Assembly: GCA_905181865.1 (NCBI GenBank)
Contig: CAJIZG010000005.1
Coordinates: 414,705-478,704 of the forward strand
Source: Urechidicola croceus
GTDB lineage: Bacteria; Bacteroidota; Bacteroidia; Flavobacteriales; Flavobacteriaceae
Length of the DNA: 64,000 nt
Direction: 5' to 3'
Positions within the stretch are counted from its first letter, which is position 1. Each line of letters opens with the position of its first letter. The notes below the pieces were generated by a model. The model did not search any database and had not been told where the DNA came from. It saw only the letters and a list, made by a program, of their open reading frames with translations. The position numbers were made by a program, and so were the translations under genes. This document shows positions 1-64,000 of this stretch, in pieces.

Positions 1-177
1 GAAGATGCTTCTTTCGAGTTTCCTATTAAAAAAATGGCTGACATGGCAGAAGCAGGATACTTCGATTATCAAATGCATAGAATAGCAAAAGACTTAGAAC
101 TAAGGCCACATTATAGTCCATATGCTGCAATACTGAGAATGACAACAAATGAAATGATAAAAGGCTGGTTTAGATAA
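1..177 (+). CDS. 3' end of an unidentified CDS running in from the window edge
   Basis: Frame 1 is open from base 1 (EDASFEFPIKKMAD...MIKGWFR) to TAA at 175-177; family not recognised. Confidence 0.6.
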   Translation, partial: EDASFEFPIKKMADMAEAGYFDYQMHRIAKDLELRPHYSPYAAILRMTTNEMIKGWFR

Positions 178-228
178 AAAATTTATGATGGAACATCATG
201 GATTTAAATCTTTATAACAGTAAAAATG

Positions 229-580
229 CTATTTTTTTAGTAAATCCCTACTTTCTGAAAGTAAATCGTTGTCACTTGCGCCAGAAGTTGCAGCTGCTGG
301 AGGAGGCGTTTTTATTTCACTTACTGTTCTAATAACCATAAACATTACAAAAAATACTATTGCAAAATCAATAACGTTGGGGATAAATTCACCCCTATAC
401 TACGGCAAATTCTCCTTCAATTTTCGCGTCAGTATTGGCCATACCCTCATTTATTACTAGTTTTAAATCCTTAAAATTAGTATTGAAAATTCATTCTATA
501 GGTGGAGAAATAATCCCAGCTGTAATATCAGCCAAACCAATCTTCATACCGAAGGCCTTAAACTCTTTTAGTATTTTCAT
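229..580 (-). pseudogene. mscL: Large-conductance mechanosensitive channel pseudogene
   Basis: Manual translation gives the MscL N-terminus MKILKEFKAFGMK and C-terminus NVIDFAIVFFVMFMVI...NDLLSESRDLLKK*. Most of TM1 (GNVVDLAVGVIIG) is missing, there are internal TGA/TAG stops and a frameshift, and it sits downstream of alr as usual in Flavobacteriaceae. Confidence 0.88.
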
Positions 581-624
581 ATTTTAAGATTTAAATTAAT
601 CATAGAACTTTAATATAACTAAAA

Positions 625-1731
625 TCAAGAAATAACAACTCTTCTGACGCGTTGGGATATTGCGGTTAATAGTTCGTATGAAATTGTATCTGATTGTTTC
701 GCGAGAAATTCTACACTTTGTTGATTATCAAAAATGATAACATCGTCTCCTGGTTTACAATTTATATTTGTAATATCTACCATCATCATATCCATACAAA
801 TATTTCCAACAATTGGAGCTCGTTGATTATTGATTTTTACGCAAACTTTTCCATTTCCAAGCCTTCTGCTTAATCCATCAGCATGGCCGATGGCCACAGT
901 AGCCGTTTTCATCTTATTTGAAGCCGAAAAAGATCTGTTATAACCTACACTTTCTCCTGGTTCAATTTCGTGAATCTGTGTGATAACGGTTTTTAAAGAA
1001 ATCACATTTTTTAGATTGTTAGTTTCAGAGACATCATTTGCAAATCCATAGACACCAATGCCAAGGCGGACTAAATCAAAATGGGCTTCTGGATAATTGA
1101 TTATGCCAGAAGTATTACATAAATGGCGGGTAGGAACGAATCCAAATATTAATTTAAATTGAGTTGTAATATTATTGAATTTCTCAATTTGATTTTTTGT
1201 AAATTCGATTTCATTTTTATCTTCAGAAGCAGCTAAATGTGAAAAGAGTGATTGTATAAAAATGGTCTGATTTAGTTCTAATTCTTTATGTAAATAGGGA
1301 AGGTCGTTTATAGAAAATCCGAGTCGATTCAATCCAGTATTAAATTTAAGATGAATCGGGTAATTTTTTAGTTTATTCTCCCTTGTTAATTTAAGAAAAC
1401 TTGAAAAAACATGTTTATTATATAAACTTGGTTCTAGATCATTTACAATAAGTGACTCTAAATTGTCGGCTTGGGGATGTAGAACTAATATTGAAGTTTT
1501 AATACCTGCATTTCTCAACGCAATACCTTCCATCGCATAGGCTACGGCAAAATAAGAGACATGTTGTTCGATGGATTTTGCAATTTCAATAGCGTCACTT
1601 CCATATCCAAAAGCCTTAACAACAACCATGATATCAGTCGTGTCTTTAAGTTTAGATTTAAAATAATTTAAGTTGAATTCTACCGCTTTTAAATCAATTT
1701 CTAGCGTTGTAACATGGTTATTATTAATCAT
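625..1731 (-). CDS. alr: Alanine racemase
   Basis: [11 protein letters not shown]-lysine motif, SHLA, GYADG-like GHADG, GNICMDM. Confidence 0.97.
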
Positions 1732-2344
1732 TAACTTCTTCTAAGTTCGATGGATTTTGCTTAGTATCAGGATGCGTTGCTTGGTAATATGCAGCACGAC
1801 TAAGAGGTTCATACTCTTGAGTTTCTCCTAGCATTACAATGTTTTCATTTGAAGATTTTCTATGGCTAAAATGTGCTAAATTTCCTGTATGAGTGCAGAC
1901 GGCATGTACTTTAGTTACATATTCAGCCGTGGCCATTAAAGCAGGCATAGGACCAAAAGGGTTGCCTTTAAAATCCATATCTAAACCAGCAATTATAACG
2001 CGAACCCCTCTATTTGCCAAATCATTACAAACAGAAACTATTTCATCATCAAAAAATTGCGCTTCATCAATACCAACAACATCTACATCACTTGCCAATA
2101 ATCTGATATTAGCTGAAGAAGGAACAGATGTTGATCTTATTTCATTAGAATCGTGTGAAATTACTTTTTCTTCATCATATCTTACATCAACAGATGGTTT
2201 GAATATTTCTACTTTCTGTTTTGCAAATTGGGCTCTTTTAAGCCTACGTATTAATTCTTCCGTTTTACCAGAGAACATAGAGCCACATATAACTTCAATC
2301 CAGCCAAATTGTTCTGTATGATTTACGGTGTTTTCGAGAAACAT
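1724..2344 (-). CDS. tdk: Thymidine kinase
   Basis: [12 protein letters not shown]-loop, IDEAQFF, GLDMDF; overlaps the alr start. Confidence 0.97.
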
Positions 2345-2399
2345 TTTGTAATTTTCGGACTTGTAAGGGTTAAAATGAATTATTTATTTGGTAACCATA

Positions 2400-2407
2400 C
2401 AAATGTA
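2400..2407 (-). promoter_or_regulatory. Bacteroidota -7 promoter element (TACATTTG) for tdk-alr
   Basis: Matches TAnnTTTG about 55 bp upstream of the tdk ATG. Confidence 0.55.
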
Positions 2408-2448
2408 TTAAAATATATATTATCAATACTTAATAAAACTATCAACTT

Positions 2449-3246
2449 ATGCACAAAAAATTAGAAGCTGAACTTGTTAGTCTTGCTCATAATATTCTAC
2501 AGATGAAGAATAAAAGCGATGCCATTGCCCTTAGGGAAAAGGCTCGACTTTTGTATGAGAGATTGTCCGTTTTAACTTTTGTAGATGAGTATCTAAAGAC
2601 CACTCCAAATGCGGTTGAAACTAAGGAAAAAATTATTGCCAAAATCGAGGCTATTGAAAAAGTAGAATTGATTGGTGGAAAAGATGAAGTTGAGGAACTA
2701 ATAGAGCAATTAGTTGAGGATAAAATTGAGAATCCTGTTAAGGTTGAAATCAAAGAAGAAAAGGAAATAGTTACTGATATTGAAAATGATTTTATTGAAG
2801 AACCTGAAGAACCTGAAGAACCTGCAGAACCTGAAGAACCTGTTGAAGTTGAAATTGAACAGACGATTTTTTTAGAAAAAGAGATTTCAGAATCAAAGAA
2901 GCAAATAACTTTGCAAGAAGAGTTTAAAGATTCTGTTTCGGTAGATGTTACCACAAATTTATTTACAAAAATTGAAGATAAAATTTTAAAAGGAAAACCT
3001 TCTCTGAATGACACCTTAAAAAGTAATATTCAGGTGGGGCTTAATGATAGAATTGCTTTTGTAAAGTATTTATTTGATCACTCACAAGCAGATTTTAATA
3101 GAGTATTGTCTCAATTAAATTCTTTTAAGACGGAACAAGAGGCTATGAGCTTTATAAATAAAATGGTGAAGCCGGACTATGATTGGAGGGGAAAGGAAGA
3201 ATACGAAACCAGATTTCTGGAATTGGTCAAAAGAAAATTTTTATAA
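2449..3246 (+). CDS. Conserved Flavobacteriaceae hypothetical protein with acidic linker
   Basis: 265 aa ORF with a conserved-looking C-terminus (IQVGLNDRIAFVKYLF...RFLELVKRKF) and an E/P-rich middle. Confidence 0.75.
   Translation: MHKKLEAELVSLAHNILQMKNKSDAIALREKARLLYERLSVLTFVDEYLKTTPNAVETKEKIIAKIEAIEKVELIGGKDEVEELIEQLVEDKIENPVKVEIKEEKEIVTDIENDFIEEPEEPEEPAEPEEPVEVEIEQTIFLEKEISESKKQITLQEEFKDSVSVDVTTNLFTKIEDKILKGKPSLNDTLKSNIQVGLNDRIAFVKYLFDHSQADFNRVLSQLNSFKTEQEAMSFINKMVKPDYDWRGKEEYETRFLELVKRKFL
2797..2841 (+). repeat. 9-bp coding tandem repeat (GAAGAACCT x5, one variant) encoding EEPEEPEEPAEPEEP
   Basis: Read directly from the sequence. Confidence 0.9.
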
Positions 3247-3265
3247 TTTAGAATAGCAATACACA

Positions 3266-3883
3266 ATGTTTACAGAAGGAGCAATAGCAATTTTTCAAAG
3301 GGTCATAGATACATATCATGTTATTAATGCGGTAGATCAAAATTACTCGAACCCTTATAATAAAGAGGAATCATTATTAGATTTTTTATTACATAGAAAG
3401 TGTTGGATAGATACTGTTCAATGGCATTATGAAGACATTATTAGGGATCCTGAGATTGATACAGTGGTGGCTTTAAAGTTAAAGCGACAAATAGATGCTT
3501 CTAATCAAGATAGAACAGATATGGTTGAATATTTGGATAATTATTTTCTTGAAAAATATAAAAGTGTTGAGACGAAACCCGTTGCAAAAATAAATTCTGA
3601 AAGTCCTGCTTGGGCAATTGATCGTTTGTCTATATTGGCTTTGAAAATTTATCATATGCAAGAAGAGGCGGATCGATATGATGCATCTGAAGACCACAGA
3701 GTCAGTTGTCAAAAGAAATTAAATATATTAGTAGAGCAAAGAGTTGATCTGACTACTGCTATTGATGATCTGTTACATGACATTGAAAATGGCGACAAGT
3801 ACATGAAAGTTTATAAACAAATGAAAATGTACAATGATGACGAATTAAATCCTGTACTTCGCTCTCAAAATAAGGGGCACTAA
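3266..3883 (+). CDS. DUF4254 family protein
   Basis: WIDTVQWHYEDIIR, IDASNQDRTD and NSESPAWAIDRLSILALKIYHM are typical of this family, which usually precedes a GT9. Confidence 0.85.
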   Translation: MFTEGAIAIFQRVIDTYHVINAVDQNYSNPYNKEESLLDFLLHRKCWIDTVQWHYEDIIRDPEIDTVVALKLKRQIDASNQDRTDMVEYLDNYFLEKYKSVETKPVAKINSESPAWAIDRLSILALKIYHMQEEADRYDASEDHRVSCQKKLNILVEQRVDLTTAIDDLLHDIENGDKYMKVYKQMKMYNDDELNPVLRSQNKGH

Positions 3884-3890
3884 TAGTATC

Positions 3891-4916
3891 ATGGCTCATT
3901 TACCGAAACATATTCTTGTAATTCGACTCTCGGCGATGGGCGACGTAGCTATGACCATACCAGTTTTACGTGCTTTTATTGAAAAATACCCAAATGTTAA
4001 AATAACAGTACTGACGAGATCCTTTTTCTCTCCATTTTTTAGGGATTTGAATACTGTGACAGTATACCCCATAGATGTGAAAGGAAAGCATAAAGGAATT
4101 ATTGGTTTGTACAGATTGTCTAAAGAACTTAGAAAATTACGTATTGATTTTGTTGCCGATTTGCATAATGTGCTGCGAAGTACTTTGTTAAATATTTTTT
4201 TATTTGGAATTAAGGTAGTGCAGGTTGATAAGGGTAGAAGTGAAAAAAAAGCCTTAGTAGCGGGATCAGTATTTAAGCAACTAAAAACAACACATCAACG
4301 GTATGCAGAAGTGTTTGAAAAATTAGGCTTTTATCTTGATCTGAAGAATCCTGTATATCCTAACAAGTATTCTTTGAGTCAATCATTGATCTCAATTCTT
4401 GGTGAAAAGAGTACTAATTGGATTGGTATTGCTCCGTTTGCTAAACATGAATCTAAAATGTATCCATTAGAGTTGATGAAAGAAGTCATTAAGACACTCT
4501 CAACATCGTATTCAATATTATTATTTGGTGGTGGCCAAAAGGAAGTTGAAGTTTTAAAATCAATTGAAAAGGATAATGAGTCTGTAACGAACTTGGCAGG
4601 AAGACTCACCTTAAATGAAGAATTGGATATAATTTCAAATTTGGATGTTATGCTTTCTATGGATTCTGGAAATGCTCATATAGCGGCTATTTATGGTATA
4701 CCGGTTGTGACAATTTGGGGTGTTACACATCCTTATGCTGGTTTTTATCCTTTTAATCAACAAAGTGCCAATTCACTATTAGCAGATAGGAAGAAATACC
4801 CAAGAATACCTACTTCTATTTATGGAAATAAGTACCCAGAGAATTATAAGGATGCCGCTGGTTCGATTCACCCGAGATTAGTAATTGAAAAAATAAAATT
4901 CCTTATTGAAGTATAA
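3891..4916 (+). CDS. Glycosyltransferase family 9 (heptosyltransferase-like)
   Basis: VIRLSAMGDV, DLH, DSGNAHIAA motifs. Confidence 0.92.
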   Translation: MAHLPKHILVIRLSAMGDVAMTIPVLRAFIEKYPNVKITVLTRSFFSPFFRDLNTVTVYPIDVKGKHKGIIGLYRLSKELRKLRIDFVADLHNVLRSTLLNIFLFGIKVVQVDKGRSEKKALVAGSVFKQLKTTHQRYAEVFEKLGFYLDLKNPVYPNKYSLSQSLISILGEKSTNWIGIAPFAKHESKMYPLELMKEVIKTLSTSYSILLFGGGQKEVEVLKSIEKDNESVTNLAGRLTLNEELDIISNLDVMLSMDSGNAHIAAIYGIPVVTIWGVTHPYAGFYPFNQQSANSLLADRKKYPRIPTSIYGNKYPENYKDAAGSIHPRLVIEKIKFLIEV

Positions 4917-4928
4917 AGGTTGTTGGTA

Positions 4929-5279
4929 TTATTTGTTTAGATTGGCGGCTAATTTCTCTAGAACTTTTGGACTGTTTCCAATAAAAATTTCGTCATCGAC
5001 TATAACTACAGGTCTTTTTAAAAATGTATATTCATCTAGAATCAATTGGCGGTAATCTTCTTCACTTAGGGCTTGATTTTTTAAATCCATTTGTTTGTAT
5101 TTTTTGGCACGTCTGCTAAAAAGAGTCTCGAAACGACCACTTAGTTTACCCATTTGTTCTAATTGAGAAACTGTGATTGGATTTGTTTTAATTTCATGAT
5201 ATTCAAAACCATCTAACTTCAATGATTTTATAATCTTTCTACAGGTGTCACAAGTTTTGAGGTGGTAAATTTTTTTCAT
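4929..5279 (-). CDS. ArsC/Spx family protein
   Basis: CDTCRK and LKRPV motifs. Confidence 0.9.
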   Translation of the reverse strand: MKKIYHLKTCDTCRKIIKSLKLDGFEYHEIKTNPITVSQLEQMGKLSGRFETLFSRRAKKYKQMDLKNQALSEEDYRQLILDEYTFLKRPVVIVDDEIFIGNSPKVLEKLAANLNK

Positions 5280-5335
5280 GAAGTAAAATTAGTTTCTTTC
5301 TTGAAAAAATCAATATTTTTGAGGAAAATTTAAAG

Positions 5336-5791
5336 ATGACCAATCACTTCGATCTACTTTCAAAGGGAAGAGTACTTATTTTAAAAGTTATAAATGATTT
5401 TTCGATGGACCAATTGAATAAAATTCCGGAGGGATTTAATAATAATATTGCTTGGAATGTGGCACATTTGTTGGTTACACAGCAATTACTGTGTTATAAG
5501 TTTTCGGGATTGCCATTAGCGGTTTCTGATAAAATGGTTAAGACTTTTGTAAAAGGGACTTCTCCTCAAGAGGATATTTCACATCAAGAGTTTGAAGAAA
5601 TTAAAAGACTGTTTATAGAACTTCCTGAAAAATTAGCAGCTGATTTCAATAATGAATTATTTACAAGTTATACACCATATACCACAAGTGTAAATGTGAC
5701 CATATCAGATATTTCTTCGGCTATCGTTTTTAATAACTTTCATGAAGGGATTCATCTTGGTATTATTTTAGGGTTGAGAAAATTAGTATAA
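5336..5791 (+). CDS. DinB family protein
   Basis: NNIAWNVAHL and FHEGIHLG metal-binding His motifs. Confidence 0.88.
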   Translation: MTNHFDLLSKGRVLILKVINDFSMDQLNKIPEGFNNNIAWNVAHLLVTQQLLCYKFSGLPLAVSDKMVKTFVKGTSPQEDISHQEFEEIKRLFIELPEKLAADFNNELFTSYTPYTTSVNVTISDISSAIVFNNFHEGIHLGIILGLRKLV

Positions 5792-5866
5792 TTTCTCTCC
5801 CTTTTATTGAAGGTAAAAAAGGAGAATTGAAATAATGTTATTTGTATTTCTGAAATTAAGAAAGCA

Positions 5867-6680
5867 TTAATTGAGATAGTAGATGTAGCCTACATGAAGC
5901 CAAATAAGCCAATCAACAAATTTATTGGCAACATCGTCACGGGCATTTAGCCCATCCACCCAGTTTGAAAAGAAGTATTGATGCCTACTTTCAATAAAAA
6001 AATCGGAGTATTCGCTCAATTTATAACGGGTACCTACTCCTAAAGTAGCAGACATGGTAATTCCTCTAGAATCTCTCGCCCTGTCTGGTCCAGCCCATTT
6101 GGGAAACAAGAGGCTGTAATCAGCTTTCCAATCTCCATCTCCATATCTAGTTGAAATAGTTGGGTTATAAAAATTGACCATAGCCCCTAAACTGATGTAG
6201 GGAGACCATTTTAAATTTGGATTTCTTCGAGAGGCAAAATCATTAATATCTACGAAATGGTATTCTATGGCAGAGCCTAAATTCCAGGTGCGAGCTTTAC
6301 CATGCATTGCCCGCAGTTTCTCACCATATAACTCCTTTATTGATTTTTATCCATTTGCCATAATGTTCAAGAGGTGCAGAATGGTACGATAGTTCAGATC
6401 GAATCTTAAAATGTTGCGCCCAATAACTAATTTGATGATTCCATCGGTAGCGATAATTAGTAAATGTTAAATAATGTATAATTCCAAAACCTATACCATA
6501 GTTTTTCGTAATATTAGAATCTGTATTATATCTTGCTCCATAATCCGTAGTGTAATTAGACATACCAAAAGCAGCAGCTATCTCATGACTCCTTTCGCTT
6601 CGAACTTTCTGCGAATGAGAAGGGAGTACAAACAAGGATACAATTAGTAATGGGGTGATTATTTTTATTATATGATTCAA
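5867..6680 (-). pseudogene. Outer-membrane beta-barrel protein (THC0290_0291-like), split by a frameshift
   Basis: Two consecutive ORFs (6321-6680 with signal peptide; 5867-6307 ending in GYIYYLN) join by a frame change near 6330-6345. A single lesion, so a sequencing error is not excluded. Confidence 0.65.
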
Positions 6681-6733
6681 TCGCTTTTTCTATTAACCAA
6701 ATGTAATAAATTCATAGAGGTATGTTTAGAACG

Positions 6734-8326
6734 TTATTCTAATATAAATGTTTTGTCAGATATCCAATTGGATTGAACTTCAATTTTTTCAGGAAAATAA
6801 ATGATTTTTTCTGGTTGAATTCTATTCAAAAAATTTCCAGAATCCCATTTTTTATTTTTGTTAGTATCAAAAATTATCCGAATCCAATAATTAGATGTTT
6901 CAAGGTTTTCGAACCGAAAGTAAGATTCGTTTTCAGAATATATACTTTCAATAATAGCATCTTGATTATCTAAAAGTTGAACTATAATAGGGAAGTTTCT
7001 AATATTTTTTACTGTAAAGGAAATAATACCATAATCGTCTGGTGCCTTGGTTTTTATGTTAAAATTCAAGGTGTCATTCACATTGCCAAATAAATCCGTA
7101 ATCGCCTCAGGGAGAAATTTGAATTTGTATTCTTGGTTCGATTGTACTTCAAAATCGAATTTTAATTTCATTTTAGACTGATCAAACGAAGTAATGTATG
7201 AAACATCAAGAGAGTCCTTATCAAGAATAGTTATTTTCCTTCTGTTTATTTTGTCAATAGGAATGTTAGTCGCTATCGAAAAAGTATCTTTTAGATTTAA
7301 TGTCCCACTATATTTTGACGAAACCATTAAAGAATCAAGTTCTTTAGACCTCAATCTAACCGTAAATTCTTTCATATACTCATTCTGGGAAACTTTAAAA
7401 ACAAGAGAGTCTCTTTCCATTGGAGTGTACCAATAACTAACAGAATCTTTTCCTTCTTCATATACCAGGGCTGATTTAAAATCTGGAATAGAATCAGAAA
7501 GCAAGTCGATTTTCATGTTCTTCGGATCACCTTCATAGCCAAAATAAATACGTCCCTTTTTAACTTCAGAAGGTCTAGTTGCTTCAAAGGCAGGAACTTC
7601 CTTAAACAAGGATATATCATAGGTATCTTCAGTTGGTAACGTTATGAATTCTGAGTAAAACCCAATTTTATCTTGTCTGGGGTCATACCTGTAATTGCTC
7701 GTAAAATCTCTTAGGGCAATTATTAGGTATTTACCTTCTTTTAAATTTGTAATCTCAAAGTTAACACTGTCTATCGTTTTTCCTGCGTAAGTTGGTTGCT
7801 CCTTAAAGATAATTGAATCGGTATATGCTTCGGTAATTTTATACAATAGCACAGAAAAATTTTCTATGGTATCTTTTCGAATAGCATCTTTAATACTTCC
7901 TTTTATTTTTAAGGAATCAATATAATCACCAGTAGAAAAAACATATTTGTAATTAATTATAGCGTTTCCTTCATTATTATCTTCTACACTATTTCCAAAA
8001 TTTAAAGTATAGGTCGTGTTTTTTTGTAGTGTATCTAATATTCTAATTTTGAGCGTTTTGCTCGCCGAACCAGCCGGCGTAATAATTGGTCTGTTTTTCA
8101 TGGGAGGAGAAATGACCAATTGATTATTCACATCTTTTAATTTAACATATTCGTTAAAATTAAGTCTTATTTTTTCTTCTTTAAAATGTATTGATTCGTG
8201 AGATGGTTCTGCATTCAAAAAAATAGGTGGATCCACATCTTCTTCTCCGCCTTCAGGCTTTCCTCTTCGGGCGCAACCAACAAATATTAAAATACCAACA
8301 AGAATAGATAAAAAACGAAAAATCAT
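6734..8326 (-). CDS. Ig-like domain-containing lipoprotein
   Basis: Lipobox FVGC followed by ARRGKPEGG...DPP; FNEYVKL, YTLNFGNSVEDNNEGN. Confidence 0.85.
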   Translation of the reverse strand: MIFRFLSILVGILIFVGCARRGKPEGGEEDVDPPIFLNAEPSHESIHFKEEKIRLNFNEYVKLKDVNNQLVISPPMKNRPIITPAGSASKTLKIRILDTLQKNTTYTLNFGNSVEDNNEGNAIINYKYVFSTGDYIDSLKIKGSIKDAIRKDTIENFSVLLYKITEAYTDSIIFKEQPTYAGKTIDSVNFEITNLKEGKYLIIALRDFTSNYRYDPRQDKIGFYSEFITLPTEDTYDISLFKEVPAFEATRPSEVKKGRIYFGYEGDPKNMKIDLLSDSIPDFKSALVYEEGKDSVSYWYTPMERDSLVFKVSQNEYMKEFTVRLRSKELDSLMVSSKYSGTLNLKDTFSIATNIPIDKINRRKITILDKDSLDVSYITSFDQSKMKLKFDFEVQSNQEYKFKFLPEAITDLFGNVNDTLNFNIKTKAPDDYGIISFTVKNIRNFPIIVQLLDNQDAIIESIYSENESYFRFENLETSNYWIRIIFDTNKNKKWDSGNFLNRIQPEKIIYFPEKIEVQSNWISDKTFILE

Positions 8327-8447
8327 CTGGTTAAACGGGCTCTTTTAGAGGTTATTACTTTATGTTGATTAACAACTTTCTTAAAAAATTATGTGATGCA
8401 AAGAAACGATTTATTTTTTTCATACCTGTATGAAAGGTTTAGATATT

Positions 8448-9134
8448 TTATTCTGTATATGCTATAACAGCAATACTTACTGTAGCGTTTTTACACTTCA
8501 AGAATTGGTTTGAACACGCCTCTAAAGTAGCACCTGTTGTAATCACATCATCAATTAAAAGTACATGACAGTTTTCAAAGAAAGAAAGATCTTTTATTTC
8601 AAAATGGTTCTGAACATTTAACCAGCGTTCCATTTTTCCTTTCCTTGTTTGTGTTTCTGTACTATCAATTTTTTGCAATTCATTTTCAATGAGTGTTTTG
8701 GAAAGCGTTTGAGCGAGTGCTTCTCCAAACTTAGTCAATTGATTATAGCCTCTTTTTCTTCTTTTTTTTGGATGGATGGGAACTGGGACAATATAATCGA
8801 TAGATTTAAACCGATTACTGGATTTTAGATCTTCACCAAGCCAATACCCGAGTACTTCTCCTATTTCTTGATGGTTGCGGTATTTTAATTGGTGTATTAA
8901 TTCTTGAACCTTGCCTTTTTTATGAAAGTAAAATAAAGCAGTAGCCTCTTTAATTGGTGATCTACCGTGAAAAAGTTTTTCCAATTGATTATTTGACACA
9001 TTTGTGAAATCTGTTTGTGGAAAGTCATGCCTGCAAAAAGTACAAATACTCGACTCATTAGAATACAATTGATTTTTGCATGCTAAGCAGACTTCGGGAA
9101 AGAACAGATCAAATATGTCTTTAAATAATTGCAA
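8448..9134 (-). CDS. ComF family phosphoribosyltransferase-like protein
   Basis: N-terminal CxxC pairs, RGYNQ, LLIDDVITTGATL. Confidence 0.92.
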   Translation of the reverse strand: MQLFKDIFDLFFPEVCLACKNQLYSNESSICTFCRHDFPQTDFTNVSNNQLEKLFHGRSPIKEATALFYFHKKGKVQELIHQLKYRNHQEIGEVLGYWLGEDLKSSNRFKSIDYIVPVPIHPKKRRKRGYNQLTKFGEALAQTLSKTLIENELQKIDSTETQTRKGKMERWLNVQNHFEIKDLSFFENCHVLLIDDVITTGATLEACSNQFLKCKNATVSIAVIAYTE

Positions 9135-9298
9135 TTTTTTTTATGTGGTTGTATCAAAGCAGTAATTTAAGAATTAAATAGTAGAAATATTGATCTTATT
9201 TTTAGAATTTTAAAATAGTTTTTCTCTATTTAATTACTTGTAAATTCAAATAATATGTTGATTTGTGAAATTTTGAGTAAGTTTGACCGTTAATAAGG

Positions 9299-10210
9299 GT
9301 GTCAATATTAAAACTAGAAATTATGGAAAACAAAAAACCGCTAATTAAGCAAATTGTTATAGGTGTTCTAATAGTATTACTTTTAGTCTCCTTAGGGTAT
9401 ACCTATCAAATTAAAAATGAAGCGTCAGAAATGAAGGTGTACTTGACAGAGGAGAAAGAAAATATTCAGGGGGAGTTGGACAAAATGATTTCGCAATATG
9501 ATGATGCTATTGCCCAAAATTCTAGTTTGTCTGAAGAGTTGGAAGAGGAGCGAGCGCTAATTATTGTTTTTCGTGATTCGGTTAGTAATTTGAAAGATAC
9601 CAATAAAAGTATCATTCGTAGATACCGCGGTAAAATTGCCTCCATTGATGCCTCTAATAAAGAATTGTTTGAGCGTATTGAACAATTACAAGCAGAGAAT
9701 GTAAGTTTGAATAAAAATATTAAAGAAGCATATGTTGAAATTGAAAATAGAGATAAGAAAATAGATACTTTAAATCAGTTTAACACAGAGTTAACAGATA
9801 AGGTAACAACAGGGTCAATTTTAAAAGTGAATGCTGTTAAGGTGAATGTCATGCGCAGAACAAATGGCGGGCAATTAAAGGAAACTACGCGATCTAGAAA
9901 TACGGATGCTCTTCGCGTTAGTTTTACAATTTCAGAGAATCAATTGGCAGAAGTTGGCTCTAGAGAAGTTCATGTTCAAGTATTGAATCCAGCGGGTGAT
10001 TTGGTTTTAGACAAGGGTACGACTGTATTAAATGATGGAGCCACTGAAATTCAGTACTCAGATGGATTTGATGTAGAATTTGTCAATGATAAGTTAGAAG
10101 TGATTAATGTTGTAGAAGTAAATAGAAAAGAAATTGACAAAGGAAAATATACCGTCAACGTATACCTCGATGGTAGATTTGTAGGCCTTACTAATTTTAC
10201 ACTAAAATAG
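9299..10210 (+). CDS. Membrane-anchored coiled-coil hypothetical protein (likely start ATG 9323)
   Basis: N-terminal TM helix, long heptad region and beta-rich C-terminus; TAAGTTTG promoter at 9278-9285. Confidence 0.75.
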   Translation: MSILKLEIMENKKPLIKQIVIGVLIVLLLVSLGYTYQIKNEASEMKVYLTEEKENIQGELDKMISQYDDAIAQNSSLSEELEEERALIIVFRDSVSNLKDTNKSIIRRYRGKIASIDASNKELFERIEQLQAENVSLNKNIKEAYVEIENRDKKIDTLNQFNTELTDKVTTGSILKVNAVKVNVMRRTNGGQLKETTRSRNTDALRVSFTISENQLAEVGSREVHVQVLNPAGDLVLDKGTTVLNDGATEIQYSDGFDVEFVNDKLEVINVVEVNRKEIDKGKYTVNVYLDGRFVGLTNFTLK

Positions 10211-10235
10211 AGAGAAAATAATTTTTTTAAAGAAG

Positions 10236-10266
10236 ATGGCGGTACATTTGTTACCGTCATTTTTTT
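10236..10266 (+). terminator. Rho-independent terminator
   Basis: Stem ATGGCGGTA/TACCGTCAT followed by a T-tract. Confidence 0.7.
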
Positions 10267-10300
10267 GATTTTAAATACTTTAAATTGTTAAAACCTTTAC

Positions 10301-10308
10301 TATTTTTG
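10301..10308 (+). promoter_or_regulatory. -7 promoter element TATTTTTG immediately before glyQS
   Basis: TAnnTTTG consensus 4 nt upstream of the ATG. Confidence 0.6.
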
Positions 10309-10312
10309 CAGC

Positions 10313-11854
10313 ATGGCAAAAGAACAAGATAAATTTAAAAGAGTAATATCACATGCTAAGGAATATGGATATGTATTTCAGAGTAGTGAAATTTACGATG
10401 GATTAAGTGCGGTTTATGATTATGCACAAAATGGTGTAGAATTAAAAAAGAATATTAGAGAGTATTGGTGGAAAGCCATGGTACAAATGAACGAGAATAT
10501 CGTTGGTTTGGATTCGGCTATTTTCATGCATCCAACGATATGGAAGGCTTCTGGTCACGTAGATGCTTTTAATGATCCTTTAATCGACAATAAAGACTCA
10601 AAAAAGAGATATAGAGCAGATGTATTGATTGAAGACTATGTTGGAAAATTAGATACTAAAATTGAGAAAGAAGTTAAAAAAGCAGCCAAAAGATTTGGTG
10701 AGTCTTTTGATAAAGTTCAATTTTTAGCTACGAATCCAAGAGTTTTAGGATATAAAGAAAAAGGGGATGCTATTTTAAAACGCATGGGACAATCTTTAGA
10801 AAAAGAAGATTTAACCGACGTAAAAGTATTGATTGAGGAGTTGGAAATTGTATGTCCATTATCTGGTTCAAAAAACTGGACAGACGTAAAGCAGTTTAAC
10901 TTGATGTTTGGCACCAAACTAGGTGCGAGTGCTGAAAGTGCCATGGATTTATATTTGCGTCCAGAAACGGCGCAAGGGATCTTTGTTAACTTTTTAAATG
11001 TTCAGAAATCAGGACGTATGAAAATTCCTTTTGGAATTGCACAGACTGGAAAAGCATTTCGGAATGAAATTGTGGCACGCCAGTTTATCTTCCGTATGCG
11101 TGAATTTGAACAAATGGAAATGCAATTTTTCATTAAGCCTGGAACTCAACAAGATTGGTATAAGTATTGGAAGGAAACACGAATGAAATGGCATTTGTCA
11201 TTAGGTATGGGAGAGGATAATTATCGTTTCCATGATCATGATAAGTTAGCGCATTATGCAGATGCGGCTGCAGATATTGAATTCCGTTTTCCATTTGGAT
11301 TTAAAGAGTTGGAAGGAATCCACTCTAGAACTGATTTTGATTTAAAAGCACATGAAGAATTTTCTGGGAAGAAATTACAGTATTTCGACCATGAAGAGAA
11401 TAAATCATATGTACCATATGTGTTAGAAACGTCTATTGGGTTGGATAGAATGTTCTTAGCGGTTTTCTCAAATTCATTACAAGAAGAAGAACTGGAAAAT
11501 GGGACTTCGAGAACGGTTTTAAAATTGCCAGCAGTATTAGCACCTACAAAAGCGGCAATATTACCATTGGTAAAAAAAGATGGTTTACCAGAGGTTGCTC
11601 GTGAAATTGTTGAAGAGTTAAAATGGGATTTCAACATCGCATATGACGAAAAAGATGCTGTTGGAAGGCGCTATAGAAGACAAGATGCAAACGGAACGCC
11701 ATTTTGCATTACTGTAGATCACGATACGTTGACCGATGATTCTGTAACAATTCGTTATAGAGATACGATGGAACAAAAGAGAGTAAAAATTTCTGAACTA
11801 AAAGGTATAATTTCTGAAGAAGTTTCCATAAGAAATTGGTTGATGAAAATGTAA
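10313..11854 (+). CDS. glyQS: Glycine--tRNA ligase (homodimeric, eukaryote-like type)
   Basis: LRPETAQGIF, FRNEI, FRMREFEQME, ETSIGLDR, anticodon-binding domain GRRYRRQD. Confidence 0.97.
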   Translation: MAKEQDKFKRVISHAKEYGYVFQSSEIYDGLSAVYDYAQNGVELKKNIREYWWKAMVQMNENIVGLDSAIFMHPTIWKASGHVDAFNDPLIDNKDSKKRYRADVLIEDYVGKLDTKIEKEVKKAAKRFGESFDKVQFLATNPRVLGYKEKGDAILKRMGQSLEKEDLTDVKVLIEELEIVCPLSGSKNWTDVKQFNLMFGTKLGASAESAMDLYLRPETAQGIFVNFLNVQKSGRMKIPFGIAQTGKAFRNEIVARQFIFRMREFEQMEMQFFIKPGTQQDWYKYWKETRMKWHLSLGMGEDNYRFHDHDKLAHYADAAADIEFRFPFGFKELEGIHSRTDFDLKAHEEFSGKKLQYFDHEENKSYVPYVLETSIGLDRMFLAVFSNSLQEEELENGTSRTVLKLPAVLAPTKAAILPLVKKDGLPEVAREIVEELKWDFNIAYDEKDAVGRRYRRQDANGTPFCITVDHDTLTDDSVTIRYRDTMEQKRVKISELKGIISEEVSIRNWLMKM

Positions 11855-11889
11855 GAGTTGTATTTTTAGAATAAAATTTAAATATTAAG

Positions 11890-11916
11890 AGACTCCAGCA
11901 TAGGAGTCTTTTTTTT
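11890..11916 (+). terminator. Rho-independent terminator of glyQS
   Basis: AGACTCC/GGAGTCT stem plus T7. Confidence 0.85.
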
Positions 11917-12011
11917 ATAGTAAACCTTTTGATTTTTTTAAACGAGCTATTTATTTATAACTTAGTACAAAAGTTTGTGATTTGTCTAAAATTTACTTAT
12001 ACCTGATATAA

Positions 12012-13205
12012 ATGAGAGAAAAACATTTAGTGTTTATACTTGTTGGATTCATTTCTATGAGTTCGTATTCACAGTCGGTTGTGACCGAAAACGAAATAAA
12101 TTCTAATATTCAGTTTAATAATATCCGAAAAGTAAAGGATATTGTTATTTATGAAGACGCTCAGTTTTATGCTGCGTTTCCTTCTGTCATTAAAAAACCA
12201 GATGGAGAAATTATGGTCGCCTTTCGTCATGCTCCGGATAGAAAGATATTTGGAGAAAAAGGTACGAATCACACAGACCCGAACAGTTATTTAGTTTCGG
12301 TAAGTTCAAAAGATGGCGAAAATTGGACAAAGCAACCGGAATTAATTTATGCGCATCCGTTTGGAGGGTCGCAAGATCCTTGTTTACTCCAATTAAAAGA
12401 TAGCACTATTTTATGTGCCAGTTATGGTTGGGCATTCGTTCGTCCAAGCGGGATTTCTAATTTGAAAGAACCATATTTCAAATCTGGAGAGGCAATCTTC
12501 TTAGGAGGGTATATTGTAAGGTCAACCGATGGTGGTACATCTTGGTCTAAACCTATCTATCCACCTCATATAGTGCCAGAAGTAAACTTCAATGCTTTGG
12601 GAAATCCGGTTCCGGCATACAATCGAGGGGCAATGTATGAAGGAAAGAATGGAAGGATTTATTGGATTGTAGCGGCAATGGATTCAAGTAGTTTAAAGAA
12701 AACGTCTAATCATTTATTGATTTCTAATGACAAGGGTTTAAATTGGGAATATGAGTCGGTAGTGGCAATGGATGATAAGATATCTTTTAATGAGGCGTCT
12801 ATTTATCAAACTCCTAAAGGAGATTTGGTTGGTTTTTTAAGAACAAGTGGTATGGACGATCAGGCCTGTATTGCACGTTCTACTGATGGTGGTAAATCAT
12901 TTAATTGGGAGCAGATGGGTTTTCAAGGGCATCCATTAAATGCGTTTCGATTAACTGATAACCGGGTATTGCTAACGTATGGATATAGACATAAACCCTA
13001 TGGAATACGAGCTCGAATTTTAAATGCTGAATGTACAGACTTTAAAACGGCATCTGAGATAATTATAAGAGATGACGGCGGTTCTAGAGACCTTGGTTAT
13101 ACTTGGCCTGTACAATTAGATAATAATCGTGTTTTAGTCACCTATTATTTTAATTTAGAAAATGGCACTCGTCATATAGCAGGAACTATTTTAGAAATAA
13201 AGTGA
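12012..13205 (+). CDS. Secreted sialidase-like BNR/Asp-box beta-propeller protein
   Basis: Signal peptide; Asp boxes SKDGENW, STDGGTSW, SNDKGLNW, STDGGKSF; the canonical F/YRIP is replaced by YAAFPS. Confidence 0.75.
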   Translation: MREKHLVFILVGFISMSSYSQSVVTENEINSNIQFNNIRKVKDIVIYEDAQFYAAFPSVIKKPDGEIMVAFRHAPDRKIFGEKGTNHTDPNSYLVSVSSKDGENWTKQPELIYAHPFGGSQDPCLLQLKDSTILCASYGWAFVRPSGISNLKEPYFKSGEAIFLGGYIVRSTDGGTSWSKPIYPPHIVPEVNFNALGNPVPAYNRGAMYEGKNGRIYWIVAAMDSSSLKKTSNHLLISNDKGLNWEYESVVAMDDKISFNEASIYQTPKGDLVGFLRTSGMDDQACIARSTDGGKSFNWEQMGFQGHPLNAFRLTDNRVLLTYGYRHKPYGIRARILNAECTDFKTASEIIIRDDGGSRDLGYTWPVQLDNNRVLVTYYFNLENGTRHIAGTILEIK

Positions 13206-13216
13206 AATCAGCCATT

Positions 13217-13690
13217 TTAAAACAGTGATTGTTGTTTCAATCTACTTTTAGGTTCTAGCATCCATTTTTTCGCTAAACACCCCATTATATCTGTTAAGGA
13301 AACATCGGAGCCAATAGTTCTATGACATGGTATAACAATCCAAATAGGATTTTTTCCGCTGTATGAGGCAACGGCTCTAATCGCCTTTATATTTTTCAAT
13401 TGATTTGCTTCCTCCAAATATGAACGCGTTTTTCCAAATAGAATATTTTGGCGTCCTTTCCAAACTGATTTTTGGAATTCAGTTCCTTTCGGATTCAGTT
13501 TTAGGTCAAATTCTTTTCTTTGGTTATTAAAAGATTCTTCTAATTGATTTGCACATTCTTTTAAACAATTTGAAACTTACGATTGAATACTGACTGTTGA
13601 ATGTTGAATGGAGTCGAAACGTGTCGAATTATCATTTAGAATTGAAATGGAAGAAACACCATTTTCATTCCCTAATATTTTTTACGGTTC
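13217..13690 (-). pseudogene. ogt: Methylated-DNA--protein-cysteine methyltransferase pseudogene
   Basis: GTEFQKSVW, GKTRSY, AIRAVAS and IPCHR are retained. There is an in-frame TAA at 13577-13579, a frameshift in the GYAGG region and no intact N-terminus. The upstream boundary is approximate. Confidence 0.88.
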
Positions 13691-13723
13691 CAATGAATGG
13701 TTTGATATATATATATAATTTGA

Positions 13724-14491
13724 TCAGATCCCAAAAATACTTTTTGAGTTTTGCGTAGTAATATTTGCGATTTCTTCAAAAGTCAACCCGTATATATCAA
13801 CTAATTTATCCAGTATATTTGTAATGTAACTGCTTTCATTTCGTTTTCCTCTATATGGTGTTGGTGCCAAATATGGAGCGTCAGTCTCTAGAACAATATG
13901 CTCTAGCGGAATTTGATCTAGGAACTTGTCAATCTTTCCATTTTTAAAGGTTGCAACACCTCCTATCCCTAGTTTCATGTTAAAAGAAATAGCCCTTTGA
14001 GCCTGTTCCAGAGTTCCTGTAAAGCAATGAAATATTCCAAATAATTTATCATCTTTTTCTGTTTCTAAAATAGTAAAAATTTCATCAAAAGCATCTCTAC
14101 AATGAATAACAATAGGAAGGTTTAATTCTTTTGCCCATTGAATTTGAGTTTTAAAGGCTTCTTGTTGTTTGGCTAAAAAAGATTTATCCCAATATAGATC
14201 AATTCCAATTTCTCCAATAGCATGAAACTTGCGAGAAGAAATCATTTCTTTTACATGTAAAAGTTCCTCTTTGTAATTCTCTTTAACCGACGTTGGGTGC
14301 AATCCCATCATTAAAAACACATTGTCAGGATAGTTTTTTTCCAAGTCAAGCATCGATTTTGTATGGGTAGAATCTATAGCAGGAATAAAAAAACGAGAGA
14401 CTCCCAGACCTAAAGCTCGTTGCATCATTGTATCCCTATCTTCATCAAATTGCGAACTATATAAATGTGTATGCGTATCGGTGATATTCAT
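13724..14491 (-). CDS. tatD: TatD family deoxyribonuclease
   Basis: DTHTH, IGEIGID, IHCRDA, HCF, LETDAPYLAP. Confidence 0.95.
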   Translation of the reverse strand: MNITDTHTHLYSSQFDEDRDTMMQRALGLGVSRFFIPAIDSTHTKSMLDLEKNYPDNVFLMMGLHPTSVKENYKEELLHVKEMISSRKFHAIGEIGIDLYWDKSFLAKQQEAFKTQIQWAKELNLPIVIHCRDAFDEIFTILETEKDDKLFGIFHCFTGTLEQAQRAISFNMKLGIGGVATFKNGKIDKFLDQIPLEHIVLETDAPYLAPTPYRGKRNESSYITNILDKLVDIYGLTFEEIANITTQNSKSIFGI

Positions 14492-14525
14492 AGAGATTAT
14501 TTACTTTTGGTAAAAATACCACTAA

Positions 14526-14981
14526 ATGATAAGCCTAAAAAGTATCCTTTTGAAAAAAAGATATATCAAAATAAAACTAAAAAAAACAAATACAAATCAT
14601 TTTGAAATTAAAGTAAAAATTAATGGAATTAAAGGGCGGTTCATTTTAGATACTGGTGCTTCAAGTTCATGTGTTGGGTTTGATCGGATCGAATATTTTG
14701 GGTTAGATGCTTTCGCTTCAAAAATAAAGGCGGCTGGAGCGGGAAATTCGGAAATGGATACACAAGAAGCAAGGAATAACAAGATTGAAATAGAAAGTTG
14801 GAAATATGAAGGGTTGGATTTGGTTCTTTTTGATTTAACACATGTAAACAAGGCTTTAAAAAATCATGGAGCCAAAAAGGTACATGGTATTATTGGTTCA
14901 GATGTTTTGGAGAAGGGTCATGCGATCATTGACTACCAAAAAAAGCGATTGTTTCTTAAAAAGTTAATTTTTAAATATTAA
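14526..14981 (+). CDS. Retropepsin-like aspartic protease
   Basis: FILDTGAS catalytic motif and GIIGSD. Confidence 0.9.
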   Translation: MISLKSILLKKRYIKIKLKKTNTNHFEIKVKINGIKGRFILDTGASSSCVGFDRIEYFGLDAFASKIKAAGAGNSEMDTQEARNNKIEIESWKYEGLDLVLFDLTHVNKALKNHGAKKVHGIIGSDVLEKGHAIIDYQKKRLFLKKLIFKY

Positions 14982-15009
14982 GAAGGCCTCAGGCAACTTT
15001 TTTGCAAAG

Positions 15010-15900
15010 GTATATGTCCATAGGTGAATAGAGTTGAGGTTGCCTTATAAAGCCCAAAGAGACCATCAAGGGGTTATTTGTAAGCGTTTGAAGCAACAGC
15101 GCACTATTGGTTAATTAATAAATGGAGTTATCAGTGTAAAACTTCTAATCCTATGGCATCACTTCGCAGCGGGACAATAATGGAAAGTTCTAAGTTATCT
15201 TTTATGATATAGTATAAGACTATATTTTTGATGAATGTTACTAAAAAAAGGTTTTCAAGTAAGGAGATAGAGCGTCAATTAGGATTAAAATGTTATGAGC
15301 CGTTATGGTTCGTGGTTCCTCAGTTGTGCAAAGCGATGGGGCAAAGTGATGATCGTTATATTTTGGAAGGAATGATAGAAATGAATGAAGGTTATTTATC
15401 ATAGAATCTTCAGAGTAAGTCCATAAAAATTAAAAGGCTAGACGTGGTAGTAAAACCAAGTCAAGTGTTATGATTATCGCAGAAAGTACCATTATTCAAA
15501 ATATTAACACAGGGAGAGTAGATAGGCAATTTAGATATTTTGGAGGGGAGGCACTTCAAGTCCATAAAATAGAAGACACAGATCGAACGCCCCGACAAGC
15601 CATAGAGATTGAAGAATTTATCGTTTTTACAGACTAAAGTACCTCATATGTCAATATTGCTGATTATCTCGATATCCATATTAGTAAAAATAAATAAACA
15701 GACTACTTAAGAAACTTTAATATGGGTACATATTGCTATAAGCAACGCTAAGAGAAGTTTTGTAGGAACGTATCATAAAATAAAAGCGAAATTTCTTCAA
15801 CTTTACCTGAATGAATTCATTTAGAAACTCAATAGAAGGTACTTCTGAGAAAAAATATTCGATAGATTAGTGATAACTTGTATTAGAGGTAATAGACATT
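15010..15900 (+). mobile_element. Decayed IS1595-family (ISXO2-like) transposase remnant, 5'-truncated
   Basis: Fragments across frames: SLRSGTIMESSKLS, FSSKEIERQLGLK, LEGMIEMNEGY, WVHIAISNAKR, LQLYLNEF, NRRY; many stops. Ends approximate. Confidence 0.85.
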
Positions 15901-15924
15901 TAAGGTGTGTACAAAAAAATTCAA

Positions 15925-16050
15925 TTAATACTCAAAATCTTCAGATTCTTTTACTTTAATTCTACGAATAATCAGAAAAATTAAAATCAACAAAGATGTT
16001 AACCAGAACCATCCGTGCATACTAAATACAGCCGTCGTCAAAAAATCCAT
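15925..16050 (-). CDS. Small 41-aa membrane protein downstream of ybjQ
   Basis: MDFLTTAVFSMHGWFWLTSLLILIFLIIRRIKVKESEDFEY*: one hydrophobic helix and a charged tail. ATG lies 1 nt after the ybjQ stop. Below the ORF-track length cutoff. Confidence 0.45.
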   Translation of the reverse strand: MDFLTTAVFSMHGWFWLTSLLILIFLIIRRIKVKESEDFEY

Positions 16051-16051
16051 A

Positions 16052-16341
16052 TCATTTCAATTTTACCGCAGTTCCGTGCGCTAATATTTCTGAACAACCT
16101 TGCGTCACTATAGAATGGGTGAGTCTAACATTCACCAAGGCATCTTCGTTTAATCTTTTCGTATCTCTCACCATTCTTTGTATGGCCTACTCCGAAAATT
16201 CAGCCTGTAATTTCGTATATTCTTGAGTCCTACGAAAATATCACGCCCTATATTTCGCGCTCTTACAGCAGTTCCTGGAGCGATTTCAAGGTGTTCTGTA
16301 ATTTATTTATTGGTAATTATTTCCGTAGTTGAGAATAGTAT
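16052..16341 (-). pseudogene. YbjQ/UPF0145 family pseudogene
   Basis: STTE..NK*ITEHL...AVRARNIGRDIFVGLKNI, SE*AIQRM...DALVNVR...QGCSEILAHGTAVKLK*; two nonsense codons and a small deletion. Confidence 0.85.
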
Positions 16342-16484
16342 AATACCTAATTTAATTTGAATTATAAATGTAATTAATTTGAACTGGAAACTAACTTAAT
16401 TAGAATGCTATTTATAATTATTATAAATAATGAATATTCTATATATAAATGTAGAATTAACTTCCCTATAAAATCAATTTTGGC

Positions 16485-16492
16485 TAAATTTG
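16485..16492 (+). promoter_or_regulatory. -7 promoter element TAAATTTG of the nqr operon
   Basis: TAnnTTTG about 40 bp upstream of nqrA. Confidence 0.65.
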
Positions 16493-16534
16493 CAGCGCTT
16501 TTTAGAGGCAAAAAACTTAATTCAAATTTAGAAT

Positions 16535-17887
16535 ATGTCAACAGACATCCGAATCAAGAAAGGGTTGGACATTAAATTGAAAGGCGAAGCAGCTCAAGTT
16601 ACCACCAACGCTTTAGCCAGCAACGTATATTCATTGCTACCCGCAGATTTTCACGGAATTATTCCTAAGCTTATTGCAAAGGCAGGCACCAAGGTAAAAG
16701 CAGGTGAGGCTATTTTTCACAATAAAGAGAACGATCAAATGGTGTTTGTTTCTCCTGTGAGCGGTGAGGTCTTGGAAATTATTCGTGGGGAAAAAAGAAA
16801 GATCTTAGCAGTAAAAATTACTGCAGATAAAGATCAATCTTATTTTGAAAATAAGGCGATTGATGTGAAAGTAGTTGATGCCGAAACCATCAAGAGTATA
16901 TTGCTTTCTTCTGGCTGTTGGCCTTTTATAAAACAACGTCCTTACGATGTAATTGCAAATCCGAATGTTGCACCAAAAGCAATTTTCGTTTCAGCATATT
17001 CAAGCGCTCCTTTAACAGCAAATTACGATTATGTGTTAGAAGGAAAAGAAACTGAGTTGCAAGCAGCAATTACTGCTTTAGGGAAATTGACAGAAGGTGC
17101 AGTTCACGTTTCTGTAGGTGCAGATTCTAATTCACCTTTGGATGGCCTAGATGGAATTACTTTACATAAAGTTTCAGGTCCGCATCCATCAGGAAATGTT
17201 GGAACTCAAATTGCGCAAATAGATCCTGTTAATAAAGGAGAAGTTGTTTGGACAGTTACTCCTCAAGATTTGGTAATTATTGGCGAGACATTATTAACTG
17301 GGAAATTCAACGCAGAACGTATCATCGCGGTTGGAGGATCTATTGTGAAAACTCCGAAATACTATAGAACTATAATCGGAGCTGAAGTTTCTACATTTGT
17401 GTATGACGCTGGTGTTGAAAGTGATGAATTTAGATTGATTTCAGGAAATGTATTAACTGGACGTGCAATCAAACCAGATGGGTTTTTAGGATACTATGAC
17501 AATACTGTGACTTTAATTCCTGAAGGAAATTATTACGAATTATTTGGATGGAACAAACCGGTGTTTGAAAAGGTCTCTACTACGCGTGCATTAACTTTTT
17601 CTTGGCTAAACAAAAATAAAGTATATGATTTAGATACCAATACAAACGGTGAGCATAGAGCATTTGTTTTGACTGGAAATTACGAAGAGGTATTCCCTCT
17701 AGATATCTATCCATTGCAATTATTAAAGGCTTGTATGTACCAAGATTTAGATGAAATGGAAGCACTAGGAATGTACGAAGTTGCTCCTGAAGATTTTGCT
17801 TTGACTGAATTTATATGTGTGTCTAAGCAACCACATCAAGATATTATTAGAAAAGGGTTGGACTTAATGATTAAAGAAATTGGATAA
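16535..17887 (+). CDS. nqrA: Na+-translocating NADH:quinone reductase subunit A
   Basis: IRIKKGLDIKLKG, SPVSG, GPHPSGNVG; first gene of a six-gene operon. Confidence 0.96.
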   Translation: MSTDIRIKKGLDIKLKGEAAQVTTNALASNVYSLLPADFHGIIPKLIAKAGTKVKAGEAIFHNKENDQMVFVSPVSGEVLEIIRGEKRKILAVKITADKDQSYFENKAIDVKVVDAETIKSILLSSGCWPFIKQRPYDVIANPNVAPKAIFVSAYSSAPLTANYDYVLEGKETELQAAITALGKLTEGAVHVSVGADSNSPLDGLDGITLHKVSGPHPSGNVGTQIAQIDPVNKGEVVWTVTPQDLVIIGETLLTGKFNAERIIAVGGSIVKTPKYYRTIIGAEVSTFVYDAGVESDEFRLISGNVLTGRAIKPDGFLGYYDNTVTLIPEGNYYELFGWNKPVFEKVSTTRALTFSWLNKNKVYDLDTNTNGEHRAFVLTGNYEEVFPLDIYPLQLLKACMYQDLDEMEALGMYEVAPEDFALTEFICVSKQPHQDIIRKGLDLMIKEIG

Positions 17888-17908
17888 TTATTCATTTCGC
17901 TCAGCGAA

Positions 17909-19135
17909 ATGAAAAATACTAAATATATGGCTCTAAAAGATAAATTACATAACCTAAAAGAAAAGTATAGAGGGACTAAAATGGCACCGTTGTTTAACGG
18001 ATTCCATACCTTTTTATATACTCCAAATGAAACGACACATTCTGGGTCGCATATTCGTGGGGCAGATGATTTAAAGAGAACAATGAACACAGTCATTATG
18101 GCATTGGTTCCTTGTTTAATTTTTGGAATGTTTAATGCAGGGTATCAACATCATTTGGCTGCAGGTGAAATTGAAAGAGTTTCTAGTGGATTCTTTAGCG
18201 CTGAATTTTGGAATGCTGCAAACTTTTGGATAGGATTTGCAAAAATACTTCCTTTGGTATTTGTTTCTTATGTTGTTGGATTGGGAATTGAATTTTTATT
18301 CGCAATCAAAAAAGGACATGAGATTGAGGAAGGATACTTGGTAACAGGAATGTTAGTTCCTTTAATTGTTCCTGTAGATATACCTCTTTGGATGTTATCA
18401 GTAGCCATAATTTTTGGTGTTGTTATAGGAAAAGAAGTATTTGGTGGAACTGGAATGAACATTTTAAATCCGGCTTTATTAATTCGTGCGTTTTTATTCT
18501 TTGCTTATCCAACTTGGATGAGTGGTGATAAAGTATGGGTTGCAGAGGCAGTTGAAAGAACTGGAACTGCAGATGCTATGTCTGGTGAAACTGTTTTAGG
18601 TGCTTTGGCACAGGGGCAAGAAGCCGCATATTCTGCACTAGAAATGTTCTACGGATTTATTCCGGGTTCTGTTGGAGAAACGTCAACCTTATTAATAATA
18701 TTAGGAGCATTATTCTTAATCTTTTCTAAAATTGGAAGTTGGAGAGTCATGCTATCATCAGTAATAGGAGCCATTGTAATGGGGTTGATTTTTAATCAAA
18801 TTACAGCTGCTGGAATCATTGGAGAAAACAGTAAGTTTTATGCTTTAATGAATACGGAGTTTTGGCAGCACTTAGTCTTAGGTGGTTTTGCTTTCGGTAT
18901 AGTGTATATGGCAACAGATCCTGTAACGGCATCACAAACAAATAAAGGTAAATGGATTTACGGTTTCTTAATAGGATTTATTGGAATTTTGATTCGTGTA
19001 TTTAACCCGGCATATCCAGAAGGTATAATGTTATCAATTTTGCTAATGAATGTGTTTGCACCAACAATTGACCATTATGTGGTTCAGGGAAATGTAAAAA
19101 GAAGAATGAAACGGTTAAAAGTTAAATCTGCATAA
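17909..19135 (+). CDS. nqrB: NQR subunit B (likely start ATG 17927)
   Basis: DLKRTM, KEVFGGTGMNILNPAL, SGET FMN site, MATDPVT. Confidence 0.96.
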   Translation: MKNTKYMALKDKLHNLKEKYRGTKMAPLFNGFHTFLYTPNETTHSGSHIRGADDLKRTMNTVIMALVPCLIFGMFNAGYQHHLAAGEIERVSSGFFSAEFWNAANFWIGFAKILPLVFVSYVVGLGIEFLFAIKKGHEIEEGYLVTGMLVPLIVPVDIPLWMLSVAIIFGVVIGKEVFGGTGMNILNPALLIRAFLFFAYPTWMSGDKVWVAEAVERTGTADAMSGETVLGALAQGQEAAYSALEMFYGFIPGSVGETSTLLIILGALFLIFSKIGSWRVMLSSVIGAIVMGLIFNQITAAGIIGENSKFYALMNTEFWQHLVLGGFAFGIVYMATDPVTASQTNKGKWIYGFLIGFIGILIRVFNPAYPEGIMLSILLMNVFAPTIDHYVVQGNVKRRMKRLKVKSA

Positions 19136-19137
19136 CG

Positions 19138-19887
19138 ATGGAAAAAAGAACTGATAAAAATTCTTATACGATCCTATTTGCTGTTATTATGGTGTTTGTT
19201 GTAGGTGCTTCATTAGCATTCTTAGCAACATCATTAAAAGGCAAGATAGACGAGAATAAACGTTTAGAAAAGCAACAAAACATTTTGTATGCTATGGGTG
19301 TTAATGATAACGATGAAAAAAGCGTTGCATTTATTTCTACAGATAATGTTGCAAAAGAATTCAGTACATATATTACGAAGCAGGTCATAATTCAAGGTGA
19401 TAATGTAACCGAAGATGACGAAGCTTATTTAATAGACTTAAAAGTTGAATCGGCGAAATCAAAAGAGGCTTCTTACCAAAGGCGTTTGCCATTATTTATT
19501 GGCGAAAAGGAGGGTGCGCCTTATTATATCGTTCCTATGCGAGGAAAAGGATTGTGGGATGCTATTTGGGGTTATATTTCTTTAGATAAGAACCTAGTTG
19601 TACAGGGTGTGTTTTTTGATCATAAGGGAGAGACACCTGGATTGGGAGCAAATATCAATCAACGATTCTTTATGGATGATTTTACTGGTGAGCATATTTT
19701 AAATCAAAAAGAAAATTTTGCAGGAATTGCAGTTTCAAAATCAAATATAGATCCTAAAAACGAACGCAAAACCGATAATGCGGTAGATGCGATTGCAGGA
19801 GCAACAATTACTGGAGACGGTATTGCAGCGATGATTAGAAAAGATTTGAGAATGTACATGCCTTATTTACAAACTTTAAAAAACTAA
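19138..19887 (+). CDS. nqrC: NQR subunit C
   Basis: [31 protein letters not shown] site. Confidence 0.96.
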
Positions 19888-19891
19888 TTAT

Positions 19892-20536
19892 ATGGGACTT
19901 TTATCAAAAAGAGATACAAAATTAATTACAGACCCATTAGCAGATAATAATCCAATTACAATTCAAGTATTAGGTATTTGTTCTGCCTTGGCAATTACAG
20001 CTGAGTTAGAAGCATCAATAGTAATGTCTATTGCAGTGCTGTTTGTATTAGGATTAGGAAACGTGGTAATCTCTTTAATGAGAAATATCATTCCATCGAA
20101 AATTAGAATTATTGTACAACTAATTGTTGTGGCAACATTGGTAATTATTGTGGATTTAGTTTTAAAAGCATTTGCGTATCAATTAAGTAAAACCTTATCT
20201 GTATTTGTTGGGTTAATTATTACCAACTGTATCATTATGGGACGTTTTGAAGCATTCGCTTTGGCAAACGGTCCTTGGAAATCATTTTTAGATGGTATTG
20301 GGAACTCATTAGGATACGCAGTAATCTTGATTATTGTGGGATTCTTTAGAGAGTTATTAGGATCTGGTTCTTTATTAGGATTCCCTGTATTAGGAGATGC
20401 TATCGAAAAAACTGGCGTATACGCATACGGTTATGAAAATAATGGGTTTATGCTATTGGCACCTATGGCACTGATTACAGTAGGTCTCATTATTTGGGTA
20501 CAACGTAATAAGAGTAAAGCATTAATCGAGGATTAA
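19892..20536 (+). CDS. nqrD: NQR subunit D
   Basis: [26 protein letters not shown]. Confidence 0.96.
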
Positions 20537-20600
20537 ACTTAGTTGACGGTTTATGGTTGTTTGTAAATAACTAAAGACTAACCACTAAAAACTAAAATAT

Positions 20601-21308
20601 ATGGAACATATAGAATTATTTTTCAAATCAATATTTATAGATAACATGGTATTTGCCACCTTCTTAGGAATGTGTTCTTACCTTGCTGTATCTAAAAAAG
20701 TAACAACAGCTGTAGGTTTAGGAGCGGCAGTTATTTTTGTAATGGCAATTACAGTTCCTTTAAACTGGTTATTGGATACGTATCTTTTAAAAGATGGGGC
20801 TTTGGCTTGGTTAGGTCCAGAATATGCCGAATACGATTTAAGTTTCTTATCGTTTATCATGTTTATTGCAACCATTGCAACCATGGTACAATTGGTAGAA
20901 ATTATTGTCGAGAAGTTTTCACCTTCGTTATACAACTCATTAGGTATTTTTTTACCATTAATTGCAGTAAACTGTGCCATTTTAGGGGGGTCGTTATTTA
21001 TGCAGTCTAGAGAAATTCAATCGCTCGGGTTGGCTTTTAATTACGGCGTGAGTTCTGGAATTGGATGGTTCTTAGCAATTTTGGCAATAGCCTCTATTCG
21101 TGAGAAAATTAGATATTCAAATGTACCACCAGCCTTAAGAGGTTTAGGAATTACATTTATTGTAACTGGTTTAATGGCGATCGGATTTATGAGTTTTGGC
21201 GGAATGTTAACTGGCGGAGATGAAGAAGAGGTACCAGCAGAAACAACAGTAGTTATTTCAGTGGAACAACAAAACGATATTGCAAATAATACTAAAGTAA
21301 TAGAATAA
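20601..21308 (+). CDS. nqrE: NQR subunit E
   Basis: [25 protein letters not shown]. Confidence 0.96.
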
Positions 21309-21312
21309 AAAA

Positions 21313-22620
21313 ATGATATTAGCAACAAGCACAGGAGGTACAATGGCAGTAACGGTAGTTATATTTCTACTGATTTCACTTGCCTTGATCGGACTTTTAC
21401 TATTCATAAAACAAAAATTATCACCATCAGGACCTGTAAAGATTTTGATTAATGGTGAGCGCGAAATTATAGTGGGTTCTGGAGATTCTTTATTGAGTAC
21501 TTTAGGAGCACAAAAAATATTTTTACCCTCTGCATGTGGGGGAGGTGGTACTTGTATTCAATGTGAATGCCATGTAACAAGTGGCGGTGGGGAAGCACTT
21601 CCTACCGAAACTCCACACTTTTCTAGAAAAGAATTAAAACACGGAGCAAGATTGTCCTGTCAAGTTAAAGTAAAACAAGACATGGAAATTATGATTCCAG
21701 AAGAGGTTTTCGGAATTAAAAAATGGGAAGCTACCGTTGTAAGAAATTATAACGTTGCATCTTTCATTAAAGAATTTGTTGTTGAGATTCCGGAAGATAT
21801 GGGTTACAGAGCAGGAGGATATATTCAAATTGAGATTCCACCTTGCGAAGTAAAATATTCTGATATGGATATTACAGCACACCCCGAAGAACACGATACT
21901 CCGGATAAATTTCAAGCCGAATGGGACAAGTTTAAACTTTGGCCATTGGTAATGAAAAATAAAGAGACTATTGAGAGAGCATACTCTATGGCTTCTTATC
22001 CTGCAGAGGGAAGAGAAATCATGTTAAATGTACGTGTCGCTTGTCCTCCTTTTGATAGATCAACAGGTGGTTGGATGGATTTAAATCCAGGGATCGCGTC
22101 TTCATATATCTTTAACCAAAAGCCAGGAGACAAAGTAACTATTTCTGGGCCTTATGGTGAATTCTTTATCAACGAATCTGAATCAGAAATGCTATATGTA
22201 GGTGGTGGAGCTGGTATGGCGCCATTGCGTTCTCACTTGTACCAATTGTTCAGAACCTTAAAAACTGGTAGAAAAGTCACCTATTGGTATGGTGGTCGCT
22301 CTAAAAGAGAATTGTTCTATTTAGATCACTTTTATAACTTAGAGAAAGACTTCCCGAACTTTAAATTTTACTTAGCCTTATCTGAACCTATGGAAGAAGA
22401 TAACTGGAAAGTGAAAGAAAATATTGATGCTCCAGGAGATGGATTTATAGGATTCATTCACAATTGTGTGATTGAAAATTACTTGAGTCTTCATGAATCA
22501 CCAGAAGATATTGAATTGTATTTCTGTGGCCCACCATTAATGAACAATGCTGTTCAGAAAATGGGAGAAGACTTTGGTCTTGCCGATGAGAACATCAGGT
22601 TCGATGACTTTGGAGGATAA
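21313..22620 (+). CDS. nqrF: NQR subunit F
   Basis: [12 protein letters not shown] 2Fe-2S, RAYSMA, GGAGMAP, CGPP, FDDFGG end. Confidence 0.97.
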
Positions 22621-22638
22621 TATTACATGATAGAATTG

Positions 22639-22679
22639 ATATAAAAGCCCAACATTCAGTGTTGGGCTTTTATATTTTA
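22639..22679 (+). terminator. Terminator of the nqr operon
   Basis: Perfect 16-bp stem ATATAAAAGCCCAACA/TGTTGGGCTTTTATAT. Confidence 0.85.
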
Positions 22680-22707
22680 ATAATGGTATCTTTGCCCAAA
22701 ATTAAAT

Positions 22708-24063
22708 TTGATGAGTACTTTTCAAGAATTAAATCTATCCAATCAATTGCAATATGCAGTTAATGATTTAGGATTTAAACAGCCAACACCAATACAAGAG
22801 CAATCTTTTAATGTAATTCTTTCTGGTAAAGATATGGTAGGTATTGCTCAGACCGGTACAGGGAAGACTTTTGCCTATATGCTGCCCATACTGCGCGATT
22901 TAAAATTTTCCAAACAAGAAACTCCAAGAGTTTTGGTAATGGTTCCAACTAGAGAGTTGGTATTGCAAGTTGCTGAGGAGATTGAAAAAATAGCAAAATA
23001 TATCAATGTACGTGTTTTAGGTGTTTATGGGGGAACGAATATCAACACCCAAAAACAAGCAATTGCGCAAGGTGTCGATATCATTGTTGCAACTCCTGGT
23101 CGCTTATACGATTTAGCATTGAGTAGAACACTGAAAATGAAATCGATTCAAAAATTGGTAATTGATGAAGTTGATGTAATGCTCGATTTAGGGTTTCGTT
23201 TTCAATTGATGAATATCTTCGAAATCTTACCGGTGCGTCGACAAAATATCATGTTTTCTGCTACAATGACGGAAGATGTTGATTTGTTAATTACCGATTA
23301 TTTTAAAACTCCAGAGAAGATTTCTATTGCTTTAAGCGGTACACCTCTCGATAACATTTCCCAAGTATCTTATAACGTTATAAATTTTTACACCAAAGTG
23401 AATTTGGTCTCACATTTACTAGAAGATAAAGACGCGTTTAGCAAGGTCTTAATTTTTGTTTCTAACAAGAGAAGTGCAGATCGCTTATTTGAAGCCTTAA
23501 ACGAACGCTATAATGACGAATTATGTGTAATTCACTCCAATAAAACACAGAATTATAGAATTCGATCTATCAATCAATTTGATAAAGGTGAGAATAGAAT
23601 ATTAGTTGCTACAGATGTAATGGCTCGTGGATTAGATTTAGACGAGATTAGTCATGTTATTAATTTTGATACGCCTAGTTTTCCTGAAAACTATATGCAC
23701 AGAATTGGTAGAACAGGTCGTGCCGAAAAGGAAGGAAGAACAATATTATTTTCAACAGAAAAAGAGCAAGAGGCAAAGGATACTATTGAAGCCTTGATGG
23801 ATTTTAAAATTCCTGTTTTAGAATTGCCTTCAGAAGTTGAAATATCTGACCAATTAACTCCGGAAGAACGTCCGAAAGAAGTTGAAATTGACAATCCACA
23901 TAAAAGGAAAGAGGATACTGTGGGTGCTGCATTTCACGAAAAAAGTGAAAAAAATAGTCAAGTCAATGAGGGAGGTTCTTACCGAAGATTGATTGCGAAA
24001 AAATATAAGAAACCTAGAACTCGAGGCGATAAAAATTATAACAAAAGAAATAAGAAAAAATAA
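22708..24063 (+). CDS. DEAD/DEAH-box RNA helicase
   Basis: Q motif, AQTGTGKT, PTREL, TPGR, DEVD, SAT, ARGLD, HRIGRTGRA; TATCTTTG promoter at 22687-22694. Confidence 0.95.
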   Translation: MMSTFQELNLSNQLQYAVNDLGFKQPTPIQEQSFNVILSGKDMVGIAQTGTGKTFAYMLPILRDLKFSKQETPRVLVMVPTRELVLQVAEEIEKIAKYINVRVLGVYGGTNINTQKQAIAQGVDIIVATPGRLYDLALSRTLKMKSIQKLVIDEVDVMLDLGFRFQLMNIFEILPVRRQNIMFSATMTEDVDLLITDYFKTPEKISIALSGTPLDNISQVSYNVINFYTKVNLVSHLLEDKDAFSKVLIFVSNKRSADRLFEALNERYNDELCVIHSNKTQNYRIRSINQFDKGENRILVATDVMARGLDLDEISHVINFDTPSFPENYMHRIGRTGRAEKEGRTILFSTEKEQEAKDTIEALMDFKIPVLELPSEVEISDQLTPEERPKEVEIDNPHKRKEDTVGAAFHEKSEKNSQVNEGGSYRRLIAKKYKKPRTRGDKNYNKRNKKK

Positions 24064-24437
24064 TGACGGCTTTAACAAATCAAGAATTACATTATTTGGC
24101 CATGAATATGGTGGGTAAGGATTTAGAGAAAAGAGGTTTTGAGTTTATTGCAATTGAAAGCAAATTAGGAAAGCAACCGCAATTTGTATGTATAGATAAA
24201 AAGAACCAACGCTTTTTTGTAATTGTAAAAGCAATCATTTTACCCAAAGATCCAGAAAAATATGATGTTATTTGGATGGAAACCTTTAAAAAGCATGCAC
24301 GAGAGCACGAGGCGAAAGTCTTATTTGCTGGTGTTGGTATAGGTAATTCAGAAGATCCATCACTGCCTATTTATAAAAATGAAGAATATCTGCTCGACTA
24401 TAGAGGTATTCAATTCTTAGACGTCTCCTTGAACTAG
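24063..24437 (+). CDS. Conserved Flavobacteriaceae hypothetical protein
   Basis: 124 aa, translationally coupled (TAATG) to the helicase; no redox-cofactor motifs. Confidence 0.7.
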   Translation: MTALTNQELHYLAMNMVGKDLEKRGFEFIAIESKLGKQPQFVCIDKKNQRFFVIVKAIILPKDPEKYDVIWMETFKKHAREHEAKVLFAGVGIGNSEDPSLPIYKNEEYLLDYRGIQFLDVSLN

Positions 24438-24946
24438 TGATGTTTTTGTTTTCAATAAGTTAATTATTTTTTTATTTGAATTACTAACTAAACCAATCCT
24501 CACTTTTTCTAATTACCCAACTTGGGTATTTTTTGCATTAATTTTAGTGAACTTATTAACTTTTTAAAAATATAGAATCATGGAATTTAGTCAAAACAAA
24601 ATGAACTACCTCGAGACAGAGCCATAGAGGTGTCCAATAATTGCAGTAAAATAAAAGTCGAAATATAACTATTGGCATTAAACGGAACAGGAGAACAGTT
24701 TATCTATTTCCAATTTTAATAGAAATTCTAATACTGTTAAGACTTACACAGATTGAATAATTTTAAGATATATTTAGTGTTTTTGGTTAAAACCGAATGA
24801 TATTCTTATTCATTTTAAAGTTAGTTAAACACTGTAAATAAGATAATTATAACATAAGGGTAAAATCGATTAAAGCGGGCGAATTCCATTTCAGATAATT
24901 ATTAAATATTTTCACAAAAAATCCTTTGGATATTGAAGAATTGTTT

Positions 24947-24954
24947 TAAATTTG
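24947..24954 (+). promoter_or_regulatory. tRNA operon promoter (-7 TAAATTTG; -33 TTTG at 24925-24928)
   Basis: Both Bacteroidota consensus elements are present upstream of tRNA-Gly. Confidence 0.75.
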
Positions 24955-24997
24955 CCACCCGTTTGAATGGCAAACGGGACGTTCATTGATAATGACT

Positions 24998-25069
24998 GCG
25001 AAAGTAGCTCAGGGGTAGAGCATCACCTTGCCAAGGTGGGGGTCGCGGGTTCAAATCCCGTCTTTCGCT
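24998..25069 (+). tRNA. tRNA-Gly(GCC)
   Basis: Acceptor GCGAAAG/CTTTCGC, anticodon loop TTGCCAA, T-loop GTTCAAATC. Confidence 0.95.
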
Positions 25070-25118
25070 CAACTCATATATAAAAAATACCAAGTTGATT
25101 GCGCTGCGCAATCAATAT

Positions 25119-25202
25119 GCTCAAGTGGTGGAATTGGTAGACACGCCGGACTTAAAATCCTGTGCTCTTTGGGGCGTGCGGGTTCAAGTCCCGCCTTGAG
25201 TA
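25119..25202 (+). tRNA. tRNA-Leu(TAA)
   Basis: Acceptor GCTCAAG/CTTGAGT, D-loop GGAATTGGTAGAC, loop CTTAAAA, long variable arm, GTTCAAGTC. Confidence 0.93.
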
Positions 25203-25205
25203 CTG

Positions 25206-25852
25206 AAAACCTTCTTAATCCTTTGATTTTGAGGGTTTTTTAGATTTGTACACCTGCATTTTTCCAACCATTTGCCAACCATTTTAAAAATTAGACGATT
25301 TCTACCTTAATATAAGGTTTCTATATTAGGAAAGTACTTCTCCAAATACTTACCAGTTTTGAAACTATGAACCTCAACTATCTTATTTGTATCTCTATTG
25401 TAAACTAATTCAACATAAAATTTATCAATTACATAGTGAGATTTCAAAGTAAGATCTCCGATAACTTTTACCTTTATCGATATTAATTATTAAAAGTACA
25501 CTGCGTTTCGCAATTGCAAAATCTGGAAACCCTTATGATGAAAAGTATGTTTCTGTTTTACCAAAATAAGTAGTATTTATATAAAAAATAAAAGCTCAAA
25601 ATACTAATTAATAGAATTATGAGCCTAGAATAATTATGCATAAATTTAATGATGAAAAGAGTTGTTTTTTAGCTCAGTTCTTCTAAAGTGAAACAAGCAA
25701 GAAAAAAGCAGTTCCAAAAAAATCAATTAAATTTGTGAAAGTGCTCTCTTAAATTTTAACCTAAAAAGTTCAAATTTGTTTAACGACATACATAAAATCT
25801 ATTAGGCATAGTGCCAAAACCTTCTTAATCCTTTGATGTTGAAGGTTTTTAG
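25206..25852 (+). repeat. Direct repeat AAAACCTTCTTAATCCTTTGAT (25206-25227 and 25816-25837) downstream of tRNA-Leu
   Basis: 22 bp perfect, extending to about 37 bp imperfect; each copy can also fold as a terminator-like hairpin. Confidence 0.8.
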
Positions 25853-25945
25853 TTTATAAAACTTTCTTTAGTAACTTTTAAACATTTCATAAAAAAACAA
25901 CTACCGAAAAAAGTCTTCAATCTTCGCTTCGAATTTACCAAACGC

Positions 25946-28264
25946 TCAACTATCAAATCCCCTTAACCTACTAATTTTTTTTATCGTTATAATGACGCTT
26001 TTCGATGCAGGAGTTTTTGCCGTATGTGCATAACTGTCTATTGGAACTAAAACATTGGTTTCTGGGAAATAGGTAGCACAACAACTTTTTGGAATGTCAT
26101 AGGGAATTACTTTAAAATTATTGGCTCTCCGAGTAATCCCATTAAAAACAGATGTTAAATGTACCACTTGATGTTTTGTCAAACCTCTTGATTTTATATC
26201 TGAGCGGTTCATTAAAATAATTCTTCTTTCGTTAAAAATTCCACGATATCTGTCATCTAATCCATAAATAGTGGTGTTAAATTGGTCATGACTTCTAATG
26301 GTCATCATGATCAATTCAGTATCTTTTAATTTCCATTCAGGGAGTTTGTTCCTAGAGAATTTAGCTTTTCCCGATTGGGTGTTAAATTTTCGAATTCTTG
26401 CTCCGTTGGGTAAATAAAATCCAGCAGGTTGTTTTAGTCGTTCATTGTAACTCTCAAAACCACTCACCACTTCTTCAATATCATCTCGAATCACACTATA
26501 ATCCTTTAAATAATCAAGCCAATTAATTTTTGATTTATCCTTTAAAGTTGCATATGCAGTATTACAAACAACGGCGACTTCACTCATTAAATTTTCAGAA
26601 CAAGGATGCAAGATTCCTTTTGTAGAAGAAACAATTCCCATAGAATTTTCTACACTTTGAGTTTGATAACCGGATTTTTGGAAATCTTTTTCAGAGCGAC
26701 CCAAACATGGTAAAATCAACGCTTCTTTCCCTGTTACTAAATGAGACCTATTTAATTTTGTACTCACATGCACGGTTAACTCACAATTTACCATTCCTTG
26801 AGCCGAGTATTCAGTGTCTGGCACTGCAGAAATAAAATTACCCCCTAAACCAAAAAAGACTTTTACTTTTTTTTCATTCATGGCTTTTATGGCATCAATG
26901 ACAGAATAACCATGTTTTGTTGTTGGCTTAAAACCATATTTAGATTCAATTTTATCCAAAAAAGCTTGAGGTGCTGCTTCCCAAATTCCAACAGTTCGAT
27001 CTCCTTGAACATTTGAATGACCCCTTACTGGACACGTCCCTGCTCCTTCCTTACCTATACTCCCCTTCAACAATAATAAATTTACCAATTCTCGAATATT
27101 GTCTACCGCATTTTCATGCTGCGTAAGCCCCATAGCCCAGCAAATAATAATTTTATCATTCTCTAAAATAAGTTGTACAACTTGCAAGATGGTCTCTTCA
27201 GAAACTCCAGATAATTCAACACATTCGTAAAAATTATATCGCGTTAAATCTTCGATAAAATCCTTATAATTATAAGAATACTCATTTATAAAGTCCCAAT
27301 CAAACACTCCTCCTTCTAATTCTTCCCTTTCCAAAAGTTTCAGAAGTATAGCCTTCGTAAAAGCAACATCTCCATTTATACGTACCTGTGCATGAATATC
27401 CGCTATTTTCGTTCCTCCTGAAAGCACTTTATACGGACTTTGAGGGTTTGTAAATTTAATAAGACCCGCTTCTGGCAGAGGATTAACTGAAATTATTTTA
27501 CCTCCATTCTTTTTACATTTCTCCAAAGCCGTTAACATTCTAGGGTGATTTGTCGCAGGGTTTTGACCTATTACCATTACCAATTCTGCTTTGTACAAAT
27601 CATCTAATATTACTGAACCTTTTCCAATTCCCAATGTTTCGGACAATGCTTTTCCGCTAGCTTCATGACACATATTTGAACAATCTGGCAAATTTGCTGT
27701 ACCAAACTCTCTCACAAAAAGTTGATATAAAAAAGCAGCTTCGTTCGTAGTTCTTCCCGAAGTGTAGAATACTGCTTCATCGGGATTTGATAAGTTCCGT
27801 AGATGACTTCCAACTTTAGAAAAAGCGTCTGTCCAAGAAATTGACTGATAATGAGTACCTCCTTCGGGCAAATACATGGGTTGTGACAAACGCCCAGATT
27901 TTCCGATTTCATAATCTGGCATTTCTGCCAATTCATTTACAGAATTCGAAGCAAAAAAATCTGCACCAATAGTTTTGTCCTGAGCCTCCTCAGCCATGGC
28001 CTTCATACCATTTTCACAATATTCTCCTAATGAAGATCGTTCATCGTCTGGATCTGGCCAGGCACATCCTGGGCAGTCAAAACCTCCTTTTTGGTTAATT
28101 TTAGTAGAAATTTTTATAGCATCTTTTAGCCTTACATATTTAAAAGCATGTTTCAAAGCAGCCTTTACAGCTCCTAAACCCACAGAATTCTTAAGTGGAT
28201 CCCTAATCTTTAGTTGTTTGAATCTTTCTGAAGTAAAGGCATTCTTAAAAGAGGAACTACTCAT
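25946..28264 (-). CDS. FdhF/YdeP-family molybdopterin oxidoreductase
   Basis: GFDCPGCAWPD, EYCENG, FYTSGR, PDCSNMCHE, RGHSNVQG, RSHDQFNTTIY. Confidence 0.92.
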   Translation of the reverse strand: MSSSSFKNAFTSERFKQLKIRDPLKNSVGLGAVKAALKHAFKYVRLKDAIKISTKINQKGGFDCPGCAWPDPDDERSSLGEYCENGMKAMAEEAQDKTIGADFFASNSVNELAEMPDYEIGKSGRLSQPMYLPEGGTHYQSISWTDAFSKVGSHLRNLSNPDEAVFYTSGRTTNEAAFLYQLFVREFGTANLPDCSNMCHEASGKALSETLGIGKGSVILDDLYKAELVMVIGQNPATNHPRMLTALEKCKKNGGKIISVNPLPEAGLIKFTNPQSPYKVLSGGTKIADIHAQVRINGDVAFTKAILLKLLEREELEGGVFDWDFINEYSYNYKDFIEDLTRYNFYECVELSGVSEETILQVVQLILENDKIIICWAMGLTQHENAVDNIRELVNLLLLKGSIGKEGAGTCPVRGHSNVQGDRTVGIWEAAPQAFLDKIESKYGFKPTTKHGYSVIDAIKAMNEKKVKVFFGLGGNFISAVPDTEYSAQGMVNCELTVHVSTKLNRSHLVTGKEALILPCLGRSEKDFQKSGYQTQSVENSMGIVSSTKGILHPCSENLMSEVAVVCNTAYATLKDKSKINWLDYLKDYSVIRDDIEEVVSGFESYNERLKQPAGFYLPNGARIRKFNTQSGKAKFSRNKLPEWKLKDTELIMMTIRSHDQFNTTIYGLDDRYRGIFNERRIILMNRSDIKSRGLTKHQVVHLTSVFNGITRRANNFKVIPYDIPKSCCATYFPETNVLVPIDSYAHTAKTPASKSVIITIKKISRLRGFDS

Positions 28265-28302
28265 ATAGTTTTATTTTTACGACTACTTTATCTTATTAAA
28301 TT

Positions 28303-29369
28303 TTATAATTTCATCCATGAAATCTCATTATCCTTTGTAACATCCGAGTCTTTAGGGCCAATATTAATACTAAAGGCACCTATAAAAACATCTAAATCTC
28401 CATCATTATCTATATCTTTTAACTGAAAATCTGTAGCGCCATATTCAGGTTGAAATTGAAGAATTTTTTCACCTTTAAATGAATTAGATTCTAAATTGCA
28501 AATCATAAGTGTTTCGTGTTCCTGAGCAAATAGTACAACAATCTTCTTTTCTTCATCCATATTCTCATACTCCATTCTAATTGCTCCTGACAATGTAGGA
28601 ATAATTTCCTTTTCATACGATCCATTTTTTAAATTTTTATATATAGAAAAATCACCTTTGGAATATCCAAAATTACAGATAAATACATCATCGAATCGCT
28701 CATTATTCATATCCGTGACTAAAAAATCAACGGGTCGTATTAACCCATAAATTTTATCTTTATTAATTCTCAAAAAACCAGTAGCCTCATCTGAAGGGGG
28801 TAAGGAGCCTATGCCAAGAAGATACTCCAAAGAATCCTTTTTAAAAACCTTAACCGAAGGACTATTTGTAGGACTTTCCTTTATAATTTCACCAGCTAGA
28901 TTAACGGCAACTAAATAAGAACTATACGTCTCTCCAACTACAAATCTTGACTTTCCTTATCAAATGATATCATGGTTATCATTGAAGATAATTTGGGACT
29001 CGATAGAAAAATTTCTGATTTAAATATATTGCTAACTTTTTTATTTTCTTCCTTGGGTATGTCTAATTATTTTGGAGAACTTGTGATGTAGTAACGAACT
29101 ATTTTTCCTCAATCTTCTTGAGATATAGTAGATTTCCCTGCTGAAATCAACGAATTCCCATTGAAGGTAAAACATCATTAGCCCATGTATTTACAGGCAA
29201 TGAAGACGGTGAAGGCGCCATATGACAAGAGGCACAATGAACTTCTGCCAACTTTCTACGCTCTTCAAACTTACGCCTCCTCATTTGAACAACTTACAAC
29301 AAGTTGAACGAAGAATAACCCAAATAAAAACCTATATAATATAAAAATATTGGCGATATGTTTATTCAT
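28303..29369 (-). pseudogene. Cytochrome c + FG-GAP/VCBS repeat protein pseudogene
   Basis: ATG at 29369 with a signal peptide, CASCH haem motif (29222-29236) in a shifted frame, several stops, and an FG-GAP fragment (DIDNDGDLDV) in ORF 28303-28830 that ends prematurely. Confidence 0.8.
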
Positions 29370-29474
29370 ATAGAAAAAAATCATATTAAAAATCTCTAAA
29401 ATTAGAGATAAAAATCAAAAAGAGATACTAATTGAGCTTTCTAATTAAAATTCAATCACTCAGAAATTCAATGA

Positions 29475-30275
29475 CTATGAACTCAATTTATTAAAAAATA
29501 AGAGACTCTTTAAAATGTGTTCCTTCCAATAATCTGCTGTATGTCCGCCAGAAAATTCTTCATAAATATGGGGGATTTGTAATTCTTTTAGTTTTAAATG
29601 AACTTTTCGATTCGACGCAACCAATTCATCCTCTGATCCACAATCAAATCGAAACGGGGAAAGATATTTTTTATTGGATAAAATAGTATCCAATACAGAA
29701 CTCGCCTCTTCCTCTTTTGTAGCATAAAAATCTGGTCCGTCGTCAATAAACAAACTTAAATCTTTAGGATTTGTTACTGAGGAATGACCTGAAAAAGCAT
29801 TAAATATAGATTGATATTTCGCCCCAATTCGCAACGCCCCATATCCTCCCATTGACAGACCGGTAATGAATAATTTTGATTTTATGCTTACCTGTGGGAT
29901 ATTTGATTGAATCGCTGCTACAACATCTTCTACAATCCACTTTTCGAAATCAAATCCGCCTTGTGCAATATATCCGCTACCTCCACCTTTTAATCCATCG
30001 GAAGGCATTACCAAAACCATCGGTTCCAATTCTCCCAACTCAATCAATTTTAATGTTTCGTTATGAACATTCATCTGTCTTGTCCAAGCCCAGTGACTTC
30101 CATACACCCCATGAAGTAAAATTACAACAGGTAAATTCGATGTTTTTTCATTTCCTGGTGGCACAAAAACAGTAATATCACCTCTTCCTTTTAGATGGGT
30201 ACTTTGAACAGTTAAATATCTTAAATTTTCAACTTCATAATCTGGGGTTGAAATACTAACTTCTCTTGTAATCAT
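29475..30275 (-). CDS. Alpha/beta-hydrolase esterase (Fes/S-formylglutathione hydrolase-like family)
   Basis: ILLHGVYGS, GLSMGGYG nucleophile elbow, DCGSED, GGH. Confidence 0.88.
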   Translation of the reverse strand: MITREVSISTPDYEVENLRYLTVQSTHLKGRGDITVFVPPGNEKTSNLPVVILLHGVYGSHWAWTRQMNVHNETLKLIELGELEPMVLVMPSDGLKGGGSGYIAQGGFDFEKWIVEDVVAAIQSNIPQVSIKSKLFITGLSMGGYGALRIGAKYQSIFNAFSGHSSVTNPKDLSLFIDDGPDFYATKEEEASSVLDTILSNKKYLSPFRFDCGSEDELVASNRKVHLKLKELQIPHIYEEFSGGHTADYWKEHILKSLLFFNKLSS

Positions 30276-30286
30276 TCAATATATTT

Positions 30287-31396
30287 TTAAAAAAGAATCA
30301 CTCCTTTTGCATTTTTACCAGAAAGCATATCATCAAACGCCTCTTGAACATTATTTATACGATACCTTTTTGTAATCATTTCATCCAATATTAAATCGCC
30401 CCCTTTATAAAAATCAATCAATCGCGGAAAATCAATTTTAGGTTGACATTTACCATAAAGTGGATTAATATAAATTTTATCCCATTCAAATAAATTCATA
30501 TCAAATACAATCGCTTCCTCTATACCGCTAACTTGAACAGCCATTCCCGCATTTCGAATCATCGCTAAAGGCGCGGCTCCCAAACTCGGAACTCCTGTGC
30601 ATTCAAAAGAAAAATCTGCCCCCCTATTTCCTGTTAATTCTTTTACTTTTTTCGCTACGTTTAATAAACCCTGATCATTTCTATCAGCTAATATTGTATG
30701 CGTTGCCCCATATATCTTGCTCATAGTAAGTCTATCCTGATTTACATCAACAGCAATAATCTTTGACGCTTTTGAAATCCGAGCACCTTGAACCACATTC
30801 AACCCAACTCCACCGGTTCCAAGCACAACAACTGATGCGTTTTCAGTAACCTTAGCAACCTTTAAAACCGACCCTACTCCTGTCATAACTCCACATCCCA
30901 TGATACTGGCAACGTCAAACGGAATCGCCACTTTTGTTTTATGAAGGGCTACTTCTCTCACAACGGTATGTGTAGACATTGTTCCTAAATTAAATGAACG
31001 TTGTATTCCTTTATTTTTAAACAAAGTTCTCTCCAATGGTACGTGACCTTCACTAATTTCTCCTACACCTGTGACTGGAGATTGAACTTCACAAATATTT
31101 TCATTTCCATTTTTACACTGAAAACATGATCCACAGGGCATTGCCCAATTTAAAATGACTTGATCTCCTTTCTTTACTGAAGTAACCTTCTCCCCAATCG
31201 AAATAACAATACCCGCACCTTCGTGTCCCATTACAAATTGATGTCCCCAATTTTTATAAGAATCATAATCTGTATGACAAACACCAGCGGCCTTCATTTC
31301 AACAAGAACTTCATCTCCCTTTGGTTCATCTACTTTAATTTCTTCTAAGGAAAAAGACCCATTTCCATCAGCAATTATTGCTTTAGCATTCATCAT
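30287..31396 (-). CDS. Zn-dependent medium-chain alcohol dehydrogenase
   Basis: GVCHTD, GHEGAG, structural Zn CGSCFQC...C, GCGVMTG, GTGGVG Rossmann fold. Confidence 0.93.
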   Translation of the reverse strand: MMNAKAIIADGNGSFSLEEIKVDEPKGDEVLVEMKAAGVCHTDYDSYKNWGHQFVMGHEGAGIVISIGEKVTSVKKGDQVILNWAMPCGSCFQCKNGNENICEVQSPVTGVGEISEGHVPLERTLFKNKGIQRSFNLGTMSTHTVVREVALHKTKVAIPFDVASIMGCGVMTGVGSVLKVAKVTENASVVVLGTGGVGLNVVQGARISKASKIIAVDVNQDRLTMSKIYGATHTILADRNDQGLLNVAKKVKELTGNRGADFSFECTGVPSLGAAPLAMIRNAGMAVQVSGIEEAIVFDMNLFEWDKIYINPLYGKCQPKIDFPRLIDFYKGGDLILDEMITKRYRINNVQEAFDDMLSGKNAKGVILF

Positions 31397-31590
31397 TTAC
31401 TTTTTTTTATGTGATTTTTTATCCTCATTTGTAATAAAAAAAATCATTTCAATCCCCAAAAATATAGCTGTCAAAATCTAATTCAAAAAATACTATATTT
31501 AAGGTCGGATAAATGTATTGCAAATTTAATACTTCTTATCATTGATTAACTATTAATAAAAACGGGTATTCATTTAAATATTTAAAAAAC

Positions 31591-33057
31591 ATGAAGGGAA
31601 AAAAAAAGAAACCATCAATTACTTCTCGTAGGTCATTTATTAAAACTGGGGCAATAGCCTCATCAATTTTTATAGTCCCTAGACATGTGCTTGGAGGTGT
31701 AGGTTATACGTCACCTAGTGATCAATTAAATTTAGCAGCTATTGGTGCAGGAGGAAAGGGATCGAGCGACATTCGTAATGCTTCGGTGAATGGTAGAGAA
31801 AGAGTGACAGCTCTGTGTGATGTAGATTTTTCTGGATCTGCAAAAAAATCCGTTGAACGTTTTCCAAACGCAAAGTTATATGCTGATTACCGAGTAATGC
31901 TGGAAAAAGAAAAAGATATAGATGCAGTCACCATTTCAACTCCAGATCATGTCCACGGTCCAGCAGCGCATTATGCGATGCAACGAGGAAAGCATGTATA
32001 TGTTCAAAAACCTATGACACATAATATTAGAGAAGCAAGAATTCTTACTGAAATGGCAAGAGAGCGAAAAATTGTAACTCAAATGGGGAATCAAGGAGGT
32101 TCAAACCCTTTGTTAAATATGGTTCAAAAATGGATAGATGATGACAGATTAGGGAAAATTTCAAAAGTTCAAATCTGGACAAATAGACCCGTTTGGCCGC
32201 AAGGTTTTGCGATGCAACCTTCAGATGAATCTAAAAAACCAAGTGCTTTAAATTGGGATTTATGGTTAGGTCCTTCACCTCAAATACCTTATACTCCGAA
32301 CTTACATCCGTTTGGCTGGAGAGGCTGGTGGGATTATGGAACAGGAGCTTTAGGTGATGTAGGATGCCATTTAATAGATATTCCATTTAGAACACTCGGA
32401 TTGAAATATCCAACAGATGCTGAATCTAGTGTTGGATCTGTATATACCAAAATGTGGAACGCAGATTATCATCCAGAAGGATGTCCCGCTTCATCGTTTA
32501 CTACCCTGCATTTTGCAGAAACTAAGAAAAGTAAATCTCCAATAGAAATGACTTGGAATGATGGAGGAATACGGCCTGCACATCCTGAAATCATTCCTGC
32601 TGATAGTGATATTGGAGGTAAGAATAGTTTGAATGGCGTTTTAATAATTGGGGATAAAGGACTTATTTCTACCAATATAAATGATAGTTCTCCTTTAATG
32701 CCAAAATTATATTTGTATGATGGTACAACCGAATTTGGTCCAGAGGTAGAGTCAAATGATGAACCAGAATATGGACATCAAAGAAGATGGGTTGATGCCT
32801 GTAAAGCTGGATTTAACAGTACAGAACATTTGGGTCTTACTTCTTCTTTTGACTATGCTGGTCCAATGACTGAAACTGTATTGATGGGTAATCTTGCTAT
32901 TAGAAGTTACTTATTGAAAAAAGAAAACAGTAAAGGTAAAATGGATTTCTTTGCGCGTAAAAAATTATTATGGGATGGCGAAAACATGAGAATAACCAAC
33001 CTTGAGGCCGCCAATCAATTTGTAGGCAGAAATTACCGAAAAGGATGGGAGGTCTAG
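31591..33057 (+). CDS. Gfo/Idh/MocA family oxidoreductase with twin-arginine leader
   Basis: SRRSFIK, IGAGGKG, ISTPDHVH, YVQKPMTH, GDVGCH. Confidence 0.92.
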   Translation: MKGKKKKPSITSRRSFIKTGAIASSIFIVPRHVLGGVGYTSPSDQLNLAAIGAGGKGSSDIRNASVNGRERVTALCDVDFSGSAKKSVERFPNAKLYADYRVMLEKEKDIDAVTISTPDHVHGPAAHYAMQRGKHVYVQKPMTHNIREARILTEMARERKIVTQMGNQGGSNPLLNMVQKWIDDDRLGKISKVQIWTNRPVWPQGFAMQPSDESKKPSALNWDLWLGPSPQIPYTPNLHPFGWRGWWDYGTGALGDVGCHLIDIPFRTLGLKYPTDAESSVGSVYTKMWNADYHPEGCPASSFTTLHFAETKKSKSPIEMTWNDGGIRPAHPEIIPADSDIGGKNSLNGVLIIGDKGLISTNINDSSPLMPKLYLYDGTTEFGPEVESNDEPEYGHQRRWVDACKAGFNSTEHLGLTSSFDYAGPMTETVLMGNLAIRSYLLKKENSKGKMDFFARKKLLWDGENMRITNLEAANQFVGRNYRKGWEV

Positions 33058-33097
33058 TTATAAATGGACTAAATGGAGATTAAATTAAGAATATTTC

Positions 33098-33134
33098 AAA
33101 TCGTAGAGCGTTTATATGCTCTGCGATTTTTTTT
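33098..33134 (+). terminator. Terminator after the Gfo/Idh/MocA gene
   Basis: Stem AAATCGTAGAGC/GCTCTGCGATTT plus T-tract. Confidence 0.75.
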
Positions 33135-33177
33135 CTATAAAATTTTGAGTTGAATAAATTTTTAACGAATATTGCAA

Positions 33178-33190
33178 TATGTTATACATA
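33178..33190 (+). promoter_or_regulatory. Putative FadR/GntR operator TATGTTATACATA upstream of nanA
   Basis: Palindrome (TATGT-N3-ACATA) that is 12/13 identical to the site before nanE. Confidence 0.7.
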
Positions 33191-33200
33191 ATGATTTAAT

Positions 33201-34106
33201 ATGATAGAAAAAAAATTAATTGCAGCAACATATACTCCATTAAAAGAAGACAGTTCCATTAATTTGGAATTAATCCCAACCTATAGTGACTTTCTACAAA
33301 GGAATAATGTATCAGGCGTTTTTGTCAATGGAACCACAGGAGATTTTACCTCATTGACTGTAGACGAGCGAAAATTGATTATTAATGAATGGGCTACAAA
33401 AAGAAATGAAAACTTTACGGTAATTAATCATGTCGGCCATACTAGTTTGAAGATAGCCAAAGAATTAACTATTCATTCAGCAGAGAAAGTAGATGGTATT
33501 TCGGCTTTACCTCCGTTTTATTTTAAACCGAGGTCATTGCAAAGTTTGTTAGATTATTGTAAGGAAATTGCCGCATGTGCTCCGAATTTACCTTTCTACT
33601 ACTATCATATTCCGATTCTTACTGGCGCGAACTTTTCAATGATAGAATTTTTAGAATTGGCAGATGAGCAGATTCCAAACTTAGGCGGAATCAAATTTTC
33701 TAATAATGATATTATAGGGCTAAGGCAGTGCTACAATTTTAAAGCGGGGAAATATGCCGTTTTTTATGGAGTGGATGAAATGTTTTTATCAAGCCTTCCC
33801 TACGGGATTAAAGGCTGGGTGGGTAGTACTTATAACCATTTAGCACCATTGTATCATAAAATTTATGAGGCTTTTAATAAGGGAGATATATCCTTGGCCA
33901 GTGAACTACAAGATAAGTCGGTTCAGTTTGTGCAAATGCTAGATGCTTTGGGTGGCTTCAATGGCGTAGGGAAATCGTTTATGAAAATAGTAGGAATTGA
34001 TTGCGGGCCGAGTAGATATCCTCATACGACACTTTCTAACAAGGATTTGTTAGAAGTAAAAACACAATTTGAAGAATTAAATATTATGAGTTACACTAAT
34101 AAATAG
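33201..34106 (+). CDS. nanA: N-acetylneuraminate lyase (DHDPS family)
   Basis: VNGTTGD, YYYHIP (catalytic Tyr), GIKFS (Schiff-base Lys), GVDE, GSTYN; sialic-acid gene context. Confidence 0.85.
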   Translation: MIEKKLIAATYTPLKEDSSINLELIPTYSDFLQRNNVSGVFVNGTTGDFTSLTVDERKLIINEWATKRNENFTVINHVGHTSLKIAKELTIHSAEKVDGISALPPFYFKPRSLQSLLDYCKEIAACAPNLPFYYYHIPILTGANFSMIEFLELADEQIPNLGGIKFSNNDIIGLRQCYNFKAGKYAVFYGVDEMFLSSLPYGIKGWVGSTYNHLAPLYHKIYEAFNKGDISLASELQDKSVQFVQMLDALGGFNGVGKSFMKIVGIDCGPSRYPHTTLSNKDLLEVKTQFEELNIMSYTNK

Positions 34107-34129
34107 TGAAAATTTAGAAACTAAGTTGC

Positions 34130-34837
34130 TTATAAAATTCTGTAAAAATGAGGATCTAAATGAGTTCTCATGGCTGATCTGAAAGTCTCTGGTGTTCCAA
34201 TTTTAAGATTGTCGAGAAGATTTCTGTGGTTAATAATCGAACCTTTTACATGGTCTTTGGAAAGTTCTTCTTGTTCATGTACAAACTCAAAAATAGGGAG
34301 TAATAAAACTTGAAATCTTTGCAGAGTCACATTTCCAGACATTTGATATAACTTTCCATGAAACTGAATTTCATGTTCTAAGCTAAAAATGGAATCGTCA
34401 ACGCCCTGTTTTTCATCTGCCTCAACAATTTGTTCTAATTCGTCAATTCCTTTTTGTGTTTTTCTAGCAAATAAGGAGTCTGCCATTCCCATTTCTAAAA
34501 TTAACCGCAACTCAAATAGGTTTTTTAACGTCTCGTTACCTAATAACTTTGGATCCAAAACACGTTCGAAATTATCAATAAAATCGGGCTGTGTTAAAAT
34601 CATTCCTCGGTGCTTTTTAGATTCAATAATACCTAAAGTTCTTAATCTAAGCGACGCTTCTCGCACAACTGTCCTGCTTACTCCTAGCGATTCAACCAGT
34701 TCTAATTCCTTAGGAAAGGCATCTCCTGGAACTAAATTATTCTCTTTAATAAATGCCACCAATCGAAGTTCAACTTTATCAACAAGTGATAAATTATCTA
34801 AGGGTTTAATTTTCTTAATAGTTTTTGTTTTTGCCAT
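34130..34837 (-). CDS. FadR/GntR family transcriptional regulator (probable nan repressor)
   Basis: wHTH ELELVESLGVSRTVVREA, FCD domain LFELRLILE...FHGKL; divergent from the nanE operon. Confidence 0.92.
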   Translation of the reverse strand: MAKTKTIKKIKPLDNLSLVDKVELRLVAFIKENNLVPGDAFPKELELVESLGVSRTVVREASLRLRTLGIIESKKHRGMILTQPDFIDNFERVLDPKLLGNETLKNLFELRLILEMGMADSLFARKTQKGIDELEQIVEADEKQGVDDSIFSLEHEIQFHGKLYQMSGNVTLQRFQVLLLPIFEFVHEQEELSKDHVKGSIINHRNLLDNLKIGTPETFRSAMRTHLDPHFYRIL

Positions 34838-34949
34838 ATCTTTAGAAGTAATTTATCTAGTAAATTGAATTTATTAAGAAATTATTTTAATGCCACTATA
34901 TTCCATTAATTTAGGCGAAAGTATAAAAAAATATTTTATATGTTTGTAT

Positions 34950-34962
34950 TATGTTAGACATA
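34950..34962 (+). promoter_or_regulatory. Putative FadR/GntR operator TATGTTAGACATA just downstream of promoter TATGTTTG (34939-34946)
   Basis: Core of a 7-bp-arm palindrome ATTATGT-TAG-ACATAAT (34948-34964). Confidence 0.72.
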
Positions 34963-36138
34963 ATGAAAGAGATCCAACTAAGCGAACTTTACAAAAGCAC
35001 TCTTTTACAAGATGTGATTCCATTTTGGGAGCAAAATTCTGTCGACTGGCAAAATGGAGGGTACTATACTTGCCTAGATAGGAAGGGGAAAGTTTTTGAG
35101 CGGGATAAGTTTATGTGGCTACAAGGTCGACAAGCTTGGATGTTTTCTATGCTGTATAATAATGTTGAGAAAAATGAAAAATGGCTGAAAATCGCAAAAA
35201 ACGGAATTGATTTCTTAATCAATAAAGGAATGGATCTCGAGGGGAATTTCTATTTTTCATCTACAGAACAAGGAGAGCCTTTAGTTCAGCCATATAATAT
35301 ATTCTCAGATTGCTTTGCGGCTATGGCTTTTAGTCAATACGCAATTGCAACTAAAGACGAATCAATAAAAAAACTAGCAATTCAAACATATTATAATATT
35401 TTAAAGAAAAAAGACAATCCAAAATTACAGTTCGAAAAATCTACCGGAGCCAGACCTTTAAAAAGTTTTGCATTTCCGATGATTCTTTCCAATTTGGTAA
35501 TTGAATTTGAAGATGTGTTAAAAAATGAGGAAGTTGAAAAAATAATTAACTTTAGTATTCATGAAGTTATGGAAGTCTTTTTAGATAAAAATTCTGGACT
35601 TGTTTATGAATTTGTAAAACCTGATGGTTCTTTAGAAGACAGTTTCAACGGGCGTCTTCTAAATCCGGGCCATGGTATCGAAGCAATGTGGTTTATGATG
35701 GATATTGGGGTTCGAAGAAATGATCAACAATTAATTCAAAAAGCAGTAAACACAACAATAAAAATATTGGAACATAGCTGGGATGATCAGTTTGGAGGCA
35801 TCCTATATTTCATGGATGCTAATGGAAAACCACCTCAACAATTAGAATGGGATCAAAAATTGTGGTGGGTACATTTAGAAAGTTTAATAGCATTATCTAA
35901 AGCGTATGAACTAACACAAAGAAAAGAAGTACTGGCTTGGTATCAAAAAGTACACGACTATGCATGGTCACATTTTTCAGACCCAGAGAACGGCGAATGG
36001 TTTGGCTATTTAAACAGACAAGGCGAGGTGTTACTAGATTTAAAAGGTGGGAAATGGAAGGGTTGTTTTCATGTCCCAAGAGCCATGTATCAGTGCTGGA
36101 AATCATTTGAAAATATTGAGAGACAATTAAAGGATTAA
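34951..36138 (+). CDS. nanE: N-acylglucosamine 2-epimerase (AGE family; likely start ATG 34963)
   Basis: [41 protein letters not shown]. Confidence 0.93.
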
Positions 36139-36143
36139 ATAGT

Positions 36144-36917
36144 ATGAATAATAAACCAAGACCTTATATTCTTTCAGAAACCAATTGGAAAACTGTTAAA
36201 GAAAATACGTATACCGTGGCAATGCTACCTTGGGGTGCTACAGAAGCGCATAATTACCACTTACCTTATGCCACAGATACCATTCAGGCTATCTATGTTG
36301 CAAGTGAATCAGCAAGACTTGCATGGGAAACAAAGGCAAAACCAATTGTACTGCCTGCCATACCGTTTGGAGTAAACACGGGTCAAATGGATATTCCATT
36401 GTGTATAAATATGAATCCATCTACACAATATGCCGTTTTAAAGGATATCGTTCAAGTATTGGACAGTCATAATATCGACAAACTTTTGATTGTGAATAGT
36501 CATGGAGGAAATAATTTTAAGCAAATGATTCGTGAGTTAAGTCTGGAATATCCTGATGTTTTTATATGTACCATAAATTGGTGGCAAGCAGTAAATGTTT
36601 CAATATATTTCGATGAGCCTGGAGATCATGCCGGTGAGTTGGAAACTTCTGCCATGCAATTTATAACCCCAGATTGGGTGTTACCATTAAAAGATGCCGG
36701 AAATGGAAAAGCCAAGCAATTTAAATTAAAAGGATTGAAAGAAGGGTGGGTTTCTTCTCAACGTAAATGGACATCCGTTACTAAAGATACTGGTGTGGGT
36801 AATCCGCAATTTGCCACCAAAGAAAAAGGAGAATTATTTTTAAAAGAAGTTACAAAATCTATCGGTGAATTTATTGTAGAACTACACCACGCAGATTTAA
36901 ATAATTTATATGAATAA
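36144..36917 (+). CDS. Creatininase-family metal amidohydrolase
   Basis: GATEAHNYHLP..TD, NSHGGN, DHAGELETS. Confidence 0.9.
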   Translation: MNNKPRPYILSETNWKTVKENTYTVAMLPWGATEAHNYHLPYATDTIQAIYVASESARLAWETKAKPIVLPAIPFGVNTGQMDIPLCINMNPSTQYAVLKDIVQVLDSHNIDKLLIVNSHGGNNFKQMIRELSLEYPDVFICTINWWQAVNVSIYFDEPGDHAGELETSAMQFITPDWVLPLKDAGNGKAKQFKLKGLKEGWVSSQRKWTSVTKDTGVGNPQFATKEKGELFLKEVTKSIGEFIVELHHADLNNLYE

Positions 36918-36940
36918 TATATCTAATCAAATTCGAAAAA

Positions 36941-38074
36941 ATGAAAAATTATATTCTAGTATTCTTATCAATTTTAACACTTTCTGTAAGTGCTCAAAAG
37001 GAAGAATTCTCGATTGCCGAGGGAGTTACTCGGTATGTCGATCTTTTTAATACAACCATGGAAGACGGAGTTTCTTGTTATCGAATTCCATCAATTGTTA
37101 CGGCTCCAAATGGAGATATAATTGCAACTATAGATGAGCGCGTTCCATCGTGCTCGGATTTAAAAGACAGTAAAGACATCAATATTGCGATTCGAAGAAG
37201 TTCTAATAACGGAAAATCATGGACACCTATTGAAATTATTGTAGATTTTCCGTTGGGACAATCTGCTTCAGATCCATCTATGATTGTTGATAATATCACA
37301 AAGGAAATTTTCTTGTTTTACAATTATATGGATTTAGACAAGGAAAAGGATGTGTATTATTTACATGTGGTAAAAAGTGCTGATAATGGAAAAACTTGGA
37401 GTAAACCAGAAGATATTACTTCTCAAATTAGTAAGCCAGAATGGCACAAGGACTTTAAATTTATTACTTCAGGCAGAGGAATTCAAACATCTACGGGTAA
37501 GTTGTTACATTGTATGGTAAACCTAGATAATGGTACGCATTTGTTCGGAAGTGATGATCATGGTAAAACATGGTTTTTTATTGATACTCCAATTTCTCCA
37601 GCAAATGAATCTAAGGTTATTGAATTGGCTGATGGAACTTGGATGGTCAATGCGAGATCCAAAGATAAAAAAGGCTTTCGATATGTACATACTTCTCATG
37701 ATGAAGGAGAAACATGGACTGCAAAGTCCGAAGAACAATTGATAGATCCAGGTTGCAATGCAAGTATTATTAGATATACATCAATTGATGAAGGCTATAA
37801 AAAAAACAGACTTCTTTTTTCAAATGCAAATTCCGTAAAAGGCCGAGTAAACATGACTGTGAAAATTAGTTATGATGAAGGTAAAACATGGCCTGTAGAA
37901 AAAATAATTTATGAAGGTGGATCAGCCTATTCCTCATTAACGATTCTAGAAAATGGAGATATAGGATTATTTTTTGAACAAGATGTTTATAAGAAAAATC
38001 CATTCGTGAGTTTTTCCTTAAAATGGTTGACCGATGGTGACGATAAATACAAAAAACCGAAGAGCCTAAAATAG
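36941..38074 (+). CDS. Exo-sialidase GH33 (1)
   Basis: Signal peptide, YRIP, five Asp boxes (SSNNGKSW...SYDEGKTW), SAYS Tyr nucleophile. Confidence 0.92.
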   Translation: MKNYILVFLSILTLSVSAQKEEFSIAEGVTRYVDLFNTTMEDGVSCYRIPSIVTAPNGDIIATIDERVPSCSDLKDSKDINIAIRRSSNNGKSWTPIEIIVDFPLGQSASDPSMIVDNITKEIFLFYNYMDLDKEKDVYYLHVVKSADNGKTWSKPEDITSQISKPEWHKDFKFITSGRGIQTSTGKLLHCMVNLDNGTHLFGSDDHGKTWFFIDTPISPANESKVIELADGTWMVNARSKDKKGFRYVHTSHDEGETWTAKSEEQLIDPGCNASIIRYTSIDEGYKKNRLLFSNANSVKGRVNMTVKISYDEGKTWPVEKIIYEGGSAYSSLTILENGDIGLFFEQDVYKKNPFVSFSLKWLTDGDDKYKKPKSLK

Positions 38075-38129
38075 AAATATTATTTTAGTAAATTGTCGAC
38101 TATTTTAAATAACTGAGTAGATTAGTAAC

Positions 38130-40994
38130 ATGAAGAAACTTTTCGAGGAATTGCAAAATACAGTATCAGGTGAAATCTTATATGATGAGCTTTCTTTAGG
38201 AATGTATTCTACCGATGCTAGTATTTATCAGATAAAGCCAATTGCCATAGTTCTACCTCGAAATGAAGACGATATCAAAAGTGCCATAAAGGTGGCTTTT
38301 GATAACGGAATAACTATTTTACCTCGTGGAGCAGGAACTAGTTTGGCAGGACAAACTGTTGGCAAATCTATTATTCTTGATTTCTCTAAACATATGAATT
38401 CCATTATTGAAATCAATGAATCAGAGAAATGGGTTCGTGTTCAACCGGGAATGGCTCGAGACGATTTAAACGCCGTTTTAGAACCCCTAGGGTTACATTT
38501 TGCTCCAGACCCAGCAACAAGTAGCAGAGCAAATGTTGGAGGAATGGTTGGTAATAACTCTTCTGGGACTAAGAGCGTACTCTTTGGTAAAACAGTAGAT
38601 CATGTATTAGAAGTCAATGTTGTTTTAGCAGAAGGGACTGAATTACATCTTAAAAATTGTTCGCCAGAAGAGTACCAAAAGAAAGCATCTCAAGAAAATA
38701 GAGAAGGAGAAATTTATCGCACCATTAAGGACTTAATCGATGCGCATACGGATGAAATCAAAGAACGATTTCCTAAGGTAATGCGTCGCGTTGGAGGCTA
38801 TAATTTAGATGAATTTGTATATACAGATCAATGGAACTTGAGTAAGTTGGTTTGTGGTAGTGAAGGAACACTTGCAACAACAGTTGATCTAAAATTAAAT
38901 CTTGTTGATTTACCCAAAAATAAATCAGTATGTGTAGTTCACTTTACTGAATTGTTGGAAGCAATTTCTGCCGTTGAAATAATATTAACATTTAATCCCT
39001 CAGCCGTTGAAATATTAGATAAAACGGTTATTGGGTTAAGTAGAAAGAATTTAATGACAAAGCATCATTGTCATTTCATAGAAGGTAATCCAGCCGCAAT
39101 ATTAATTGTGGAGTTTTATGCAGATACTGCCGAGGATGTTATGGAGCGTCCAAAAAAGATGATTACTTTGTTAGAGGAAACCAATTTTGGTTACGCATAT
39201 CCTTTATTTCCCGATGGAAAATCATACAGTGATGTTTGGATAGTTCGTAAAAAGGGATTGGGATTAATGTTAGGTTTAAAAGGAAATAAAAAACCACTAC
39301 CATTTATTGAAGATGCCGGAATTCCATCAAAATATTTACCAGAATATATAGATCAAGTTTTAAAGGTTTGTGAAAAGTACGGAACCAAAGCAGCAATGTA
39401 TGCACATGCAAGTGTAGGCGTTATTCATGTACGTCCAATTTTAGATTTGAGGTTGGCAGAGGATATTGAACGCTTAAAAAATATTACCGATGACACTTTT
39501 CAATTAGTCATGAAATACAAAGGTTCTTGGAGTGGTGAGCATGGTGATGGATTGGTAAGAAGTGCCTACAACAAACGTTTTTTTGGAGATACAATTTATA
39601 AGGTGTTTTTAGACGTTAAAAAGTTAATGGATCCAAAAAATTTAATGAATCCCGGTAAAATTATTGAAGCTCAAACTATTGAGCACAATTTAAGATATGG
39701 TGTTGCCTATAAAGATGAGGGGGTAAAAACTGAATATAATTATAAGTCAGAAGAAGGATTCGAAGCGGCAGTTCATATGTGTTCTGGTGTAGGTGAATGC
39801 AGAAAGGTTTTGGGAGGAACTATGTGTCCAAGTTTTAAAGCTACGAGAGATGAAGAACATTCTACGCGTGGACGCGCGAATGCCTTGAGGCTGGCCATGT
39901 CGAATCAACTGGGAGAAAAAGGCCTGTCTAGTAAACGATTGCATGAGGTTATGGATTTATGCTTGTCTTGCAAGGCTTGTAAGTCAGAATGCCCGAGTAA
40001 TGTAGACATGGCAAAGATGAAGAGTGATGCCTTACAAATGTATTATGATGAACACGGCATTTCATTAAGAGATAAACTAATACGAGATTCTGCTAAGGCG
40101 GCGAGTAAGATTTCAGGTTCAAAAGCAGGCCTCGTAAATGCCATTCAAAAAACAGATTTATTTAAGTTTTTCTTAGAAAAAGCGGCACGTTTTGACAAGC
40201 GAAGGACACTTCCAGATTTTGCCAAAGAACCCTTTTATAAATGGTTTAAGAAAAACGCAAGAGAAACAAATATTGGAAACAAAAAAGTAGTTTTATTTGC
40301 CGACACCTATTTAAATTATCACGAGCCTCATATCGGAATATCTGCTCTAGAATTGTTAAATTCTTGTGGGTATGAAGTCATCTTAGCAAATGTTGGTTGT
40401 TGTCAAAGACCAAAGATATCTCATGGCTTTTTAAGAGACGCCAAGCAGGAAGGTATAAAAACTATTGACGGGTTAAAACCATTTTTAGATCAAGGTTTAA
40501 AAGTTGTGGTCTGTGAACCAAGTTGTGCTTCGGCATTGAATGACGATTTACCAGATTTAATTACCGATCAAGCAATTGCAGAACAACTAAAAAATGGCGT
40601 TATGATGATTGATGTTTTCCTTGCAAATGAATATGAAAACGAAAGATTAGATGTAGACTTTGAGCCAGTTTCTGACGGTATTGTGATTCACGGTCACTGT
40701 CATCAAAAGGCATTGTATGGCACAAATACGATGAAATCGTTGTTAAAAAATTCTGATAAGGTATCGGAAATTCCTTCGGGCTGTTGTGGTATGGCTGGTT
40801 CTTTTGGATACGAAAAGGAACATTATGATCTGTCTAAGAAAATTGGTGACGAAATTTTATTTCCAGCGGTTAATAAATTAGATAAAAATCATGAATTGAT
40901 AGCTTGCGGATTTAGTTGTCGCCACCAAATAGGACACTTTACAGAGGCAAATCCAAAGCATTTTGTGGAAGTAATTAGAGCTGTTAAAAAATAA
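38130..40994 (+). CDS. FAD-binding/Fe-S 2-hydroxy-acid dehydrogenase (GlcD-GlcF/YdiJ-type fusion)
   Basis: PRGAGTSLAGQ, GSEGTL, SGEHGDG, ferredoxin CLSCKACKSECP, CCG domains GCCQ and SGCCGMAGSFG. Confidence 0.9.
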   Translation: MKKLFEELQNTVSGEILYDELSLGMYSTDASIYQIKPIAIVLPRNEDDIKSAIKVAFDNGITILPRGAGTSLAGQTVGKSIILDFSKHMNSIIEINESEKWVRVQPGMARDDLNAVLEPLGLHFAPDPATSSRANVGGMVGNNSSGTKSVLFGKTVDHVLEVNVVLAEGTELHLKNCSPEEYQKKASQENREGEIYRTIKDLIDAHTDEIKERFPKVMRRVGGYNLDEFVYTDQWNLSKLVCGSEGTLATTVDLKLNLVDLPKNKSVCVVHFTELLEAISAVEIILTFNPSAVEILDKTVIGLSRKNLMTKHHCHFIEGNPAAILIVEFYADTAEDVMERPKKMITLLEETNFGYAYPLFPDGKSYSDVWIVRKKGLGLMLGLKGNKKPLPFIEDAGIPSKYLPEYIDQVLKVCEKYGTKAAMYAHASVGVIHVRPILDLRLAEDIERLKNITDDTFQLVMKYKGSWSGEHGDGLVRSAYNKRFFGDTIYKVFLDVKKLMDPKNLMNPGKIIEAQTIEHNLRYGVAYKDEGVKTEYNYKSEEGFEAAVHMCSGVGECRKVLGGTMCPSFKATRDEEHSTRGRANALRLAMSNQLGEKGLSSKRLHEVMDLCLSCKACKSECPSNVDMAKMKSDALQMYYDEHGISLRDKLIRDSAKAASKISGSKAGLVNAIQKTDLFKFFLEKAARFDKRRTLPDFAKEPFYKWFKKNARETNIGNKKVVLFADTYLNYHEPHIGISALELLNSCGYEVILANVGCCQRPKISHGFLRDAKQEGIKTIDGLKPFLDQGLKVVVCEPSCASALNDDLPDLITDQAIAEQLKNGVMMIDVFLANEYENERLDVDFEPVSDGIVIHGHCHQKALYGTNTMKSLLKNSDKVSEIPSGCCGMAGSFGYEKEHYDLSKKIGDEILFPAVNKLDKNHELIACGFSCRHQIGHFTEANPKHFVEVIRAVKK

Positions 40995-41025
40995 AAGAAG
41001 TATACAATACATAAAATATATACAT

Positions 41026-42138
41026 ATGAAAACCTATAAAGAATTAAACACAAGCAGACGCGTATTAATGGGTCCTGGACCAAGTGATACGCATCCAAGA
41101 GTTTTAAAAGCAATGTCAACTCCTTTAATAGGTCATTTAGACCCAGAATTTTTAGAAATAATGGATGACATAAAATCTATGACACAAGAAACATTAAAGA
41201 CAAAGAACGAATTGACTTTTGTTGTATCAGCACCTGGAAGTGCAGGGATGGAAACGTGTTTGGTTAATTTATTAGAGCCTGGTGATGAAGCCGTAGTCTG
41301 TATAAATGGTGTTTTTGGGACACGTTTGGCTGATATTGCAGAACGTTGTGGCGCAAAAGTAATTAAGATAGAAGCAGCATGGGGCTCTCCAATTAACCCA
41401 GACGATGTGGAAGCTGCATTAAAGACATGTAATCCAAAATTATTAGCTATTGTCCATGCAGAGACTTCAACAGGTGTATTACAGCCTCTAGAAGAAATTA
41501 GCAAAATATCCAAAAACGCTGGAGCACTTTTAGTAGTTGATGCTGTGACTTCATATTGCGGGACTGAATTAAAAGTAGATGAGTGGGGAATTGATGCTTT
41601 ATATTCTGGAAGCCAAAAATGTTTAAGTGCGCCTCCTGGTCTATCTCCTGTAACCTTTAGTCAAGCTGCTATTGATGTACTAAATAATAGAAAAACAAAA
41701 GTTCAAAGTTGGTTTTTAGATTTAACAATGGTTAAAAATTATTGGTCAGGAGCGAAGAGAGCGTATCATCATACGGCACCAGTTTCTGCTATGTTTGCCA
41801 TGAGGGAAGCTTTAAGATTGGTTCTTGAAGAGGGGCTTGAAAACAGGTTTAAGCGTCATCAGAAAAATCACGAATTATTACGTGATGGATTAGAGGCAAT
41901 GGGCTTTAAATTCTTAGTGGATAAGGAATATAGATTACCGATGTTGAACGCCGTTACAATTCCTGCAGGAGTTGACGATGCAAATGTTAGAAAACGATTG
42001 TTAGAAGAATATAATATAGAAATTGGTGGAGGATTAGGCCCTTATGCTGGAAAAATTTGGCGTATTGGATTAATGGGTGAAAGTTCTACTAAAAATAATG
42101 TAAACATGTTATTGTCTGCATTGAAACAAGTAATATAA
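41026..42138 (+). CDS. Alanine--glyoxylate/serine--pyruvate aminotransferase (class V)
   Basis: LMGPGPS, VHAETSTG, VDAV, SGSQKCLSAPPG, YHHTAP, WRIGLMG. Confidence 0.92.
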   Translation: MKTYKELNTSRRVLMGPGPSDTHPRVLKAMSTPLIGHLDPEFLEIMDDIKSMTQETLKTKNELTFVVSAPGSAGMETCLVNLLEPGDEAVVCINGVFGTRLADIAERCGAKVIKIEAAWGSPINPDDVEAALKTCNPKLLAIVHAETSTGVLQPLEEISKISKNAGALLVVDAVTSYCGTELKVDEWGIDALYSGSQKCLSAPPGLSPVTFSQAAIDVLNNRKTKVQSWFLDLTMVKNYWSGAKRAYHHTAPVSAMFAMREALRLVLEEGLENRFKRHQKNHELLRDGLEAMGFKFLVDKEYRLPMLNAVTIPAGVDDANVRKRLLEEYNIEIGGGLGPYAGKIWRIGLMGESSTKNNVNMLLSALKQVI

Positions 42139-42151
42139 TACTAAATTAATT

Positions 42152-43036
42152 ATGTCAGTAATCACAGATTTTTCCGATTTTCATCATCAGGTTTCAACAA
42201 TATTTAAACAGCCTCAGTCCTCAGAAGAATGGGAGCAATATCGATTGACCGATGAGCAAGTAGCACATTTTCATGAATTTGGTTACGTTTCTGGAATTAA
42301 ACTCTTGGAAGAAAATCAAATAAATTTATTGAGAAAGGAACTAGAAGAGTTGAGAGATCCTAAACATCCTGCGCATCATCTTTTTTACGAGTTTCATTCA
42401 AATGAATCCACAAATAGTGATGCTGTTTTGTTTCATTCTTTAGGTCATTGGCGCATAGGTTTAAATTTTCATGACGTCCTTTGGAATCCCGCTTTTGTAA
42501 TGGCCGCTCATCAATTATTGGAAAACAAACCAGTTCGATTCTGGCACGATCAACTATTTTGTAAACCTGCAAAACATGGTGGAGTTGTTGCCTGGCACCA
42601 AGATTACTCTTACTGGACACGTACTATTGCAATGCAACATTTAACCTGTTGGACTGGGTTAGATGATGCTACAACACAAAACGGCTGTTTACATTATATT
42701 CCAAAAAGTCACAAATGGGGGCTTCTAGATGCCCCTAATTTGGCTGGTAATATGGATGAATTGCTGCAGTATCTGAGTCCCGAACAAAAAAAGGAATTCA
42801 ACCCAGTAGCGATTGAATTGAAAAAAGGGTATAGTACTTTTCACCATCCTTTGATGGTTCATGGATCCTATGAAAACAACTCTCAATTAAGAAGAAGAGC
42901 TTTTGTATTAAACGTTTTTGCTGATGGAACCATAAGCAATACAGATCAAGAATTATTACAAGGTGTTCCTATAATTTCAAAAGGAAAAAAAATGGAGGGA
43001 AAATTTTTTCCTTTGCTTTATGATCAACATTCCTAA
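42152..43036 (+). CDS. PhyH-family Fe(II)/2-oxoglutarate dioxygenase
   Basis: HxD in WHQDYSYW, distal His in MVHGS, Arg in RRRAF. Confidence 0.9.
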   Translation: MSVITDFSDFHHQVSTIFKQPQSSEEWEQYRLTDEQVAHFHEFGYVSGIKLLEENQINLLRKELEELRDPKHPAHHLFYEFHSNESTNSDAVLFHSLGHWRIGLNFHDVLWNPAFVMAAHQLLENKPVRFWHDQLFCKPAKHGGVVAWHQDYSYWTRTIAMQHLTCWTGLDDATTQNGCLHYIPKSHKWGLLDAPNLAGNMDELLQYLSPEQKKEFNPVAIELKKGYSTFHHPLMVHGSYENNSQLRRRAFVLNVFADGTISNTDQELLQGVPIISKGKKMEGKFFPLLYDQHS

Positions 43037-43078
43037 TTTATAAAAAAGAAAATAAAAAAATTGTAAACCTCTTAATCA

Positions 43079-44224
43079 ATGAAACTTAATGTAAAAACTT
43101 TTATTAAATGCCTTACCCTCTTACTATTATTCAGTATCAAAATAAATTCACAGGGTACGAAGCAATTAAATAAAGAATTATCGAAAGATATAAAAACGTT
43201 GTTCACCCCTAGTGAAGGAGACTATAATTGTTTTAGAATTCCAGCTGTTGTTGTGGCTAAAGACGGCAGTATATTAGCCTTTGCTGAGGCTAGAAAGAAA
43301 AGTTGCTCGGATACAGGTAATATCGATATAGTGATGAAAAAATCTACTGACAATGGAGCATCATGGAGTAATTTGATAGTTATTTGGAATGATGGACAAA
43401 ATGTATGTGGGAATCCTGCACCTGTAGTAGATGCTAAAACAGGTACAGTTCATTTGCTATTGACTTGGAATAATGGAGACGACCATGAATCTGAAATAAT
43501 TGCTCAAACTAGTGGAGAAACTCGAGAAGTTTATCATTTACAATCTTCAGACAACGGTGACTCTTGGTCACAACCAAAAAATATTACTGCAACTACGAAA
43601 TTAAAAAATTGGACGTGGTATGCAACAGGGCCTGTACATGGAATTCAATTGAAAAAAGGGCCATATAAAGGAAGGCTCATGATTCCTTCGGACCATATAG
43701 AAGCGGGTACAAAAAAATATTATTCTCATGTGATTTATTCTGACGACAACGGAGTATCTTGGGAATTGGGAGGAAGAACTCCACAAGATCAAGTGAATGA
43801 ATGTACACTAGTACAACTAGAAAATGGTGATTTGATGTTGAACATGCGTAATTATGAGCGAAAAGAAGATCAGGCGCGTCAGGTAGCAATAAGCAAAGAT
43901 GGAGGAGTGACATGGGGAAATCAGCATATTGACACCAATTTGCCCGAACCACGTTGTCAAGCAGCCTTACTAGCTGTTATGAGAAAACGGAAGCAAGTAT
44001 TACTTTTTATCAATCCAGCAAACCCAAAGAAAAGAGTCAATATGACACTATCTGTGAGTAGGGATCAAGGAAAAAGTTGGGATGAAAAAATCAGTGTTTT
44101 TAAAGGCCCTTCCGCCTATTCTGATCTTGTTGAATTGAATACCAATCAAATATTTGTGTTTTTTGAAGCAGGAGAAAAGAATGCGTATGAAGGAATTCAT
44201 TATAAATTAATTGATCTGGATTAA
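43079..44224 (+). CDS. Exo-sialidase GH33 (2)
   Basis: Signal peptide, FRIP, five Asp boxes, NMRN, AYSD. Confidence 0.92.
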   Translation: MKLNVKTFIKCLTLLLLFSIKINSQGTKQLNKELSKDIKTLFTPSEGDYNCFRIPAVVVAKDGSILAFAEARKKSCSDTGNIDIVMKKSTDNGASWSNLIVIWNDGQNVCGNPAPVVDAKTGTVHLLLTWNNGDDHESEIIAQTSGETREVYHLQSSDNGDSWSQPKNITATTKLKNWTWYATGPVHGIQLKKGPYKGRLMIPSDHIEAGTKKYYSHVIYSDDNGVSWELGGRTPQDQVNECTLVQLENGDLMLNMRNYERKEDQARQVAISKDGGVTWGNQHIDTNLPEPRCQAALLAVMRKRKQVLLFINPANPKKRVNMTLSVSRDQGKSWDEKISVFKGPSAYSDLVELNTNQIFVFFEAGEKNAYEGIHYKLIDLD

Positions 44225-44280
44225 TCGATGCTTAATATTTTTATTAGAATGATACGACTTAATTACGAAATCCAATCTCT

Positions 44281-46971
44281 ATGAAACAATTAGCGGTTGT
44301 TCTACTTTTATACTTCCTAAGTTTTATTAATTCAAATGCTCAAAAATCTTCTAGTATTTTTGATTGGACTTACGATAAAGAGATTCCGAATGAAGTAGGA
44401 TTGAATGGTTCATTTATGGGAATTCATAATGATGTATTAATCATTGCAGGTGGTGCTAATTTTCCAAACACTCCTGTCTGGGAAGGTGGTGAAAAAGTAT
44501 GGTATTCATCCATTTATGTTTTAGAAAAAAAAGGGACTAAGTCGAAATGGCATCTAGAACCTTCAGTTAGATTAACTAATGCATTGGCATACGGAGTTTC
44601 AATAAGCACTCCACAAGGTGTTTTGTGCATTGGTGGTGATAATGAAACAGAAGTATTCAAAGATGTCTTTTTATTAAAATGGAATAAAAAAAGCAATAAA
44701 ATAGAGATTCAAGACCTACCTCCTATGCCTATAAATTTATACAATATGGGCGCAAGTATTGTTGAAGATATTGTTTTTGTAATTGGAGGACAAGAGTCAA
44801 AAAGTACCGGAGCAACAAATCATTTTTTGTCGTTTAATTTAACTTCAACATTGACAAGTAAAGCATATACATGGGAGCAATTAGAAAATTTTCCTGGAAG
44901 AAGGAGAGTGCAACCGGTAGTTGTTGGTCAAAGTAATGGACATCAAGATTGTTTATATGTATTTAGTGGAATTTCATATGATCCCACTGCAGAAGTAACC
45001 CATACTATGCTAGATGATGTCTATGAATTTAATCCTCATAAAAATCGATGGACACAAAAGGAATCTGTTCCCAACAATGGAACACCGGGAGTAATAGGAG
45101 GTTATATTGCGGCTGCTCCAGCCATAAAAATGGGAGATTCTCACATTGTGATTTTTGGAGGAGCCGGAGGTGAACAGCAAAACCTTTCGCGACGAATTCC
45201 GATTTGGAATGCCATTAAAAAGTTAAAAAGTGAAATTAATCAAAATGAAGAAACGATTGCGAAAATTGATTCATTAAATATGATTGATAATGAATTGTTG
45301 AAAACCACTCGATTCAGTAAAATCGTTTGGTCATATCATTCAATCACAGATACTTGGAGTAAAAAAGGGGTGCTACCAAGTGACGCTCAGGTAGTAACTC
45401 AAGCATTGAATTGGAATAATAACATAGTAATATCTGGTGGAGAAATACATCCAGGTGTAAGAACTCCAAAAATTACCATTGCCACACAAAAACCCTATGA
45501 AGCCAGTTTTGGCTGGATAAATTATATAACTCTTATTACATATTTAATGTTAATGGTTTGGATGGGATGGTATTTCTCACGAAAAAATAAAACAACAGAT
45601 GATTATTTTCTTGCGGGAGGTAGAATTCCATGGTGGGCTGCTGGGTTAAGTATTTATGCTACTATGTTAAGTGCCATTACGTATTTGTCACAACCGGCAT
45701 TAGCATATTCTTTTGACTGGCAGGCATATTTGGGGTATTTTGCCATTTTGATTGTAGTCCCTGTTGTAATAGCTTTTTATCTGCCTTTTTTCAGGAAATT
45801 AAATATTACCACGGCATACGAATATTTGGAAAAAAGATTCAACTTAACTATTAGAATGTTTGGAAGTATATCTTTCATCTTATTTCAATTAGTAAGAATG
45901 GGAATTGTAGTATATCTTCCTGCCTTAGCCCTTTCAACAGTTGTCGGAATTGATATTTATTTAGCAATCAGTGTTATGGGGGTTTTAGCAATTCTTTATA
46001 CCTATATGGGTGGAATGGAAGCCGTGATCTGGACAGATGTGGTACAAGTAATTGTATTGATGGCAGGTTTAATCATTGGATTGATTTATATCGGCATTGA
46101 GATTGGAGATGTAGGCTATATTTTTGATACGGCATTGGCCGATGGTAAACTTCAAATGGTAGATTTACGATGTAGTTTTATAGAAGTAGTAACATGGTCC
46201 TTATTTATTGGCACATTTGCTTTGACATTAATTCCATACACCACAGACCAGTCAGTAGTGCAGAGATACATGACGACATCGAGTGAAAAAGAAGCACGAA
46301 AAAGTATATGGCTAACTGGAATTATTACTCTCCCAGCGGGTCTTCTAATATTTGCAATGGGTACATTTTTGTATGTCTATTTTAAAGAACATCCCGAATT
46401 TTTGAGTGTCGGTATGCAGAACGACAGTGTATTTCCTTTATTTATTACAAATCATTTACCTCCTGGGGTTGCAGGTTTGGTTATAGCTGGAATTTTTTCT
46501 GCTTCCATGTCGAGTTTAGATAGCAGTATGCACAGTATTTCTACCGTTGTGACCGTAGATTTTTATAAGAGATTTACGAAAGTCTATTCTGATACTAATG
46601 GTCTTAAAATTGCAAAATGGACTACAGTTATTGTAGGAGTTTTCGGAACCCTGATTGCATGTTTAATGGCCGCTTTCCCTGTAAAATCGTTATTCTTTTT
46701 GTTTCAAGAAGTAATTGGTCTTCTGGGAAGTGCAATGGCAGGAATATTTATTCTCGGAATTTTTGTTAAGAAAGCCAATTGGAAGGGAACACTAATAGGA
46801 GCTGTATTTAGTATTATAGTTTTAGTGTTTGTTAAATATAACACCCCTATTAACTTTTATATCTATCCTTTAATTGCAATTCCTATATGTGTCATTGGAG
46901 GATATCTTTTCAGTCTAATTTTAAAAGTTGAAGAAAAAGACATATCCGATTTGGTCTATTCAAAAAAATAA
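44281..46971 (+). CDS. Kelch-repeat sialic acid mutarotase (NanM-like) fused to a Na+/solute symporter (SiaT-like)
   Basis: Signal peptide; about 410 aa kelch propeller (IAGGANFP, LCIGG, VIGG, ISGGEIHPGVRTP); then SSS domain DYFLAGG..WWAAGLSIYAT.LSAITY, YTYMGGMEAVIWTD, DQSVVQRY. Confidence 0.88.
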   Translation: MKQLAVVLLLYFLSFINSNAQKSSSIFDWTYDKEIPNEVGLNGSFMGIHNDVLIIAGGANFPNTPVWEGGEKVWYSSIYVLEKKGTKSKWHLEPSVRLTNALAYGVSISTPQGVLCIGGDNETEVFKDVFLLKWNKKSNKIEIQDLPPMPINLYNMGASIVEDIVFVIGGQESKSTGATNHFLSFNLTSTLTSKAYTWEQLENFPGRRRVQPVVVGQSNGHQDCLYVFSGISYDPTAEVTHTMLDDVYEFNPHKNRWTQKESVPNNGTPGVIGGYIAAAPAIKMGDSHIVIFGGAGGEQQNLSRRIPIWNAIKKLKSEINQNEETIAKIDSLNMIDNELLKTTRFSKIVWSYHSITDTWSKKGVLPSDAQVVTQALNWNNNIVISGGEIHPGVRTPKITIATQKPYEASFGWINYITLITYLMLMVWMGWYFSRKNKTTDDYFLAGGRIPWWAAGLSIYATMLSAITYLSQPALAYSFDWQAYLGYFAILIVVPVVIAFYLPFFRKLNITTAYEYLEKRFNLTIRMFGSISFILFQLVRMGIVVYLPALALSTVVGIDIYLAISVMGVLAILYTYMGGMEAVIWTDVVQVIVLMAGLIIGLIYIGIEIGDVGYIFDTALADGKLQMVDLRCSFIEVVTWSLFIGTFALTLIPYTTDQSVVQRYMTTSSEKEARKSIWLTGIITLPAGLLIFAMGTFLYVYFKEHPEFLSVGMQNDSVFPLFITNHLPPGVAGLVIAGIFSASMSSLDSSMHSISTVVTVDFYKRFTKVYSDTNGLKIAKWTTVIVGVFGTLIACLMAAFPVKSLFFLFQEVIGLLGSAMAGIFILGIFVKKANWKGTLIGAVFSIIVLVFVKYNTPINFYIYPLIAIPICVIGGYLFSLILKVEEKDISDLVYSKK

Positions 46972-47069
46972 AACCATTAATATTCAATCTAAATTTATCA
47001 ATTAAAAAAGGAGCGAGTTTAAAACTAATAAACATCGCCCCCAGTGCGCACTGCAATTCAAAGAACCAA

Positions 47070-47929
47070 TTAACTTTTTTTATATTTTCTCGTTCTCTTA
47101 ATTTCAATTTCTGTTATGGTTCCATTTGCCGCTGTTCATGTAGCAATAGCATCACATGTACCGTCGCCATAATTTAACGTTGACAATTCACCACTTTTAG
47201 AAATCTCTTTAACACCAAACGCAATATACCCGCATCCCTCTGGTTTCACAAATGGTAAAATAATCTCCATTTCAAAAATACTTCCATCTGCTTTTATCAG
47301 TTCATGAGACCCAGTAATGGTTCATTCATTGTCCTCATAAGAATCGGTATCACTACCTGCGGTTACTTCAAACAAACGCGAGCCAGTTTTAGTAATTGTC
47401 TCTTCTTCAGTTTCAATGATTAAATTAGTTTCACCACTCATTTGTGGATTCCCATTCTCATTTTCATCAAGGTGTTCATATTGTCTAGTACATTAATAAC
47501 ATATCCATTTACAGAGAAATCAGTAAACAAAATGGAACGGCTTTTTGAAGATTCTAAGTTTTCTATAACAATTATAATCGTACCAGAAACTTCATTTTCA
47601 CGTTTATCAATTCAATCTTCAGCAAAAGAAATTGTTATCGTTTTAGTATTATCAACCTCCTCGACAGAAAAATTAACACAGGACGAGAAAAAATTTGCAC
47701 GATCAAATATATGACCTGTTCCCTTTCCAGAAAGGGCATCAAAGTCTAAATCTTTAGCGTATAGGGCGTATTCATCTACCACACTTTCAACTTCTTCAAT
47801 AGAAGTTTCTAGAGAAATATATTCTGAAATGGCAAAATTGTCATCCCCTATCTCCAAATTATCTTTTTCACAAGACACAAAAATTATTGCCAATACAATA
47901 CTTACTTTTAAAAAATTATTCATTTTCAT
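47070..47929 (-). pseudogene. Lipoprotein pseudogene
   Basis: Lipobox FVSC; TGA stops at 47612-47614, 47322-47324 and 47136-47138 plus a frameshift near 47490; coherent C-terminus (C.YIAFG.K, NYGDGTCD). Confidence 0.8.
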
Positions 47930-48077
47930 ATTATAGTTATTAAATTATTATACATTTATGAATTAGGGTGTTTTTAATTCGTACGAACCCCTTTCCATTT
48001 TATATAAAACAATTCATTTCTTAAAACTCCTACTCTATGGTTGCAATTATTTTTTTATTGACATAATAAATTTTTAA

Positions 48078-49235
48078 ATGAATGATTTAAAAATAGAAAA
48101 GGTCGAGCTTTTTAAAGTCCCTCCGAGATGGTTGTTTCTAAAAATAACCACCAAATGTGGTATTGTTGGATGGGGAGAACCTATAGTTGAAGGAAAAGCA
48201 GATACTGTTGCGGCGTGCATAAAAGAATTAGAACAATATATAATGGGTCGAAACGCCAATAATATCGAAGATATTTGGCAAATTTTATATAGAGGTGGCT
48301 TTTATAGAGGAGGCCCTATCTTGATGAGTGCAATATCTGGTATTGATCAAGCCCTATGGGATATAAAAGGTAAATATTTAAATGTCCCTGTTCATGAATT
48401 ATTAGGTGGAGCTGTTCGTCAAAAAATGAAAATGTACTGCTGGATTGGAGGAGATAATCCCGAAGTTGTTTTAGATCAGGCTACTAAAAAAATAAATGCT
48501 GGTTTTAATGCCGTAAAGATGAATGCAACGGGTGGAATGGAATGGGTTTCTTCCATAAAAGACATTAAGAATGTTGCAAACAATATCAAACTCTTACGAG
48601 AAGAATTCGGATATGAGTTAGACATAGGATTAGACTTTCATGGAAGGGTACACAAACCAATGGTTAAGAGACTTATAGACGAATTGGCTCCTTATGAACC
48701 TATGTTTATTGAAGAGCCCGTTTTAAGTGAAAATAATGATGCGCTACGTCATATTTACCAATACACCAATATTCCAATTGCAACGGGAGAACGTATGTTT
48801 TCAAGATGGGATTTTAAGGAGATTTTACACCAAGGGGTTGTTGATATTATTCAACCAGATCTTAGTCACGCCGGAGGTATCTCTGAAGTTAGACGCATTG
48901 CCACAATGGCTGAAGCCTATGATATTGCCATTGCTCCTCATTGTCCCTTAGGGCCAATCTCATTGGCTTCTGCACTTCACTTAGATTTTGTATCCTCTAA
49001 TGCTATCATTCAAGAGAGTAGTTTGGGAATACATTATAACAGAGGATATGACATCTTAGATTATGTCTTAAACCCAGAAGTTTTTAATGTAGAGGATGGC
49101 TCTATAAACTTACTTACAAAACCTGGTTTGGGAATTGAAATTAATGAAGAAAAACTAAAAGAAGGTCAAAAAATTGGACACAATTGGGCCAATCCCATTT
49201 GGAGAAATCCCGACGGAAATTTTGCAGAATGGTAA
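48078..49235 (+). CDS. dgoD: D-galactonate dehydratase (enolase superfamily)
   Basis: VPPRWLFLKI, GWGEP, FYRGG, DFHGR, FIEEP, ATGER, PHCPLGP, WRNPDG..AEW end. Confidence 0.92.
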   Translation: MNDLKIEKVELFKVPPRWLFLKITTKCGIVGWGEPIVEGKADTVAACIKELEQYIMGRNANNIEDIWQILYRGGFYRGGPILMSAISGIDQALWDIKGKYLNVPVHELLGGAVRQKMKMYCWIGGDNPEVVLDQATKKINAGFNAVKMNATGGMEWVSSIKDIKNVANNIKLLREEFGYELDIGLDFHGRVHKPMVKRLIDELAPYEPMFIEEPVLSENNDALRHIYQYTNIPIATGERMFSRWDFKEILHQGVVDIIQPDLSHAGGISEVRRIATMAEAYDIAIAPHCPLGPISLASALHLDFVSSNAIIQESSLGIHYNRGYDILDYVLNPEVFNVEDGSINLLTKPGLGIEINEEKLKEGQKIGHNWANPIWRNPDGNFAEW

Positions 49236-49277
49236 CCCAATTTAATACTTAGAAACGAACCAAAAACAACCATCACT

Positions 49278-50600
49278 ATGATCTTTATAATCGCGCTTAT
49301 TTTTTCTTTAGCCTTTTTAGTTGTAACCATAATTAAGTTTAAAATACATCCCTTTTTCAGTCTTTTATTAACCGCTATTATTTATGGTTTTTTTACAGGA
49401 ATGGATATAGAGTTGATCATAAATTCTATCAACTCTGGATTTGGAGATATTCTTGGAAAGATTGGATTAATTATTCTCTTTGGAGTTACTATAGGAACCA
49501 TACTAGAAAAATCTGGTGGAGCCCTTGTAATTGCAACGCGCATTCTAAATGTGATTGGGGAAAGATTTATTCATTTAGCCATGATGCTTACTGGTTATTT
49601 TTTATCCATTCCCATATTTGCAGATAGTGCACTATTAATAATGAACCCATTGAATAAAGTGCTTTCTAAAAAGGCAGGAGTCTCTTATGCCGGAACAACT
49701 GCGGCCTTAGCCATGGGGCTTACAGCGTCACATGTAATGGTTCCGCCAACACCTGGGCCAATTGCTGCGGCAGGTATTTTAGGAGCGAACCTAGGTGATG
49801 TAATACTTTGGGGGTTACTCGTTAGTACATTGTCATTGATTCCTTGCTACTTTTATGCTACCAAATTGGCATCTAAAGTTACGATTCCCATTATTATTGA
49901 ACCAATTGCAAATGTAAAACGTCAACCCAAACTAAATATTTCTTTACTCTGTATCGTTGTTCCATTAATTTTAATCCTTCTTAAATCTGTGCTAGAATAT
50001 CCTGAATTGGACTTTAATCCATCTCTATTTAAAACAGTTTTATCTTTTATAGGTACTCCCGTAATTTCATTATTAATAGGGGTTTTACTTTCTTTATTAT
50101 TACCAGAGAAATTAGATGAAAAAATAATTTCTTCAAAAGGTTGGATGGGTGAATCACTTTTAGTAGCAGCCCCAATAATTTTAATTACAGGAGCAGGCGG
50201 TATCTTCGGAAAAATGCTTCAAAACTCAGGAATTTCAGACTTAATAACTACCGGATTTACAGGACTTGAAATTGGATTATTTTTGCCATTTCTATTAGCT
50301 TCCTGCCTTAAATCTACTCAGGGCTCGTCTACGGTAGCACTTGTAACAACTGCTTCAATTGTTGCTCCAATGATTTCTGTTTTGGGATTGAATGATCCTT
50401 TTCTTCTTACAATGACCGTTTTATCTATCGGTGCAGGTTCTTCCGTAGTTACACATGTAAATGATAGTTTTTTCTGGGTGTTAATACAACTAACAGGAAT
50501 GAATGTTAAACAAGGATATCAAATTCTAACGGCGGGAACTTTTATTTTTGGAGTAGCAGCGATGTTTATAATTTTTATTATTACACAAATCATGATGTAG
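49278..50600 (+). CDS. GntP family gluconate/aldonate permease
   Basis: GTILEKSGGA, VPPTPGPIAAA, KSTQGSSTVA, HVNDSFFWV. Confidence 0.92.
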   Translation: MIFIIALIFSLAFLVVTIIKFKIHPFFSLLLTAIIYGFFTGMDIELIINSINSGFGDILGKIGLIILFGVTIGTILEKSGGALVIATRILNVIGERFIHLAMMLTGYFLSIPIFADSALLIMNPLNKVLSKKAGVSYAGTTAALAMGLTASHVMVPPTPGPIAAAGILGANLGDVILWGLLVSTLSLIPCYFYATKLASKVTIPIIIEPIANVKRQPKLNISLLCIVVPLILILLKSVLEYPELDFNPSLFKTVLSFIGTPVISLLIGVLLSLLLPEKLDEKIISSKGWMGESLLVAAPIILITGAGGIFGKMLQNSGISDLITTGFTGLEIGLFLPFLLASCLKSTQGSSTVALVTTASIVAPMISVLGLNDPFLLTMTVLSIGAGSSVVTHVNDSFFWVLIQLTGMNVKQGYQILTAGTFIFGVAAMFIIFIITQIMM

Positions 50601-50804
50601 ACTTTCACCTTTGATATCTCCTAATTTATCTTGAAAAATAAAAGTAATTTATTCGAGTTTGTTGTTATAGTTTCTTGACCTCGCTTTCTGCCTTGCAAGT
50701 TTCCTTTAAAACCATAGTCTGTATAAAATGCTGTTAACACGTATATTCTAGACTTTAATTCTTCTGTTAATTTCTTTATTCTAAATGAGCCTTTAGTTCC
50801 TATT

Positions 50805-51806
50805 AACCTGAGTTCGATTCATAAAAACTTAACTGATTAGACGCTACTTTTTGATATTTAATGGAAGGTTTTTTAGGCAGAAAACTATATGCTAAAAGGC
50901 CTGCAACTATATTTGACAAGAAGTTAGTAAAACTTCTATGTCTAGAATGTTCAATTTGACAACTATTTTTAAGTTCATCATGTACCGTTTCAATAATAGA
51001 ACGTTTTCTAAGTAATATTTTATCGCTCATAGTCATTAAAGAATTCTTCGTATTGTTTTTAATATGAGTAATCAAATGTAATCCGTGAGCAAAAAGAAGT
51101 TGCATCAAATCCTTACCAATATATCCTTTGTCAGCATATAATTTTCCGTATATTTTATCTAAAAAAATTTTCTTTTTTAGTGGTGTTCTGTCGTCAATAT
51201 TGGCTTGAGTAATGGTAAAATTCAGGATTTCTCCTTTGTCATTTATAATACTGTGAAGTTTGAATCCTTGAAACCACCCCATCGTAGATTTTCTAGTAGT
51301 AGCAATGCCTTTACATACTTTATTGTTTCTAATTCGTTTGGGTTTACAAACTCTAATAGGTGTAGAATCTACAAAAGAAATACCTGTAGAATCACCCAAA
51401 CGGCAGGTTTTTAAAAACAAAGTCATCGCCATTAAATTTTGACCAACGAGTTCTGTAAATCTGTTGTAAGAAACCGTTGAAGGAAAATCACCTTTTATCT
51501 ATTTTTGAACATAAAAAACATAGAAATGCTTGAAGGTTCTAAAACCACTTAACTGAAATAGAATACAGCGTATAATCACCTCACTTTTACTCATTATAGA
51601 CGGTCGTTTTGATGGATTTCCTAAAAGAGATGCATCAACGACTTTATCATATTCTTTGCAGAATTCGTCAACAATACAAAATATTTCTGTAATTTTAGGA
51701 TAGATTAACATAGATGAAGTTTTAGATTGATCTTCAGATCTTTAATTTACTTAAAACCTATCTTTTATCTAAAAAATGGAGCCTAAATATTAATCGAACT
51801 CAGGTT
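50805..51806 (-). mobile_element. IS982-family element with inactivated transposase
   Basis: Perfect 15-bp terminal IR AACCTGAGTTCGATT (50805-50819 / 51792-51806); transposase 51711-50803 with one in-frame TAG (51499-51501); FVDST, GFKLH, ADKGY, KRSIIETV. Confidence 0.92.
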
Positions 51807-52227
51807 CATACAGCGGCTTCTCATCAGTTTCTGACATAGCCTTTATTGGAAGTACCGTTGCTCTAATTCCGGCATTAACAACATTTTTTATAAAAGTTCT
51901 TCTTTTTTGGTGAGCTATAAGTTTATCATTTTAAAACTCTTAGAATCGAGTAGTATCTTTAAAAGGTATTCCAATGTACACAGAAATAAGAAACCTCTGA
52001 TATTAAGTAATTTAAAACAATAAAACGTGATAGATTAGTTTAACTAAAAAAAGAGTATGAAAATTCATAAAAGAGAATAAACATCTAAATTGAATTCAAC
52101 ATGCCTTCTTCTTCCTATTGAATATCACTGATGTGATATTTGCAAACACTCAATAATTTTAGAGCATGCATTTCGAATAATCTGCTACTTATCTCGATTA
52201 TTCGTAATTGCTTTTTTATATATCCGC

Positions 52228-52874
52228 TTAATGTCCATTACCTGTAATATTTGCTATCACTAGTCTATCGAATATTCTTTCTCCGGAGTATCTTCTATTG
52301 AGTTTCTAAATGAATTCATTCAGGTAAAGTTGAAGGAATTTCGCTTTTATTTTATGATACGTTCCTGAAAAACTTCTTTTAGCGTTGCTTATAGCAATAT
52401 GTACGCATATTAAAATCTCGTTAGTAGTCTATTTATTTGATTTTTCACTAATAAGGATATCGAGATAATCAGCGATACTGACATATAAGGTACTTTGGTC
52501 TGTAAAAACGATCATTTCGTTGTTCCATCGCTTTACGTAACTTATGAACCATTGCCCCTCAGGCTCATAACGTTTTAACCCTAATTGACGTTGTATTTCC
52601 TTGCTAGAAAACCTTTTTCTTAATAGCACTCATCAAAAATATAGTCTTATACCATATCATAAAGATAACTTAGAACTTTCCATTATTGTCTCGCTACGAA
52701 GTGATTTCCTAGAATTACAGGCTTTATACTAATAGCCGCATTTATTAACGAACCAGTAGTGTGCTGTTCCTTGACAACGTTTACAAATAACTCCTTCATG
52801 GTCTCTTGGACTTTAAAATGCAATCTATAACTCTTTTCATCCGTAAAGTGAATTCCAAAACTAAATATATTCAT
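52228..52874 (-). mobile_element. Decayed IS1595-family transposase remnant with internal deletion
   Basis: MNIFSFGIHF start, FSSKEIQRQLGLKRYEP, IVFTDQST, AISNAKR, LQLYLNEF; the middle region (EGMIEMDEG) is missing. Confidence 0.85.
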
Positions 52875-52997
52875 TACTAACCTTTTTAAAATCAATTAGA
52901 TATAATACATTCTAATTGACTTAGGACTCTATACGGATACACAAAAATTTTCTTAATTATAGTTAAGTTTCTCATTCTAAGTGAGATTGTTTAATTA

Positions 52998-54293
52998 ATG
53001 TTATTTTTGGTTAAACTAAATAGTGAAAGAAATTATATGAAAGTATTTAAATACACCTTTTTAGCGCTTATTATAGTTAGTACCCTTAAGATTCATTCTC
53101 AGGCGAGAGATGTTTTGGAGCCTATTAATATAAAAACCGTTATTTTAAAACCATTGGCGGCAAATAGATATGCACCCCAAATGAGAATGGGAGAAACATT
53201 TATTTTGGCATTTGATGATTTAGAGGCAAATCAAAAGGAGTATTATTATAAAATTGAACATTGCGATTTTAATTGGAATTCTTCCAATTTATCAGACAGG
53301 GAATTTATAAATGGTTATTCTGAAGATCGAATTAGAAACTATGAAAGTTCATTTAATACATTACAGTTTTATACACACTATTCGATAACATTTCCGAATA
53401 GTCAAACGAGTTTTAAAATTTCTGGAAATTATAAAATTTTAGTTTTAGACGATAATAATAATATTATTTTCACTAGAAAGTTTGTTTTATATGATTCAAA
53501 GGTAAGTGTGGGGATAACGATAAATAGAAGTAGAGATTTAGCATATTTTGATACAAAGCAATATGTGGATTTTGTTATAAATCACCCGAACTTTTTGGTA
53601 AATAATCCGTCTGCAGAAATTAAGACGGTATTGATGCAAAACAATGATTGGAATACGGCAATTAAAGATTTGAAGGCGCAGTATTATAGAGGTTCGCAAT
53701 TGATTTATAAGTACGTTAATGAGACTAATTTTTGGGCTGGAAATGAATTTCGATATTTTGATAGTAAGGGAGTAAGAGATGCAAATAATGAAATTGCTAG
53801 GGTAGACGTTGGCCCTAATTTATATCACACTATTTTGTATACAGACGAAGAACGTATTGATTTACCCTACTCTCTGAATCCAGATATTAATGGAAATTTT
53901 GTGGTGCGAACAATTGATGGGAATGATAATTCTGATATTGATGCAGATTATACTTGGGTATTTTTCTATTTGGAAAGTTTTGAGAATTTAAACGACAAAA
54001 AAGTTTATATAAATGGAAGTTTCAGTAATTGGAAAATTCATGACGATTTTGAAATGAAATATAATTCGAAATCTAACTTATACGAAGCAATATTACTAAT
54101 GAAACAAGGTTTTTACAATTATCAATATGTAACAGTTGGTGCTGATAATACTATTAGCAATTCAGATATTGATGGTTCCTTTCATTTAACTGAAAATGAT
54201 TATACGTTATTGGTCTATTACAGGCCATTCGGGAGCAGGTATGATCAGGTGATCGGGATAGGACATGGAAAGTCGGATAAATTTTTGAATTGA
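52998..54293 (+). CDS. DUF5103 / type IX secretion plug-domain protein (likely start ATG 53037)
   Basis: YYKIEHC, SGNY, GNEFRYFD, DINGNF, KQGFYNY, TENDY; lies upstream of apaG. Confidence 0.85.
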   Translation: MLFLVKLNSERNYMKVFKYTFLALIIVSTLKIHSQARDVLEPINIKTVILKPLAANRYAPQMRMGETFILAFDDLEANQKEYYYKIEHCDFNWNSSNLSDREFINGYSEDRIRNYESSFNTLQFYTHYSITFPNSQTSFKISGNYKILVLDDNNNIIFTRKFVLYDSKVSVGITINRSRDLAYFDTKQYVDFVINHPNFLVNNPSAEIKTVLMQNNDWNTAIKDLKAQYYRGSQLIYKYVNETNFWAGNEFRYFDSKGVRDANNEIARVDVGPNLYHTILYTDEERIDLPYSLNPDINGNFVVRTIDGNDNSDIDADYTWVFFYLESFENLNDKKVYINGSFSNWKIHDDFEMKYNSKSNLYEAILLMKQGFYNYQYVTVGADNTISNSDIDGSFHLTENDYTLLVYYRPFGSRYDQVIGIGHGKSDKFLN

Positions 54294-54343
54294 CCGTCTT
54301 TATAAAAAAAAGTATAAATTTGCAGTTACAAAGAATACAATAA

Positions 54344-54733
54344 ATGATGGTTCAACAAGTAACAAATGGTATTAGAATATCCGTAGAAACGAACTTCATT
54401 GGTACAAGTTATCATGATGATCGTCTTCATTTTGCTTTTAATTATGAAGTAACAATTGAAAATCAAAGCAATGATTCTGTTCAGTTACTTTCTAGATATT
54501 GGAATATCTTTGATTCATTAAACCATATTTCAATAGTAGAGGGAGCAGGTGTAGTTGGTCAAAAGCCAATTATAAAACCCAGCGAGACACATGCTTACAA
54601 GTCACATTGTCTTTTAACCAGCACTATGGGCGCGATGAGTGGTTTTTATAACATGGTTAATTTTACCACAACAAAAGCATTTAAAGTGCAAATCCCAACA
54701 TTTCAATTGTTGGCATCCGGTGCGTTGAATTAG
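54344..54733 (+). CDS. apaG: ApaG (Co2+/Mg2+ efflux-associated)
   Basis: QLLSRYW, VEGAGVVGQKP, GAMSG. Confidence 0.95.
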   Translation: MMVQQVTNGIRISVETNFIGTSYHDDRLHFAFNYEVTIENQSNDSVQLLSRYWNIFDSLNHISIVEGAGVVGQKPIIKPSETHAYKSHCLLTSTMGAMSGFYNMVNFTTTKAFKVQIPTFQLLASGALN

Positions 54734-54743
54734 ATTTTTTTTA

Positions 54744-55445
54744 TTATAAAACAGTCAACTCCTTAGAAAGAATATCATCGTAAATGAGCGTTTGTTTTTC
54801 TCCAAACTTTTTGAAAGAGGTGATGCTCAAAGTACCTCCTTTTTCACGAGACATCAATACATCGGTTTTAGGGTTTCCCTCTCCAGCATTTTTATGAAAT
54901 TGTAGAATATTTTCTTGATCAAATTCTTTGTTATTACAAAGCCATTCTTCGAACCATAGATTTCTCAATATCCTAGTCTCTTTTGAATATAGGGTCGAAG
55001 ACGACCAGATGTGTGAAGTTTTCGGGATGTTTAATAGGTGTTTTTTTTCTCCGGTCCAAACAAACTCAAATAAGGCTACGTCATTATTCCAGTCAACTAT
55101 TACTAAAGTAAAAGGCTCGATATTGTTTAAATCTATTAAAGTAAGTTTATTTGTAATATCATCAGATTTGAGTAATTCTTTTACAATGAGACCCCTGCTT
55201 ATTCTGTAAGATTGTTTAATTGCGTGGTTTTTGAATCCTCCATTTAACAAACAGATTAATCTGTTTTTCGAGCTAGTACCAATCCAAGTGCCCCCTGCCT
55301 GGCCATCTTTTGGATAGGTAATTTCAACAGAGTCTTCAATATATTTTTTTGGACGAAGTGCTTTTTTGCGAGCATATGGAACGTCCCTACTTGATGTTAG
55401 GATAAAATCGTTTTGATTTAAAGATAGAAAAGTTACGGTACACAT
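54744..55445 (-). CDS. NRDE/TANGO2 family protein
   Basis: N-terminal MCT, GGTWIG, LLNGG, SRGLIV. Confidence 0.9.
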   Translation of the reverse strand: MCTVTFLSLNQNDFILTSSRDVPYARKKALRPKKYIEDSVEITYPKDGQAGGTWIGTSSKNRLICLLNGGFKNHAIKQSYRISRGLIVKELLKSDDITNKLTLIDLNNIEPFTLVIVDWNNDVALFEFVWTGEKKHLLNIPKTSHIWSSSTLYSKETRILRNLWFEEWLCNNKEFDQENILQFHKNAGEGNPKTDVLMSREKGGTLSITSFKKFGEKQTLIYDDILSKELTVL

Positions 55446-55612
55446 AATTTAATAAACTTGGCGTATGCTCTTTTAAAATGAAACGGATAAAGAGGTACAA
55501 AGATAAATTCTATTTGATAAATTCCGATTTAAAATTGGTAAATATTGATTCATTTTAGCAAAGATCATTTTAACATAACTTTCTAAGTAACAATTTATTC
55601 ATTTAGGTATAT

Positions 55613-56488
55613 TTGCGCTCTGATATAAAAAATAAAAAAATGAAAAATTTATTTATGGCGTTATTTGCCATCTCCCTGTTATCATGTAATTCAGATGATG
55701 ATCTAGGTAAAACAGATTATACTGTAGAAAACGAGCAAGAAATAGTTGAGTATATAGCGCAACATAATTTAACAGCTACCAGAACTAACTCAGGCTTGTA
55801 TTATGTTATTGATGAGGTTGGTACGGGTGCAGAGATAATAGCAACTTCAGATGTTTCGGTAATTTATAAAGGAACTTTTAAAGATGGTTCTGTTTTCGAT
55901 GAGAGTACAGAAGACGGAGTGTCTTTTAACTTACAAGAGGTTATTCAAGGTTGGACTGAAGGGATTCAATTATTTAATGAAGGAGGTAGTGGGATACTCT
56001 TGATTCCTTCACATTTAGCTTATGGAAGTTCAAGTAATAGAGGTATTCCAGGAGGGTCAGTTCTTATTTTTGAAGTAGCGTTAATAGATTATGCCGCTAA
56101 GAACGAACAAGAAATAGTAGCTTATATCGAAGATAATCAATTGGATGCAACTCGAACTGATTCTGGGTTGTACTATGTCATTGATGTAGAAGGGACAGGT
56201 GATGCTCCGTTAGAAACATCAAACGTATCTGTAAAGTATAAAGGGTATTTTACGAATGGAACAGTTTTCGATGAAAACTTGACGAGCAGTGTCACCTTTG
56301 ATTTGGAGGGTGTTATTTCTGGTTGGACGGAAGGCGTTCAAAATTTGAAAGTAGGCGGTAGTGGGAAACTATTAATTCCATCTCACCTTGGATACGGAAG
56401 GTATGGAAGACTTGACCAATCAGGAAATGAAGTTATTCCAGAAGGGGCCGTGCTTATTTTTGAGATAGAACTTGTCTCTATTAATTAG
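55613..56488 (+). CDS. Lipoprotein with two tandem FKBP-type PPIase domains (likely start ATG 55640)
   Basis: LLSC lipobox; repeated SGLYYVI..GTG, VI.GWTEG, IPSHL.YG, VLIFE. Confidence 0.92.
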   Translation: MRSDIKNKKMKNLFMALFAISLLSCNSDDDLGKTDYTVENEQEIVEYIAQHNLTATRTNSGLYYVIDEVGTGAEIIATSDVSVIYKGTFKDGSVFDESTEDGVSFNLQEVIQGWTEGIQLFNEGGSGILLIPSHLAYGSSSNRGIPGGSVLIFEVALIDYAAKNEQEIVAYIEDNQLDATRTDSGLYYVIDVEGTGDAPLETSNVSVKYKGYFTNGTVFDENLTSSVTFDLEGVISGWTEGVQNLKVGGSGKLLIPSHLGYGRYGRLDQSGNEVIPEGAVLIFEIELVSIN

Positions 56489-56507
56489 AGCGTATTTCTT
56501 TTATAAA

Positions 56508-57146
56508 TTACGGTCTATATTTTACAGGGATATGAACTACTTTTTTGGTTTCAAAAAAGTCTTCCTCAAAAAAATTAGATAAATCATATAAAGTGACCTT
56601 TGGAAAGTTTTGAAGCTCTTCAGTCAAATCGCCACCTTTTAAGTAGAGAATTCCATTTTTCAATGGATGAATGGAGTTCTTTTTTACTTTACCCTTGGTC
56701 CATTTCGTAAAATCATTCATATTTGTAACGGCGCGGCTGACAATAAAATCAAATTGTCCCTTTACTTCTTCAGCTCTAATATGTTCTCCCTTTACATTTT
56801 TTAACCCTAAAGATTCAGCGATAGCGTTGACAACTTTAATTTTCTTTCCAATGGAATCTACCAAAATAAATTGAGTTTCAGGGAAAAGTATTGCCAATGG
56901 AATACCAGGAAACCCTCCGCCTGTTCCAATATCTAAAACAGAAGAGCCCGCTATAAAGCTTTGTACTTTTGCTATTGCTAAGGAATGTAGGACATGACGA
57001 GTATAAAGTTCGTCAATATCTTTTCTTGATACAACATTGATTTGTGCATTCCACTCTTTATACAATTTTTCTAACTGTCTTAATTGTGAAATTTGCTTAT
57101 CGGTAAGATTCGGAAAATAATTTAAAATGTGCTCCATAATTAACAT
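56508..57146 (-). CDS. rsmG: 16S rRNA m7G527 methyltransferase
   Basis: INVVSRKD, HVLHSL, DIGTGGGFPG, SRAV, LKGG. Confidence 0.96.
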   Translation of the reverse strand: MLIMEHILNYFPNLTDKQISQLRQLEKLYKEWNAQINVVSRKDIDELYTRHVLHSLAIAKVQSFIAGSSVLDIGTGGGFPGIPLAILFPETQFILVDSIGKKIKVVNAIAESLGLKNVKGEHIRAEEVKGQFDFIVSRAVTNMNDFTKWTKGKVKKNSIHPLKNGILYLKGGDLTEELQNFPKVTLYDLSNFFEEDFFETKKVVHIPVKYRP

Positions 57147-57217
57147 TGCAAAGATAGTTCTTTTAAATAAGATCTTTAATTATTTCTCATTTTAGGATTC
57201 CATTTTAAAATTAAATT

Positions 57218-57820
57218 ATGCTAGATAATTTTTTTAAAATAACTGAGAATAAATTCAATCTTAAAACGGAAATTATCGCCGGTGTTACCACTTTTATGAC
57301 CATGGTATACATTCTTGCAGTAAACCCAAGTATTCTGGGAGAAGCAGGTATGGGCAAAGATGTTGTGTTTATAGCCATCGCGCTGTCTCCAGTTGTAATA
57401 ACTTTGGTCATGGCTTTGGTGGCTAAATTGCCTTTTTGACCTGGCACCGGGGATGGGGTTAAATGCCTTCTTTGTATTTACCGTTTTTCTCGGAATGGAT
57501 ATACTTGGCAATTTTCTTTTTCTTTATTTTTCGCAACACTATTTATGATTATTCTGCCTGAAGTAAAGGCTCCAGCATTATTTGTTGTTGGCCTGTTTAT
57601 GATTTCACCTATTTTAAAAATTGATTTGAATGATTTTACAGAAGCTATTCCTATATTTTTTACTCTAATTATGATGTCTCTGACCTATAGTATCGCAGAC
57701 AGAATTGTCTTTGGTATGTTGCCGTATGTATTACTAAAACTGTTTATAAGCAGATTCTCTGAAATAAAACTAGTGATGTATGTTATAGTACTATTCTTCT
57801 TACTCAAAATTTACATATAA
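57218..57820 (+). pseudogene. NCS2/AzgA-family purine permease pseudogene with large internal deletion
   Basis: AGVTTF.TM.YI.AVNP start, LAPGMGLNAFF in a shifted frame, then a direct jump to C-terminal APAL..VG.FM...EAIP; about 200 codons in total versus roughly 430 expected. Confidence 0.88.
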
Positions 57821-57827
57821 GCTAGAT

Positions 57828-58811
57828 TCAAGTATTAAGTGCAACAGGTTGGTTAAAATTAATTAAAAACACTTCATTAGGAGTTTTATACCCTAATAAC
57901 TTTCTTGGTCTATTATTTAGTTTTGTGATTATCATGTTTATCTCATTATTGTTAATTAAATTAAAGTCTGTTTTTTTAGGTAAATATTGTCTTATTAGTT
58001 TGTTATTGTATTCATTGAGTCCTATTTGCCAAGGGGAATAGGGATCAGCAAAGTAAAAATCAACTTCGAGTTTTTGGGCAATTTCTTGATGTTTAGTAAA
58101 TTCCTTTCCATTATCAGAAGTTATTGTTTTTACGAGTTCCTTAAAAGGGGCAAGCAAATTAATCATCTGTTTTCGTATAGACTCAGCTTTAGTTGCATCG
58201 GTTTTAACCATTAATTCAAATTGACTTTTACGTTCTGTTATTGTTAAAATCGCGGTTTTATGGTTTTTCCCAATAATCGTATCTACTTCCCAATCTCCAA
58301 AACGCTCTTTTGTATCTACTATTTTTGGTCTATGATCTATCATTGTTCGATTGGGTATTCGTCCTCTTTGATGTTTTCGATTTAACCGTTTTCTACGCCA
58401 TCTGCGAGCCGTTCTGAGATGTAGATACAAGTAACCTCCTTCAGTTTGGTTTGCATAAATATATTGATAGATTCTTTCTGTGCTTACCATGGGTATTCCA
58501 TCTAAATCACAGCGGCCTTTAATTTGTTCTGGAGACCATTGATTTTGAGTTAGTTTTTTATCAATATATTGTTTCATATTCTGGTCAAAAACAGAATGCT
58601 TATAACTCTCTCTTTTACGCTCCTTACTTAGTGTCGAAGCATAATTAGCATTATAAATACGCTTTTTACTATTTCTTTTTAACTCTCTACAAATTGTACT
58701 TTTATGCACTCCTAGCTCTATGGCTATTCGTATAATTGTAAAATTTGCTTTTAGATACGCCTCTATTTGATATCTTTGAGAGTCGATTAATTGTTGGTAA
58801 TTCATCGGCAA
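57828..58811 (-). CDS. IS30-family DDE transposase
   Basis: HTH (LGVHKSTICREL), WSPEQI, GDWEVDTIIG, TSDNGKEF, NEYNNKLIR, LNNRPRK.LGYKTP. Confidence 0.96.
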   Translation of the reverse strand: MPMNYQQLIDSQRYQIEAYLKANFTIIRIAIELGVHKSTICRELKRNSKKRIYNANYASTLSKERKRESYKHSVFDQNMKQYIDKKLTQNQWSPEQIKGRCDLDGIPMVSTERIYQYIYANQTEGGYLYLHLRTARRWRRKRLNRKHQRGRIPNRTMIDHRPKIVDTKERFGDWEVDTIIGKNHKTAILTITERKSQFELMVKTDATKAESIRKQMINLLAPFKELVKTITSDNGKEFTKHQEIAQKLEVDFYFADPYSPWQIGLNEYNNKLIRQYLPKKTDFNLINNNEINMIITKLNNRPRKLLGYKTPNEVFLINFNQPVALNT

Positions 58812-58824
58812 TCAGATTTTTTTC

Positions 58825-58854
58825 AAATATCGTAAAGCGTGCTTTACGATATTT
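58825..58854. repeat. Perfect 14-bp inverted repeat in the IS30 leader
   Basis: AAATATCGTAAAGC-GT-GCTTTACGATATTT between the IR and the transposase start. Confidence 0.9.
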
Positions 58855-59030
58855 GTTCTCTGTTGCACTTATTGTTTGAACTTAGGAAAGTTAAAGTGTA
58901 ATCACAAGATTGATAATCAATTATTAGTATTGTATTTTTTAGAAGCTTAATTATTGTTAAAAAATGATAAATGTTAGTTTTTATCAATGATTTTTGGCGT
59001 AATTTTGCATAAGTTTAAAATTTTCAAAAT

Positions 59031-60119
59031 ATGACGACTATAAAATTTTCGAGAAAAGACAGTACCAAGTTCTTCAAGACTTTAAATAGAAGAGTGAATG
59101 ATTATTTTAAGGAGAATAATATCAAGAGAACGGGCAATTGGAAATTGTACGGCAAGGCTATATTTATGCTCGTATTACTACTAGCACCGCTTGCTTTAAT
59201 CTTAACTATAGAATTACCTACTTGGGCACAAATATTTGGTATGTTCCTTACGGGTGTTGGTATGGCTGGTGTTGGAATGAATGTAATGCATGATGCAAAT
59301 CACGAGTCCTTTTCGAGCAGAAAATGGGTAAATAAATTGATGGGAAGTACCATTTATATTCTTGCGGGTAACGATTATAATTGGAAAGTTCAGCACAATG
59401 TGCTACATCATACGTATACCAATATTCAGGGGCATGATGAAGATATTGATGCAGGTAGAATTATTCGCTTTTCAAAGCATACAAAATGGTTAAAAATACA
59501 TAAGTTTCAAAAGTATTATTCTTTCTTTTTATATGGTTTGCTTACGTTAAACTGGGCTGTAACGACAGACTTTAAACAATCGTATCAATACCTTAAAAGA
59601 AAGTTATCTTATGGTAAATTTCCAAATCCTGCGACGCAATGGACCAAGTTGATTATTGGTAAAATTGTTTATTACACACTTTGGGTTGTTTTACCGTTAT
59701 CTATTGGGTTTGCATGGTATGAAGTGCTCATAGGTTTCTTTATTATGCACTATACTGCTGGAATTATTTTAAGCGTTGTCTTTCAATTAGCACATGTAAT
59801 GCCAAATACAGAAATGCCTGCTCCGGATAAATTGGGGAATATAAAAAATACTTGGGCAATTCACCAATTATACACTACATCTAATTTTGCGCCGAAAAAT
59901 TGGTTGGTAAAATTTTTCACAGGAGGATTAAATCATCAGGTAGAACATCATTTGTTTTCACATATTAGTCATATTCATTATGATAAACTAGCTAAAATTG
60001 TAAAGCATACGGCTCAAGAATTTAGTTTGCCTTATAACGAATACAAAACAATGACAAAAGCTGTTATGGAGCATTATAGGCAATTGAACGTATTAGGAGA
60101 AAAACCACAACTCGCATAA
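59031..60119 (+). CDS. Membrane fatty-acid (acyl-CoA) desaturase
   Basis: His boxes HDANH, HNVLHH, QVEHH. Confidence 0.93.
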   Translation: MTTIKFSRKDSTKFFKTLNRRVNDYFKENNIKRTGNWKLYGKAIFMLVLLLAPLALILTIELPTWAQIFGMFLTGVGMAGVGMNVMHDANHESFSSRKWVNKLMGSTIYILAGNDYNWKVQHNVLHHTYTNIQGHDEDIDAGRIIRFSKHTKWLKIHKFQKYYSFFLYGLLTLNWAVTTDFKQSYQYLKRKLSYGKFPNPATQWTKLIIGKIVYYTLWVVLPLSIGFAWYEVLIGFFIMHYTAGIILSVVFQLAHVMPNTEMPAPDKLGNIKNTWAIHQLYTTSNFAPKNWLVKFFTGGLNHQVEHHLFSHISHIHYDKLAKIVKHTAQEFSLPYNEYKTMTKAVMEHYRQLNVLGEKPQLA

Positions 60120-60133
60120 ATTTAAATTAAAAC

Positions 60134-61321
60134 ATGTCACAACATTTATCAGATAGAATTCAAAGTTTGCCAACTTCTGCAACTTTGGCAATGGCGGCGA
60201 AAGCACGAGAGTTAAAGCAACAAGGAAAAGATATTATCGGATTAAGTTTAGGAGAACCAGATTTTAATACTCCTGAATTTATTAAGGATGCTGCTATTCA
60301 GGCAGTACAAGATAATTACAATTCGTATTCACCAGTTGATGGATACGGTGAATTGAAGGACGCTATTTGTTTGAAATTTAAGAGAGATAATAATTTGGAA
60401 TATACTCCAAGTCAGATCGTAGTTTCTACGGGTGCAAAACAATCAATTGCAAATATTGCACAAGTATTGTTAAACCCTGGAGATGAGGTTTTATTGCCAG
60501 CGCCTTACTGGGTAAGCTATTCTGCAATTACAATTTTATGTGAAGCAACTTATGTTGAGATTCCTTCAAGTATCGATACTGATTTTAAAATTACACCAGA
60601 GCAATTGGAAGCGGCAATTACGCCAAAGACAAAGATGATTTTCTTTAACTCTCCAAATAATCCGAGTGGAACTATTTATACAGAAAAAGAGTATAGAGCA
60701 TTGGCAGCGGTATTAGAGAAACACCCAAATATATATATCTTGTCAGATGAGATTTATGAGCATATTAGTTATGGTGAAGAAACTTTTAGTTTTGCCGCTA
60801 TTCCGAACATGTATGATAGGACGATTACGGTGAATGGAGTCGCAAAGGCATTTGCTATGACAGGTTGGAGAATTGGTTATATTGGTGCTCCTGAATGGAT
60901 TGCTAAAGCCTGTACTAAAATGCAAGGACAGATCACATCTGGGGCCAATTGTATTGCGCAGAGAGCGACTATTACTGCTTTAGAAGCACCTGTTTCTAGT
61001 ATCAATTATATGGTAAAAGAATTTCACAGTCGTAGAGATTTGATTTTAAAATTACTAGGTGAAATCGAAGGGTTTAAATTAAACGTTCCTAAAGGAGCAT
61101 TTTATGTATTTCCAGATATATCTTCTTTCTTTGGAAAAACAATTAAAGGAACAAAAATTGATAATGCTTCAGAGTTCGCATTGTTTATTTTGGAACACGC
61201 CAATGTTGCTACCGTAACGGGTGAAGCTTTTGGAGCATCTGATTGTATTAGAATTTCATATGCTGCATCTGAAGAAAACATCAGAACAGCGATATCAAGA
61301 ATTAAAGAAGCGTTGCGTTAA
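60134..61321 (+). CDS. aspC: Aspartate aminotransferase (class I PLP)
   Basis: LGEPDF, GAKQS, NSPNNPSG, SDEIY, NGVAKAFAMTGWRIG. Confidence 0.88.
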   Translation: MSQHLSDRIQSLPTSATLAMAAKARELKQQGKDIIGLSLGEPDFNTPEFIKDAAIQAVQDNYNSYSPVDGYGELKDAICLKFKRDNNLEYTPSQIVVSTGAKQSIANIAQVLLNPGDEVLLPAPYWVSYSAITILCEATYVEIPSSIDTDFKITPEQLEAAITPKTKMIFFNSPNNPSGTIYTEKEYRALAAVLEKHPNIYILSDEIYEHISYGEETFSFAAIPNMYDRTITVNGVAKAFAMTGWRIGYIGAPEWIAKACTKMQGQITSGANCIAQRATITALEAPVSSINYMVKEFHSRRDLILKLLGEIEGFKLNVPKGAFYVFPDISSFFGKTIKGTKIDNASEFALFILEHANVATVTGEAFGASDCIRISYAASEENIRTAISRIKEALR

Positions 61322-61345
61322 TCAATTATTTCGTATATTATATAG

Positions 61346-61375
61346 AGCGCTTTTGGATTCCAAAAGTGCTTTTTT
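61346..61375 (+). terminator. Terminator after the aminotransferase
   Basis: AGCGCTTTTGG/CCAAAAGTGCT stem plus T-tract. Confidence 0.8.
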
Positions 61376-61662
61376 ATTTCGTTTTTCTCAAACTCAAGAT
61401 GTAATTTAATCGAATCCGTAGTTTATTATGTGCTGAAATCACCTTGTAATTTATCGTGGTATAATCTGATTCATATGTCAATCTTAGGTTTATTAACGTT
61501 CCAATTCAAAACATAAATAAGTGTTATTCTTATCAAATTTCGGATCACTCAATCTCGAAGTAAATCGTATTCTAACTTCCTCTAAAGTAGTGCCTTTTAT
61601 TAACATTTTAAAAACATCAATATCAGAGCTGAATTCTTATATTTGAAAAAAACCTTTTTTAG

Positions 61663-63786
61663 ATGTCTAGAATATTAATTACCCTTATTATAACTATACT
61701 TATCATTTCAAGTTGTAAAAGTGAAACTAAAGATGCGAATATGGAAGAGCATAAGTATACGAATGATTTAATTCATGAAACGAGTCCGTATTTGTTGCAA
61801 CACGCTCATAACCCTGTAGATTGGAAACCATGGAAGCAAGAAACATTAGATTTAGCAAAAAAAGAGAATAAATTAATTATTATTTCTGTGGGATATGCTG
61901 CTTGTCACTGGTGTCATGTTATGGAGCACGAGAGTTTTGAAAATGATTCTGTGGCAAAGATTATGAATGACAATTTTATCAGTATAAAAGTAGATAGAGA
62001 AGAACGCCCAGATGTGGATCAGGTATATATGAATGCTGTACAATTGATGACGGGAACTGGCGGTTGGCCGTTGAACTGTATTACGTTACCCGATGGTAGG
62101 CCTATTTTTGGAGGAACTTATTTTGAAAAAGAAAAATGGATAAGTTTGCTGAATCAACTTTCAACGCTTTATAAAGAACAACCTGAAAAAGCGATAGAAT
62201 ATGCAGAAAAACTTACAGAGGGTATTCAGAATTCCGAGTTAATTACCTTGAATTCTACCGAGGCAGTTTTTACTACGGTAGAAATTAAAAAGAATGTAGA
62301 CGCTTGGACTGAAATCATGGATTTTGAATTAGGAGGAACGACTGCTTCACAAAAATTTCCGACACCTACTAATTATCATTTTTTATTGCGTTACGGCTTT
62401 CAATCTAAGAATGAAAGAATAAATGAATACACAAATACCACGCTGACAAAAATGGCTTATGGCGGACTCTATGATCAAATTGGAGGAGGTTTTTCTAGGT
62501 ATTCGGTGGATAAAAAATGGCATGTCCCACATTTCGAAAAAATGTTATATGATAATGGGCAATTGGTTAGTTTGTATTCTGATGCCTATTTGATAACCAA
62601 AAATGAGTTGTACCAAAAGACCGTTGAAGAAACACTCACTTTTGTGGAACGTGAATTGATGAGTGAAGAAGGAGGTTTTTATTCTTCGTTAGATGCCGAT
62701 AGTTTGAATGCAGCGGGTGAACTAGAAGAAGGAGCTTATTATGTTTGGACAAAGGCTGAATTAGAAAAAGTTATAGGAAGCGATTTCGAAATATTTCAAG
62801 AGTATTATAATATCAATAAATATGGGTTTTGGGAACATGACAATTATGTGTTGATTAGAAATAAATCCGATAAAGAAATTGCATCGAGGTATGATTTAAC
62901 TGTTGAAAAATTACAAACTAAAGTTGTTTCTTGGAAAGCGAATCTATTAAAAGAACGAGATATAAGGGAACGCCCTCGTTTGGATGATAAAATATTAACG
63001 TCTTTAAATGCATTAATGTTAAAAGGGTATGCAGATGCTTATCGTGTCTTTGAAAATCCTCATTACTTAGAAATAGCCTTAAGGAATGCTCACTTTTTGG
63101 TTGCAAAACTACAACGTGAGGATGGTGGGTTGAATCACAATTATAAAAACGGAAAGAGTAATATCAACGGATATTTAGAAGATTATTCGGCGCTTATTGA
63201 CGCTTTTATAAGTTTGTACGAAGTAACGCTTGATGAGCAATGGTTAATGACCTCAAGGCGACTTGCGGAGTATACTTTTGATCATTTTTACGACACTGAG
63301 AGTGGTATGTTCTTCTTTACCTCTGATGAAGATGATGAATTAATTGCTAGAAAAATGGATGTTTATGATAAAGAAATTCCATCGTCCAATTCCATTATGG
63401 CACGCAGTTTGGCTAAGCTGAGTCATTATTTTTCGAATAATTATTACTTGAAAACAAGTAAACAAATGCTGAATAATGTAAAAGAAAGCATGACGTCATA
63501 TCCTGCAGGTTATTCTAATTGGTTGCAATTAATGAGTGATTTTTCTATCGATTACTATGAAATAGCAGTATCTGGAGAGGATGCGATGTCTAAATTAAAA
63601 AAAATAAATCAAACCTATATACCTAATAAATTAATTGCGGGATCAACAAAGGATAGTTCAATACCATTGATGGAAGGACGTTTTAATGACGATATTACGT
63701 TTATTTATATATGTGTAGATGGAGCCTGTAAATTACCAGAAGAGGAGGTTTCAAAGGCGATAGAGCAACTAAAAGTTCATTATTGA
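61663..63786 (+). CDS. Thioredoxin-domain YyaL/SSP411-family lipoprotein
   Basis: ISSC lipobox, [39 protein letters not shown]. Confidence 0.93.
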
Positions 63787-63802
63787 ATAATACCTTAAGA
63801 TA

Positions 63803-64000
63803 ATGACAAAAATCATAACTGCGCTCATTATATCGGTCACCTTACTACATTTTTATTTTATGATTTTAGAAATGTTTCTATAGACAAAACCTCGTGGTTT
63901 GAAAACTTTTGGACTTAAGAAATATTTTGCAGAACAATCAAAAGTATTTGCTGCGAATTAAGTATTGTATAGCGGGTTTTTAGCGGTAGCATTAAGGTAA
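63803..64000 (+). pseudogene. DUF1304 family membrane protein pseudogene (runs to the window edge)
   Basis: LH.Y..ILEMFL*TKP.G.KTFG...FAAN*VLYSGFLA; TAG at 63881-63883 (usual Trp) and TAA (usual Gln). Confidence 0.8.

Follow-up and report, generated by a model that had tools for sequence, protein, structure and literature searches.

Pseudogenes and insertion-sequence relics in the window

We analyzed a 64,000-nucleotide stretch of DNA (the window) from the Urechidicola croceus assembly, hereafter G000, a marine member of the Flavobacteriaceae with a 3.42 Mb genome in six contigs, whose genus is probably Urechidicola. Lesions were found by six-frame reading, and Pfam was run on the joined fragments. 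We identify eight pseudogenes among approximately 55 genes, three dead insertion sequences (IS), an apparently intact IS element and an intact block of sialic-acid (nan) genes (Table 1). The eight pseudogenes and three dead IS are those named in the original prediction, each of which was located, and the lesions include the nonsense substitutions and large deletions that it described, such as the TGG to TAG change in DUF1304 and the internal deletion in the NCS2 permease.

Table 1. Features of the window, with positions counted from its first letter.
Feature	Position	Strand	Condition
mscL pseudogene	232-583	-	N-terminal deletion, 4-5 stops (3 TGA and 1 TAG inside), one frameshift
Outer-membrane beta-barrel pseudogene	5870-6689	-	One frameshift, giving 119-aa and 146-aa ORFs
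ogt (O6-methylguanine-DNA methyltransferase) pseudogene	13220-13681	-	In-frame TAA at 13577-13579; DNA_binding_1 and Methyltransf_1N
IS1595-family relic	15025-15960	+	Transposase in at least 4 frames; DDE_Tnp_IS1595
ybjQ pseudogene	16055-16302	-	Frameshift; YbjQ_1 profile match
Cytochrome c/FG-GAP lipoprotein pseudogene	28303-29414	-	At least 6 stops (1 TGA, 1 TAG, 4 TAA) and frameshifts
Esterase/ADH to NanM-SSF block, 17.5 kb	29475-46971		Intact; full-length ORFs
Lipoprotein pseudogene	47139-47944	-	TGA at 47322-47324, TGA at 47612-47614, one frameshift
IS982-family relic	50797-51810	-	209-aa DDE fragment and broken N-terminus
Second IS1595-family relic	52214-52943	-	Internal deletion; also in metagenome contig L328
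NCS2 (AzgA-like purine permease) remnant	57215-57817	+	About 200 of about 430 aa; frameshift and large internal deletion
IS30-family element	57828-58811	-	Apparently intact, 327 aa; HTH_38 and rve; single copy
DUF1304 pseudogene	63803-64000	+	TGG to TAG at 63881-63883; TAA at 63959-63961

Related genomes retain open versions of several of these genes. MscL is intact at 137-145 aa in congeners, and the remnant in the window covers only positions 33-123 of the MscL profile. The beta-barrel gene is intact at 280 aa in the congener G010 and aligns to the window in two frames, as residues 2-116 and 124-280; the same split is found in metagenome contigs L321-L323. In relatives ogt is uninterrupted and adjoins tatD. 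Of the cytochrome c/FG-GAP gene, a single ORF for the C-terminal 175 aa survives, and within the genus the gene has a homologue only in G010, where the 511-aa frame is open. The NCS2 remnant, which matches positions 3-60 of the 389-position Xan_ur_permease profile, is present in the same form in L328. In G000, none of mscL, ogt, ybjQ, NCS2 and DUF1304 has an intact paralogue.

The IS complement extends well beyond the window. The IS1595 relic at 15025-15960 has three copies in the genome, all dead, and IS982 has 12, of which at most one is intact; at the site of the IS982 relic, the 98% identical strain represented by L328 carries genes for an amine oxidase and a cytochrome c. A 1.48 kb IS3-type element is present in 17 copies that are 99.7-100% identical, while the remaining IS families contribute approximately 40 copies, mostly dead, and repeats make up 6.7% of the genome. 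IS proliferation is thus present in G000, though modest beside classic host-restricted cases. Adjoining the NCS2 remnant, and missing from the original list, is the intact-looking IS30 element, which is absent from L328 and split in L325.

Authenticity of the lesions and extent of decay

The authenticity of the lesions was judged on independent assemblies from ENA, Logan and JGI, in which they recur gap-free at 99.9-100% identity. In at least eight independent samples, metagenome contigs match the window at 99.4-100% identity and carry the same lesions, so that the low-quality assembly envisaged as a possible refutation fails as an explanation. Long-read indel errors or the consensus of a metagenome-assembled genome could have produced such lesions in a poor or chimeric assembly, and a genome in six contigs gives this idea some purchase. 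Identical lesions in three independent sources of assemblies speak against it, as do the nature of the damage (many substitutions that create TAA, TAG or TGA, along with large deletions and multiple hits per gene) and the clean state of essential genes, glyS and the nqr operon among them. Artefact is already largely refuted, and we regard it as extremely improbable. An alternative genetic code was also considered and is ruled out: all three stop codons, TAA, TAG and TGA, occur among the lesions, which excludes recoding, and frameshifts and deletions accompany them.

Related strains bear additional lesions of their own in the pseudogenes they share with G000. In the lipoprotein gene, the TGA at 47322-47324 is common to other strains, and the TGA at 47612-47614 and the frameshift belong to the G000 lineage; a 98% identical strain reads the N-terminal 160 residues in one frame across these G000-only sites. 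Likewise, the TAA at 63959-63961 in DUF1304 is shared with L328, and the TAG at 63881-63883 is confined to the G000 lineage. Substitution density is approximately 2.5-fold higher in relics than in genes.

Genome-wide pseudogene fraction and coding density, the check proposed with the original prediction, indicate that erosion extends over the whole genome. In a home-made ORF and tblastn test using 2.0 Mb of congener sequence, which is not a full annotation, 28 of 895 tests in G000 (~3%) revealed broken orthologues, compared with 3 of 892 (~0.3%; 0-0.6% per genome) in four congeners (p = 4e-6). Scoring disregarded any stop that precedes the true start codon and any ORF lying within an rRNA operon. 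The 28 events correspond to 24 unique loci, a few of them doubtful (an IS110 transposase, an LRR repeat protein and a possible antisense ORF). The crude coding fraction is 0.874 in G000 versus 0.890 in G010 and 0.938, 0.946 and 0.928 in the other three congeners. Stretches of at least 300 bp that lack an ORF occupy 11.2% of G000, compared with 2.0-4.1% of three congeners and 7.6% of G010, in which decay is therefore intermediate. Losses elsewhere in G000 include gnd, ilvA, an acyl-CoA dehydrogenase, UDG, SRAP, a TonB-dependent receptor and a LuxR-type regulator; with ogt, UDG and SRAP, three DNA-repair genes have been lost.

Could degeneration instead be confined to the window, with the rest of the genome normal? 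The window does hold IS relics, and synteny with G010 breaks after position 14981. Among 196 windows of 64 kb across the genome, however, it stands at the 24th percentile for coding fraction, its ORF-less share of 11.6% equals the genome mean, and the broken orthologues are scattered over contigs C1-C5. These three observations rule out the window as a local hotspot, and we consider purely local decay very unlikely.

The sialic-acid island

The block running from the esterase and alcohol dehydrogenase genes to the nan genes is intact, as predicted, with full-length ORFs and near-complete Pfam coverage. It encodes an esterase, a Zn-dependent ADH, a GFO/IDH/MocA oxidoreductase, NanA, a GntR/FCD regulator and an AGE epimerase, together with a creatininase-family hydrolase, a sialidase, an FAD-oxidase/4Fe-4S protein, a class-V aminotransferase, a PhyH dioxygenase, a further sialidase and a NanM-SSF fusion. 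A DHDPS-family lyase, GlcNAc_2-epim, the NANM and SSF fusion and two BNR_2 proteins thus stand full-length together in one locus; within this locus, no kinase, NagA or NagB was found.

Sialic-acid loci of Bacteroidetes such as Bacteroides and Tannerella comprise a nanA lyase, an AGE-type epimerase, a sialidase and a sialic-acid transporter. The G000 locus resembles them in its lyase, AGE epimerase, GntR/FCD regulator and two BNR sialidases, and in pairing a NanM mutarotase with an SSF transporter. Unlike the Bacteroides and Tannerella loci, it adds the FAD-oxidase/4Fe-4S, class-V aminotransferase, PhyH and creatininase-family genes. It also differs from them in having no SusC/D pair, YhcH, sialate O-acetylesterase or GH20, all four of which are present in the version carried by the congener G031.

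The original prediction treated the sparing of the sialic-acid machinery as a distinguishing signal of the erosion, and our data do not bear this out. Most genes in G000 are intact, and gap-free runs of at least 17.5 kb number 28 and cover 18% of the genome, making the block statistically ordinary. Most of the island is also found in G031, a congener without erosion. The nan island is probably characteristic of the sub-lineage that comprises G000 and G031, rather than something specially spared. The block is 99.96-100% identical across 12 metagenome contigs, and its genes differ between samples by 0-5 substitutions per 12-20 kb, too few for dN/dS. Elsewhere, the synonymous to nonsynonymous counts, 17:21 at 0.4% divergence and 68:34 at 2%, do not suffice to test selection, and between G000 and G031 the nan genes share 64-83% amino-acid identity, at which synonymous sites are expected to be saturated.

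Causes of decay and lifestyle

We propose that the window is representative of a genome in moderate, genome-wide and still ongoing decay, caused by weakened selection, in which the nan island is simply in use; we assign this reading a probability of roughly 0.7. Nonsense mutations, frameshifts, deletions and IS insertions would inactivate dispensable genes for transport, regulation, accessory metabolism and DNA repair, and the relics would then decay neutrally, acquiring secondary lesions that differ by strain. The IS3-type element, given its 17 near-identical copies, is probably active at present, whereas the older IS982 and IS1595 families appear to be dead. Selection may have lost strength or efficiency following a recent bottleneck or as the niche narrowed, and the nan island, like most of the genome, would remain intact through use. 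The population is nearly clonal across many metagenomes, although samples drawn from a single site or a single time series could account for part of this near-identity.

The original prediction went further, inferring an early-stage reductive symbiont or commensal of a marine animal, perhaps an echinoderm, that depends on host sialoglycans; host restriction would have caused the decay, and selection would have kept the nan island. What stands of this claim is a real, genome-wide and ongoing erosion with IS activity. G000 does not show the drop in GC content and genome size, or the loss of traits needed only outside a host, that would be expected of a reductive symbiont. The combination of pseudogene load, IS burst and loss of DNA repair does resemble recently host-restricted bacteria, as does near-clonality across samples, and G000 is the richest in its genus in BNR sialidases (three, versus 0-2 in congeners). 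Within the nan island, the inserted genes for an FAD-oxidase and an aminotransferase would be consistent with use of N-glycolyl groups. The probable genus holds an isolate from a spoon-worm gut and an associate of mussel gills (PMC10199937), and G010, the intermediately decayed congener, fits the gut isolate. Against this, G000 is the largest of 20 genomes in the genus and, at 34.0% GC, the most GC-rich of those sampled (29.9-33.1% in the congeners), although lower GC and a smaller genome than relatives are not decisive at a very early stage. Traits needed only outside a host are kept intact: a green-type proteorhodopsin (DTE/M105), which only 2 of the 20 genomes possess, seven SusD genes and the T9SS plug gene; the loss of mscL runs counter to this pattern. 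The nan island is also shared with G031, which is not eroded and fits U. vernalis, an isolate from seawater (PMC11165706), the intact run itself is unexceptional, and equal decay has occurred in Psychroflexus torquis, which lacks an animal host. Host association is possible, and restriction to a host as the cause of decay strikes us as unlikely.

P. torquis ATCC 700755 is a sea-ice specialist flavobacterium and is not specialized to an animal host (PMC3914696). Its pseudogenes are roughly eight-fold more numerous than those of its sister species (9.6% versus 1.6%), and its coding density is 81% versus 86% (PMC3914696). Like G000, it is a marine flavobacterium of approximately 34% GC with proteorhodopsin and many, largely dead IS, and its pseudogenes are truncated or segmented through nonsense mutations and indels. 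In P. torquis, whose genome is enlarged, decay falls mainly on islands gained by horizontal transfer (PMC3914696), whereas in G000 conserved genes with syntenic core flanks have also been struck (mscL, ogt, gnd, ilvA). Since similar decay occurs in free-living marine flavobacteria, decay does not demonstrate life on an animal host, and by itself it does not tell the niche, be it an animal surface, particles, algae or another.

The luminous symbionts of ceratioid anglerfish (PMC6020299) offer the counterpart on the host-associated side. Aliivibrio salmonicida, Aeromonas salmonicida and Yersinia pestis are further recently host-restricted bacteria with IS bursts. Bacteria of this kind share with G000 near-clonal populations, the spread of one IS family or a few, a pseudogene content of a few per cent to approximately 10% at near free-living genome size, and the loss of transporters, regulators and repair genes. 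Compared with recently host-restricted bacteria, G000 has IS copies in the tens and not the hundreds, its GC content is not lowered, and it keeps genes for light harvesting and glycan foraging. A more elaborate scenario, speculative and improbable in our estimation, would have a near-clonal, widely sampled, Urechidicola-like lineage just becoming restricted to a marine animal that bears Neu5Gc; the lineage would be gaining a glycolyl-salvage module, shedding SusCD-type sialoglycan PUL genes along with hundreds of others, and keeping proteorhodopsin for an off-host phase.

Our preferred reading, genome-wide decay under weakened selection, carries a caution for annotation-free inference, in that a host-associated lifestyle is not identifiable from pseudogene density alone. 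The many near-identical metagenome contigs, together with two or more slightly divergent strains, make it possible to establish the sequence in which individual lesions arose. If borne out by full annotation, this lineage would be the second clear case, after P. torquis, of ongoing decay driven by pseudogenes and IS in a marine flavobacterium.

Pseudogenes of the window and of related strains

Six-frame reading of every ORF-poor stretch of the window recovered all eight pseudogenes and three dead insertion sequences (IS) of the original prediction. Pfam searches of joined fragments matched Ogt with both domains, YbjQ_1, FG-GAP and, twice, DDE_Tnp_IS1595, with matches limited to profile 33-123 for MscL, 3-60 of 389 for Xan_ur_permease (NCS2) and 3-44 of 110 for DUF1304; an IS982 DDE fragment was confirmed separately. 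MscL has 4-5 stops here and is stop-free (137-145 aa) in 17 congeners. The beta-barrel gene occupies two frames versus a single 280-aa frame in the congener G010, where the cytochrome c/FG-GAP homologue, with at least six stops here, is a 511-aa open frame. Beside tatD, ogt is uninterrupted in 55 Flavobacteriaceae loci. For mscL, ogt, ybjQ, NCS2 and DUF1304, no further copy exists in the genome (G000). Because lesion stops include TAA, TAG and TGA, recoding under an alternative genetic code is excluded. By Pfam, the ~55 larger ORFs include the usual housekeeping genes of Flavobacteriaceae (alr, tdk, glyS, tatD, nqrA-F, DEAD helicase, gidB, T9SS plug protein). Directly after the tRNA-Gly/tRNA-Leu pair lie ~740 bp without any ORF of at least 60 aa, for which a homology search returned nothing; this stretch may be an integrated-element relic.

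Independent public assemblies of the lineage, located by exact-protein look-ups, argue against low-quality assembly as the source of the lesions. Contigs from ERZ1699353, ERZ27292933, ERZ23499122, ERZ27292790, ERZ21835295, ERZ28774451, ERZ4576237 and several Logan runs are 99.4-100% identical to the window over 5-21 kb and align gap-free across the pseudogenes, and slightly diverged strains carry independent secondary lesions. In the lipoprotein gene, one TGA is common to G000 and two 99.5% strains (metagenome contigs L325 and L327); a further TGA and a frameshift are private to G000, and L325 and L327 have their own additional stop. In the 98% strain L328 a single frame encodes the N-terminal 160 residues and runs through both sites that are lesioned only in G000; its contig stops before the position of the shared TGA. 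DUF1304 has a shared TAA and a TGG-to-TAG change confined to G000. Relative to L325, relics carry 27 substitutions in 3.4 kb, a higher density than the 38 in about 12 kb of genes. On these alignments, the lesions mark real pseudogenes undergoing neutral decay.

The window also contains an apparently intact, single-copy IS30 that the original prediction did not list; it is missing in L328, and in L325 it is broken into ORFs of 171 and 127 aa, indicating recent arrival with decay already begun in some strains. In place of the IS982 relic, L328 carries amine-oxidase and cytochrome c genes, which suggests an IS-mediated deletion. Gene content next to the relic also varies in another strain, L326, where sulfatase, PhoD and sulfatase genes replace dgoD-like and gntP.

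Locations of features in the window, elsewhere in G000 and in related sequences
Feature	Location	Detail
Window	G000:C5:414705-478704	
tRNA-Gly and tRNA-Leu	window 24998-25203	
ORF-poor stretch	window 25204-25945	
Intact run with sialic-acid (nan) island	window 29475-46971	esterase/Zn-ADH to NanM-SSF fusion
G000 locus compared with G031	window 31591-46971	
Lipoprotein, shared TGA	window 47322-47324	
Lipoprotein, second TGA	window 47612-47614	G000 only
Strain-variable stretch beside IS982 relic	window 48078-51810	
Amine-oxidase and cytochrome c genes	L328 12408-14602	
Sulfatase, PhoD, sulfatase genes	L326 16586-20639	
IS30	window 57828-58811	327 aa, HTH_38 + rve; adjoins NCS2 remnant
IS3-type copy	C1:267619-269119	
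IS3-type copy	C5:623976-625456	contig end
Repetitive region	G000:C3:336717-354938	outside window
Candidate second sialic-acid locus	G000:C3:773443-793617	outside window
ORF-poor flank of proteorhodopsin	C3:1066100-1072090	immediately downstream
Proteorhodopsin	G000:C3:1072162-1072899	outside window
G031 locus	G031:C34:36001-96000	L294-L296

Decay and mobile elements across the genome

The G000 assembly comprises 3,420,398 bp in six contigs, with 34.0% GC, no N, and CheckM completeness of 97.4% with 1.2% contamination. Its genus holds 20 species genomes of 1.9-3.4 Mb, among them G010 (one contig, 3,426,122 bp, 29.9% GC), G011 (3.4 Mb in 290 contigs) and G031 (3.1 Mb, 33.1% GC); over 1.8 kb of the 16S-containing rRNA region, G000 and G010 share 94.3% identity. 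Urechidicola croceus, from spoon-worm intestine, has a published GC of 30.4%; U. vernalis is a seawater microcosm isolate, and a Urechidicola MAG is known from an Idas mussel.

The same crude ORF caller (greedy, non-overlapping) was run on G000 and on 2.0 Mb from four same-genus genomes. The window lies at the 24th percentile of coding fraction among 196 64-kb windows of G000 and is thus typical of its genome.

Coding fraction and ORF-less sequence in G000, four congeners and the window
Sequence	Coding fraction	ORF-less stretches >=300 bp
G000	0.874	11.2%
G010	0.890	7.6%
G003	0.938	2.0%
G013	0.946	2.3%
G031	0.928	4.1%
Window	0.859	11.6%

Reciprocal tblastn scored as broken any orthologue in which internal stops lie between well-aligned parts or collinear HSPs fall in two frames; the genome-wide check that the original prediction had itself proposed came out positive. 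Broken orthologues numbered 28/895 in G000 (9/324, 7/203, 8/189, 4/179) versus 3/892 in the four congeners (2/318, 1/210, 0/189, 0/175; three rRNA-internal ORFs left out; Fisher's exact p = 4e-6). The 28 events represent 24 unique loci over C1-C5, a few of them doubtful, and most have multiple lesions. Judged by their intact counterparts, the broken genes comprise, among others, those for 6-phosphogluconate dehydrogenase, 3-hydroxyacyl-CoA dehydrogenase, rhodanese, a TonB-dependent receptor, an acyl-CoA dehydrogenase, UDG, peptidase U32, SRAP, threonine dehydratase and a response regulator of LuxR type. The test is conservative, picking up only one or two of the eight window pseudogenes, so the true broken fraction is probably higher, likely several-fold.

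Repeats of at least 200 bp make up 6.7% of G000. A 1.48-kb IS3-type element, encoding a 353-aa HTH-rve transposase, has 17 full-length copies that are 99.7-100% identical, indicating recent activity, and at least one contig break coincides with a copy. An IS982-like family has 12 copies, at most one intact, and all three copies of an IS1595-like family are dead. Separately, an 18-kb internally repetitive region with up to 71 self-matches may represent a giant repeat or an adhesin gene.

The sialic-acid island and the cause of decay

The original prediction held that erosion spared the sialic-acid machinery, the signature of a host-associated flavobacterium. The 17.5-kb block is present and intact, but its sparing is not a special signal: 28 intact runs in G000, this one included, reach at least 17.5 kb and together cover 18% of the genome, and most of the island also occurs in G031, which shows no decay. 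Within the genus the NanM-SSF fusion is limited to these two genomes, and G031 counterparts of nanA, the regulator, AGE, the creatininase-family gene, both sialidases, PhyH and the fusion share 64-83% amino-acid identity. By this distribution the island is a sub-lineage trait. The G031 locus is a more complete PUL that includes SusC/D, YhcH (DUF386), a GDSL/SASA sialate O-acetylesterase and GH20, all absent from the G000 locus without relics there; FAD-oxidase/4Fe-4S and class-V aminotransferase genes, between sialidase 1 and PhyH, occur only in G000. Elsewhere, a BNR_2 sialidase (best match in genome G007) with paralogues of a DHDPS-family lyase and an SSF transporter marks a possible second sialic-acid-type locus.

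The decay itself is real and genome-wide; its reading as a mark of host association is weakened. Host restriction as one cause seems unlikely to us. A surface or host link is favoured by BNR sialidases, most numerous in G000 within the genus, by a near-clonal population, by the loss of three DNA-repair genes and by the intermediate decay of G010, a probable gut isolate. Besides the ordinary sparing of the island and its presence in G031, however, G000 keeps free-living traits: seven intact SusD genes and an intact green proteorhodopsin (DTE motif, Met at spectral-tuning position 105, retinal lysine), found in just 2 of 20 genus genomes; it is also reported as the largest and most GC-rich genome sampled. 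The ~6 kb beside proteorhodopsin hold only 63-122-aa ORFs and look heavily decayed. Psychroflexus torquis moreover provides a precedent for such decay without an animal host, with 379 pseudogenes (9.6%) and 81% coding where its sister species has 1.6% and 86% (PMC3914696). We infer, with a probability of roughly 0.7, that selection in this lineage has become weakened or inefficient following a recent bottleneck or a narrowing of its niche, which together with IS activity would be the most likely mechanism of its genome decay.

Follow-up and report, generated by a model that had tools for sequence, protein, structure and literature searches.

The window, a 64,000-nucleotide stretch of Urechidicola croceus DNA, carries on its plus strand eight intact open reading frames, all co-directional and separated by gaps of 5, 23, 55, 31, 13, 42, and 56 bp, exactly as an earlier note on this DNA had read them. 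They encode an N-acyl-D-glucosamine 2-epimerase (AGE, the Bacteroidetes "nanE"; 34951–36138), a creatininase-family amidohydrolase (36144–36917), a secreted GH33 sialidase (sialidase 1; 36941–38074), a YdiJ-like FAD/Fe-S 2-hydroxy-acid dehydrogenase that is a candidate glycolate dehydrogenase (38130–40994), an AGXT-type class-V aminotransferase that is a candidate alanine/serine-glyoxylate aminotransferase (41026–42138), a PhyH-family Fe(II)/2OG dioxygenase and candidate sugar O-demethylase (42152–43036), a second secreted GH33 sialidase (sialidase 2; 43079–44224), and a signal peptide–bearing fusion of a permuted mutarotase (kelch) with an SSS symporter (mutarotase::SSS; 44281–46971). The three non-canonical genes, for the dehydrogenase, the aminotransferase, and the PhyH protein, lie between the two sialidases, again as had been noted. 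Preceding the operon are, on the plus strand, genes for a Tat-signal GFO/IDH/MocA oxidoreductase (31591–33057; twin-arginine motif SRRSFIKTG), which resembles the BT_2158-like glycoside 3-dehydrogenase family below its cut-off, and for a NanA-like lyase of the DHDPS family (33201–34106), and, on the minus strand, a gene for a NanR-like GntR/FCD regulator (34130–34837) that keeps the same position in related loci. A minus-strand pair, consisting of an esterase (PF00756; 29475–30275) and its partner, a FoADH/ZoADH-type zinc alcohol dehydrogenase (ADH; 30287–31396), lies 4 kb upstream, and there is a transposase 4 kb past the operon's 3' end.

A regular-expression scan of the listed intergenic gaps for the Bacteroidetes-type -7 box (TAnnTTTG) returned a single plus-strand match, TATGTTTG at 34939–34946, just 5' of the first gene, and none in the plus-strand gaps within the operon. 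The locus is transcribed in situ, with one metatranscriptome contig spanning the aminotransferase–PhyH junction. An assembly artifact was ruled out as the source of the arrangement, since the same order is found on independent metagenome contigs of 25 kb and 18 kb and is kept on a 6-kb contig from a different strain that carries 14 SNPs; it is stable across several strains and studies. Eight studies yielded metagenomes with the locus, sampled from seawater, estuaries, and plankton, and four runs from four of these studies were checked by mapping. By this occurrence the organism is a planktonic marine flavobacterium, and the host-associated, echinoderm-linked lifestyle that had been proposed for it is not supported.

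As judged from sequence, the AGE, the amidohydrolase, the two sialidases, and the mutarotase::SSS fusion are the standard core of a Flavobacteriaceae nan operon. The epimerase scores 639 bits against NF052547 (cut-off 600), which places it in the AGE family and rejects the reading of this "nanE" as a ManNAc-6-phosphate epimerase. The DHDPS-family lyase (PF00701) comes closest in NCBIfam to N-acetylneuraminate lyase, although it reaches only 156 bits where 281 are required, and the position of its gene is syntenic with nanA in related nan loci. Both sialidases are BNR_2/GH33 proteins with signal peptides and with the RIP motif and Asp boxes of GH33 exo-sialidases (YRIP in sialidase 1, FRIP in sialidase 2); sialidase 1 matches the solved sialidases 4FJ6, 4BBW, and 1EUR with E values of 1e-41 to 1e-46, and sialidase 2 also matches solved sialidases. 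The amidohydrolase can be assigned to the creatininase family only (PF02633, 185 bits; best solved relative, 3LUB), the creatininase equivalog TIGR04448 having been rejected at 68 bits (cut-off 235). Of the 35 closest loci, about 20 share the synteny of AGE, amidohydrolase, and sialidase 1. The amidohydrolase gene is thus a real member of the operon; its proposed tie to a glycolyl-salvage module falls away, since it is kept in nan operons with or without the dehydrogenase–aminotransferase pair. Nor is it required as a deacylase, because NagA and NagB homologues are present elsewhere in the genome, on contigs C3 and C5. With E. coli NagC as the query, no NagC/ROK-type match was obtained in the genome, and the only ROK gene seen there is a ROK–SIS fusion on C3.

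The locus shares a putative, NanA-like lyase, AGE, GH33 sialidase, mutarotase plus transporter, and GntR/FCD regulator with the Bacteroidetes-type nan cluster of Bacteroides and Tannerella (NanL, AGE-type NanE, transporter, sialidase). It differs from that cluster in containing no RokA-type hexosamine kinase, NagA, or NagB, in using a mutarotase::SSS fusion instead of the MFS transporter NanT, and in adding the creatininase-family amidohydrolase, the PhyH protein, the FAD/Fe-S dehydrogenase, and the AGXT-type aminotransferase. Comparison of related loci shows that the operon is a mosaic, in which the family's usual nan operon has received two imported add-ons, the dehydrogenase–aminotransferase pair and PhyH. 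One related locus (L167) reads nanA–gntR–AGE–amidohydrolase–sialidase–sialidase–mutarotase::SSS, with neither add-on; a second (L013) holds the same set plus PhyH; and the pair is added only in the window. All of the closest nan operons (Urechidicola and the MAGs BB24 and CSMAG_2938) lack the pair, and in one genome of the same genus (G155) the whole locus is missing, with no AGE, PhyH, or aminotransferase. The substrates given below for the add-ons are all predicted.

The dehydrogenase is a single 954-aa fusion with FAD_binding_4, FAD-oxidase_C, and 4Fe-4S/GlpC-like domains, in which a GlcD-like domain is joined to a GlpC/GlcF-like domain. The same architecture, at about 950–1020 aa, is found in E. 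coli YdiJ, which is strictly specific for D-2-hydroxyglutarate (D-2-HG; PMC9504171). YdiJ D-2-HG dehydrogenase is also the best NCBIfam match, and D-lactate dehydrogenases are among the solved relatives. Membership in the YdiJ family (NF049975) was rejected, the score of 623 bits being less than half of the cut-off of 1350 and the identity to E. coli YdiJ 28%. In contrast to YdiJ, the window enzyme is an accessory paralogue always paired with the aminotransferase: orthologues of its type (78–85% identity) were limited to 6 of the 300 genera, always adjoining the aminotransferase gene (Fisher p 9e-11). Of 301 genomes, 273 have a paralogue 38–43% identical to it; this near-universal protein is the product of a different gene and appears to be the better fit to a housekeeping D-2-HG role. 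GlcDEF membership was rejected as well, as the protein is one fused chain that scores 224 bits for GlcD (cut-off 568; 25% identity) and 68 bits for GlcF (cut-off 333), and no GlcE was found. The enzyme may function like GlcDEF, though it is not a member of that family.

The aminotransferase, present in one copy in the genome, has the class-V fold (PF00266). Its best solved relative is the alanine-glyoxylate aminotransferase 1VJO (395 bits), and PucG, human AGXT, and mosquito AGT score about 300–330 bits; the closest solved relatives all use glyoxylate, and on this basis the protein is of the AGXT type. It reaches no NCBIfam equivalog cut-off, with BhcA, PhnW, and pyridoxamine-pyruvate transaminase all at about 210 bits. 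Among 80 related loci in Bacteroidota, the dehydrogenase and aminotransferase genes adjoin in about 60, and a permease of the LctP/GlcA (lactate/glycolate) family (PF02652) lies beside the pair in 42. At two loci (L120 and L103), the pair is joined by a Hyi-like TIM barrel protein and a D-2-hydroxyacid dehydrogenase resembling hydroxypyruvate reductase. The genome contains no other recognizable glyoxylate sink: malate synthase, isocitrate lyase, and glyoxylate carboligase were sought, and none scored above its cut-off. GlcDEF did not either. Given the conserved pairing, the neighboring permease, the AGXT-type relatives, and the absence of another sink, conversion of glycolate through glyoxylate to glycine is a reasonable and the most likely reading of the pair, and this element of the earlier interpretation holds up. 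It would parallel the photorespiratory coupling of algal and plant mitochondria, where an FAD-linked glycolate dehydrogenase supplies glyoxylate to a glycine-forming aminotransferase (PMC3346230; 1VJO is the cyanobacterial AGT), with the difference that the present pair belongs to heterotrophic Bacteroidota and is accompanied by a permease.

The broader proposal, that the pair forms a conserved sialic-acid module, fails on the rare co-occurrence with nan genes that the earlier note itself had named as refuting. At 78 of the 80 loci, nan genes are absent from the vicinity of the pair. Only in this species does the pair lie among such genes, and a single further lineage has it next to them, with two loci (L105 and L115) sharing the order nanA–mutarotase::SSS–AGE–sialidase–LctP–aminotransferase–dehydrogenase. 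Being 82% identical in synteny, these two were counted as one event, a second and independent juxtaposition; L105 still has the permease, and its gaps measure 250–410 bp. About 0.3 chance adjacencies are expected under a generous null, so the enrichment is weak, and the co-occurrence of the aminotransferase with AGE (5 of 9 genera versus 33 of 291, p 0.002) is based on raw counts uncorrected for phylogeny or genome size. What appears to survive of the module is only a lineage-specific recruitment.

The PhyH protein (PF05721, 112 bits) has a WHQD motif and a distal HG that supply the HxD...H iron triad of its family. It has >584 relatives at 66–80% identity and belongs to a different clade from the FJS/PHYHD1 type, scoring only 38 bits against PHYHD1 (2OPW). 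The glycolyl route in which it had been included leaves it unexplained, and it has conserved partners of its own, the sialidase and the FoADH-type ADH with its esterase. In relatives its gene adjoins the first sialidase; elsewhere it adjoins the ADH and esterase genes, as in loci L002, L004, L006, L007, L008, L012, L044, L063, and L083. It neighbors the GFO/IDH/MocA oxidoreductase gene in L039 and L057 (80% identity) and also in Dyadobacter and Algoriphagus. Among solved structures, the window ADH has its best relatives in FoADH (8H2A; 517 bits, E 2.7e-154) and ZoADH (8H2B; 489 bits) (PMC10033563). Identity as a class-III or mycothiol-dependent formaldehyde dehydrogenase was rejected, the scores lying under the cut-offs. 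The esterase gene lies 11 bp from that of the ADH, matching the adjacent esterases of FoADH/ZoADH loci, and the FghA equivalog was rejected for it (29 bits; cut-off 282). In the CYP236A loci of marine Flavobacteriia, the same ADH family, again with an adjacent esterase, occurs within a glycan-utilization locus, and the ADH, which adjoins a P450 demethylase, is needed for growth on 6-O-methylgalactose (PMC10033563). Here, in contrast, no PF00067 (P450) match was found anywhere in the genome, and the recurrent oxygenase partner is the PhyH dioxygenase. PF05721 enzymes are able to remove the methyl group from 2'-O-methyl ribose with release of formaldehyde (PMC12709175).

Our preferred explanation, held tentatively and with somewhat less than even confidence, is that the operon was built stepwise and disposes of a C2 unit derived from decorated sialic acids. 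Starting from the standard core (nanA, gntR, and AGE–amidohydrolase–sialidase–sialidase–mutarotase::SSS), the sialidase–sialidase junction has gained the PhyH dioxygenase, which elsewhere travels with the FoADH-type ADH and esterase, and also the two-gene cassette of YdiJ-like dehydrogenase and AGXT-type aminotransferase. In other Bacteroidota this cassette stands free as a unit with an LctP/GlcA-type permease and most likely runs a photorespiration-like route; here it has been parted from the permease and put under the nan promoter, where it would clear a C2 hydroxy-acid or glyoxylate formed intracellularly during catabolism. The leading candidate for the C2 source would be the N-glycolyl group of Neu5Gc, and PhyH, ADH, and esterase may strip another decoration, for which O-methyl is the best guess. 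The link between cassette and nan genes is drawn from the tight gaps (55, 31, and 13 bp), the lack of an internal -7 box, the transcript across the aminotransferase–PhyH junction, the stability of the arrangement, the L105/L115 lineage, the co-occurrence of the aminotransferase with AGE across genera, the permease stranded between transposases on C4, and the E. coli precedent for glycolate from Neu5Gc.

A dedicated route from Neu5Gc to glycine, as originally suggested, keeps the enzymatic reading of the pair and loses the host link and the general association with nan genes. It is plausible, if doubtful, on the gene evidence, and the organism is a candidate consumer of decorated sialic acids. 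For E. coli, Neu5Gc has been proposed to yield glycolate that is handled by the unlinked glc system (PMC3658417). The logic of lyase and epimerase, deacylation, oxidation, and glyoxylate sink would be the same, whereas the candidate oxidase here is a single fused polypeptide rather than GlcDEF, the putative sink is transamination to glycine rather than malate synthase G, and the genes lie within the nan operon and not in separate nan, nag, and glcDEFGBA loci.

The clean, short gaps with no IS scars at the junctions, an arrangement fixed across several strains and studies, and the independent nan-adjacent copy in L105/L115 all speak against pure accident. An incidental, IS-mediated relocation is nonetheless possible, if somewhat unlikely; a rearrangement would have split the LctP–dehydrogenase–aminotransferase unit and inserted its two enzyme genes into the nan operon, the pair would still serve exogenous phytoplankton glycolate through an orphan LctP permease, and its co-transcription with nan genes would be metabolically meaningless. 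Insertion sequences abound in the genome, so the move could be neutral, and the orphan permease, 74% identical to that of L096, stands alone on C4 between a DDE and an IS3 transposase. The transposase 3' of the operon, the rarity of the fusion with nan genes, and a MAG contig (L081) that is 99.3% identical to the window over 37779–42327 only and then enters a dispersed 77-bp repeat agree with relocation, as does the occurrence of the organism in samples of seawater and plankton, settings rich in glycolate. A regulator-controlled sialic-acid promoter, however, would be a poor means of expressing a glycolate pathway.

In L083, the genes TauE–dehydrogenase–aminotransferase–PhyH–ADH–esterase–sulfatase all run in the plus direction, and the spacings between aminotransferase and esterase are 18, 15, and 81 bp. 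The order in L082 is similar, and neither has nan genes within 7–10 kb, which ties the cassette to PhyH rather than to sialic acid and counts against the preferred explanation. Such loci suggest a single oxidative-cleavage pathway, in which PhyH would cleave a substituent (O-methyl, O-carboxyalkyl, or a sulfonated/sulfated C2 unit) to give formaldehyde, glycolaldehyde, or glyoxylate, and the ADH, esterase, dehydrogenase, and aminotransferase would convert these further to formate and glycine, with N-glycolyl groups not involved. The window PhyH groups with those of L013, L003, L082, and L083 in a clade with 96/89 support, and it co-occurs with the aminotransferase (p 5e-4) and the ADH (11 of 23 versus 17 of 277, p 4e-7; adjacent in G243, G219, G279, and G071). 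The 6-O-methylgalactose and 2'-O-methyl ribose precedents and the genome-wide absence of P450 fit as well, as does a paralogous PhyH–esterase–ADH trio located on C3 of the same genome among SSS, ROK–SIS, GH92, and SASA genes. Several observations count against the pathway, which we regard as distinctly unlikely: of the 28 genera with PhyH, 23 have no aminotransferase, and of the 9 with the aminotransferase, 4 have no PhyH; in soil Dyadobacter and Chitinophaga, the gene neighborhoods of PhyH orthologues (66–70% identity) are unrelated; and FoADH and ZoADH showed no thiol-dependent formaldehyde dehydrogenase activity (PMC10033563). It is very unlikely that the dehydrogenase acts on D-lactate, with O-lactyl sialic acids or lactyl ethers as its source, or on D-2-HG, with the aminotransferase making alanine or glutamate, because the YdiJ match and the D-lactate dehydrogenases among solved relatives, together with the transport of lactate as well as glycolate by LctP-family permeases, are set against the score far under the YdiJ cut-off, the better-suited paralogue, the glyoxylate enzymes nearest to the aminotransferase, the Hyi-like and hydroxypyruvate reductase-like neighbors that suggest C2/C3 glyoxylate metabolism, and the fact that pyruvate and 2-oxoglutarate require no dedicated AGXT-type aminotransferase.

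In an extension of the preferred explanation that we consider improbable, the add-ons might together form a full route for doubly decorated sialic acids of the echinoderm or fish type (for example, 8-O-methyl-Neu5Gc). If it were true, PhyH would be the first sialic-acid O-demethylase, a non-P450 demethylase of methoxy sugars working with a FoADH-type ADH and an esterase; the creatininase-family amidohydrolase would count as a new deacylase of N-acyl-hexosamines (or of sialates); and the fused FAD/Fe-S enzyme with its AGXT-type partner would constitute a hitherto unrecognized glycolate pathway of Bacteroidota. The greatest metatranscriptome depth in the locus is found over the GFO/IDH/MocA oxidoreductase gene.

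The eight open reading frames at 34951–46971 (plus strand) and the seven gaps between them (5, 23, 55, 31, 13, 42, and 56 bp) agree exactly with the earlier note. Family scans identified the epimerase as an AGE-type N-acylglucosamine 2-epimerase, above the equivalog cut-off, and assigned the amidohydrolase to the creatininase family, the aminotransferase (41026–42138) to class V, and the dioxygenase to the PhyH family. Both GH33 sialidases (377 and 381 aa) carry signal peptides and Y/FRIP motifs; the dehydrogenase (38130–40994; 954 aa, FAD and Fe-S) combines a GlcD-like N-terminal half with a GlpC/GlcF-like C-terminal half, and the last gene encodes a mutarotase::SSS fusion with a signal peptide. 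Upstream lie a NanA-like DHDPS-family lyase (33201–34106), a divergent GntR/FCD regulator (34130–34837), a Tat-signal GFO-family oxidoreductase (31591–33057), and, on the minus strand, a Zn-ADH (30287–31396) and an esterase (29475–30275). A regular-expression scan of the plus-strand gaps for the Bacteroidetes-type −7 box (TAnnTTTG) returned a sole match at 34939, directly before the epimerase gene, and none in the internal operon gaps. The gene order is reproduced by independent metagenome contigs of 25 kb and 18 kb and by a 6-kb contig of another strain that differs by 14 SNPs. The operon genes are transcribed in situ, as seen in metatranscriptome contigs that are all short and of low depth and do not define the extent of the transcript; one of them spans the aminotransferase–PhyH junction.

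The operon is a mosaic. For comparison, three sets of 80 loci were assembled, one around relatives of PhyH, one around those of the aminotransferase, and one around those of the amidohydrolase, and all window proteins were mapped onto them. Of the 35 closest amidohydrolase loci, about 20 share a Flavobacteriaceae core of nanA, gntR, and AGE–amidohydrolase–sialidase, among them loci of Gelidibacter, Lutibacter, Arenibacter, Snuella, and Zhouia. One fetched locus, L167, contains nanA, gntR, AGE, the amidohydrolase, both sialidases, and the mutarotase::SSS fusion in that order, which is the window operon minus its three non-canonical genes, and a Urechidicola vernalis locus (L013) has the same order plus PhyH behind the first sialidase. 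Neither this dehydrogenase nor this aminotransferase gene was found within 10 kb in any of the 80 PhyH loci lacking the window's dehydrogenase–aminotransferase cassette. When one genome was surveyed for each of 300 Flavobacteriaceae genera, AGE was present in 38, PhyH in 28, the aminotransferase in 9, and the window-type dehydrogenase in 6; AGE, PhyH, and the aminotransferase are all absent from a genome of the window's own genus. These counts and this absence indicate that the whole locus is accessory, and the dehydrogenase–aminotransferase cassette is therefore its latest layer: a widespread free-standing unit, recruited into the nan operon in the window's species only. No description of a nan operon combined with this cassette was found in the literature searched.

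In about 60 of the 80 aminotransferase loci, the dehydrogenase gene directly neighbors the aminotransferase gene, with the dehydrogenase first in Flavobacteriaceae and the opposite order in Cytophagales; at 22 further loci, a more distant FAD/Fe-S paralogue holds the dehydrogenase's place. The window-type dehydrogenase (78–85% identity) is confined to six genera and always adjoins the aminotransferase (Fisher p 9e-11). A 555-aa L-lactate-permease-family protein, from the family that includes E. coli GlcA and LldP, accompanies 42 of the 80 loci, and the interval between dehydrogenase and permease in L120 and L103 contains genes for a hydroxypyruvate-isomerase-like TIM barrel and a D-2-hydroxyacid dehydrogenase. 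The closest solved relatives of the aminotransferase are alanine–glyoxylate aminotransferase 1VJO (395 bits), PucG, and human AGXT. As for an alternative glyoxylate sink, the genome has no malate synthase, isocitrate lyase, or GlcDEF, and no glyoxylate carboligase above cut-off. Conversion of glycolate through glyoxylate to glycine is the best reading by analogy with glcDEFGBA, which likewise brings together a permease, an oxidase, and a glyoxylate sink; a second analogy is the photorespiratory coupling of glycolate dehydrogenase with an aminotransferase (PMC3346230). Judged by genomic context and homology, this enzymatic assignment, proposed from the first reading of the DNA, is supported, and the pair probably handles glycolate and glyoxylate.

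Other roles were considered for these enzymes. A phosphonate pathway with PhnW- and PhnY*-like enzymes was rejected: models for PhnW, BhcA, and pyridoxamine–pyruvate enzymes give the aminotransferase equal scores, all below cut-off, and among solved structures alanine–glyoxylate aminotransferases are far nearer than PhnW (395 versus 106 bits). E. coli YdiJ, which is strictly specific for D-2-hydroxyglutarate, shares the architecture of the window dehydrogenase at 28% identity, but a housekeeping D-2-hydroxyglutarate role is unlikely for the latter because 273 of 301 genomes carry another paralogue, 38–43% identical, and the same-genus genome without the locus is among them. The conserved combination of a lactate/glycolate-family (LctP) permease, a fused FAD/Fe-S dehydrogenase, and an AGXT-type aminotransferase is put forward as a candidate Bacteroidota glycolate-assimilation route; three Bacteroidota isolates have been scored as lacking known glycolate genes (10.1101/2025.09.29.679071).

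PhyH, together with the upstream ADH and esterase, is a separate, recurrent module. More than 584 relatives of PhyH at 66–80% identity occur in marine and soil Bacteroidota, and their neighborhoods change repeatedly: of 81 loci, 11 have sialidase or nan genes, 9 ADH plus esterase, 9 hexuronate genes, and 13 the GFO oxidoreductase. The soil neighborhoods (amidohydrolase_2, phospholipase C, carboxylesterase, ThuA, and TIM-barrel genes) revealed no common functional theme. Across genera, PhyH accompanies ADH in 11 of 23 cases versus 17 of 277 (p 4e-7), and the two adjoin each other in the genus representatives G243, G219, G279, and G071. The window ADH is closely homologous to FoADH and ZoADH (8H2A, E 2.7e-154), ADHs that, with an esterase, are conserved neighbors of CYP236A 6-O-methylgalactose demethylases; growth of Zobellia on 6-O-methylgalactose requires the ADH, although it is no formaldehyde dehydrogenase, and both FoADH and ZoADH are inactive on formaldehyde with glutathione, mycothiol, or bacillithiol (PMC10033563). 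Canonical thiol-dependent formaldehyde detoxification was likewise rejected for the window, whose esterase is not FghA and whose ADH scores far below the equivalog cut-offs of both the class-III and the mycothiol models.

The window's genome contains no P450, and both of its two ADH–esterase pairs are accompanied by a linked PhyH gene. The trio outside the window (L165, contig C3:489306–502787) is 51% (PhyH), 53% (esterase), and 63% (ADH) identical to the window copies and neighbors an SSS transporter, a ROK–SIS fusion, a GH92 alpha-mannosidase, and a SASA/GH2-N esterase. This region counts as another candidate locus for decorated sugars, with methyl-mannose as a conceivable substrate. PF05721 enzymes have been shown to demethylate 2′-O-methyl ribose, releasing formaldehyde (PMC12709175), and for this reason a sugar O-demethylase is the favored, though tentative, guess for PhyH; alternatively, PhyH may catalyze oxidative deamination or other cleavages. 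A literature search for a 2OG-dependent methoxy-sugar demethylase in Flavobacteriia gave nothing specific. PhyH recurring with FoADH-type ADH and esterase is offered as a candidate non-P450 demethylation cassette.

How the glycolate cassette came to lie among nan genes admits several explanations. One that remains is that cassette, PhyH, ADH, and esterase form a joint pathway acting on a substituent other than N-glycolyl. In a MAG locus (Bacteroidetes Dive100_bin3.23, L083:5783–15554; L082 is similar), a TauE-family transporter, dehydrogenase, aminotransferase, PhyH, FoADH-type ADH, esterase, and sulfatase are co-directional, with gaps of 18, 15, and 81 bp from aminotransferase to esterase and no nan genes near the cassette. 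The window PhyH falls in a supported clade with those of L013, L003, L082, and L083, so the cassette has come to adjoin PhyH in the window and in L082/L083 at the least. The link between cassette and PhyH is as strong as that between cassette and nan genes, and the L083 order suggests that the C2 (glycolate/glyoxylate) and PhyH/ADH/esterase cassettes can act together, in L083-type loci possibly on sulfonated or sulfated substrates. Also speaking against a tie between cassette and nan genes, MAG CSMAG_2938 has a window-like nan locus with the ADH, esterase, and PhyH (L003/L170), and its cassette is on another contig (L087).

Accidental, IS-mediated relocation of the cassette also remains. An orphan LctP-family permease gene on contig C4 (5244–6908; L166, C4:1047–8473) has a DDE transposase on one side and an IS3-type transposase pair on the other and is the probable remnant of an original permease–dehydrogenase–aminotransferase unit. 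Evidence for a link of the cassette to sialic acid includes this stranding of the permease as well as the tight gaps in the operon, an arrangement that is stable across strains, and the absence of an internal promoter motif or IS scar.

The proposal in the earlier note, a dedicated route from Neu5Gc to glycine, is partly supported: it retains its glycolate/glyoxylate enzymes but is weakened by genomic distribution, the cassette adjoining nan genes in only two of about 80 lineages. The operon has no LctP-family permease, as expected if the substrate arises inside the cell. One independent nan-adjacent case exists, in L105 and L115 (co-directional nanA, MutSSS, AGE, sialidase, LctP, aminotransferase, and dehydrogenase), which are 82% identical in synteny and thus represent a single event. 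AGE is present in 5 of the 9 genera with the aminotransferase versus 33 of the 291 without it (p 0.002, uncorrected for phylogeny and genome size). Against a link, the nan locus of Arenibacter (G041) is on a different contig from the permease–dehydrogenase–aminotransferase trio. That recruitment reflects Neu5Gc catabolism is plausible but, on balance, less likely than not. Among the non-Neu5Ac sialic acids (N-glycolyl, O-methyl), Neu5Gc has, to our knowledge, only a paper pathway for its bacterial catabolism, built on unlinked genes (PMC3658417). The locus supplies four concrete, clonable candidate enzymes in one putative transcription unit, and three by-products, namely the glycolate route, the demethylation cassette, and an uncharacterized nan-operon member, may outweigh the Neu5Gc idea.

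That member is the creatininase-family enzyme, a conserved, so far uncharacterized component of flavobacterial nan operons that is kept with or without the cassette. It is not a creatininase equivalog by the family model, and a literature search on creatininase-family enzymes in sialic-acid loci gave nothing specific. Beyond nan loci, the genes that follow it encode LrgA/LrgB-family transporters, at times joined by a PEP-synthase-like gene; LrgA/LrgB genes stand directly after the creatininase-family gene or the first sialidase in 13 loci (L168–L179, L178, L181, L189, L192), and a PEP-synthase-like gene is nearby in Salegentibacter-type amidohydrolase loci. This context hints at a link to pyruvate or a small carboxylate. 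In one Reichenbachiella strain (L182:9992–14632), a creatininase-family gene stands at the position that the aminotransferase has in a related MAG (L120:10001–18684) and adjoins a divergent AraC regulator and a YdiJ-like dehydrogenase. NagA-like and NagB-like genes lie elsewhere in the window's genome; a possible role for the amidohydrolase is that of an N-glycolyl or N-acetyl deacylase.

Eight studies that sampled seawater, estuaries, and plankton yielded runs containing the stretch, and these metagenome sources do not support the initial guess of an echinoderm or other host association.

Several further features of the region were observed. A MAG contig, L081 (1–8121), is 99.3% identical to the window over 37779–42327 only, a segment that extends from the end of the first sialidase through the dehydrogenase and aminotransferase genes into the first 175 bp of PhyH; the contig then enters a 77-bp repeat found at more than 20 genomic places, including window 25716–25792. 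L081 was not accepted as an alternative gene order, being a short contig that departs from the window sequence at dispersed repeats, and may be an IS/MITE-bearing population variant or a chimeric assembly. The GFO/IDH/MocA oxidoreductase (31591–33057) belongs to the BT_2158 glycoside 3-dehydrogenase type, scoring 425 bits where the cut-off is 750. It adjoins nanA, has the highest metatranscriptome depth in the locus, and recurs beside PhyH in Dyadobacter, Algoriphagus, and two Flavobacteriaceae MAGs; between it and nanA, a strong intrinsic-terminator-like hairpin (33098–33129) has a 14-bp stem followed by a T run. Downstream of the esterase and on the same strand, 25946–28264 (minus) encodes an FdhF/YdeP-family molybdopterin oxidoreductase (887 bits, above cut-off), a homologue of which (54% identical) lies near the aminotransferase in L103. 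Directly downstream of the operon, 48078–51432 contains a galactonate dehydratase (623 bits, above cut-off), a GntP permease, and a DDE transposase.

Follow-up and report, generated by a model that had tools for sequence, protein, structure and literature searches.

A creatininase-family gene, hereafter CRE, turns up repeatedly in the sialic-acid gene clusters of Bacteroidota from marine and gut habitats. In the window, by which we mean the whole 64,000-nucleotide stretch of Urechidicola croceus DNA analysed here, CRE is an intact open reading frame at positions 36144-36917 of the plus strand, with an ATG start and a product of 257 amino acids. We tentatively propose that the product may act as an accessory cytoplasmic deacylase of N-acyl-hexosamines, freeing acetate or glycolate. 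Textbook sialic-acid catabolism consists of lyase, epimerase, kinase, NagA and NagB and is considered closed, and our literature search returned no paper linking the creatininase family with sialic acid, lyase, epimerase, GlcNAc or glucosamine. CRE represents an uncharacterised branch of an established enzyme family, placed within a well-studied pathway, and is in that sense no categorical surprise.

Profile, active-site and structural comparisons all place CRE in the creatininase superfamily. The Pfam Creatininase profile (PF02633) matched the protein over profile positions 2-238 of 238 (E value 2.3e-54; 184.8 bits, cut-off 31.3), and an alignment of 26 sequences spanning Bacteroidota, Ignavibacteriota and Gemmatimonadota revealed eight invariant residues: E34, H36, D45, H120, D161, H162, E167 and R207. 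HMMER alignments placed E34, H36, D45, H120 and E167 on the metal ligands of solved creatininases, bearing out the sequence-only reading, which had listed all five ligands (E, H, D, H, E) as present; the catalytic H162 of creatininases was likewise aligned and retained. We take these residues to have the metal-ligand and catalytic roles described for creatininases. An AF2 model (pLDDT 86.4) superposed on 3LUB with a Foldseek TM of 0.92 and on creatininases with 0.73-0.79 (about 0.76). The sequence carries no predicted signal peptide, and CRE is predicted to be a cytoplasmic, binuclear-metal hydrolase.

Several other leads on the protein were followed. Four genomes carry weak paralogues of CRE (about 30% identity), which sit with enolase-superfamily genes and are unrelated to the role of CRE, and an ESM Atlas feature search outside PF02633 gave no usable match. 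An apparent GlmS-CRE fusion (P0125, 925 aa) was rejected, as its proline/arginine-rich nonsense linker is typical of out-of-frame read-through in high-GC DNA; it shows at most that glmS and CRE are adjacent in one metagenome contig, and no glmS gene lies near CRE in the 82 orthologue loci described below. Other candidate fusions (Metallophos, Fe-ADH) were single cases only and were also set aside.

The nearest solved structure is PDB 3LUB, Bacteroides fragilis NCTC 9343 YP_211512.1, a structural-genomics 'putative creatinine amidohydrolase' of unassigned function, which matches CRE over residues 16-252 (phmmer E value 2e-60) and is 44% identical to it. The two proteins have in common the motifs LPWGATE-HN-HLPY-TD, HGGNNFK and DHAGE-ETS, and CRE belongs to this uncharacterised, 3LUB-like clade of the creatininase family. 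Orthologues at 56-78% identity fill more than 8000 database clusters and often bear the name 'creatinine amidohydrolase'. Taken literally, that name would make CRE a true creatinine amidohydrolase, a reading for which the database names and the shared fold and metal site speak but which we regard as extremely improbable. CRE scores 68.2 bits against the creatininase equivalog (EC 3.5.2.10; TIGR04448), far below the cut-off of 235, and is only 21-23% identical to the solved creatininases (PDB 1J2T/1Q3K/3A6x). After the His120 ligand, creatininase reads HYEN, in which we take Tyr121 and Glu122 to be the creatinine-binding residues, whereas CRE reads HGGN, and G121/G122 are found in CRE and all orthologues. 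Gene context differs as well: creatininase genes lie in a creatine context and CRE in a sialic-acid context, with no creatinase or sarcosine oxidase gene in the locus.

Three other characterised systems share the superfamily and metal site with CRE. The mycofactocin peptidase MftE (TIGR03964) scored 70.5 bits (cut-off 172), the formamide hydrolase ArfB (NF033501) 26 bits (cut-off 180), and the 3-dehydro-scyllo-inosose hydrolase IolN (NF041098) 33.3 bits (cut-off 245) in a partial match over residues 18-178; no riboflavin/F420, mycofactocin or inositol genes were found near CRE. Since all four equivalog scores fall far under their cut-offs, CRE is not creatininase, MftE, ArfB or IolN. Characterised members of the family cleave small amides, namely creatinine, a formamide (ArfB) and a peptide bond (MftE), while IolN, by its NCBIfam description a C-C hydrolase acting on a bond of a diketo-inositol, indicates that the creatininase fold can accept a carbohydrate-like substrate. 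We know of no member of the family with biochemically established N-deacylase activity on sugars. The reaction type proposed for CRE, in which a metal-dependent enzyme hydrolyses the N-acyl amide of a sugar, is that of NagA and of PIG-L/LmbE; the NagA family is unrelated to CRE, the PIG-L fold is only remotely similar, and all three co-occur in amino-sugar-using genomes.

The genomic surroundings of CRE constitute a sialic-acid locus. A DHDPS-family N-acetylneuraminate lyase-like gene (33201-34106, plus strand; PF00701), whose 156 bits against NF003164 lie below the equivalog cut-off of 281, co-occurs with the epimerase and CRE in related loci. It is followed by a NanR-like GntR/FCD regulator on the minus strand (34130-34837; PF00392 and PF07729; NanR subfamily, 95 bits) and by an AGE-type N-acylglucosamine 2-epimerase (34951-36138, plus strand; NF052547, 638.8 bits with a cut-off of 600; PF07221). 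This AGE/renin-binding-protein type is the 'NanE' of Bacteroides usage, unlike the E. coli ManNAc-6-P epimerase. The earlier placement of CRE 5 bp after nanE was correct, and the spacer between epimerase stop and CRE start (36139-36143) makes co-transcription or translational coupling likely. Downstream, all on the plus strand, lie a first GH33 sialidase (36941-38074; signal peptide, YRIP motif), which among the genes downstream of CRE is its steadiest companion; a 954-aa FAD-oxidase/Fe-S 2-hydroxy-acid dehydrogenase of GlcD+GlcF/GlpC-like, YdiJ-like type (FADox; 38130-40994); its partner, a class-V aminotransferase of the glyoxylate/pyruvate type (AT5; 41026-42138); a PhyH-family Fe(II)/2-oxoglutarate dioxygenase (42152-43036), which recurs in about 10 CRE-bearing sialic loci; a second GH33 sialidase (43079-44224; signal peptide, FRIP motif); and a SiaF-type fusion of NanM mutarotase and SSS sialic-acid transporter (44281-46971).

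No terminator-like sites were detected on the plus strand between 34951 and 36941, and none interrupts the plus-strand run; promoter and terminator scans performed at chance level and used the sigma-70 consensus, which is not applicable to Bacteroidota. RNA-library contigs from two marine studies (at least 99% identity) bridge positions 36864-37060, spanning the CRE stop and the start of the first sialidase, and constitute weak evidence of in-situ transcription. The body of CRE is uncovered by metatranscriptome contigs, which is no evidence of silence, and the full stretch 36864-37060 is present in DNA runs of at least five studies, marine or estuarine. Complex prediction for AGE and CRE from paired alignments (19 rows) gave no support for an interaction, and this is evidence neither way.

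Just upstream of the locus (29475-31396) are a class-III-type ADH and an esterase-D-like esterase that resemble a formaldehyde-detoxification pair; the same pair precedes CRE-GH33-PhyH in another locus (L010). Together with PhyH, the pair would fit a pathway in which methylated sialic acids are O-demethylated oxidatively. A DDE transposase gene (PF13612; 50803-51432, minus strand) is found 4 kb beyond the downstream end of the sialic operon. In view of this transposase and of a genome of the same genus (G155) from which CRE, AGE and NagA are all absent, the sialic locus looks accessory within the genus.

To place this arrangement in a broader context, we compared 82 orthologue loci, comprising 80 genome loci and two further ones from Tenacibaculum maritimum and Aureibaculum. 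Sialic-acid loci accounted for 25 of the 82; they share the core seen in the window, with AGE-CRE-GH33 as the commonest gene order, and in most of them AGE lies directly upstream of CRE or GH33 directly downstream. The remaining 57 loci are non-sialic, with heterogeneous neighbours such as pseudouridine synthase, leuS, pgi and flavin monooxygenase, and no Pfam family recurs among the 42 same-strand neighbours surveyed in non-sialic loci. Such unrelated genes (leuS, pgi, pseudouridine synthase) flank the orthologues of Gemmatimonadota, of Saprospiria and of some Flavobacteriaceae, those of Gemmatimonadota and Saprospiria being 56-60% identical to CRE and placed in housekeeping contexts. The motif residues of CRE are all kept in sialic-eating and non-sialic-eating genomes alike.

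The CRE protein tree follows taxonomy. One well-supported Flavobacteriaceae clade holds 37 CRE copies, 25 of which lie in sialic loci; 11 of its 12 non-sialic copies form one subclade, and the twelfth is a mis-called open reading frame. Both this topology and the 57 heterogeneous non-sialic loci would fit a housekeeping role that has nothing to do with amino sugars, the sialic placement of CRE then being inherited Flavobacteriaceae gene order. We consider that explanation unlikely, because sialic contexts also arise independently in Bacteroidales. There, CRE occurs in 24 of 201 sampled genomes (about 12%), and 5 of 20 contexts are sialic, with far more divergent CREs: examples are MFS-NanA-AGE-CRE, in which CRE is 38% identical, and GH33-GH20-esterases-NanM-CRE. 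Given such divergent contexts, the pairing of AGE and sialidase with CRE is old or recurrent and not a single inherited accident. Synteny with lyase, AGE, GH33 and transporter was thus observed in 25 of 82 orthologue loci, in 5 of 20 Bacteroidales contexts and in G041, a genome of another genus discussed below.

Additional genes accompany CRE in subsets of these loci. An LrgA/LrgB carrier pair directly follows CRE, about 0.8-1.8 kb downstream, in 13 sialic and non-sialic loci (L008, L009, L011-L013, L015, L018, L019, L021, L023, L029, L032 and L040), among them Salegentibacter loci without sialic-acid genes. In three MAG loci, genes of LrgAB size lie upstream of CRE, but they proved to be LiaF-like and were discounted. 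Four Arenibacter loci (L024, L028, L031, L034) carry a compact module within the sialic locus, some 3-5.5 kb past CRE, made up of an AraC regulator, PhyH, an aldo-keto reductase and a second creatininase-family paralogue that is 20% identical to CRE; this module might be a phosphorylation-independent amino-sugar side path.

Genome-level co-occurrence was assessed in 201 genomes, one for each of 200 Flavobacteriaceae genera plus that of Urechidicola croceus. CRE was present in 45 and AGE in 23 of the 201, with CRE in 18 of the 23 AGE-positive but 27 of the 178 AGE-negative genomes; since related genomes are not independent, these and the following ratios are indicative only and overstate the case. 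AGE is missing from 27 of the 45 CRE-positive genomes, and of the 18 genomes carrying both genes, 10 have them unlinked. NagB (108 of 201 genomes) was found in all 45 CRE-positive genomes, compared with 63 of 156 CRE-negative ones, and also in each of the five genomes outside this sample (Gemmatimonadota, Saprospiria and Ignavibacteria) that carry CRE and were checked, bringing the total to 50 of 50 examined. Indicative as they are, the counts tie CRE to amino-sugar catabolism and show that it is dispensable. They also bear on the housekeeping explanation: NagB accompanies every CRE examined, and the patchy distribution (45 of 201 genera), together with absence from G155, argues that CRE is not a housekeeping gene.

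NagA-like genes were rare, occurring in 16-19 of the 201 genomes. CRE was commoner in their presence, at 12 of 19 NagA-positive genomes against 45 of 201 overall. Among the 15 AGE-positive, NagA-negative genomes, 11 carry CRE, and the other four have neither CRE nor NagA, all with a fusion of NagB and PIG-L. In the genome under study, the sequence-only reading was right that the locus holds no nagA, nagB or kinase: no NagA, NagB, ROK or BadF-type kinase match was found in the 64-kb window (C5:414705-478704). Such genes do exist elsewhere, namely a NagA-like gene (C3:329774-330982) with 217 bits, just under the cut-off of 225.65, a short NagB (C3:327721-328419) and ROK-family genes on contigs C1 and C3.

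The genome further encodes a 637-aa protein in which NagB (PF01182) is fused to a PIG-L/LmbE domain of GlcNAc deacetylase type (PF02585), in the C5:568468-569196 region (L088:358-2271, minus strand), about 90 kb past the window end. Nearly all Flavobacteriaceae NagB matches are open reading frames of about 640 aa, and this genome's copy has the C-terminal PIG-L domain. The NagB::PIG-L fusion is the obvious candidate for the 'non-NagA' deacetylase of Flavobacteriaceae. Non-orthologous displacement of NagA by CRE was accordingly rejected, as a NagA-like gene is present in the genome and no anti-correlation with NagA was found. The earlier view of CRE as an enzyme filling a gap left by NagA is not supported on the same grounds, given the NagA-like gene, the fusion, the 12 of 19 NagA-positive genomes with CRE and the four AGE-positive genomes that lack both CRE and NagA. 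A GalNAc hypothesis was also dismissed, there being no AgaS-family gene in this genome.

The FADox-AT5 pair downstream of CRE has a distinct history. A housekeeping FADox paralogue (38-43% identity) occurs in 182 of the 201 genomes, including this one at C1:188 kb, whereas true orthologues (80% identity) occur in only three: this genome, G041 and G176. In the latter two, an LctP-family lactate/glycolate permease precedes FADox and then AT5 (80-84% identity), far from CRE (L140:5910-11598 and L142:8577-14308). This permease-linked arrangement in two other genera suggests that FADox-AT5 is a portable unit for glycolate/lactate uptake, oxidation and transamination. By comparison of the arrangements, the copy in the window is a specialised paralogue module put into the sialic operon minus its usual permease, and the missing LctP fits an acid substrate made inside the cell. 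These findings support the idea that sialic-acid breakdown here yields an intracellular 2-hydroxy acid, for which glycolate split from N-glycolyl groups and lactate split from O-lactyl groups are the candidates. They do not identify CRE as the source of this acid, nor is the link between module and CRE a conserved one: of 82 related loci, a single one has FADox close to CRE and none has AT5 there, and the FADox-AT5 pair adjoins CRE only in the genome under study. The sialic locus of G041 reads SusC-SusD-NanA-AGE-GH33-PhyH-GntR-CRE-SiaF, without the FADox-AT5 module. In a separate cluster of the same genome (G041:C8; L141:7715-16195), a second AGE paralogue (57% identity) lies without CRE among a ROK regulator, GHL10, an SSS transporter, DUF4434 and an FAD-dependent oxidoreductase; this looks like another uncharacterised N-acyl-sugar pathway.

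The earlier suggestion was that CRE removes an N-glycolyl (or N-acetyl) group and supplies glycolate to the downstream dehydrogenase. In its strict form, this would make CRE an amidase specialised on N-glycolyl groups, with Neu5Gc-derived hexosamine or Neu5Gc itself as substrate, that feeds FADox and AT5. The three genes do share one operon in the window, orthologues of the FADox-AT5 module elsewhere trail a lactate/glycolate permease that is absent here, implying an intracellular source of acid, and PhyH with the formaldehyde-type ADH and esterase would fit the O-methylated N-glycolyl sialic acids of echinoderms. Against these points, the single FADox and zero AT5 occurrences in 82 loci show no general coupling, the two other true FADox orthologues among the 201 genomes are not near CRE, CRE is a core gene of sialic loci devoid of any glycolate module (Tenacibaculum maritimum, Aureibaculum, Gelidibacter), and 27 genomes have CRE without AGE. 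Moreover, E. coli NagA reportedly processes the N-glycolyl sugar phosphate, so a special glycolyl enzyme would not be obligatory. We therefore judge a dedicated glycolyl amidase very unlikely. What survives of the suggested glycolate supply is the resemblance of FADox-AT5 to a glycolate/lactate module; conserved coupling to CRE does not. Similarly, the broader idea of an amino-sugar N-deacylase keeps its footing in an intact enzyme of amidohydrolase type tied to sialic and amino-sugar catabolism, while the N-glycolyl specificity is not supported, given the 27 of 45 CRE-positive genomes lacking the epimerase and the 56-60% identical orthologues in housekeeping contexts.

According to the deacylase reading that we propose, lyase and epimerase would yield free GlcNAc or ManNAc, or just as well the N-glycolyl counterparts of these sugars. 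CRE, presumably co-transcribed with the AGE epimerase and the sialidase, would cleave the N-acyl amide of the free N-acyl-hexosamine to give acetate or glycolate plus a hexosamine that would feed into the NagB route. FADox-AT5 would consume the acid in this genome, and LrgA/LrgB would export it in loci where these carriers follow CRE. CRE would thus be a parallel accessory step, not a replacement for NagA or NagB::PIG-L. The reading draws on family chemistry, cytoplasmic location, the pairing of AGE with CRE, the co-occurrence with NagB and a 'small acid' theme, that is, LrgA/LrgB after CRE in 13 loci and a hydroxy-acid module without permease here. Weighing against it are the redundancy with the NagA-like enzyme and NagB::PIG-L in the same genome, the orthologues outside sialic contexts, the lack of precedent in the family, the positive correlation with NagA, the four AGE-positive genomes with neither CRE nor NagA, the 27 of 45 CRE-positive genomes without AGE, and the frequent separation of AGE and CRE.

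A different explanation takes CRE as a side-path or repair enzyme of amino-sugar or sialic metabolism that acts on another small substrate, for which a lactam, a lactone, an oxazoline-type by-product, a formamide, an acetamide or an IolN-like diketo-sugar ring are candidates. The broad chemistry of the family, which extends over a cyclic amide, a formamide, a peptide bond and a diketo-inositol C-C bond, would accommodate it. Such a role would be non-redundant with NagA and PIG-L and fits their co-occurrence with CRE; the 56-60% identity across phyla and the retention of motifs with or without a sialic diet suggest a general metabolite, and 6 of about 100 loci have a GFO-type dehydrogenase in the vicinity of CRE. 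However, no conserved neighbour points to a specific substrate, and the tight AGE-CRE pairing suggests that CRE acts on the substrate or product of the epimerase. This explanation is possible but somewhat doubtful.

Extended to the whole 3LUB-like clade, the deacylase proposal would describe the first sugar-acting amidases of the creatininase family, performing phosphorylation-independent N-deacylation of free N-acetyl and N-glycolyl hexosamines parallel to NagA and PIG-L in the sialic-acid catabolism of Bacteroidota, with the acid exported through LrgAB or, here, oxidised and transaminated by a captured glycolate module; we regard this generalisation as rather doubtful. In loci with PhyH, and with an aldo-keto reductase in Arenibacter, free hexosamine might even be deaminated oxidatively and never phosphorylated.

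CRE occurs in about a quarter of the sampled Flavobacteriaceae genera and about 12% of the sampled Bacteroidales genomes, and the sialic loci that contain it belong to marine bacteria, to Bacteroidales and to Tenacibaculum maritimum, a pathogen of fish. Pathway reconstruction should take into account that most Flavobacteriaceae lack NagA but have the NagB::PIG-L fusion. The clade to which CRE belongs has had a crystal structure since 2010. Assigning its function would add an extra step or branch to host-glycan foraging and would correct thousands of 'creatinine amidohydrolase' annotations.

Follow-up and report, generated by a model that had tools for sequence, protein, structure and literature searches.

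The stretch of DNA analyzed here, the window, comprises 64,000 nt of Urechidicola croceus (assembly GCA_905181865.1, contig CAJIZG010000005.1, positions 414,705-478,704 of the forward strand), and all coordinates refer to it. It holds an accessory island in which the gene for an oxygenase of the PhyH family, hereafter PhyH1, is found together with nan genes and an ADH-esterase pair:

24423-53161, no strand: accessory island of ~29 kb, which carries PhyH1, the ADH-esterase pair, the nan genes and DgoD
29475-30275, minus strand: PF00756 esterase (Pfam), constant partner of the ADH, present with it in 52 of 56 ADH loci
30287-31396, minus strand: Zn-dependent ADH, FoADH/ZoADH orthologue, nan-associated 'type A' (517 bits to PDB 8H2A and 489 bits to 8H2B, the FoADH/ZoADH entries; PMC10033563)
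31591-33057, plus strand: Gfo/Idh/MocA oxidoreductase (Pfam) with a twin-arginine signal (SRRSFIK), recurrent neighbour of PhyH1 (NCBIfam BT_2158-like, 425 bits, below the cut-off)
33098-33129: terminator-like site after the Gfo/Idh/MocA gene
33201-34106, plus strand: NanA-like lyase (Pfam/NCBIfam)
34130-34837, minus strand: NanR-like GntR regulator (Pfam/NCBIfam)
34951-36138, plus strand: AGE epimerase (equivalog cut-off passed, 639 > 600)
36144-36917, plus strand: creatininase-family amidohydrolase (Pfam/NCBIfam)
36941-38074, plus strand: sialidase 1 (Pfam/NCBIfam)
38130-40994, plus strand: glycolate-oxidase-like FAD/Fe-S oxidase (FADox), 954 aa, of a permease-less 2-hydroxyacid (glycolate-type) module
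41026-42138, plus strand: AGXT-family aminotransferase of the same permease-less module (395 bits to 1VJO)
42152-43036, plus strand: PhyH1, cytoplasmic PhyH-family Fe(II)/2-oxoglutarate (2OG) oxygenase, 294 aa (ORF, Pfam PF05721, AF2, orthologues)
43079-44224, plus strand: sialidase 2 (Pfam BNR_2; NCBIfam)
44281-46971, plus strand: NanM-mutarotase::SSS-transporter fusion, in the same gene string as sialidase 2 (Pfam NANM, SSF; NCBIfam)
48078-49235, plus strand: galactonate dehydratase DgoD (NCBIfam NF010624, 623 bits against a cut-off of 311)
49278-50600, plus strand: GntP-family transporter, downstream of DgoD
50803-51432, minus strand: IS982 transposase gene, near the island end

The flanks of the island (16.4-24.4 kb and 53.2-60 kb) are contiguous in another genome of the same genus (G155), which is devoid of PhyH1, ADH and sialidase. 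Within the island, the ADH-esterase pair lies ~11 kb from PhyH1, and a second, compact ADH-esterase-PhyH triad, with a paralogue that is 51% identical, is present on contig C3 of the same genome. A link to formate via the FdhF/YdeP-family Mo-oxidoreductase encoded 1.2 kb downstream of the esterase was considered and discarded, as this gene recurs in 0 of 145 other loci. The genes of 772-774 aa that adjoin PhyH1 in L086 and L091 code for GH3 proteins and not for Mo enzymes.

The PhyH1 ORF begins with ATG and faces stops throughout the opposite strand. It is preceded by the co-directional AGXT-type aminotransferase gene, which ends at 42138 (13 bp gap), and followed by the co-directional gene of the second sialidase, which starts at 43079 (42 bp gap), and no intergenic terminator-like site was found within 34951-46971. 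This agrees with the original prediction, which had placed PhyH1 inside a nan operon and described its product as devoid of a signal peptide; the N-terminus (MSVITDFSDFHHQVSTIFKQPQSSEEWEQYR) indeed shows no hydrophobic segment, as judged by eye. Marine metatranscriptome contigs of 99-100% identity span 42325-42952, inside PhyH1. The intact ORF, the hundreds of orthologues and these contigs together indicate that PhyH1 is a real, conserved and expressed gene.

The Pfam PhyH profile PF05721 matches PhyH1 over its entire length (positions 1-213 of 213, E 5.4e-32, 112.2 bits for a cut-off of 22). The AF2 model has a pLDDT of 95.3 and a pTM of 0.93, and its top 50 Foldseek matches are all PhyH-type double-stranded beta-helix oxygenases, with a probability of 1.00. 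An alignment of 37 PhyH1-family sequences (A1) places the following codons at the active site:

42596-42604, plus strand: H149-Q150-D151, the HxD iron ligands within WHQDYSYW, at least 90% conserved in A1
42860-42862, plus strand: H237, distal iron-ligand His (MVHGS), invariant in A1
42893-42898, plus strand: R248-R249, either of which is a candidate binder of the 2OG C5-carboxylate, at least 90% conserved in A1

The HxD...H...R set that had been reported as intact is therefore present in full (H149-x-D151, H237 and R248/R249). K138, D133 and N242 are invariant in A1 along with H237, and W148 shares the conservation of at least 90% of the HxD block. By profile, facial triad and modelled fold, PhyH1 is a member of the PhyH family PF05721, and turnover of 2OG is predicted.

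The best PDB match in both sequence and fold is RESC14, from the trypanosome mitochondrial RNA-editing substrate-binding complex (PDB 8FNC and others; E 4e-33 across residues 6-291, TMq 0.89, 27% identity). RESC14 differs from PhyH1 in that its HxD motif reads WQQNY and is presumably non-catalytic, and in being a subunit of an RNA-protein complex, and the match is uninformative on the substrate of PhyH1. PhyH1 stays far under the cut-offs of the equivalog models for EctD (TIGR02408, 28.6 bits against 336.5) and PhnY* (NF052437, 44.9 bits against 500), and the 46.6 bits that it reaches with human PhyH (2A1X) do not place it among phytanoyl-CoA 2-hydroxylases proper. An aminoethylphosphonate route (PhnW plus PhnY*) was rejected, the aminotransferase being AGXT, PhnY* reaching only 45 bits for a required 500, and PhnZ and PhnX being absent from the locus. 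The characterized enzymes that come nearest in structure, namely SnoK/SnoN, MysH, EctD, and proline and leucine hydroxylases, are not O-demethylases, a point against a demethylase role.

We found hundreds of PhyH1 orthologues with 66-100% identity. Orthologues of 66-85% identity are patchily distributed across aerobic Bacteroidota, including the soil genera Dyadobacter and Chitinophaga. The survey covered 80 loci, as well as 17 PhyH1-bearing genera of Flavobacteriaceae. Most neighbours are carbohydrate genes, coding for L-fucose dehydrogenase, FucP, a fucono-lactonase-like protein, UxaA/UxaB, KdgK/Eda, DgoD and GalK, together with sulfatases, GH29, GH20, sialidases and AraC regulators. A Gfo/Idh/MocA homologue is encoded close to PhyH1 in three lineages (13 loci in total), with an identity to the window copy of 80% in two Flavobacteriaceae, 48% in six Dyadobacter and 30-32% in five Algoriphagus loci, and in genome G071 a DgoD orthologue directly follows an ADH-esterase-PhyH1 row. 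On the other side, 32 of 78 loci have no close same-strand partner of PhyH1. PhyH1 is a compact and highly conserved orthologue group of Bacteroidota that appears accessory to sugar-catabolic loci. Its usual company family-wide is fucose/galactose catabolism, and the family therefore does not seem specific to sialic acid. That 66-85% identity is maintained among loci for such diverse sugars points to a single substrate.

Concerning the ADH-esterase pair, an ADH of the FoADH/ZoADH type is needed by Zobellia for growth on 6-O-methyl-galactose and adjoins, with an esterase, a P450 demethylase; FoADH and ZoADH do not oxidize formaldehyde, with or without thiols (PMC10033563). Among the 80 PhyH loci, nine have ADH, esterase and PhyH1 side by side, as do seven of the 56 ADH loci, and direct adjacency of PhyH1 to the pair was seen in at least 14 loci other than the window, with rows in L002, L004, L007, L008, L012, L044, L086, L091, L097, L098, L104, L107, L127 and G071. 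PhyH1 and ADH also co-occur across genomes (odds ratio 9.2, p = 0.002), in line with the correlation that the original prediction had proposed, although genome size and lifestyle may inflate such statistics and many of the associated loci are phylogenetically related, so that the counts overestimate how often the association arose independently. In 29 of 56 ADH loci, the 10 kb around the ADH include a gene for an oxygenase or a protein resembling one, namely PhyH2 (a second PhyH family) in 14, PhyH1 in seven, P450 in four and a putative diiron protein in four, and none was found within that distance in the remaining 27. In the Arenibacter/Maribacter loci an FNR-type reductase gene stands beside that of the putative diiron protein. 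The ADH-esterase pair thus repeatedly adjoins one of four oxygenase types: P450, PhyH1, PhyH2, or the putative diiron protein with its reductase.

The distribution of P450 and PhyH genes is complementary. Thirteen of the 18 genomes with the ADH also have P450, in most cases no more than 3 kb away from the ADH gene, and the five without P450 all possess a PhyH-family gene, adjacent to the ADH in three of them, so that PhyH seems to substitute for P450 at the genome level (hypergeometric p = 0.035 in the 13 Flavobacteriaceae genomes alone). A haem-motif scan and tblastn found no demethylase-type P450 in the source genome or in any PhyH1 locus. The ADH-esterase pair is nonetheless not obligatory for PhyH1, since the ADH is absent from 12 of the 17 PhyH1-bearing Flavobacteriaceae genera, in addition to the partnerless loci mentioned above.

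Methyl ethers are a block to sugar catabolism. Our best, still tentative reading, supported indirectly by gene association and given a probability of about 0.4, is that PhyH1 may be a cytoplasmic methoxy-sugar O-demethylase, the oxygenase partner of the ADH-esterase pair, here recruited to a sialoglycan island. PhyH1 would fill the role that the CYP P450 6-O-methyl-galactose demethylase has in porphyran degraders, relatives that feed on red algae. An O-methyl sugar would be imported following glycosidase action, PhyH1 would hydroxylate its methyl carbon, and the resulting hemiacetal would collapse into free sugar and formaldehyde; in a more speculative alternative, the ADH would oxidize the hemiacetal to a formate ester, which the esterase would then hydrolyse. 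The methylated sugar in the window could be glycan-derived methyl-galactose, a methylated sialic acid, or the hexosamine product of the latter. A more far-reaching version, which we regard as quite unlikely, would make PhyH1 the first methoxy-sugar O-demethylase of the non-haem Fe(II)/2OG type and would place it in a set of four or more oxygenases (P450, PhyH1, PhyH2, and the putative diiron protein plus reductase) that can replace one another and are plugged into Bacteroidota glycan loci with a dedicated ADH-esterase pair. The pair would oxidize the hydroxymethyl-ether hemiacetal to the formate ester and hydrolyse it, the methyl leaving as formate without free formaldehyde, and the module would open methylated sialoglycans in the island.

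The original prediction went further on the substrate and saw in PhyH1 a dedicated demethylase for methylated sialic acid (e.g. 8-O-methyl-Neu5Ac/Gc) or for the O-methyl-ManNAc/ManNGc that NanA cleavage would yield, a version that we consider unlikely. The local evidence speaks for it: in addition to the nan operon position, PhyH1 sits between two sialidase genes, the Sia1-PhyH1 adjacency is found in Arenibacter, Aureibaculum, Jejuia, Urechidicola and L003, and PhyH1 co-occurs with Sia1-type sialidases (odds ratio 12, p = 1e-4). Moreover, the ADH of the window is 72-73% identical solely to ADHs adjoining nan-type genes, and the ADH-esterase subtype to which it belongs (at least 72% and at least 64% identical, respectively) was found only beside such genes, accompanied by PhyH1 in the window and L003. 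In the nan-type cluster of Arenibacter/Maribacter, which codes for sialidase-like, O-acetylesterase-like, NanA-like and AGE-like proteins and a sulfatase, a different putative oxygenase and a reductase occupy the same place. The putative diiron protein beside the nan-type ADH-esterase genes has 478 aa.

However, this link does not extend to the family: orthologues are mostly unlinked to nan genes, an outcome that the original prediction had itself named as refuting it, with a sialidase within 10 kb in only 10 of 80 loci (70 lack one) and no GH33 homologue in 9 of 17 PhyH1-bearing genera. The earlier sialic acid reading is thus only partly supported: the operon position and the nan-specific ADH-esterase subtype stand, whereas conserved linkage across orthologues was not found. 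The PhyH1 tree (quick IQ-TREE run) tracks taxonomy, and copies from sialidase, ADH-esterase, fucose/galactose and Gfo surroundings are mixed on it; a subclade of sialidase-linked copies was accordingly rejected. Close orthologues occur in soil genera, and the closest sister (L127) has a PhyH1-ADH-esterase row with sialidase absent in the ~10 kb fetched on each side. An association with echinoderms, also anticipated, was not seen, the runs that hold the locus being seawater, estuary and plankton metagenomes. Our literature search found no PhyH or 2OG dioxygenase linked to sialidase loci, PULs or methoxy sugars.

PhyH1 might instead act on a sugar or sugar acid without removing an alkyl group, as a SnoK/SnoN-like or KanJ-like hydroxylase, epimerase or oxidative deaminase that primes the imported sugar for a dehydrogenase and an aldolase. 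KanJ is a PhyH-family aminosugar deaminase. Such a role is consistent with SnoK/SnoN and EvdO2, the closest characterized folds, acting on sugar moieties, and with the keto-sugar pathway proteins often encoded nearby (Gfo/Idh/MocA oxidoreductases, TIM barrels resembling xylose isomerase, and ThuA-like proteins), but it leaves unexplained the complementary distribution with P450 and the constant company of ADH-esterase, and KanJ is absent among the sequence and fold matches of PhyH1; we hold it to be rather unlikely.

It is very unlikely, in our view, that PhyH1 oxidizes a non-carbohydrate small molecule (amino acid, osmolyte or lipid-like) and that its position in sugar loci is incidental to an accessory island. 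PhyH1 does lie in an island of this kind, many neighbourhoods are unrelated, with 32 of 78 loci partnerless, and among the proteins similar to it in structure are EctD and two hydroxylases of free amino acids, GriE and proline hydroxylase H11. Against this stand the repeated, lineage-independent operons with ADH-esterase, sialidase, DgoD and AraC-type sugar regulators, and the distance from the NCBIfam cut-offs for ectoine hydroxylase (29 against 337 bits) and PhnY* (45 against 500).

MysH, the second-best solved relative of PhyH1, removes a glycine-derived carboxymethyl group. A glycolyl/glyoxylate-linked oxygenase that would oxidize the Neu5Gc-derived N-glycolyl or cleave a carboxyalkyl ether (TfdA/MysH-like), with AGXT turning glyoxylate to glycine, is highly improbable: PhyH1 follows the AGXT gene, itself after the glycolate-oxidase-like enzyme, and the FADox-AGXT-PhyH1 order returns, also without the LctP permease, in one other lineage (L127/L147/L148), but FADox or AGXT are near PhyH1 in 0 of 80 survey loci and PhyH1-MysH identity is only ~20%. 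As a general partner of PhyH1, FADox-AGXT was thus rejected; it forms an independent, conserved module with the lactate/glycolate permease LctP (among 80 AGXT loci, FADox in 41 and the permease in 35), and adjoins PhyH1 in the two lineages only. L146, which seemed a further FADox-AGXT context, is 99.3% identical to the window only over 37779-42327, a match whose two ends fall within the sialidase gene and the PhyH gene. We therefore take L146 for a MAG contig that is rearranged or chimeric, and left it out of this comparison.

Algae, invertebrates and plants contain many methylated sugars besides 6-O-methyl-galactose, and the small, conserved and redox-partner-free PhyH1 family is a concrete candidate for their handling by marine and soil bacteria. 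The oxygenases that accompany the ADH-esterase pair, which is essential for growth on methyl-galactose, are shown here to be exchangeable from locus to locus. If the methoxy-sugar demethylase reading is true, PhyH1 would add a step to marine glycan degradation, and hence to the carbon cycle, and would offer a simple biocatalyst for sugar demethylation; if PhyH1 acts otherwise, the trio of ADH, esterase and oxygenase would by its linkage still stand out as a widespread module awaiting explanation.

Characterized members of PF05721 (human phytanoyl-CoA 2-hydroxylase, PHYHD1, EctD, SnoK/SnoN, EvdO2, MysH, GriE, proline hydroxylase H11 and SyrB2) have in common with PhyH1 the fold, the HxD...H triad and the 2OG-binding Arg. 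They are only 17-22% identical to it (Foldseek TMq 0.55-0.72), PhyH1 does not attain the cut-off of any curated equivalog model, and it is unlike them in its N-terminal extension, its family-specific WHQDYSYW and FHHPLMVHGS blocks, and its catabolic rather than biosynthetic context. O-dealkylation releasing formaldehyde or glyoxylate is carried out by T6ODM/CODM and TfdA-type enzymes. These belong to other 2OG subfamilies (DOXC and TauD/TfdA) with aromatic or alkaloid substrates.

To our knowledge, the P450 specific for 6-O-methyl-galactose is the only known bacterial sugar demethylase. As the published enzyme acts on 6-O-methyl-galactose only, other methoxy sugars are without a known demethylase (PMC6292453); the same paper cites plant T6ODM/CODM of morphine biosynthesis for Fe(II)/2OG oxidative O-dealkylation (ref. 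42). The CYP236-type system of Zobellia galactanivorans and Formosa agariphila consists of P450, ferredoxin, ferredoxin reductase, FoADH/ZoADH and esterase. P450 and PhyH1 are non-homologous, the first being a haem thiolate enzyme that uses NADH and two redox partners, and the second a non-haem Fe(II)/2OG enzyme for which redox partners are not needed; the activity of P450 is proven and specific, whereas a demethylase activity of PhyH1 is putative. Nevertheless, in marine Bacteroidota both are found beside this type of ADH-esterase pair, at loci for sugar catabolism, P450 and PhyH-family genes are complementary across the ADH-bearing genomes examined, and the chemistry proposed for PhyH1 would be that of P450, i.e. 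hydroxylation of the methyl group followed by release of sugar and formaldehyde.

The PhyH1 gene is a complete reading frame at 42152-43036 (+) of the window, as the original prediction had it, with an ATG start and 294 codons, the opposite strand being interrupted by stops throughout. It lies in the following gene order:

29475-30275 (-): PF00756 esterase
30287-31396 (-): Zn-ADH
31591-33057 (+): Gfo/Idh/MocA oxidoreductase with a Tat signal, then a strong terminator-like hairpin
start 33201 (+): NanA-like lyase
34130 (-): NanR-like GntR regulator
34951 (+): N-acylglucosamine 2-epimerase (639 bits > 600)
36144-36917 (+): creatininase-family amidohydrolase, 5 bp past the epimerase gene
36941 (+): sialidase 1
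38130 (+): 954-aa FAD/Fe-S 2-hydroxyacid oxidase (FADox)
41026 (+): AGXT-family aminotransferase (395 bits to PDB 1VJO)
42152 (+): PhyH (PhyH1)
43079 (+): sialidase 2
44281-46971 (+): NanM::SSS fusion (Pfam NANM)
48078 (+): galactonate dehydratase (623 bits > 311)
49278 (+): GntP-family transporter
50803-51432 (-): IS982 transposase

PhyH1 starts 13 bp past the aminotransferase gene and is followed after 42 bp by a sialidase gene, and no intergenic terminator-like site was found between 34951 and 46971. Four marine metatranscriptome runs, from two studies, yield short contigs that match its frame at 99-100% identity. Pfam PhyH (PF05721) covers the protein along the entire profile (E 5.4e-32), and the best PDB matches of its AlphaFold2 model (pLDDT 95.3) are all PhyH-type oxygenases. 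In a family alignment of 37 sequences (26-82% identity), H237, K138, D133 and N242 are invariant, and conservation reaches at least 90% at W148-H149-Q150-D151 and R248/R249, so that the HxD...H triad and the 2OG-binding arginine appear intact, as had been claimed; by eye, the N-terminus has no hydrophobic segment, consistent with the predicted absence of a signal peptide. PhyH1 falls below every curated NCBIfam equivalog cut-off, with 45 bits for PhnY* (cut-off 500), 29 for ectoine hydroxylase (337) and 25 for the chlorinating enzyme (226). PhyH1 is therefore a real and expressed gene of an uncharacterised orthologue group of PhyH-family oxygenases, and its product is, from its sequence, catalytically intact.

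In a genome of the same genus (G155) that lacks PhyH, ADH and sialidase, the window flanks at 16.4-24.4 kb and 53.2-60 kb adjoin, the left one inverted, and the ~29-kb block 24423-53161 is thus an accessory island. Its NanM::SSS gene is a single 896-aa ORF joining a NanM-type kelch mutarotase to an SSS transporter, with homologues in other PhyH-linked nan loci (37-40% identity, 74% in Urechidicola). The esterase gene is followed on its own strand, after 1.2 kb, by a gene for an FdhF/YdeP-family molybdopterin oxidoreductase (25946-28264, -; TIGR01701, 887 bits > 582), and none of the other examined loci has such a gene beside the ADH-esterase pair. A MAG contig (L146:1381-5929) matches 37779-42327 at 99.3% identity over that block alone, with unrelated flanks; the block runs from within the sialidase 1 3' end to 175 bp into the PhyH gene, reflecting either a genuine rearrangement that truncated both genes or a chimeric assembly.

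Orthologues of PhyH1 (66-85% identity) occur in Flavobacteriaceae, Cyclobacteriaceae, Spirosomataceae (Dyadobacter), Chitinophagaceae and others, soil isolates included. The family is compact (111 representative clusters at E <= 1e-30 among 1.8 billion proteins) and patchy, being present in 17 of 201 Flavobacteriaceae genera. The echinoderm association that had been proposed was not seen, the runs holding the locus being seawater, estuary and plankton metagenomes. A survey of 80 orthologue loci with 10-kb flanks shows PhyH1 to be an accessory gene in sugar-catabolic loci. A fucose/galactose-type gene set lies within 5 kb in 18 of the 80, with L-fucose dehydrogenase (score 352 > 300), FucP (542 > 280), and fucono-lactonase-like, tagaturonate reductase, UxaA-type dehydratase, KdgK and Eda members; 13 have a Gfo/Idh/MocA homologue nearby, and nine ADH plus esterase. 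The PhyH tree tracks taxonomy, with gene contexts interspersed.

The window ADH matches PDB 8H2A and 8H2B (517 and 489 bits), that is, FoADH and ZoADH, which with an esterase adjoin a P450 that demethylates 6-O-methyl-galactose; a Zobellia ADH knockout does not grow on this sugar, and neither enzyme oxidises formaldehyde with glutathione, mycothiol or bacillithiol (PMC10033563). Of 56 loci retrieved through the ADH, 52 also have the esterase, and 29 have a gene for an oxygenase, or for a protein resembling one, no more than 10 kb away. The latter is PhyH1 in seven loci, a second PhyH family (PhyH2, 23-26% identical to the window PhyH) in 14, the P450 in four (both of the loci read, L125 and L129, have a ferredoxin-reductase gene beside it, and L129 has one for ferredoxin as well), and in another four a 478-aa protein that lacks annotation and has two ExxH motifs. 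A second compact triad is present in the window's own genome (C3:495186-501680, -), with ADH 63%, esterase 53% and a 316-aa PhyH paralogue 51% identical; it follows genes for an SSS transporter and a 587-aa fusion of ROK kinase and MurNAc-6P etherase (MurQ-like, 253 bits), and near it are a GH92 and, in tandem, three SASA-like esterase paralogues of 667-689 aa.

The ~272-aa PhyH2 (L103, L106, L111, L114, L116-L120, L122-L124, L126, L135) also stands by an ADH-esterase pair in a further genome (G540 C11:110361-112213). Where Sphingobacteriaceae loci were inspected closely, its neighbours are a GH13 amylase-like protein, an AraC regulator, an esterase bearing a CBM and an MFS transporter, and these loci may be a module for modified alpha-glucan. 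The 478-aa protein (L082:6334-8831; also L083, L084, L132) has no Pfam or NCBIfam match. In Arenibacter/Maribacter an FNR/2Fe-2S reductase gene follows it, the two immediately preceding the AGE-like, ADH, esterase and sulfatase genes of a sialic-acid-type cluster, and a 54%-identical copy adjoins the ADH-esterase pair in an Edaphobacter MAG. The protein and reductase could possibly form a new two-component oxygenase.

The distribution of PhyH1 is complementary to that of the P450. The P450 (63-82% identical) is encoded in 10 of 13 ADH-bearing Flavobacteriaceae genomes, nine of which have it no more than 3 kb from the ADH; no P450 of this type was found in the window's own genome, and the three genomes without it (the window's, G071 and G143) all have PhyH1 (hypergeometric p 0.035). 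G071 carries lactonase-UxaB-UxaA-Eda-KdgK-ZnADH, two AraC genes and ADH-esterase-PhyH1-galactonate dehydratase, and in G143 the pair is followed by sulfatase and galactokinase. A phylum-wide sample added five ADH-bearing genomes; the P450 is present in three of these and a distant PhyH in the two that lack it, once 141 bp from the ADH. In total, the P450 is present in 13 of 18 ADH-bearing genomes, and a PhyH-family gene in all five that lack it. The predicted correlation also held, PhyH1 and ADH co-occurring significantly (odds ratio 9.2, p = 0.002). PhyH1 is thus tied to the ADH-esterase pair by adjacency and by a distribution complementary to that of a proven sugar demethylase.

By analogy with this P450, we tentatively read PhyH1 as a sugar O-demethylase (probability about 0.4). 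It would oxidatively strip an O-methyl group from an imported sugar, and we speculate that ADH and esterase would turn the hemiacetal into formate. The family-wide context points to a galacto- or fuco-configured methylated sugar, and the local context allows methylated sialic acid or its hexosamine. Our literature search found no description of the PhyH1 family or of any 2OG-dependent sugar demethylase.

An enzyme dedicated to methylated sialic acid, as originally proposed, is unlikely. A sialidase is nearby in only 10 of the 80 loci, and a GH33 homologue is entirely missing from 9 of the 17 PhyH-bearing genera; the orthologues are mostly unlinked to nan genes, and therefore, by the yardstick of the proposal itself, a family-wide sialic-acid function is unsupported. 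Some link to sialidase nevertheless exists: adjacency of PhyH to a sialidase of the window's first type recurs in five genera, and this type occurs in 7 of 17 PhyH genomes compared with 10 of 184 (odds ratio 12; p = 1e-4, uncorrected for phylogeny or genome size). A creatininase-family gene adjoins PhyH1 or sialidase 1 in 10 of the 80 loci, one of them a Cyclobacteriaceae locus (L049) without sialidase. Among the sisters of the window PhyH, L013 has a sialidase context, L003 sialidase plus ADH-esterase, and L127 FADox-AGXT-PhyH-ADH-esterase-sulfatase and, over the ~10 kb retrieved on each side, no sialidase. Pairs in which the ADH is at least 72% and the esterase at least 64% identical to its window counterpart stand beside nan-type genes only (window, L003, L081-L084). 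In Arenibacter aquaticus, neuraminidase-like, O-acetylesterase-like, NanA-like and AraC genes lie on one strand, and the 478-aa putative oxygenase, reductase, AGE-like (505 bits), ADH, esterase and sulfatase genes on the other, so that in sialic-acid clusters too the pair is accompanied by an oxygenase of varying type. The sialic-acid proposal accordingly stays alive for the window island, and fails as a specificity of the PhyH1 family.

Another kind of sugar oxidation, which would leave the complementary distribution with the P450 unexplained, is slightly less probable still. We give yet less weight to a non-carbohydrate substrate, set between the 32 of 78 loci in which PhyH1 has no close same-strand partner and the sugar genes that surround it in others. 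A glyoxylate-linked reaction is the most improbable, being weakly supported by the FADox-AGXT neighbours and confronted with 0 of 80 surveyed loci having either gene near PhyH1.

FADox-AGXT (38130-42138) is a conserved Bacteroidota module of its own: among 80 loci fetched with AGXT, 41 have FADox and 35 an LctP-family (lactate/glycolate) permease, which heads the module elsewhere and is absent from the window copy inside the nan operon. Its most sensible reading is glycolate uptake, oxidation to glyoxylate and transamination to glycine, with D-lactate or D-2-hydroxyglutarate as possible alternative substrates. It adjoins PhyH1 only in the window and one lineage (L127/L147/L148), both without the permease, which fits an internal hydroxyacid source such as the N-glycolyl group of Neu5Gc.

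As to known systems, the published P450 accepts 6-O-methyl-galactose only (PMC6292453). MysH, SnoK/SnoN, EvdO2, human PhyH, proline/leucine hydroxylases and EctD are each ~20% identical to PhyH1, and homology therefore fixes its chemistry class, not its substrate. They rank after the nearest solved structure, trypanosome RESC14 of the kinetoplastid RNA-editing complex (PDB 8FNC chain 14; TM 0.89), which is far ahead at E 4e-33 against 2e-15 for the runner-up. This similarity hints that RESC14 may have descended from a PhyH1-like bacterial oxygenase; unlike PhyH1, it has lost the HxD motif, which now reads QxN.
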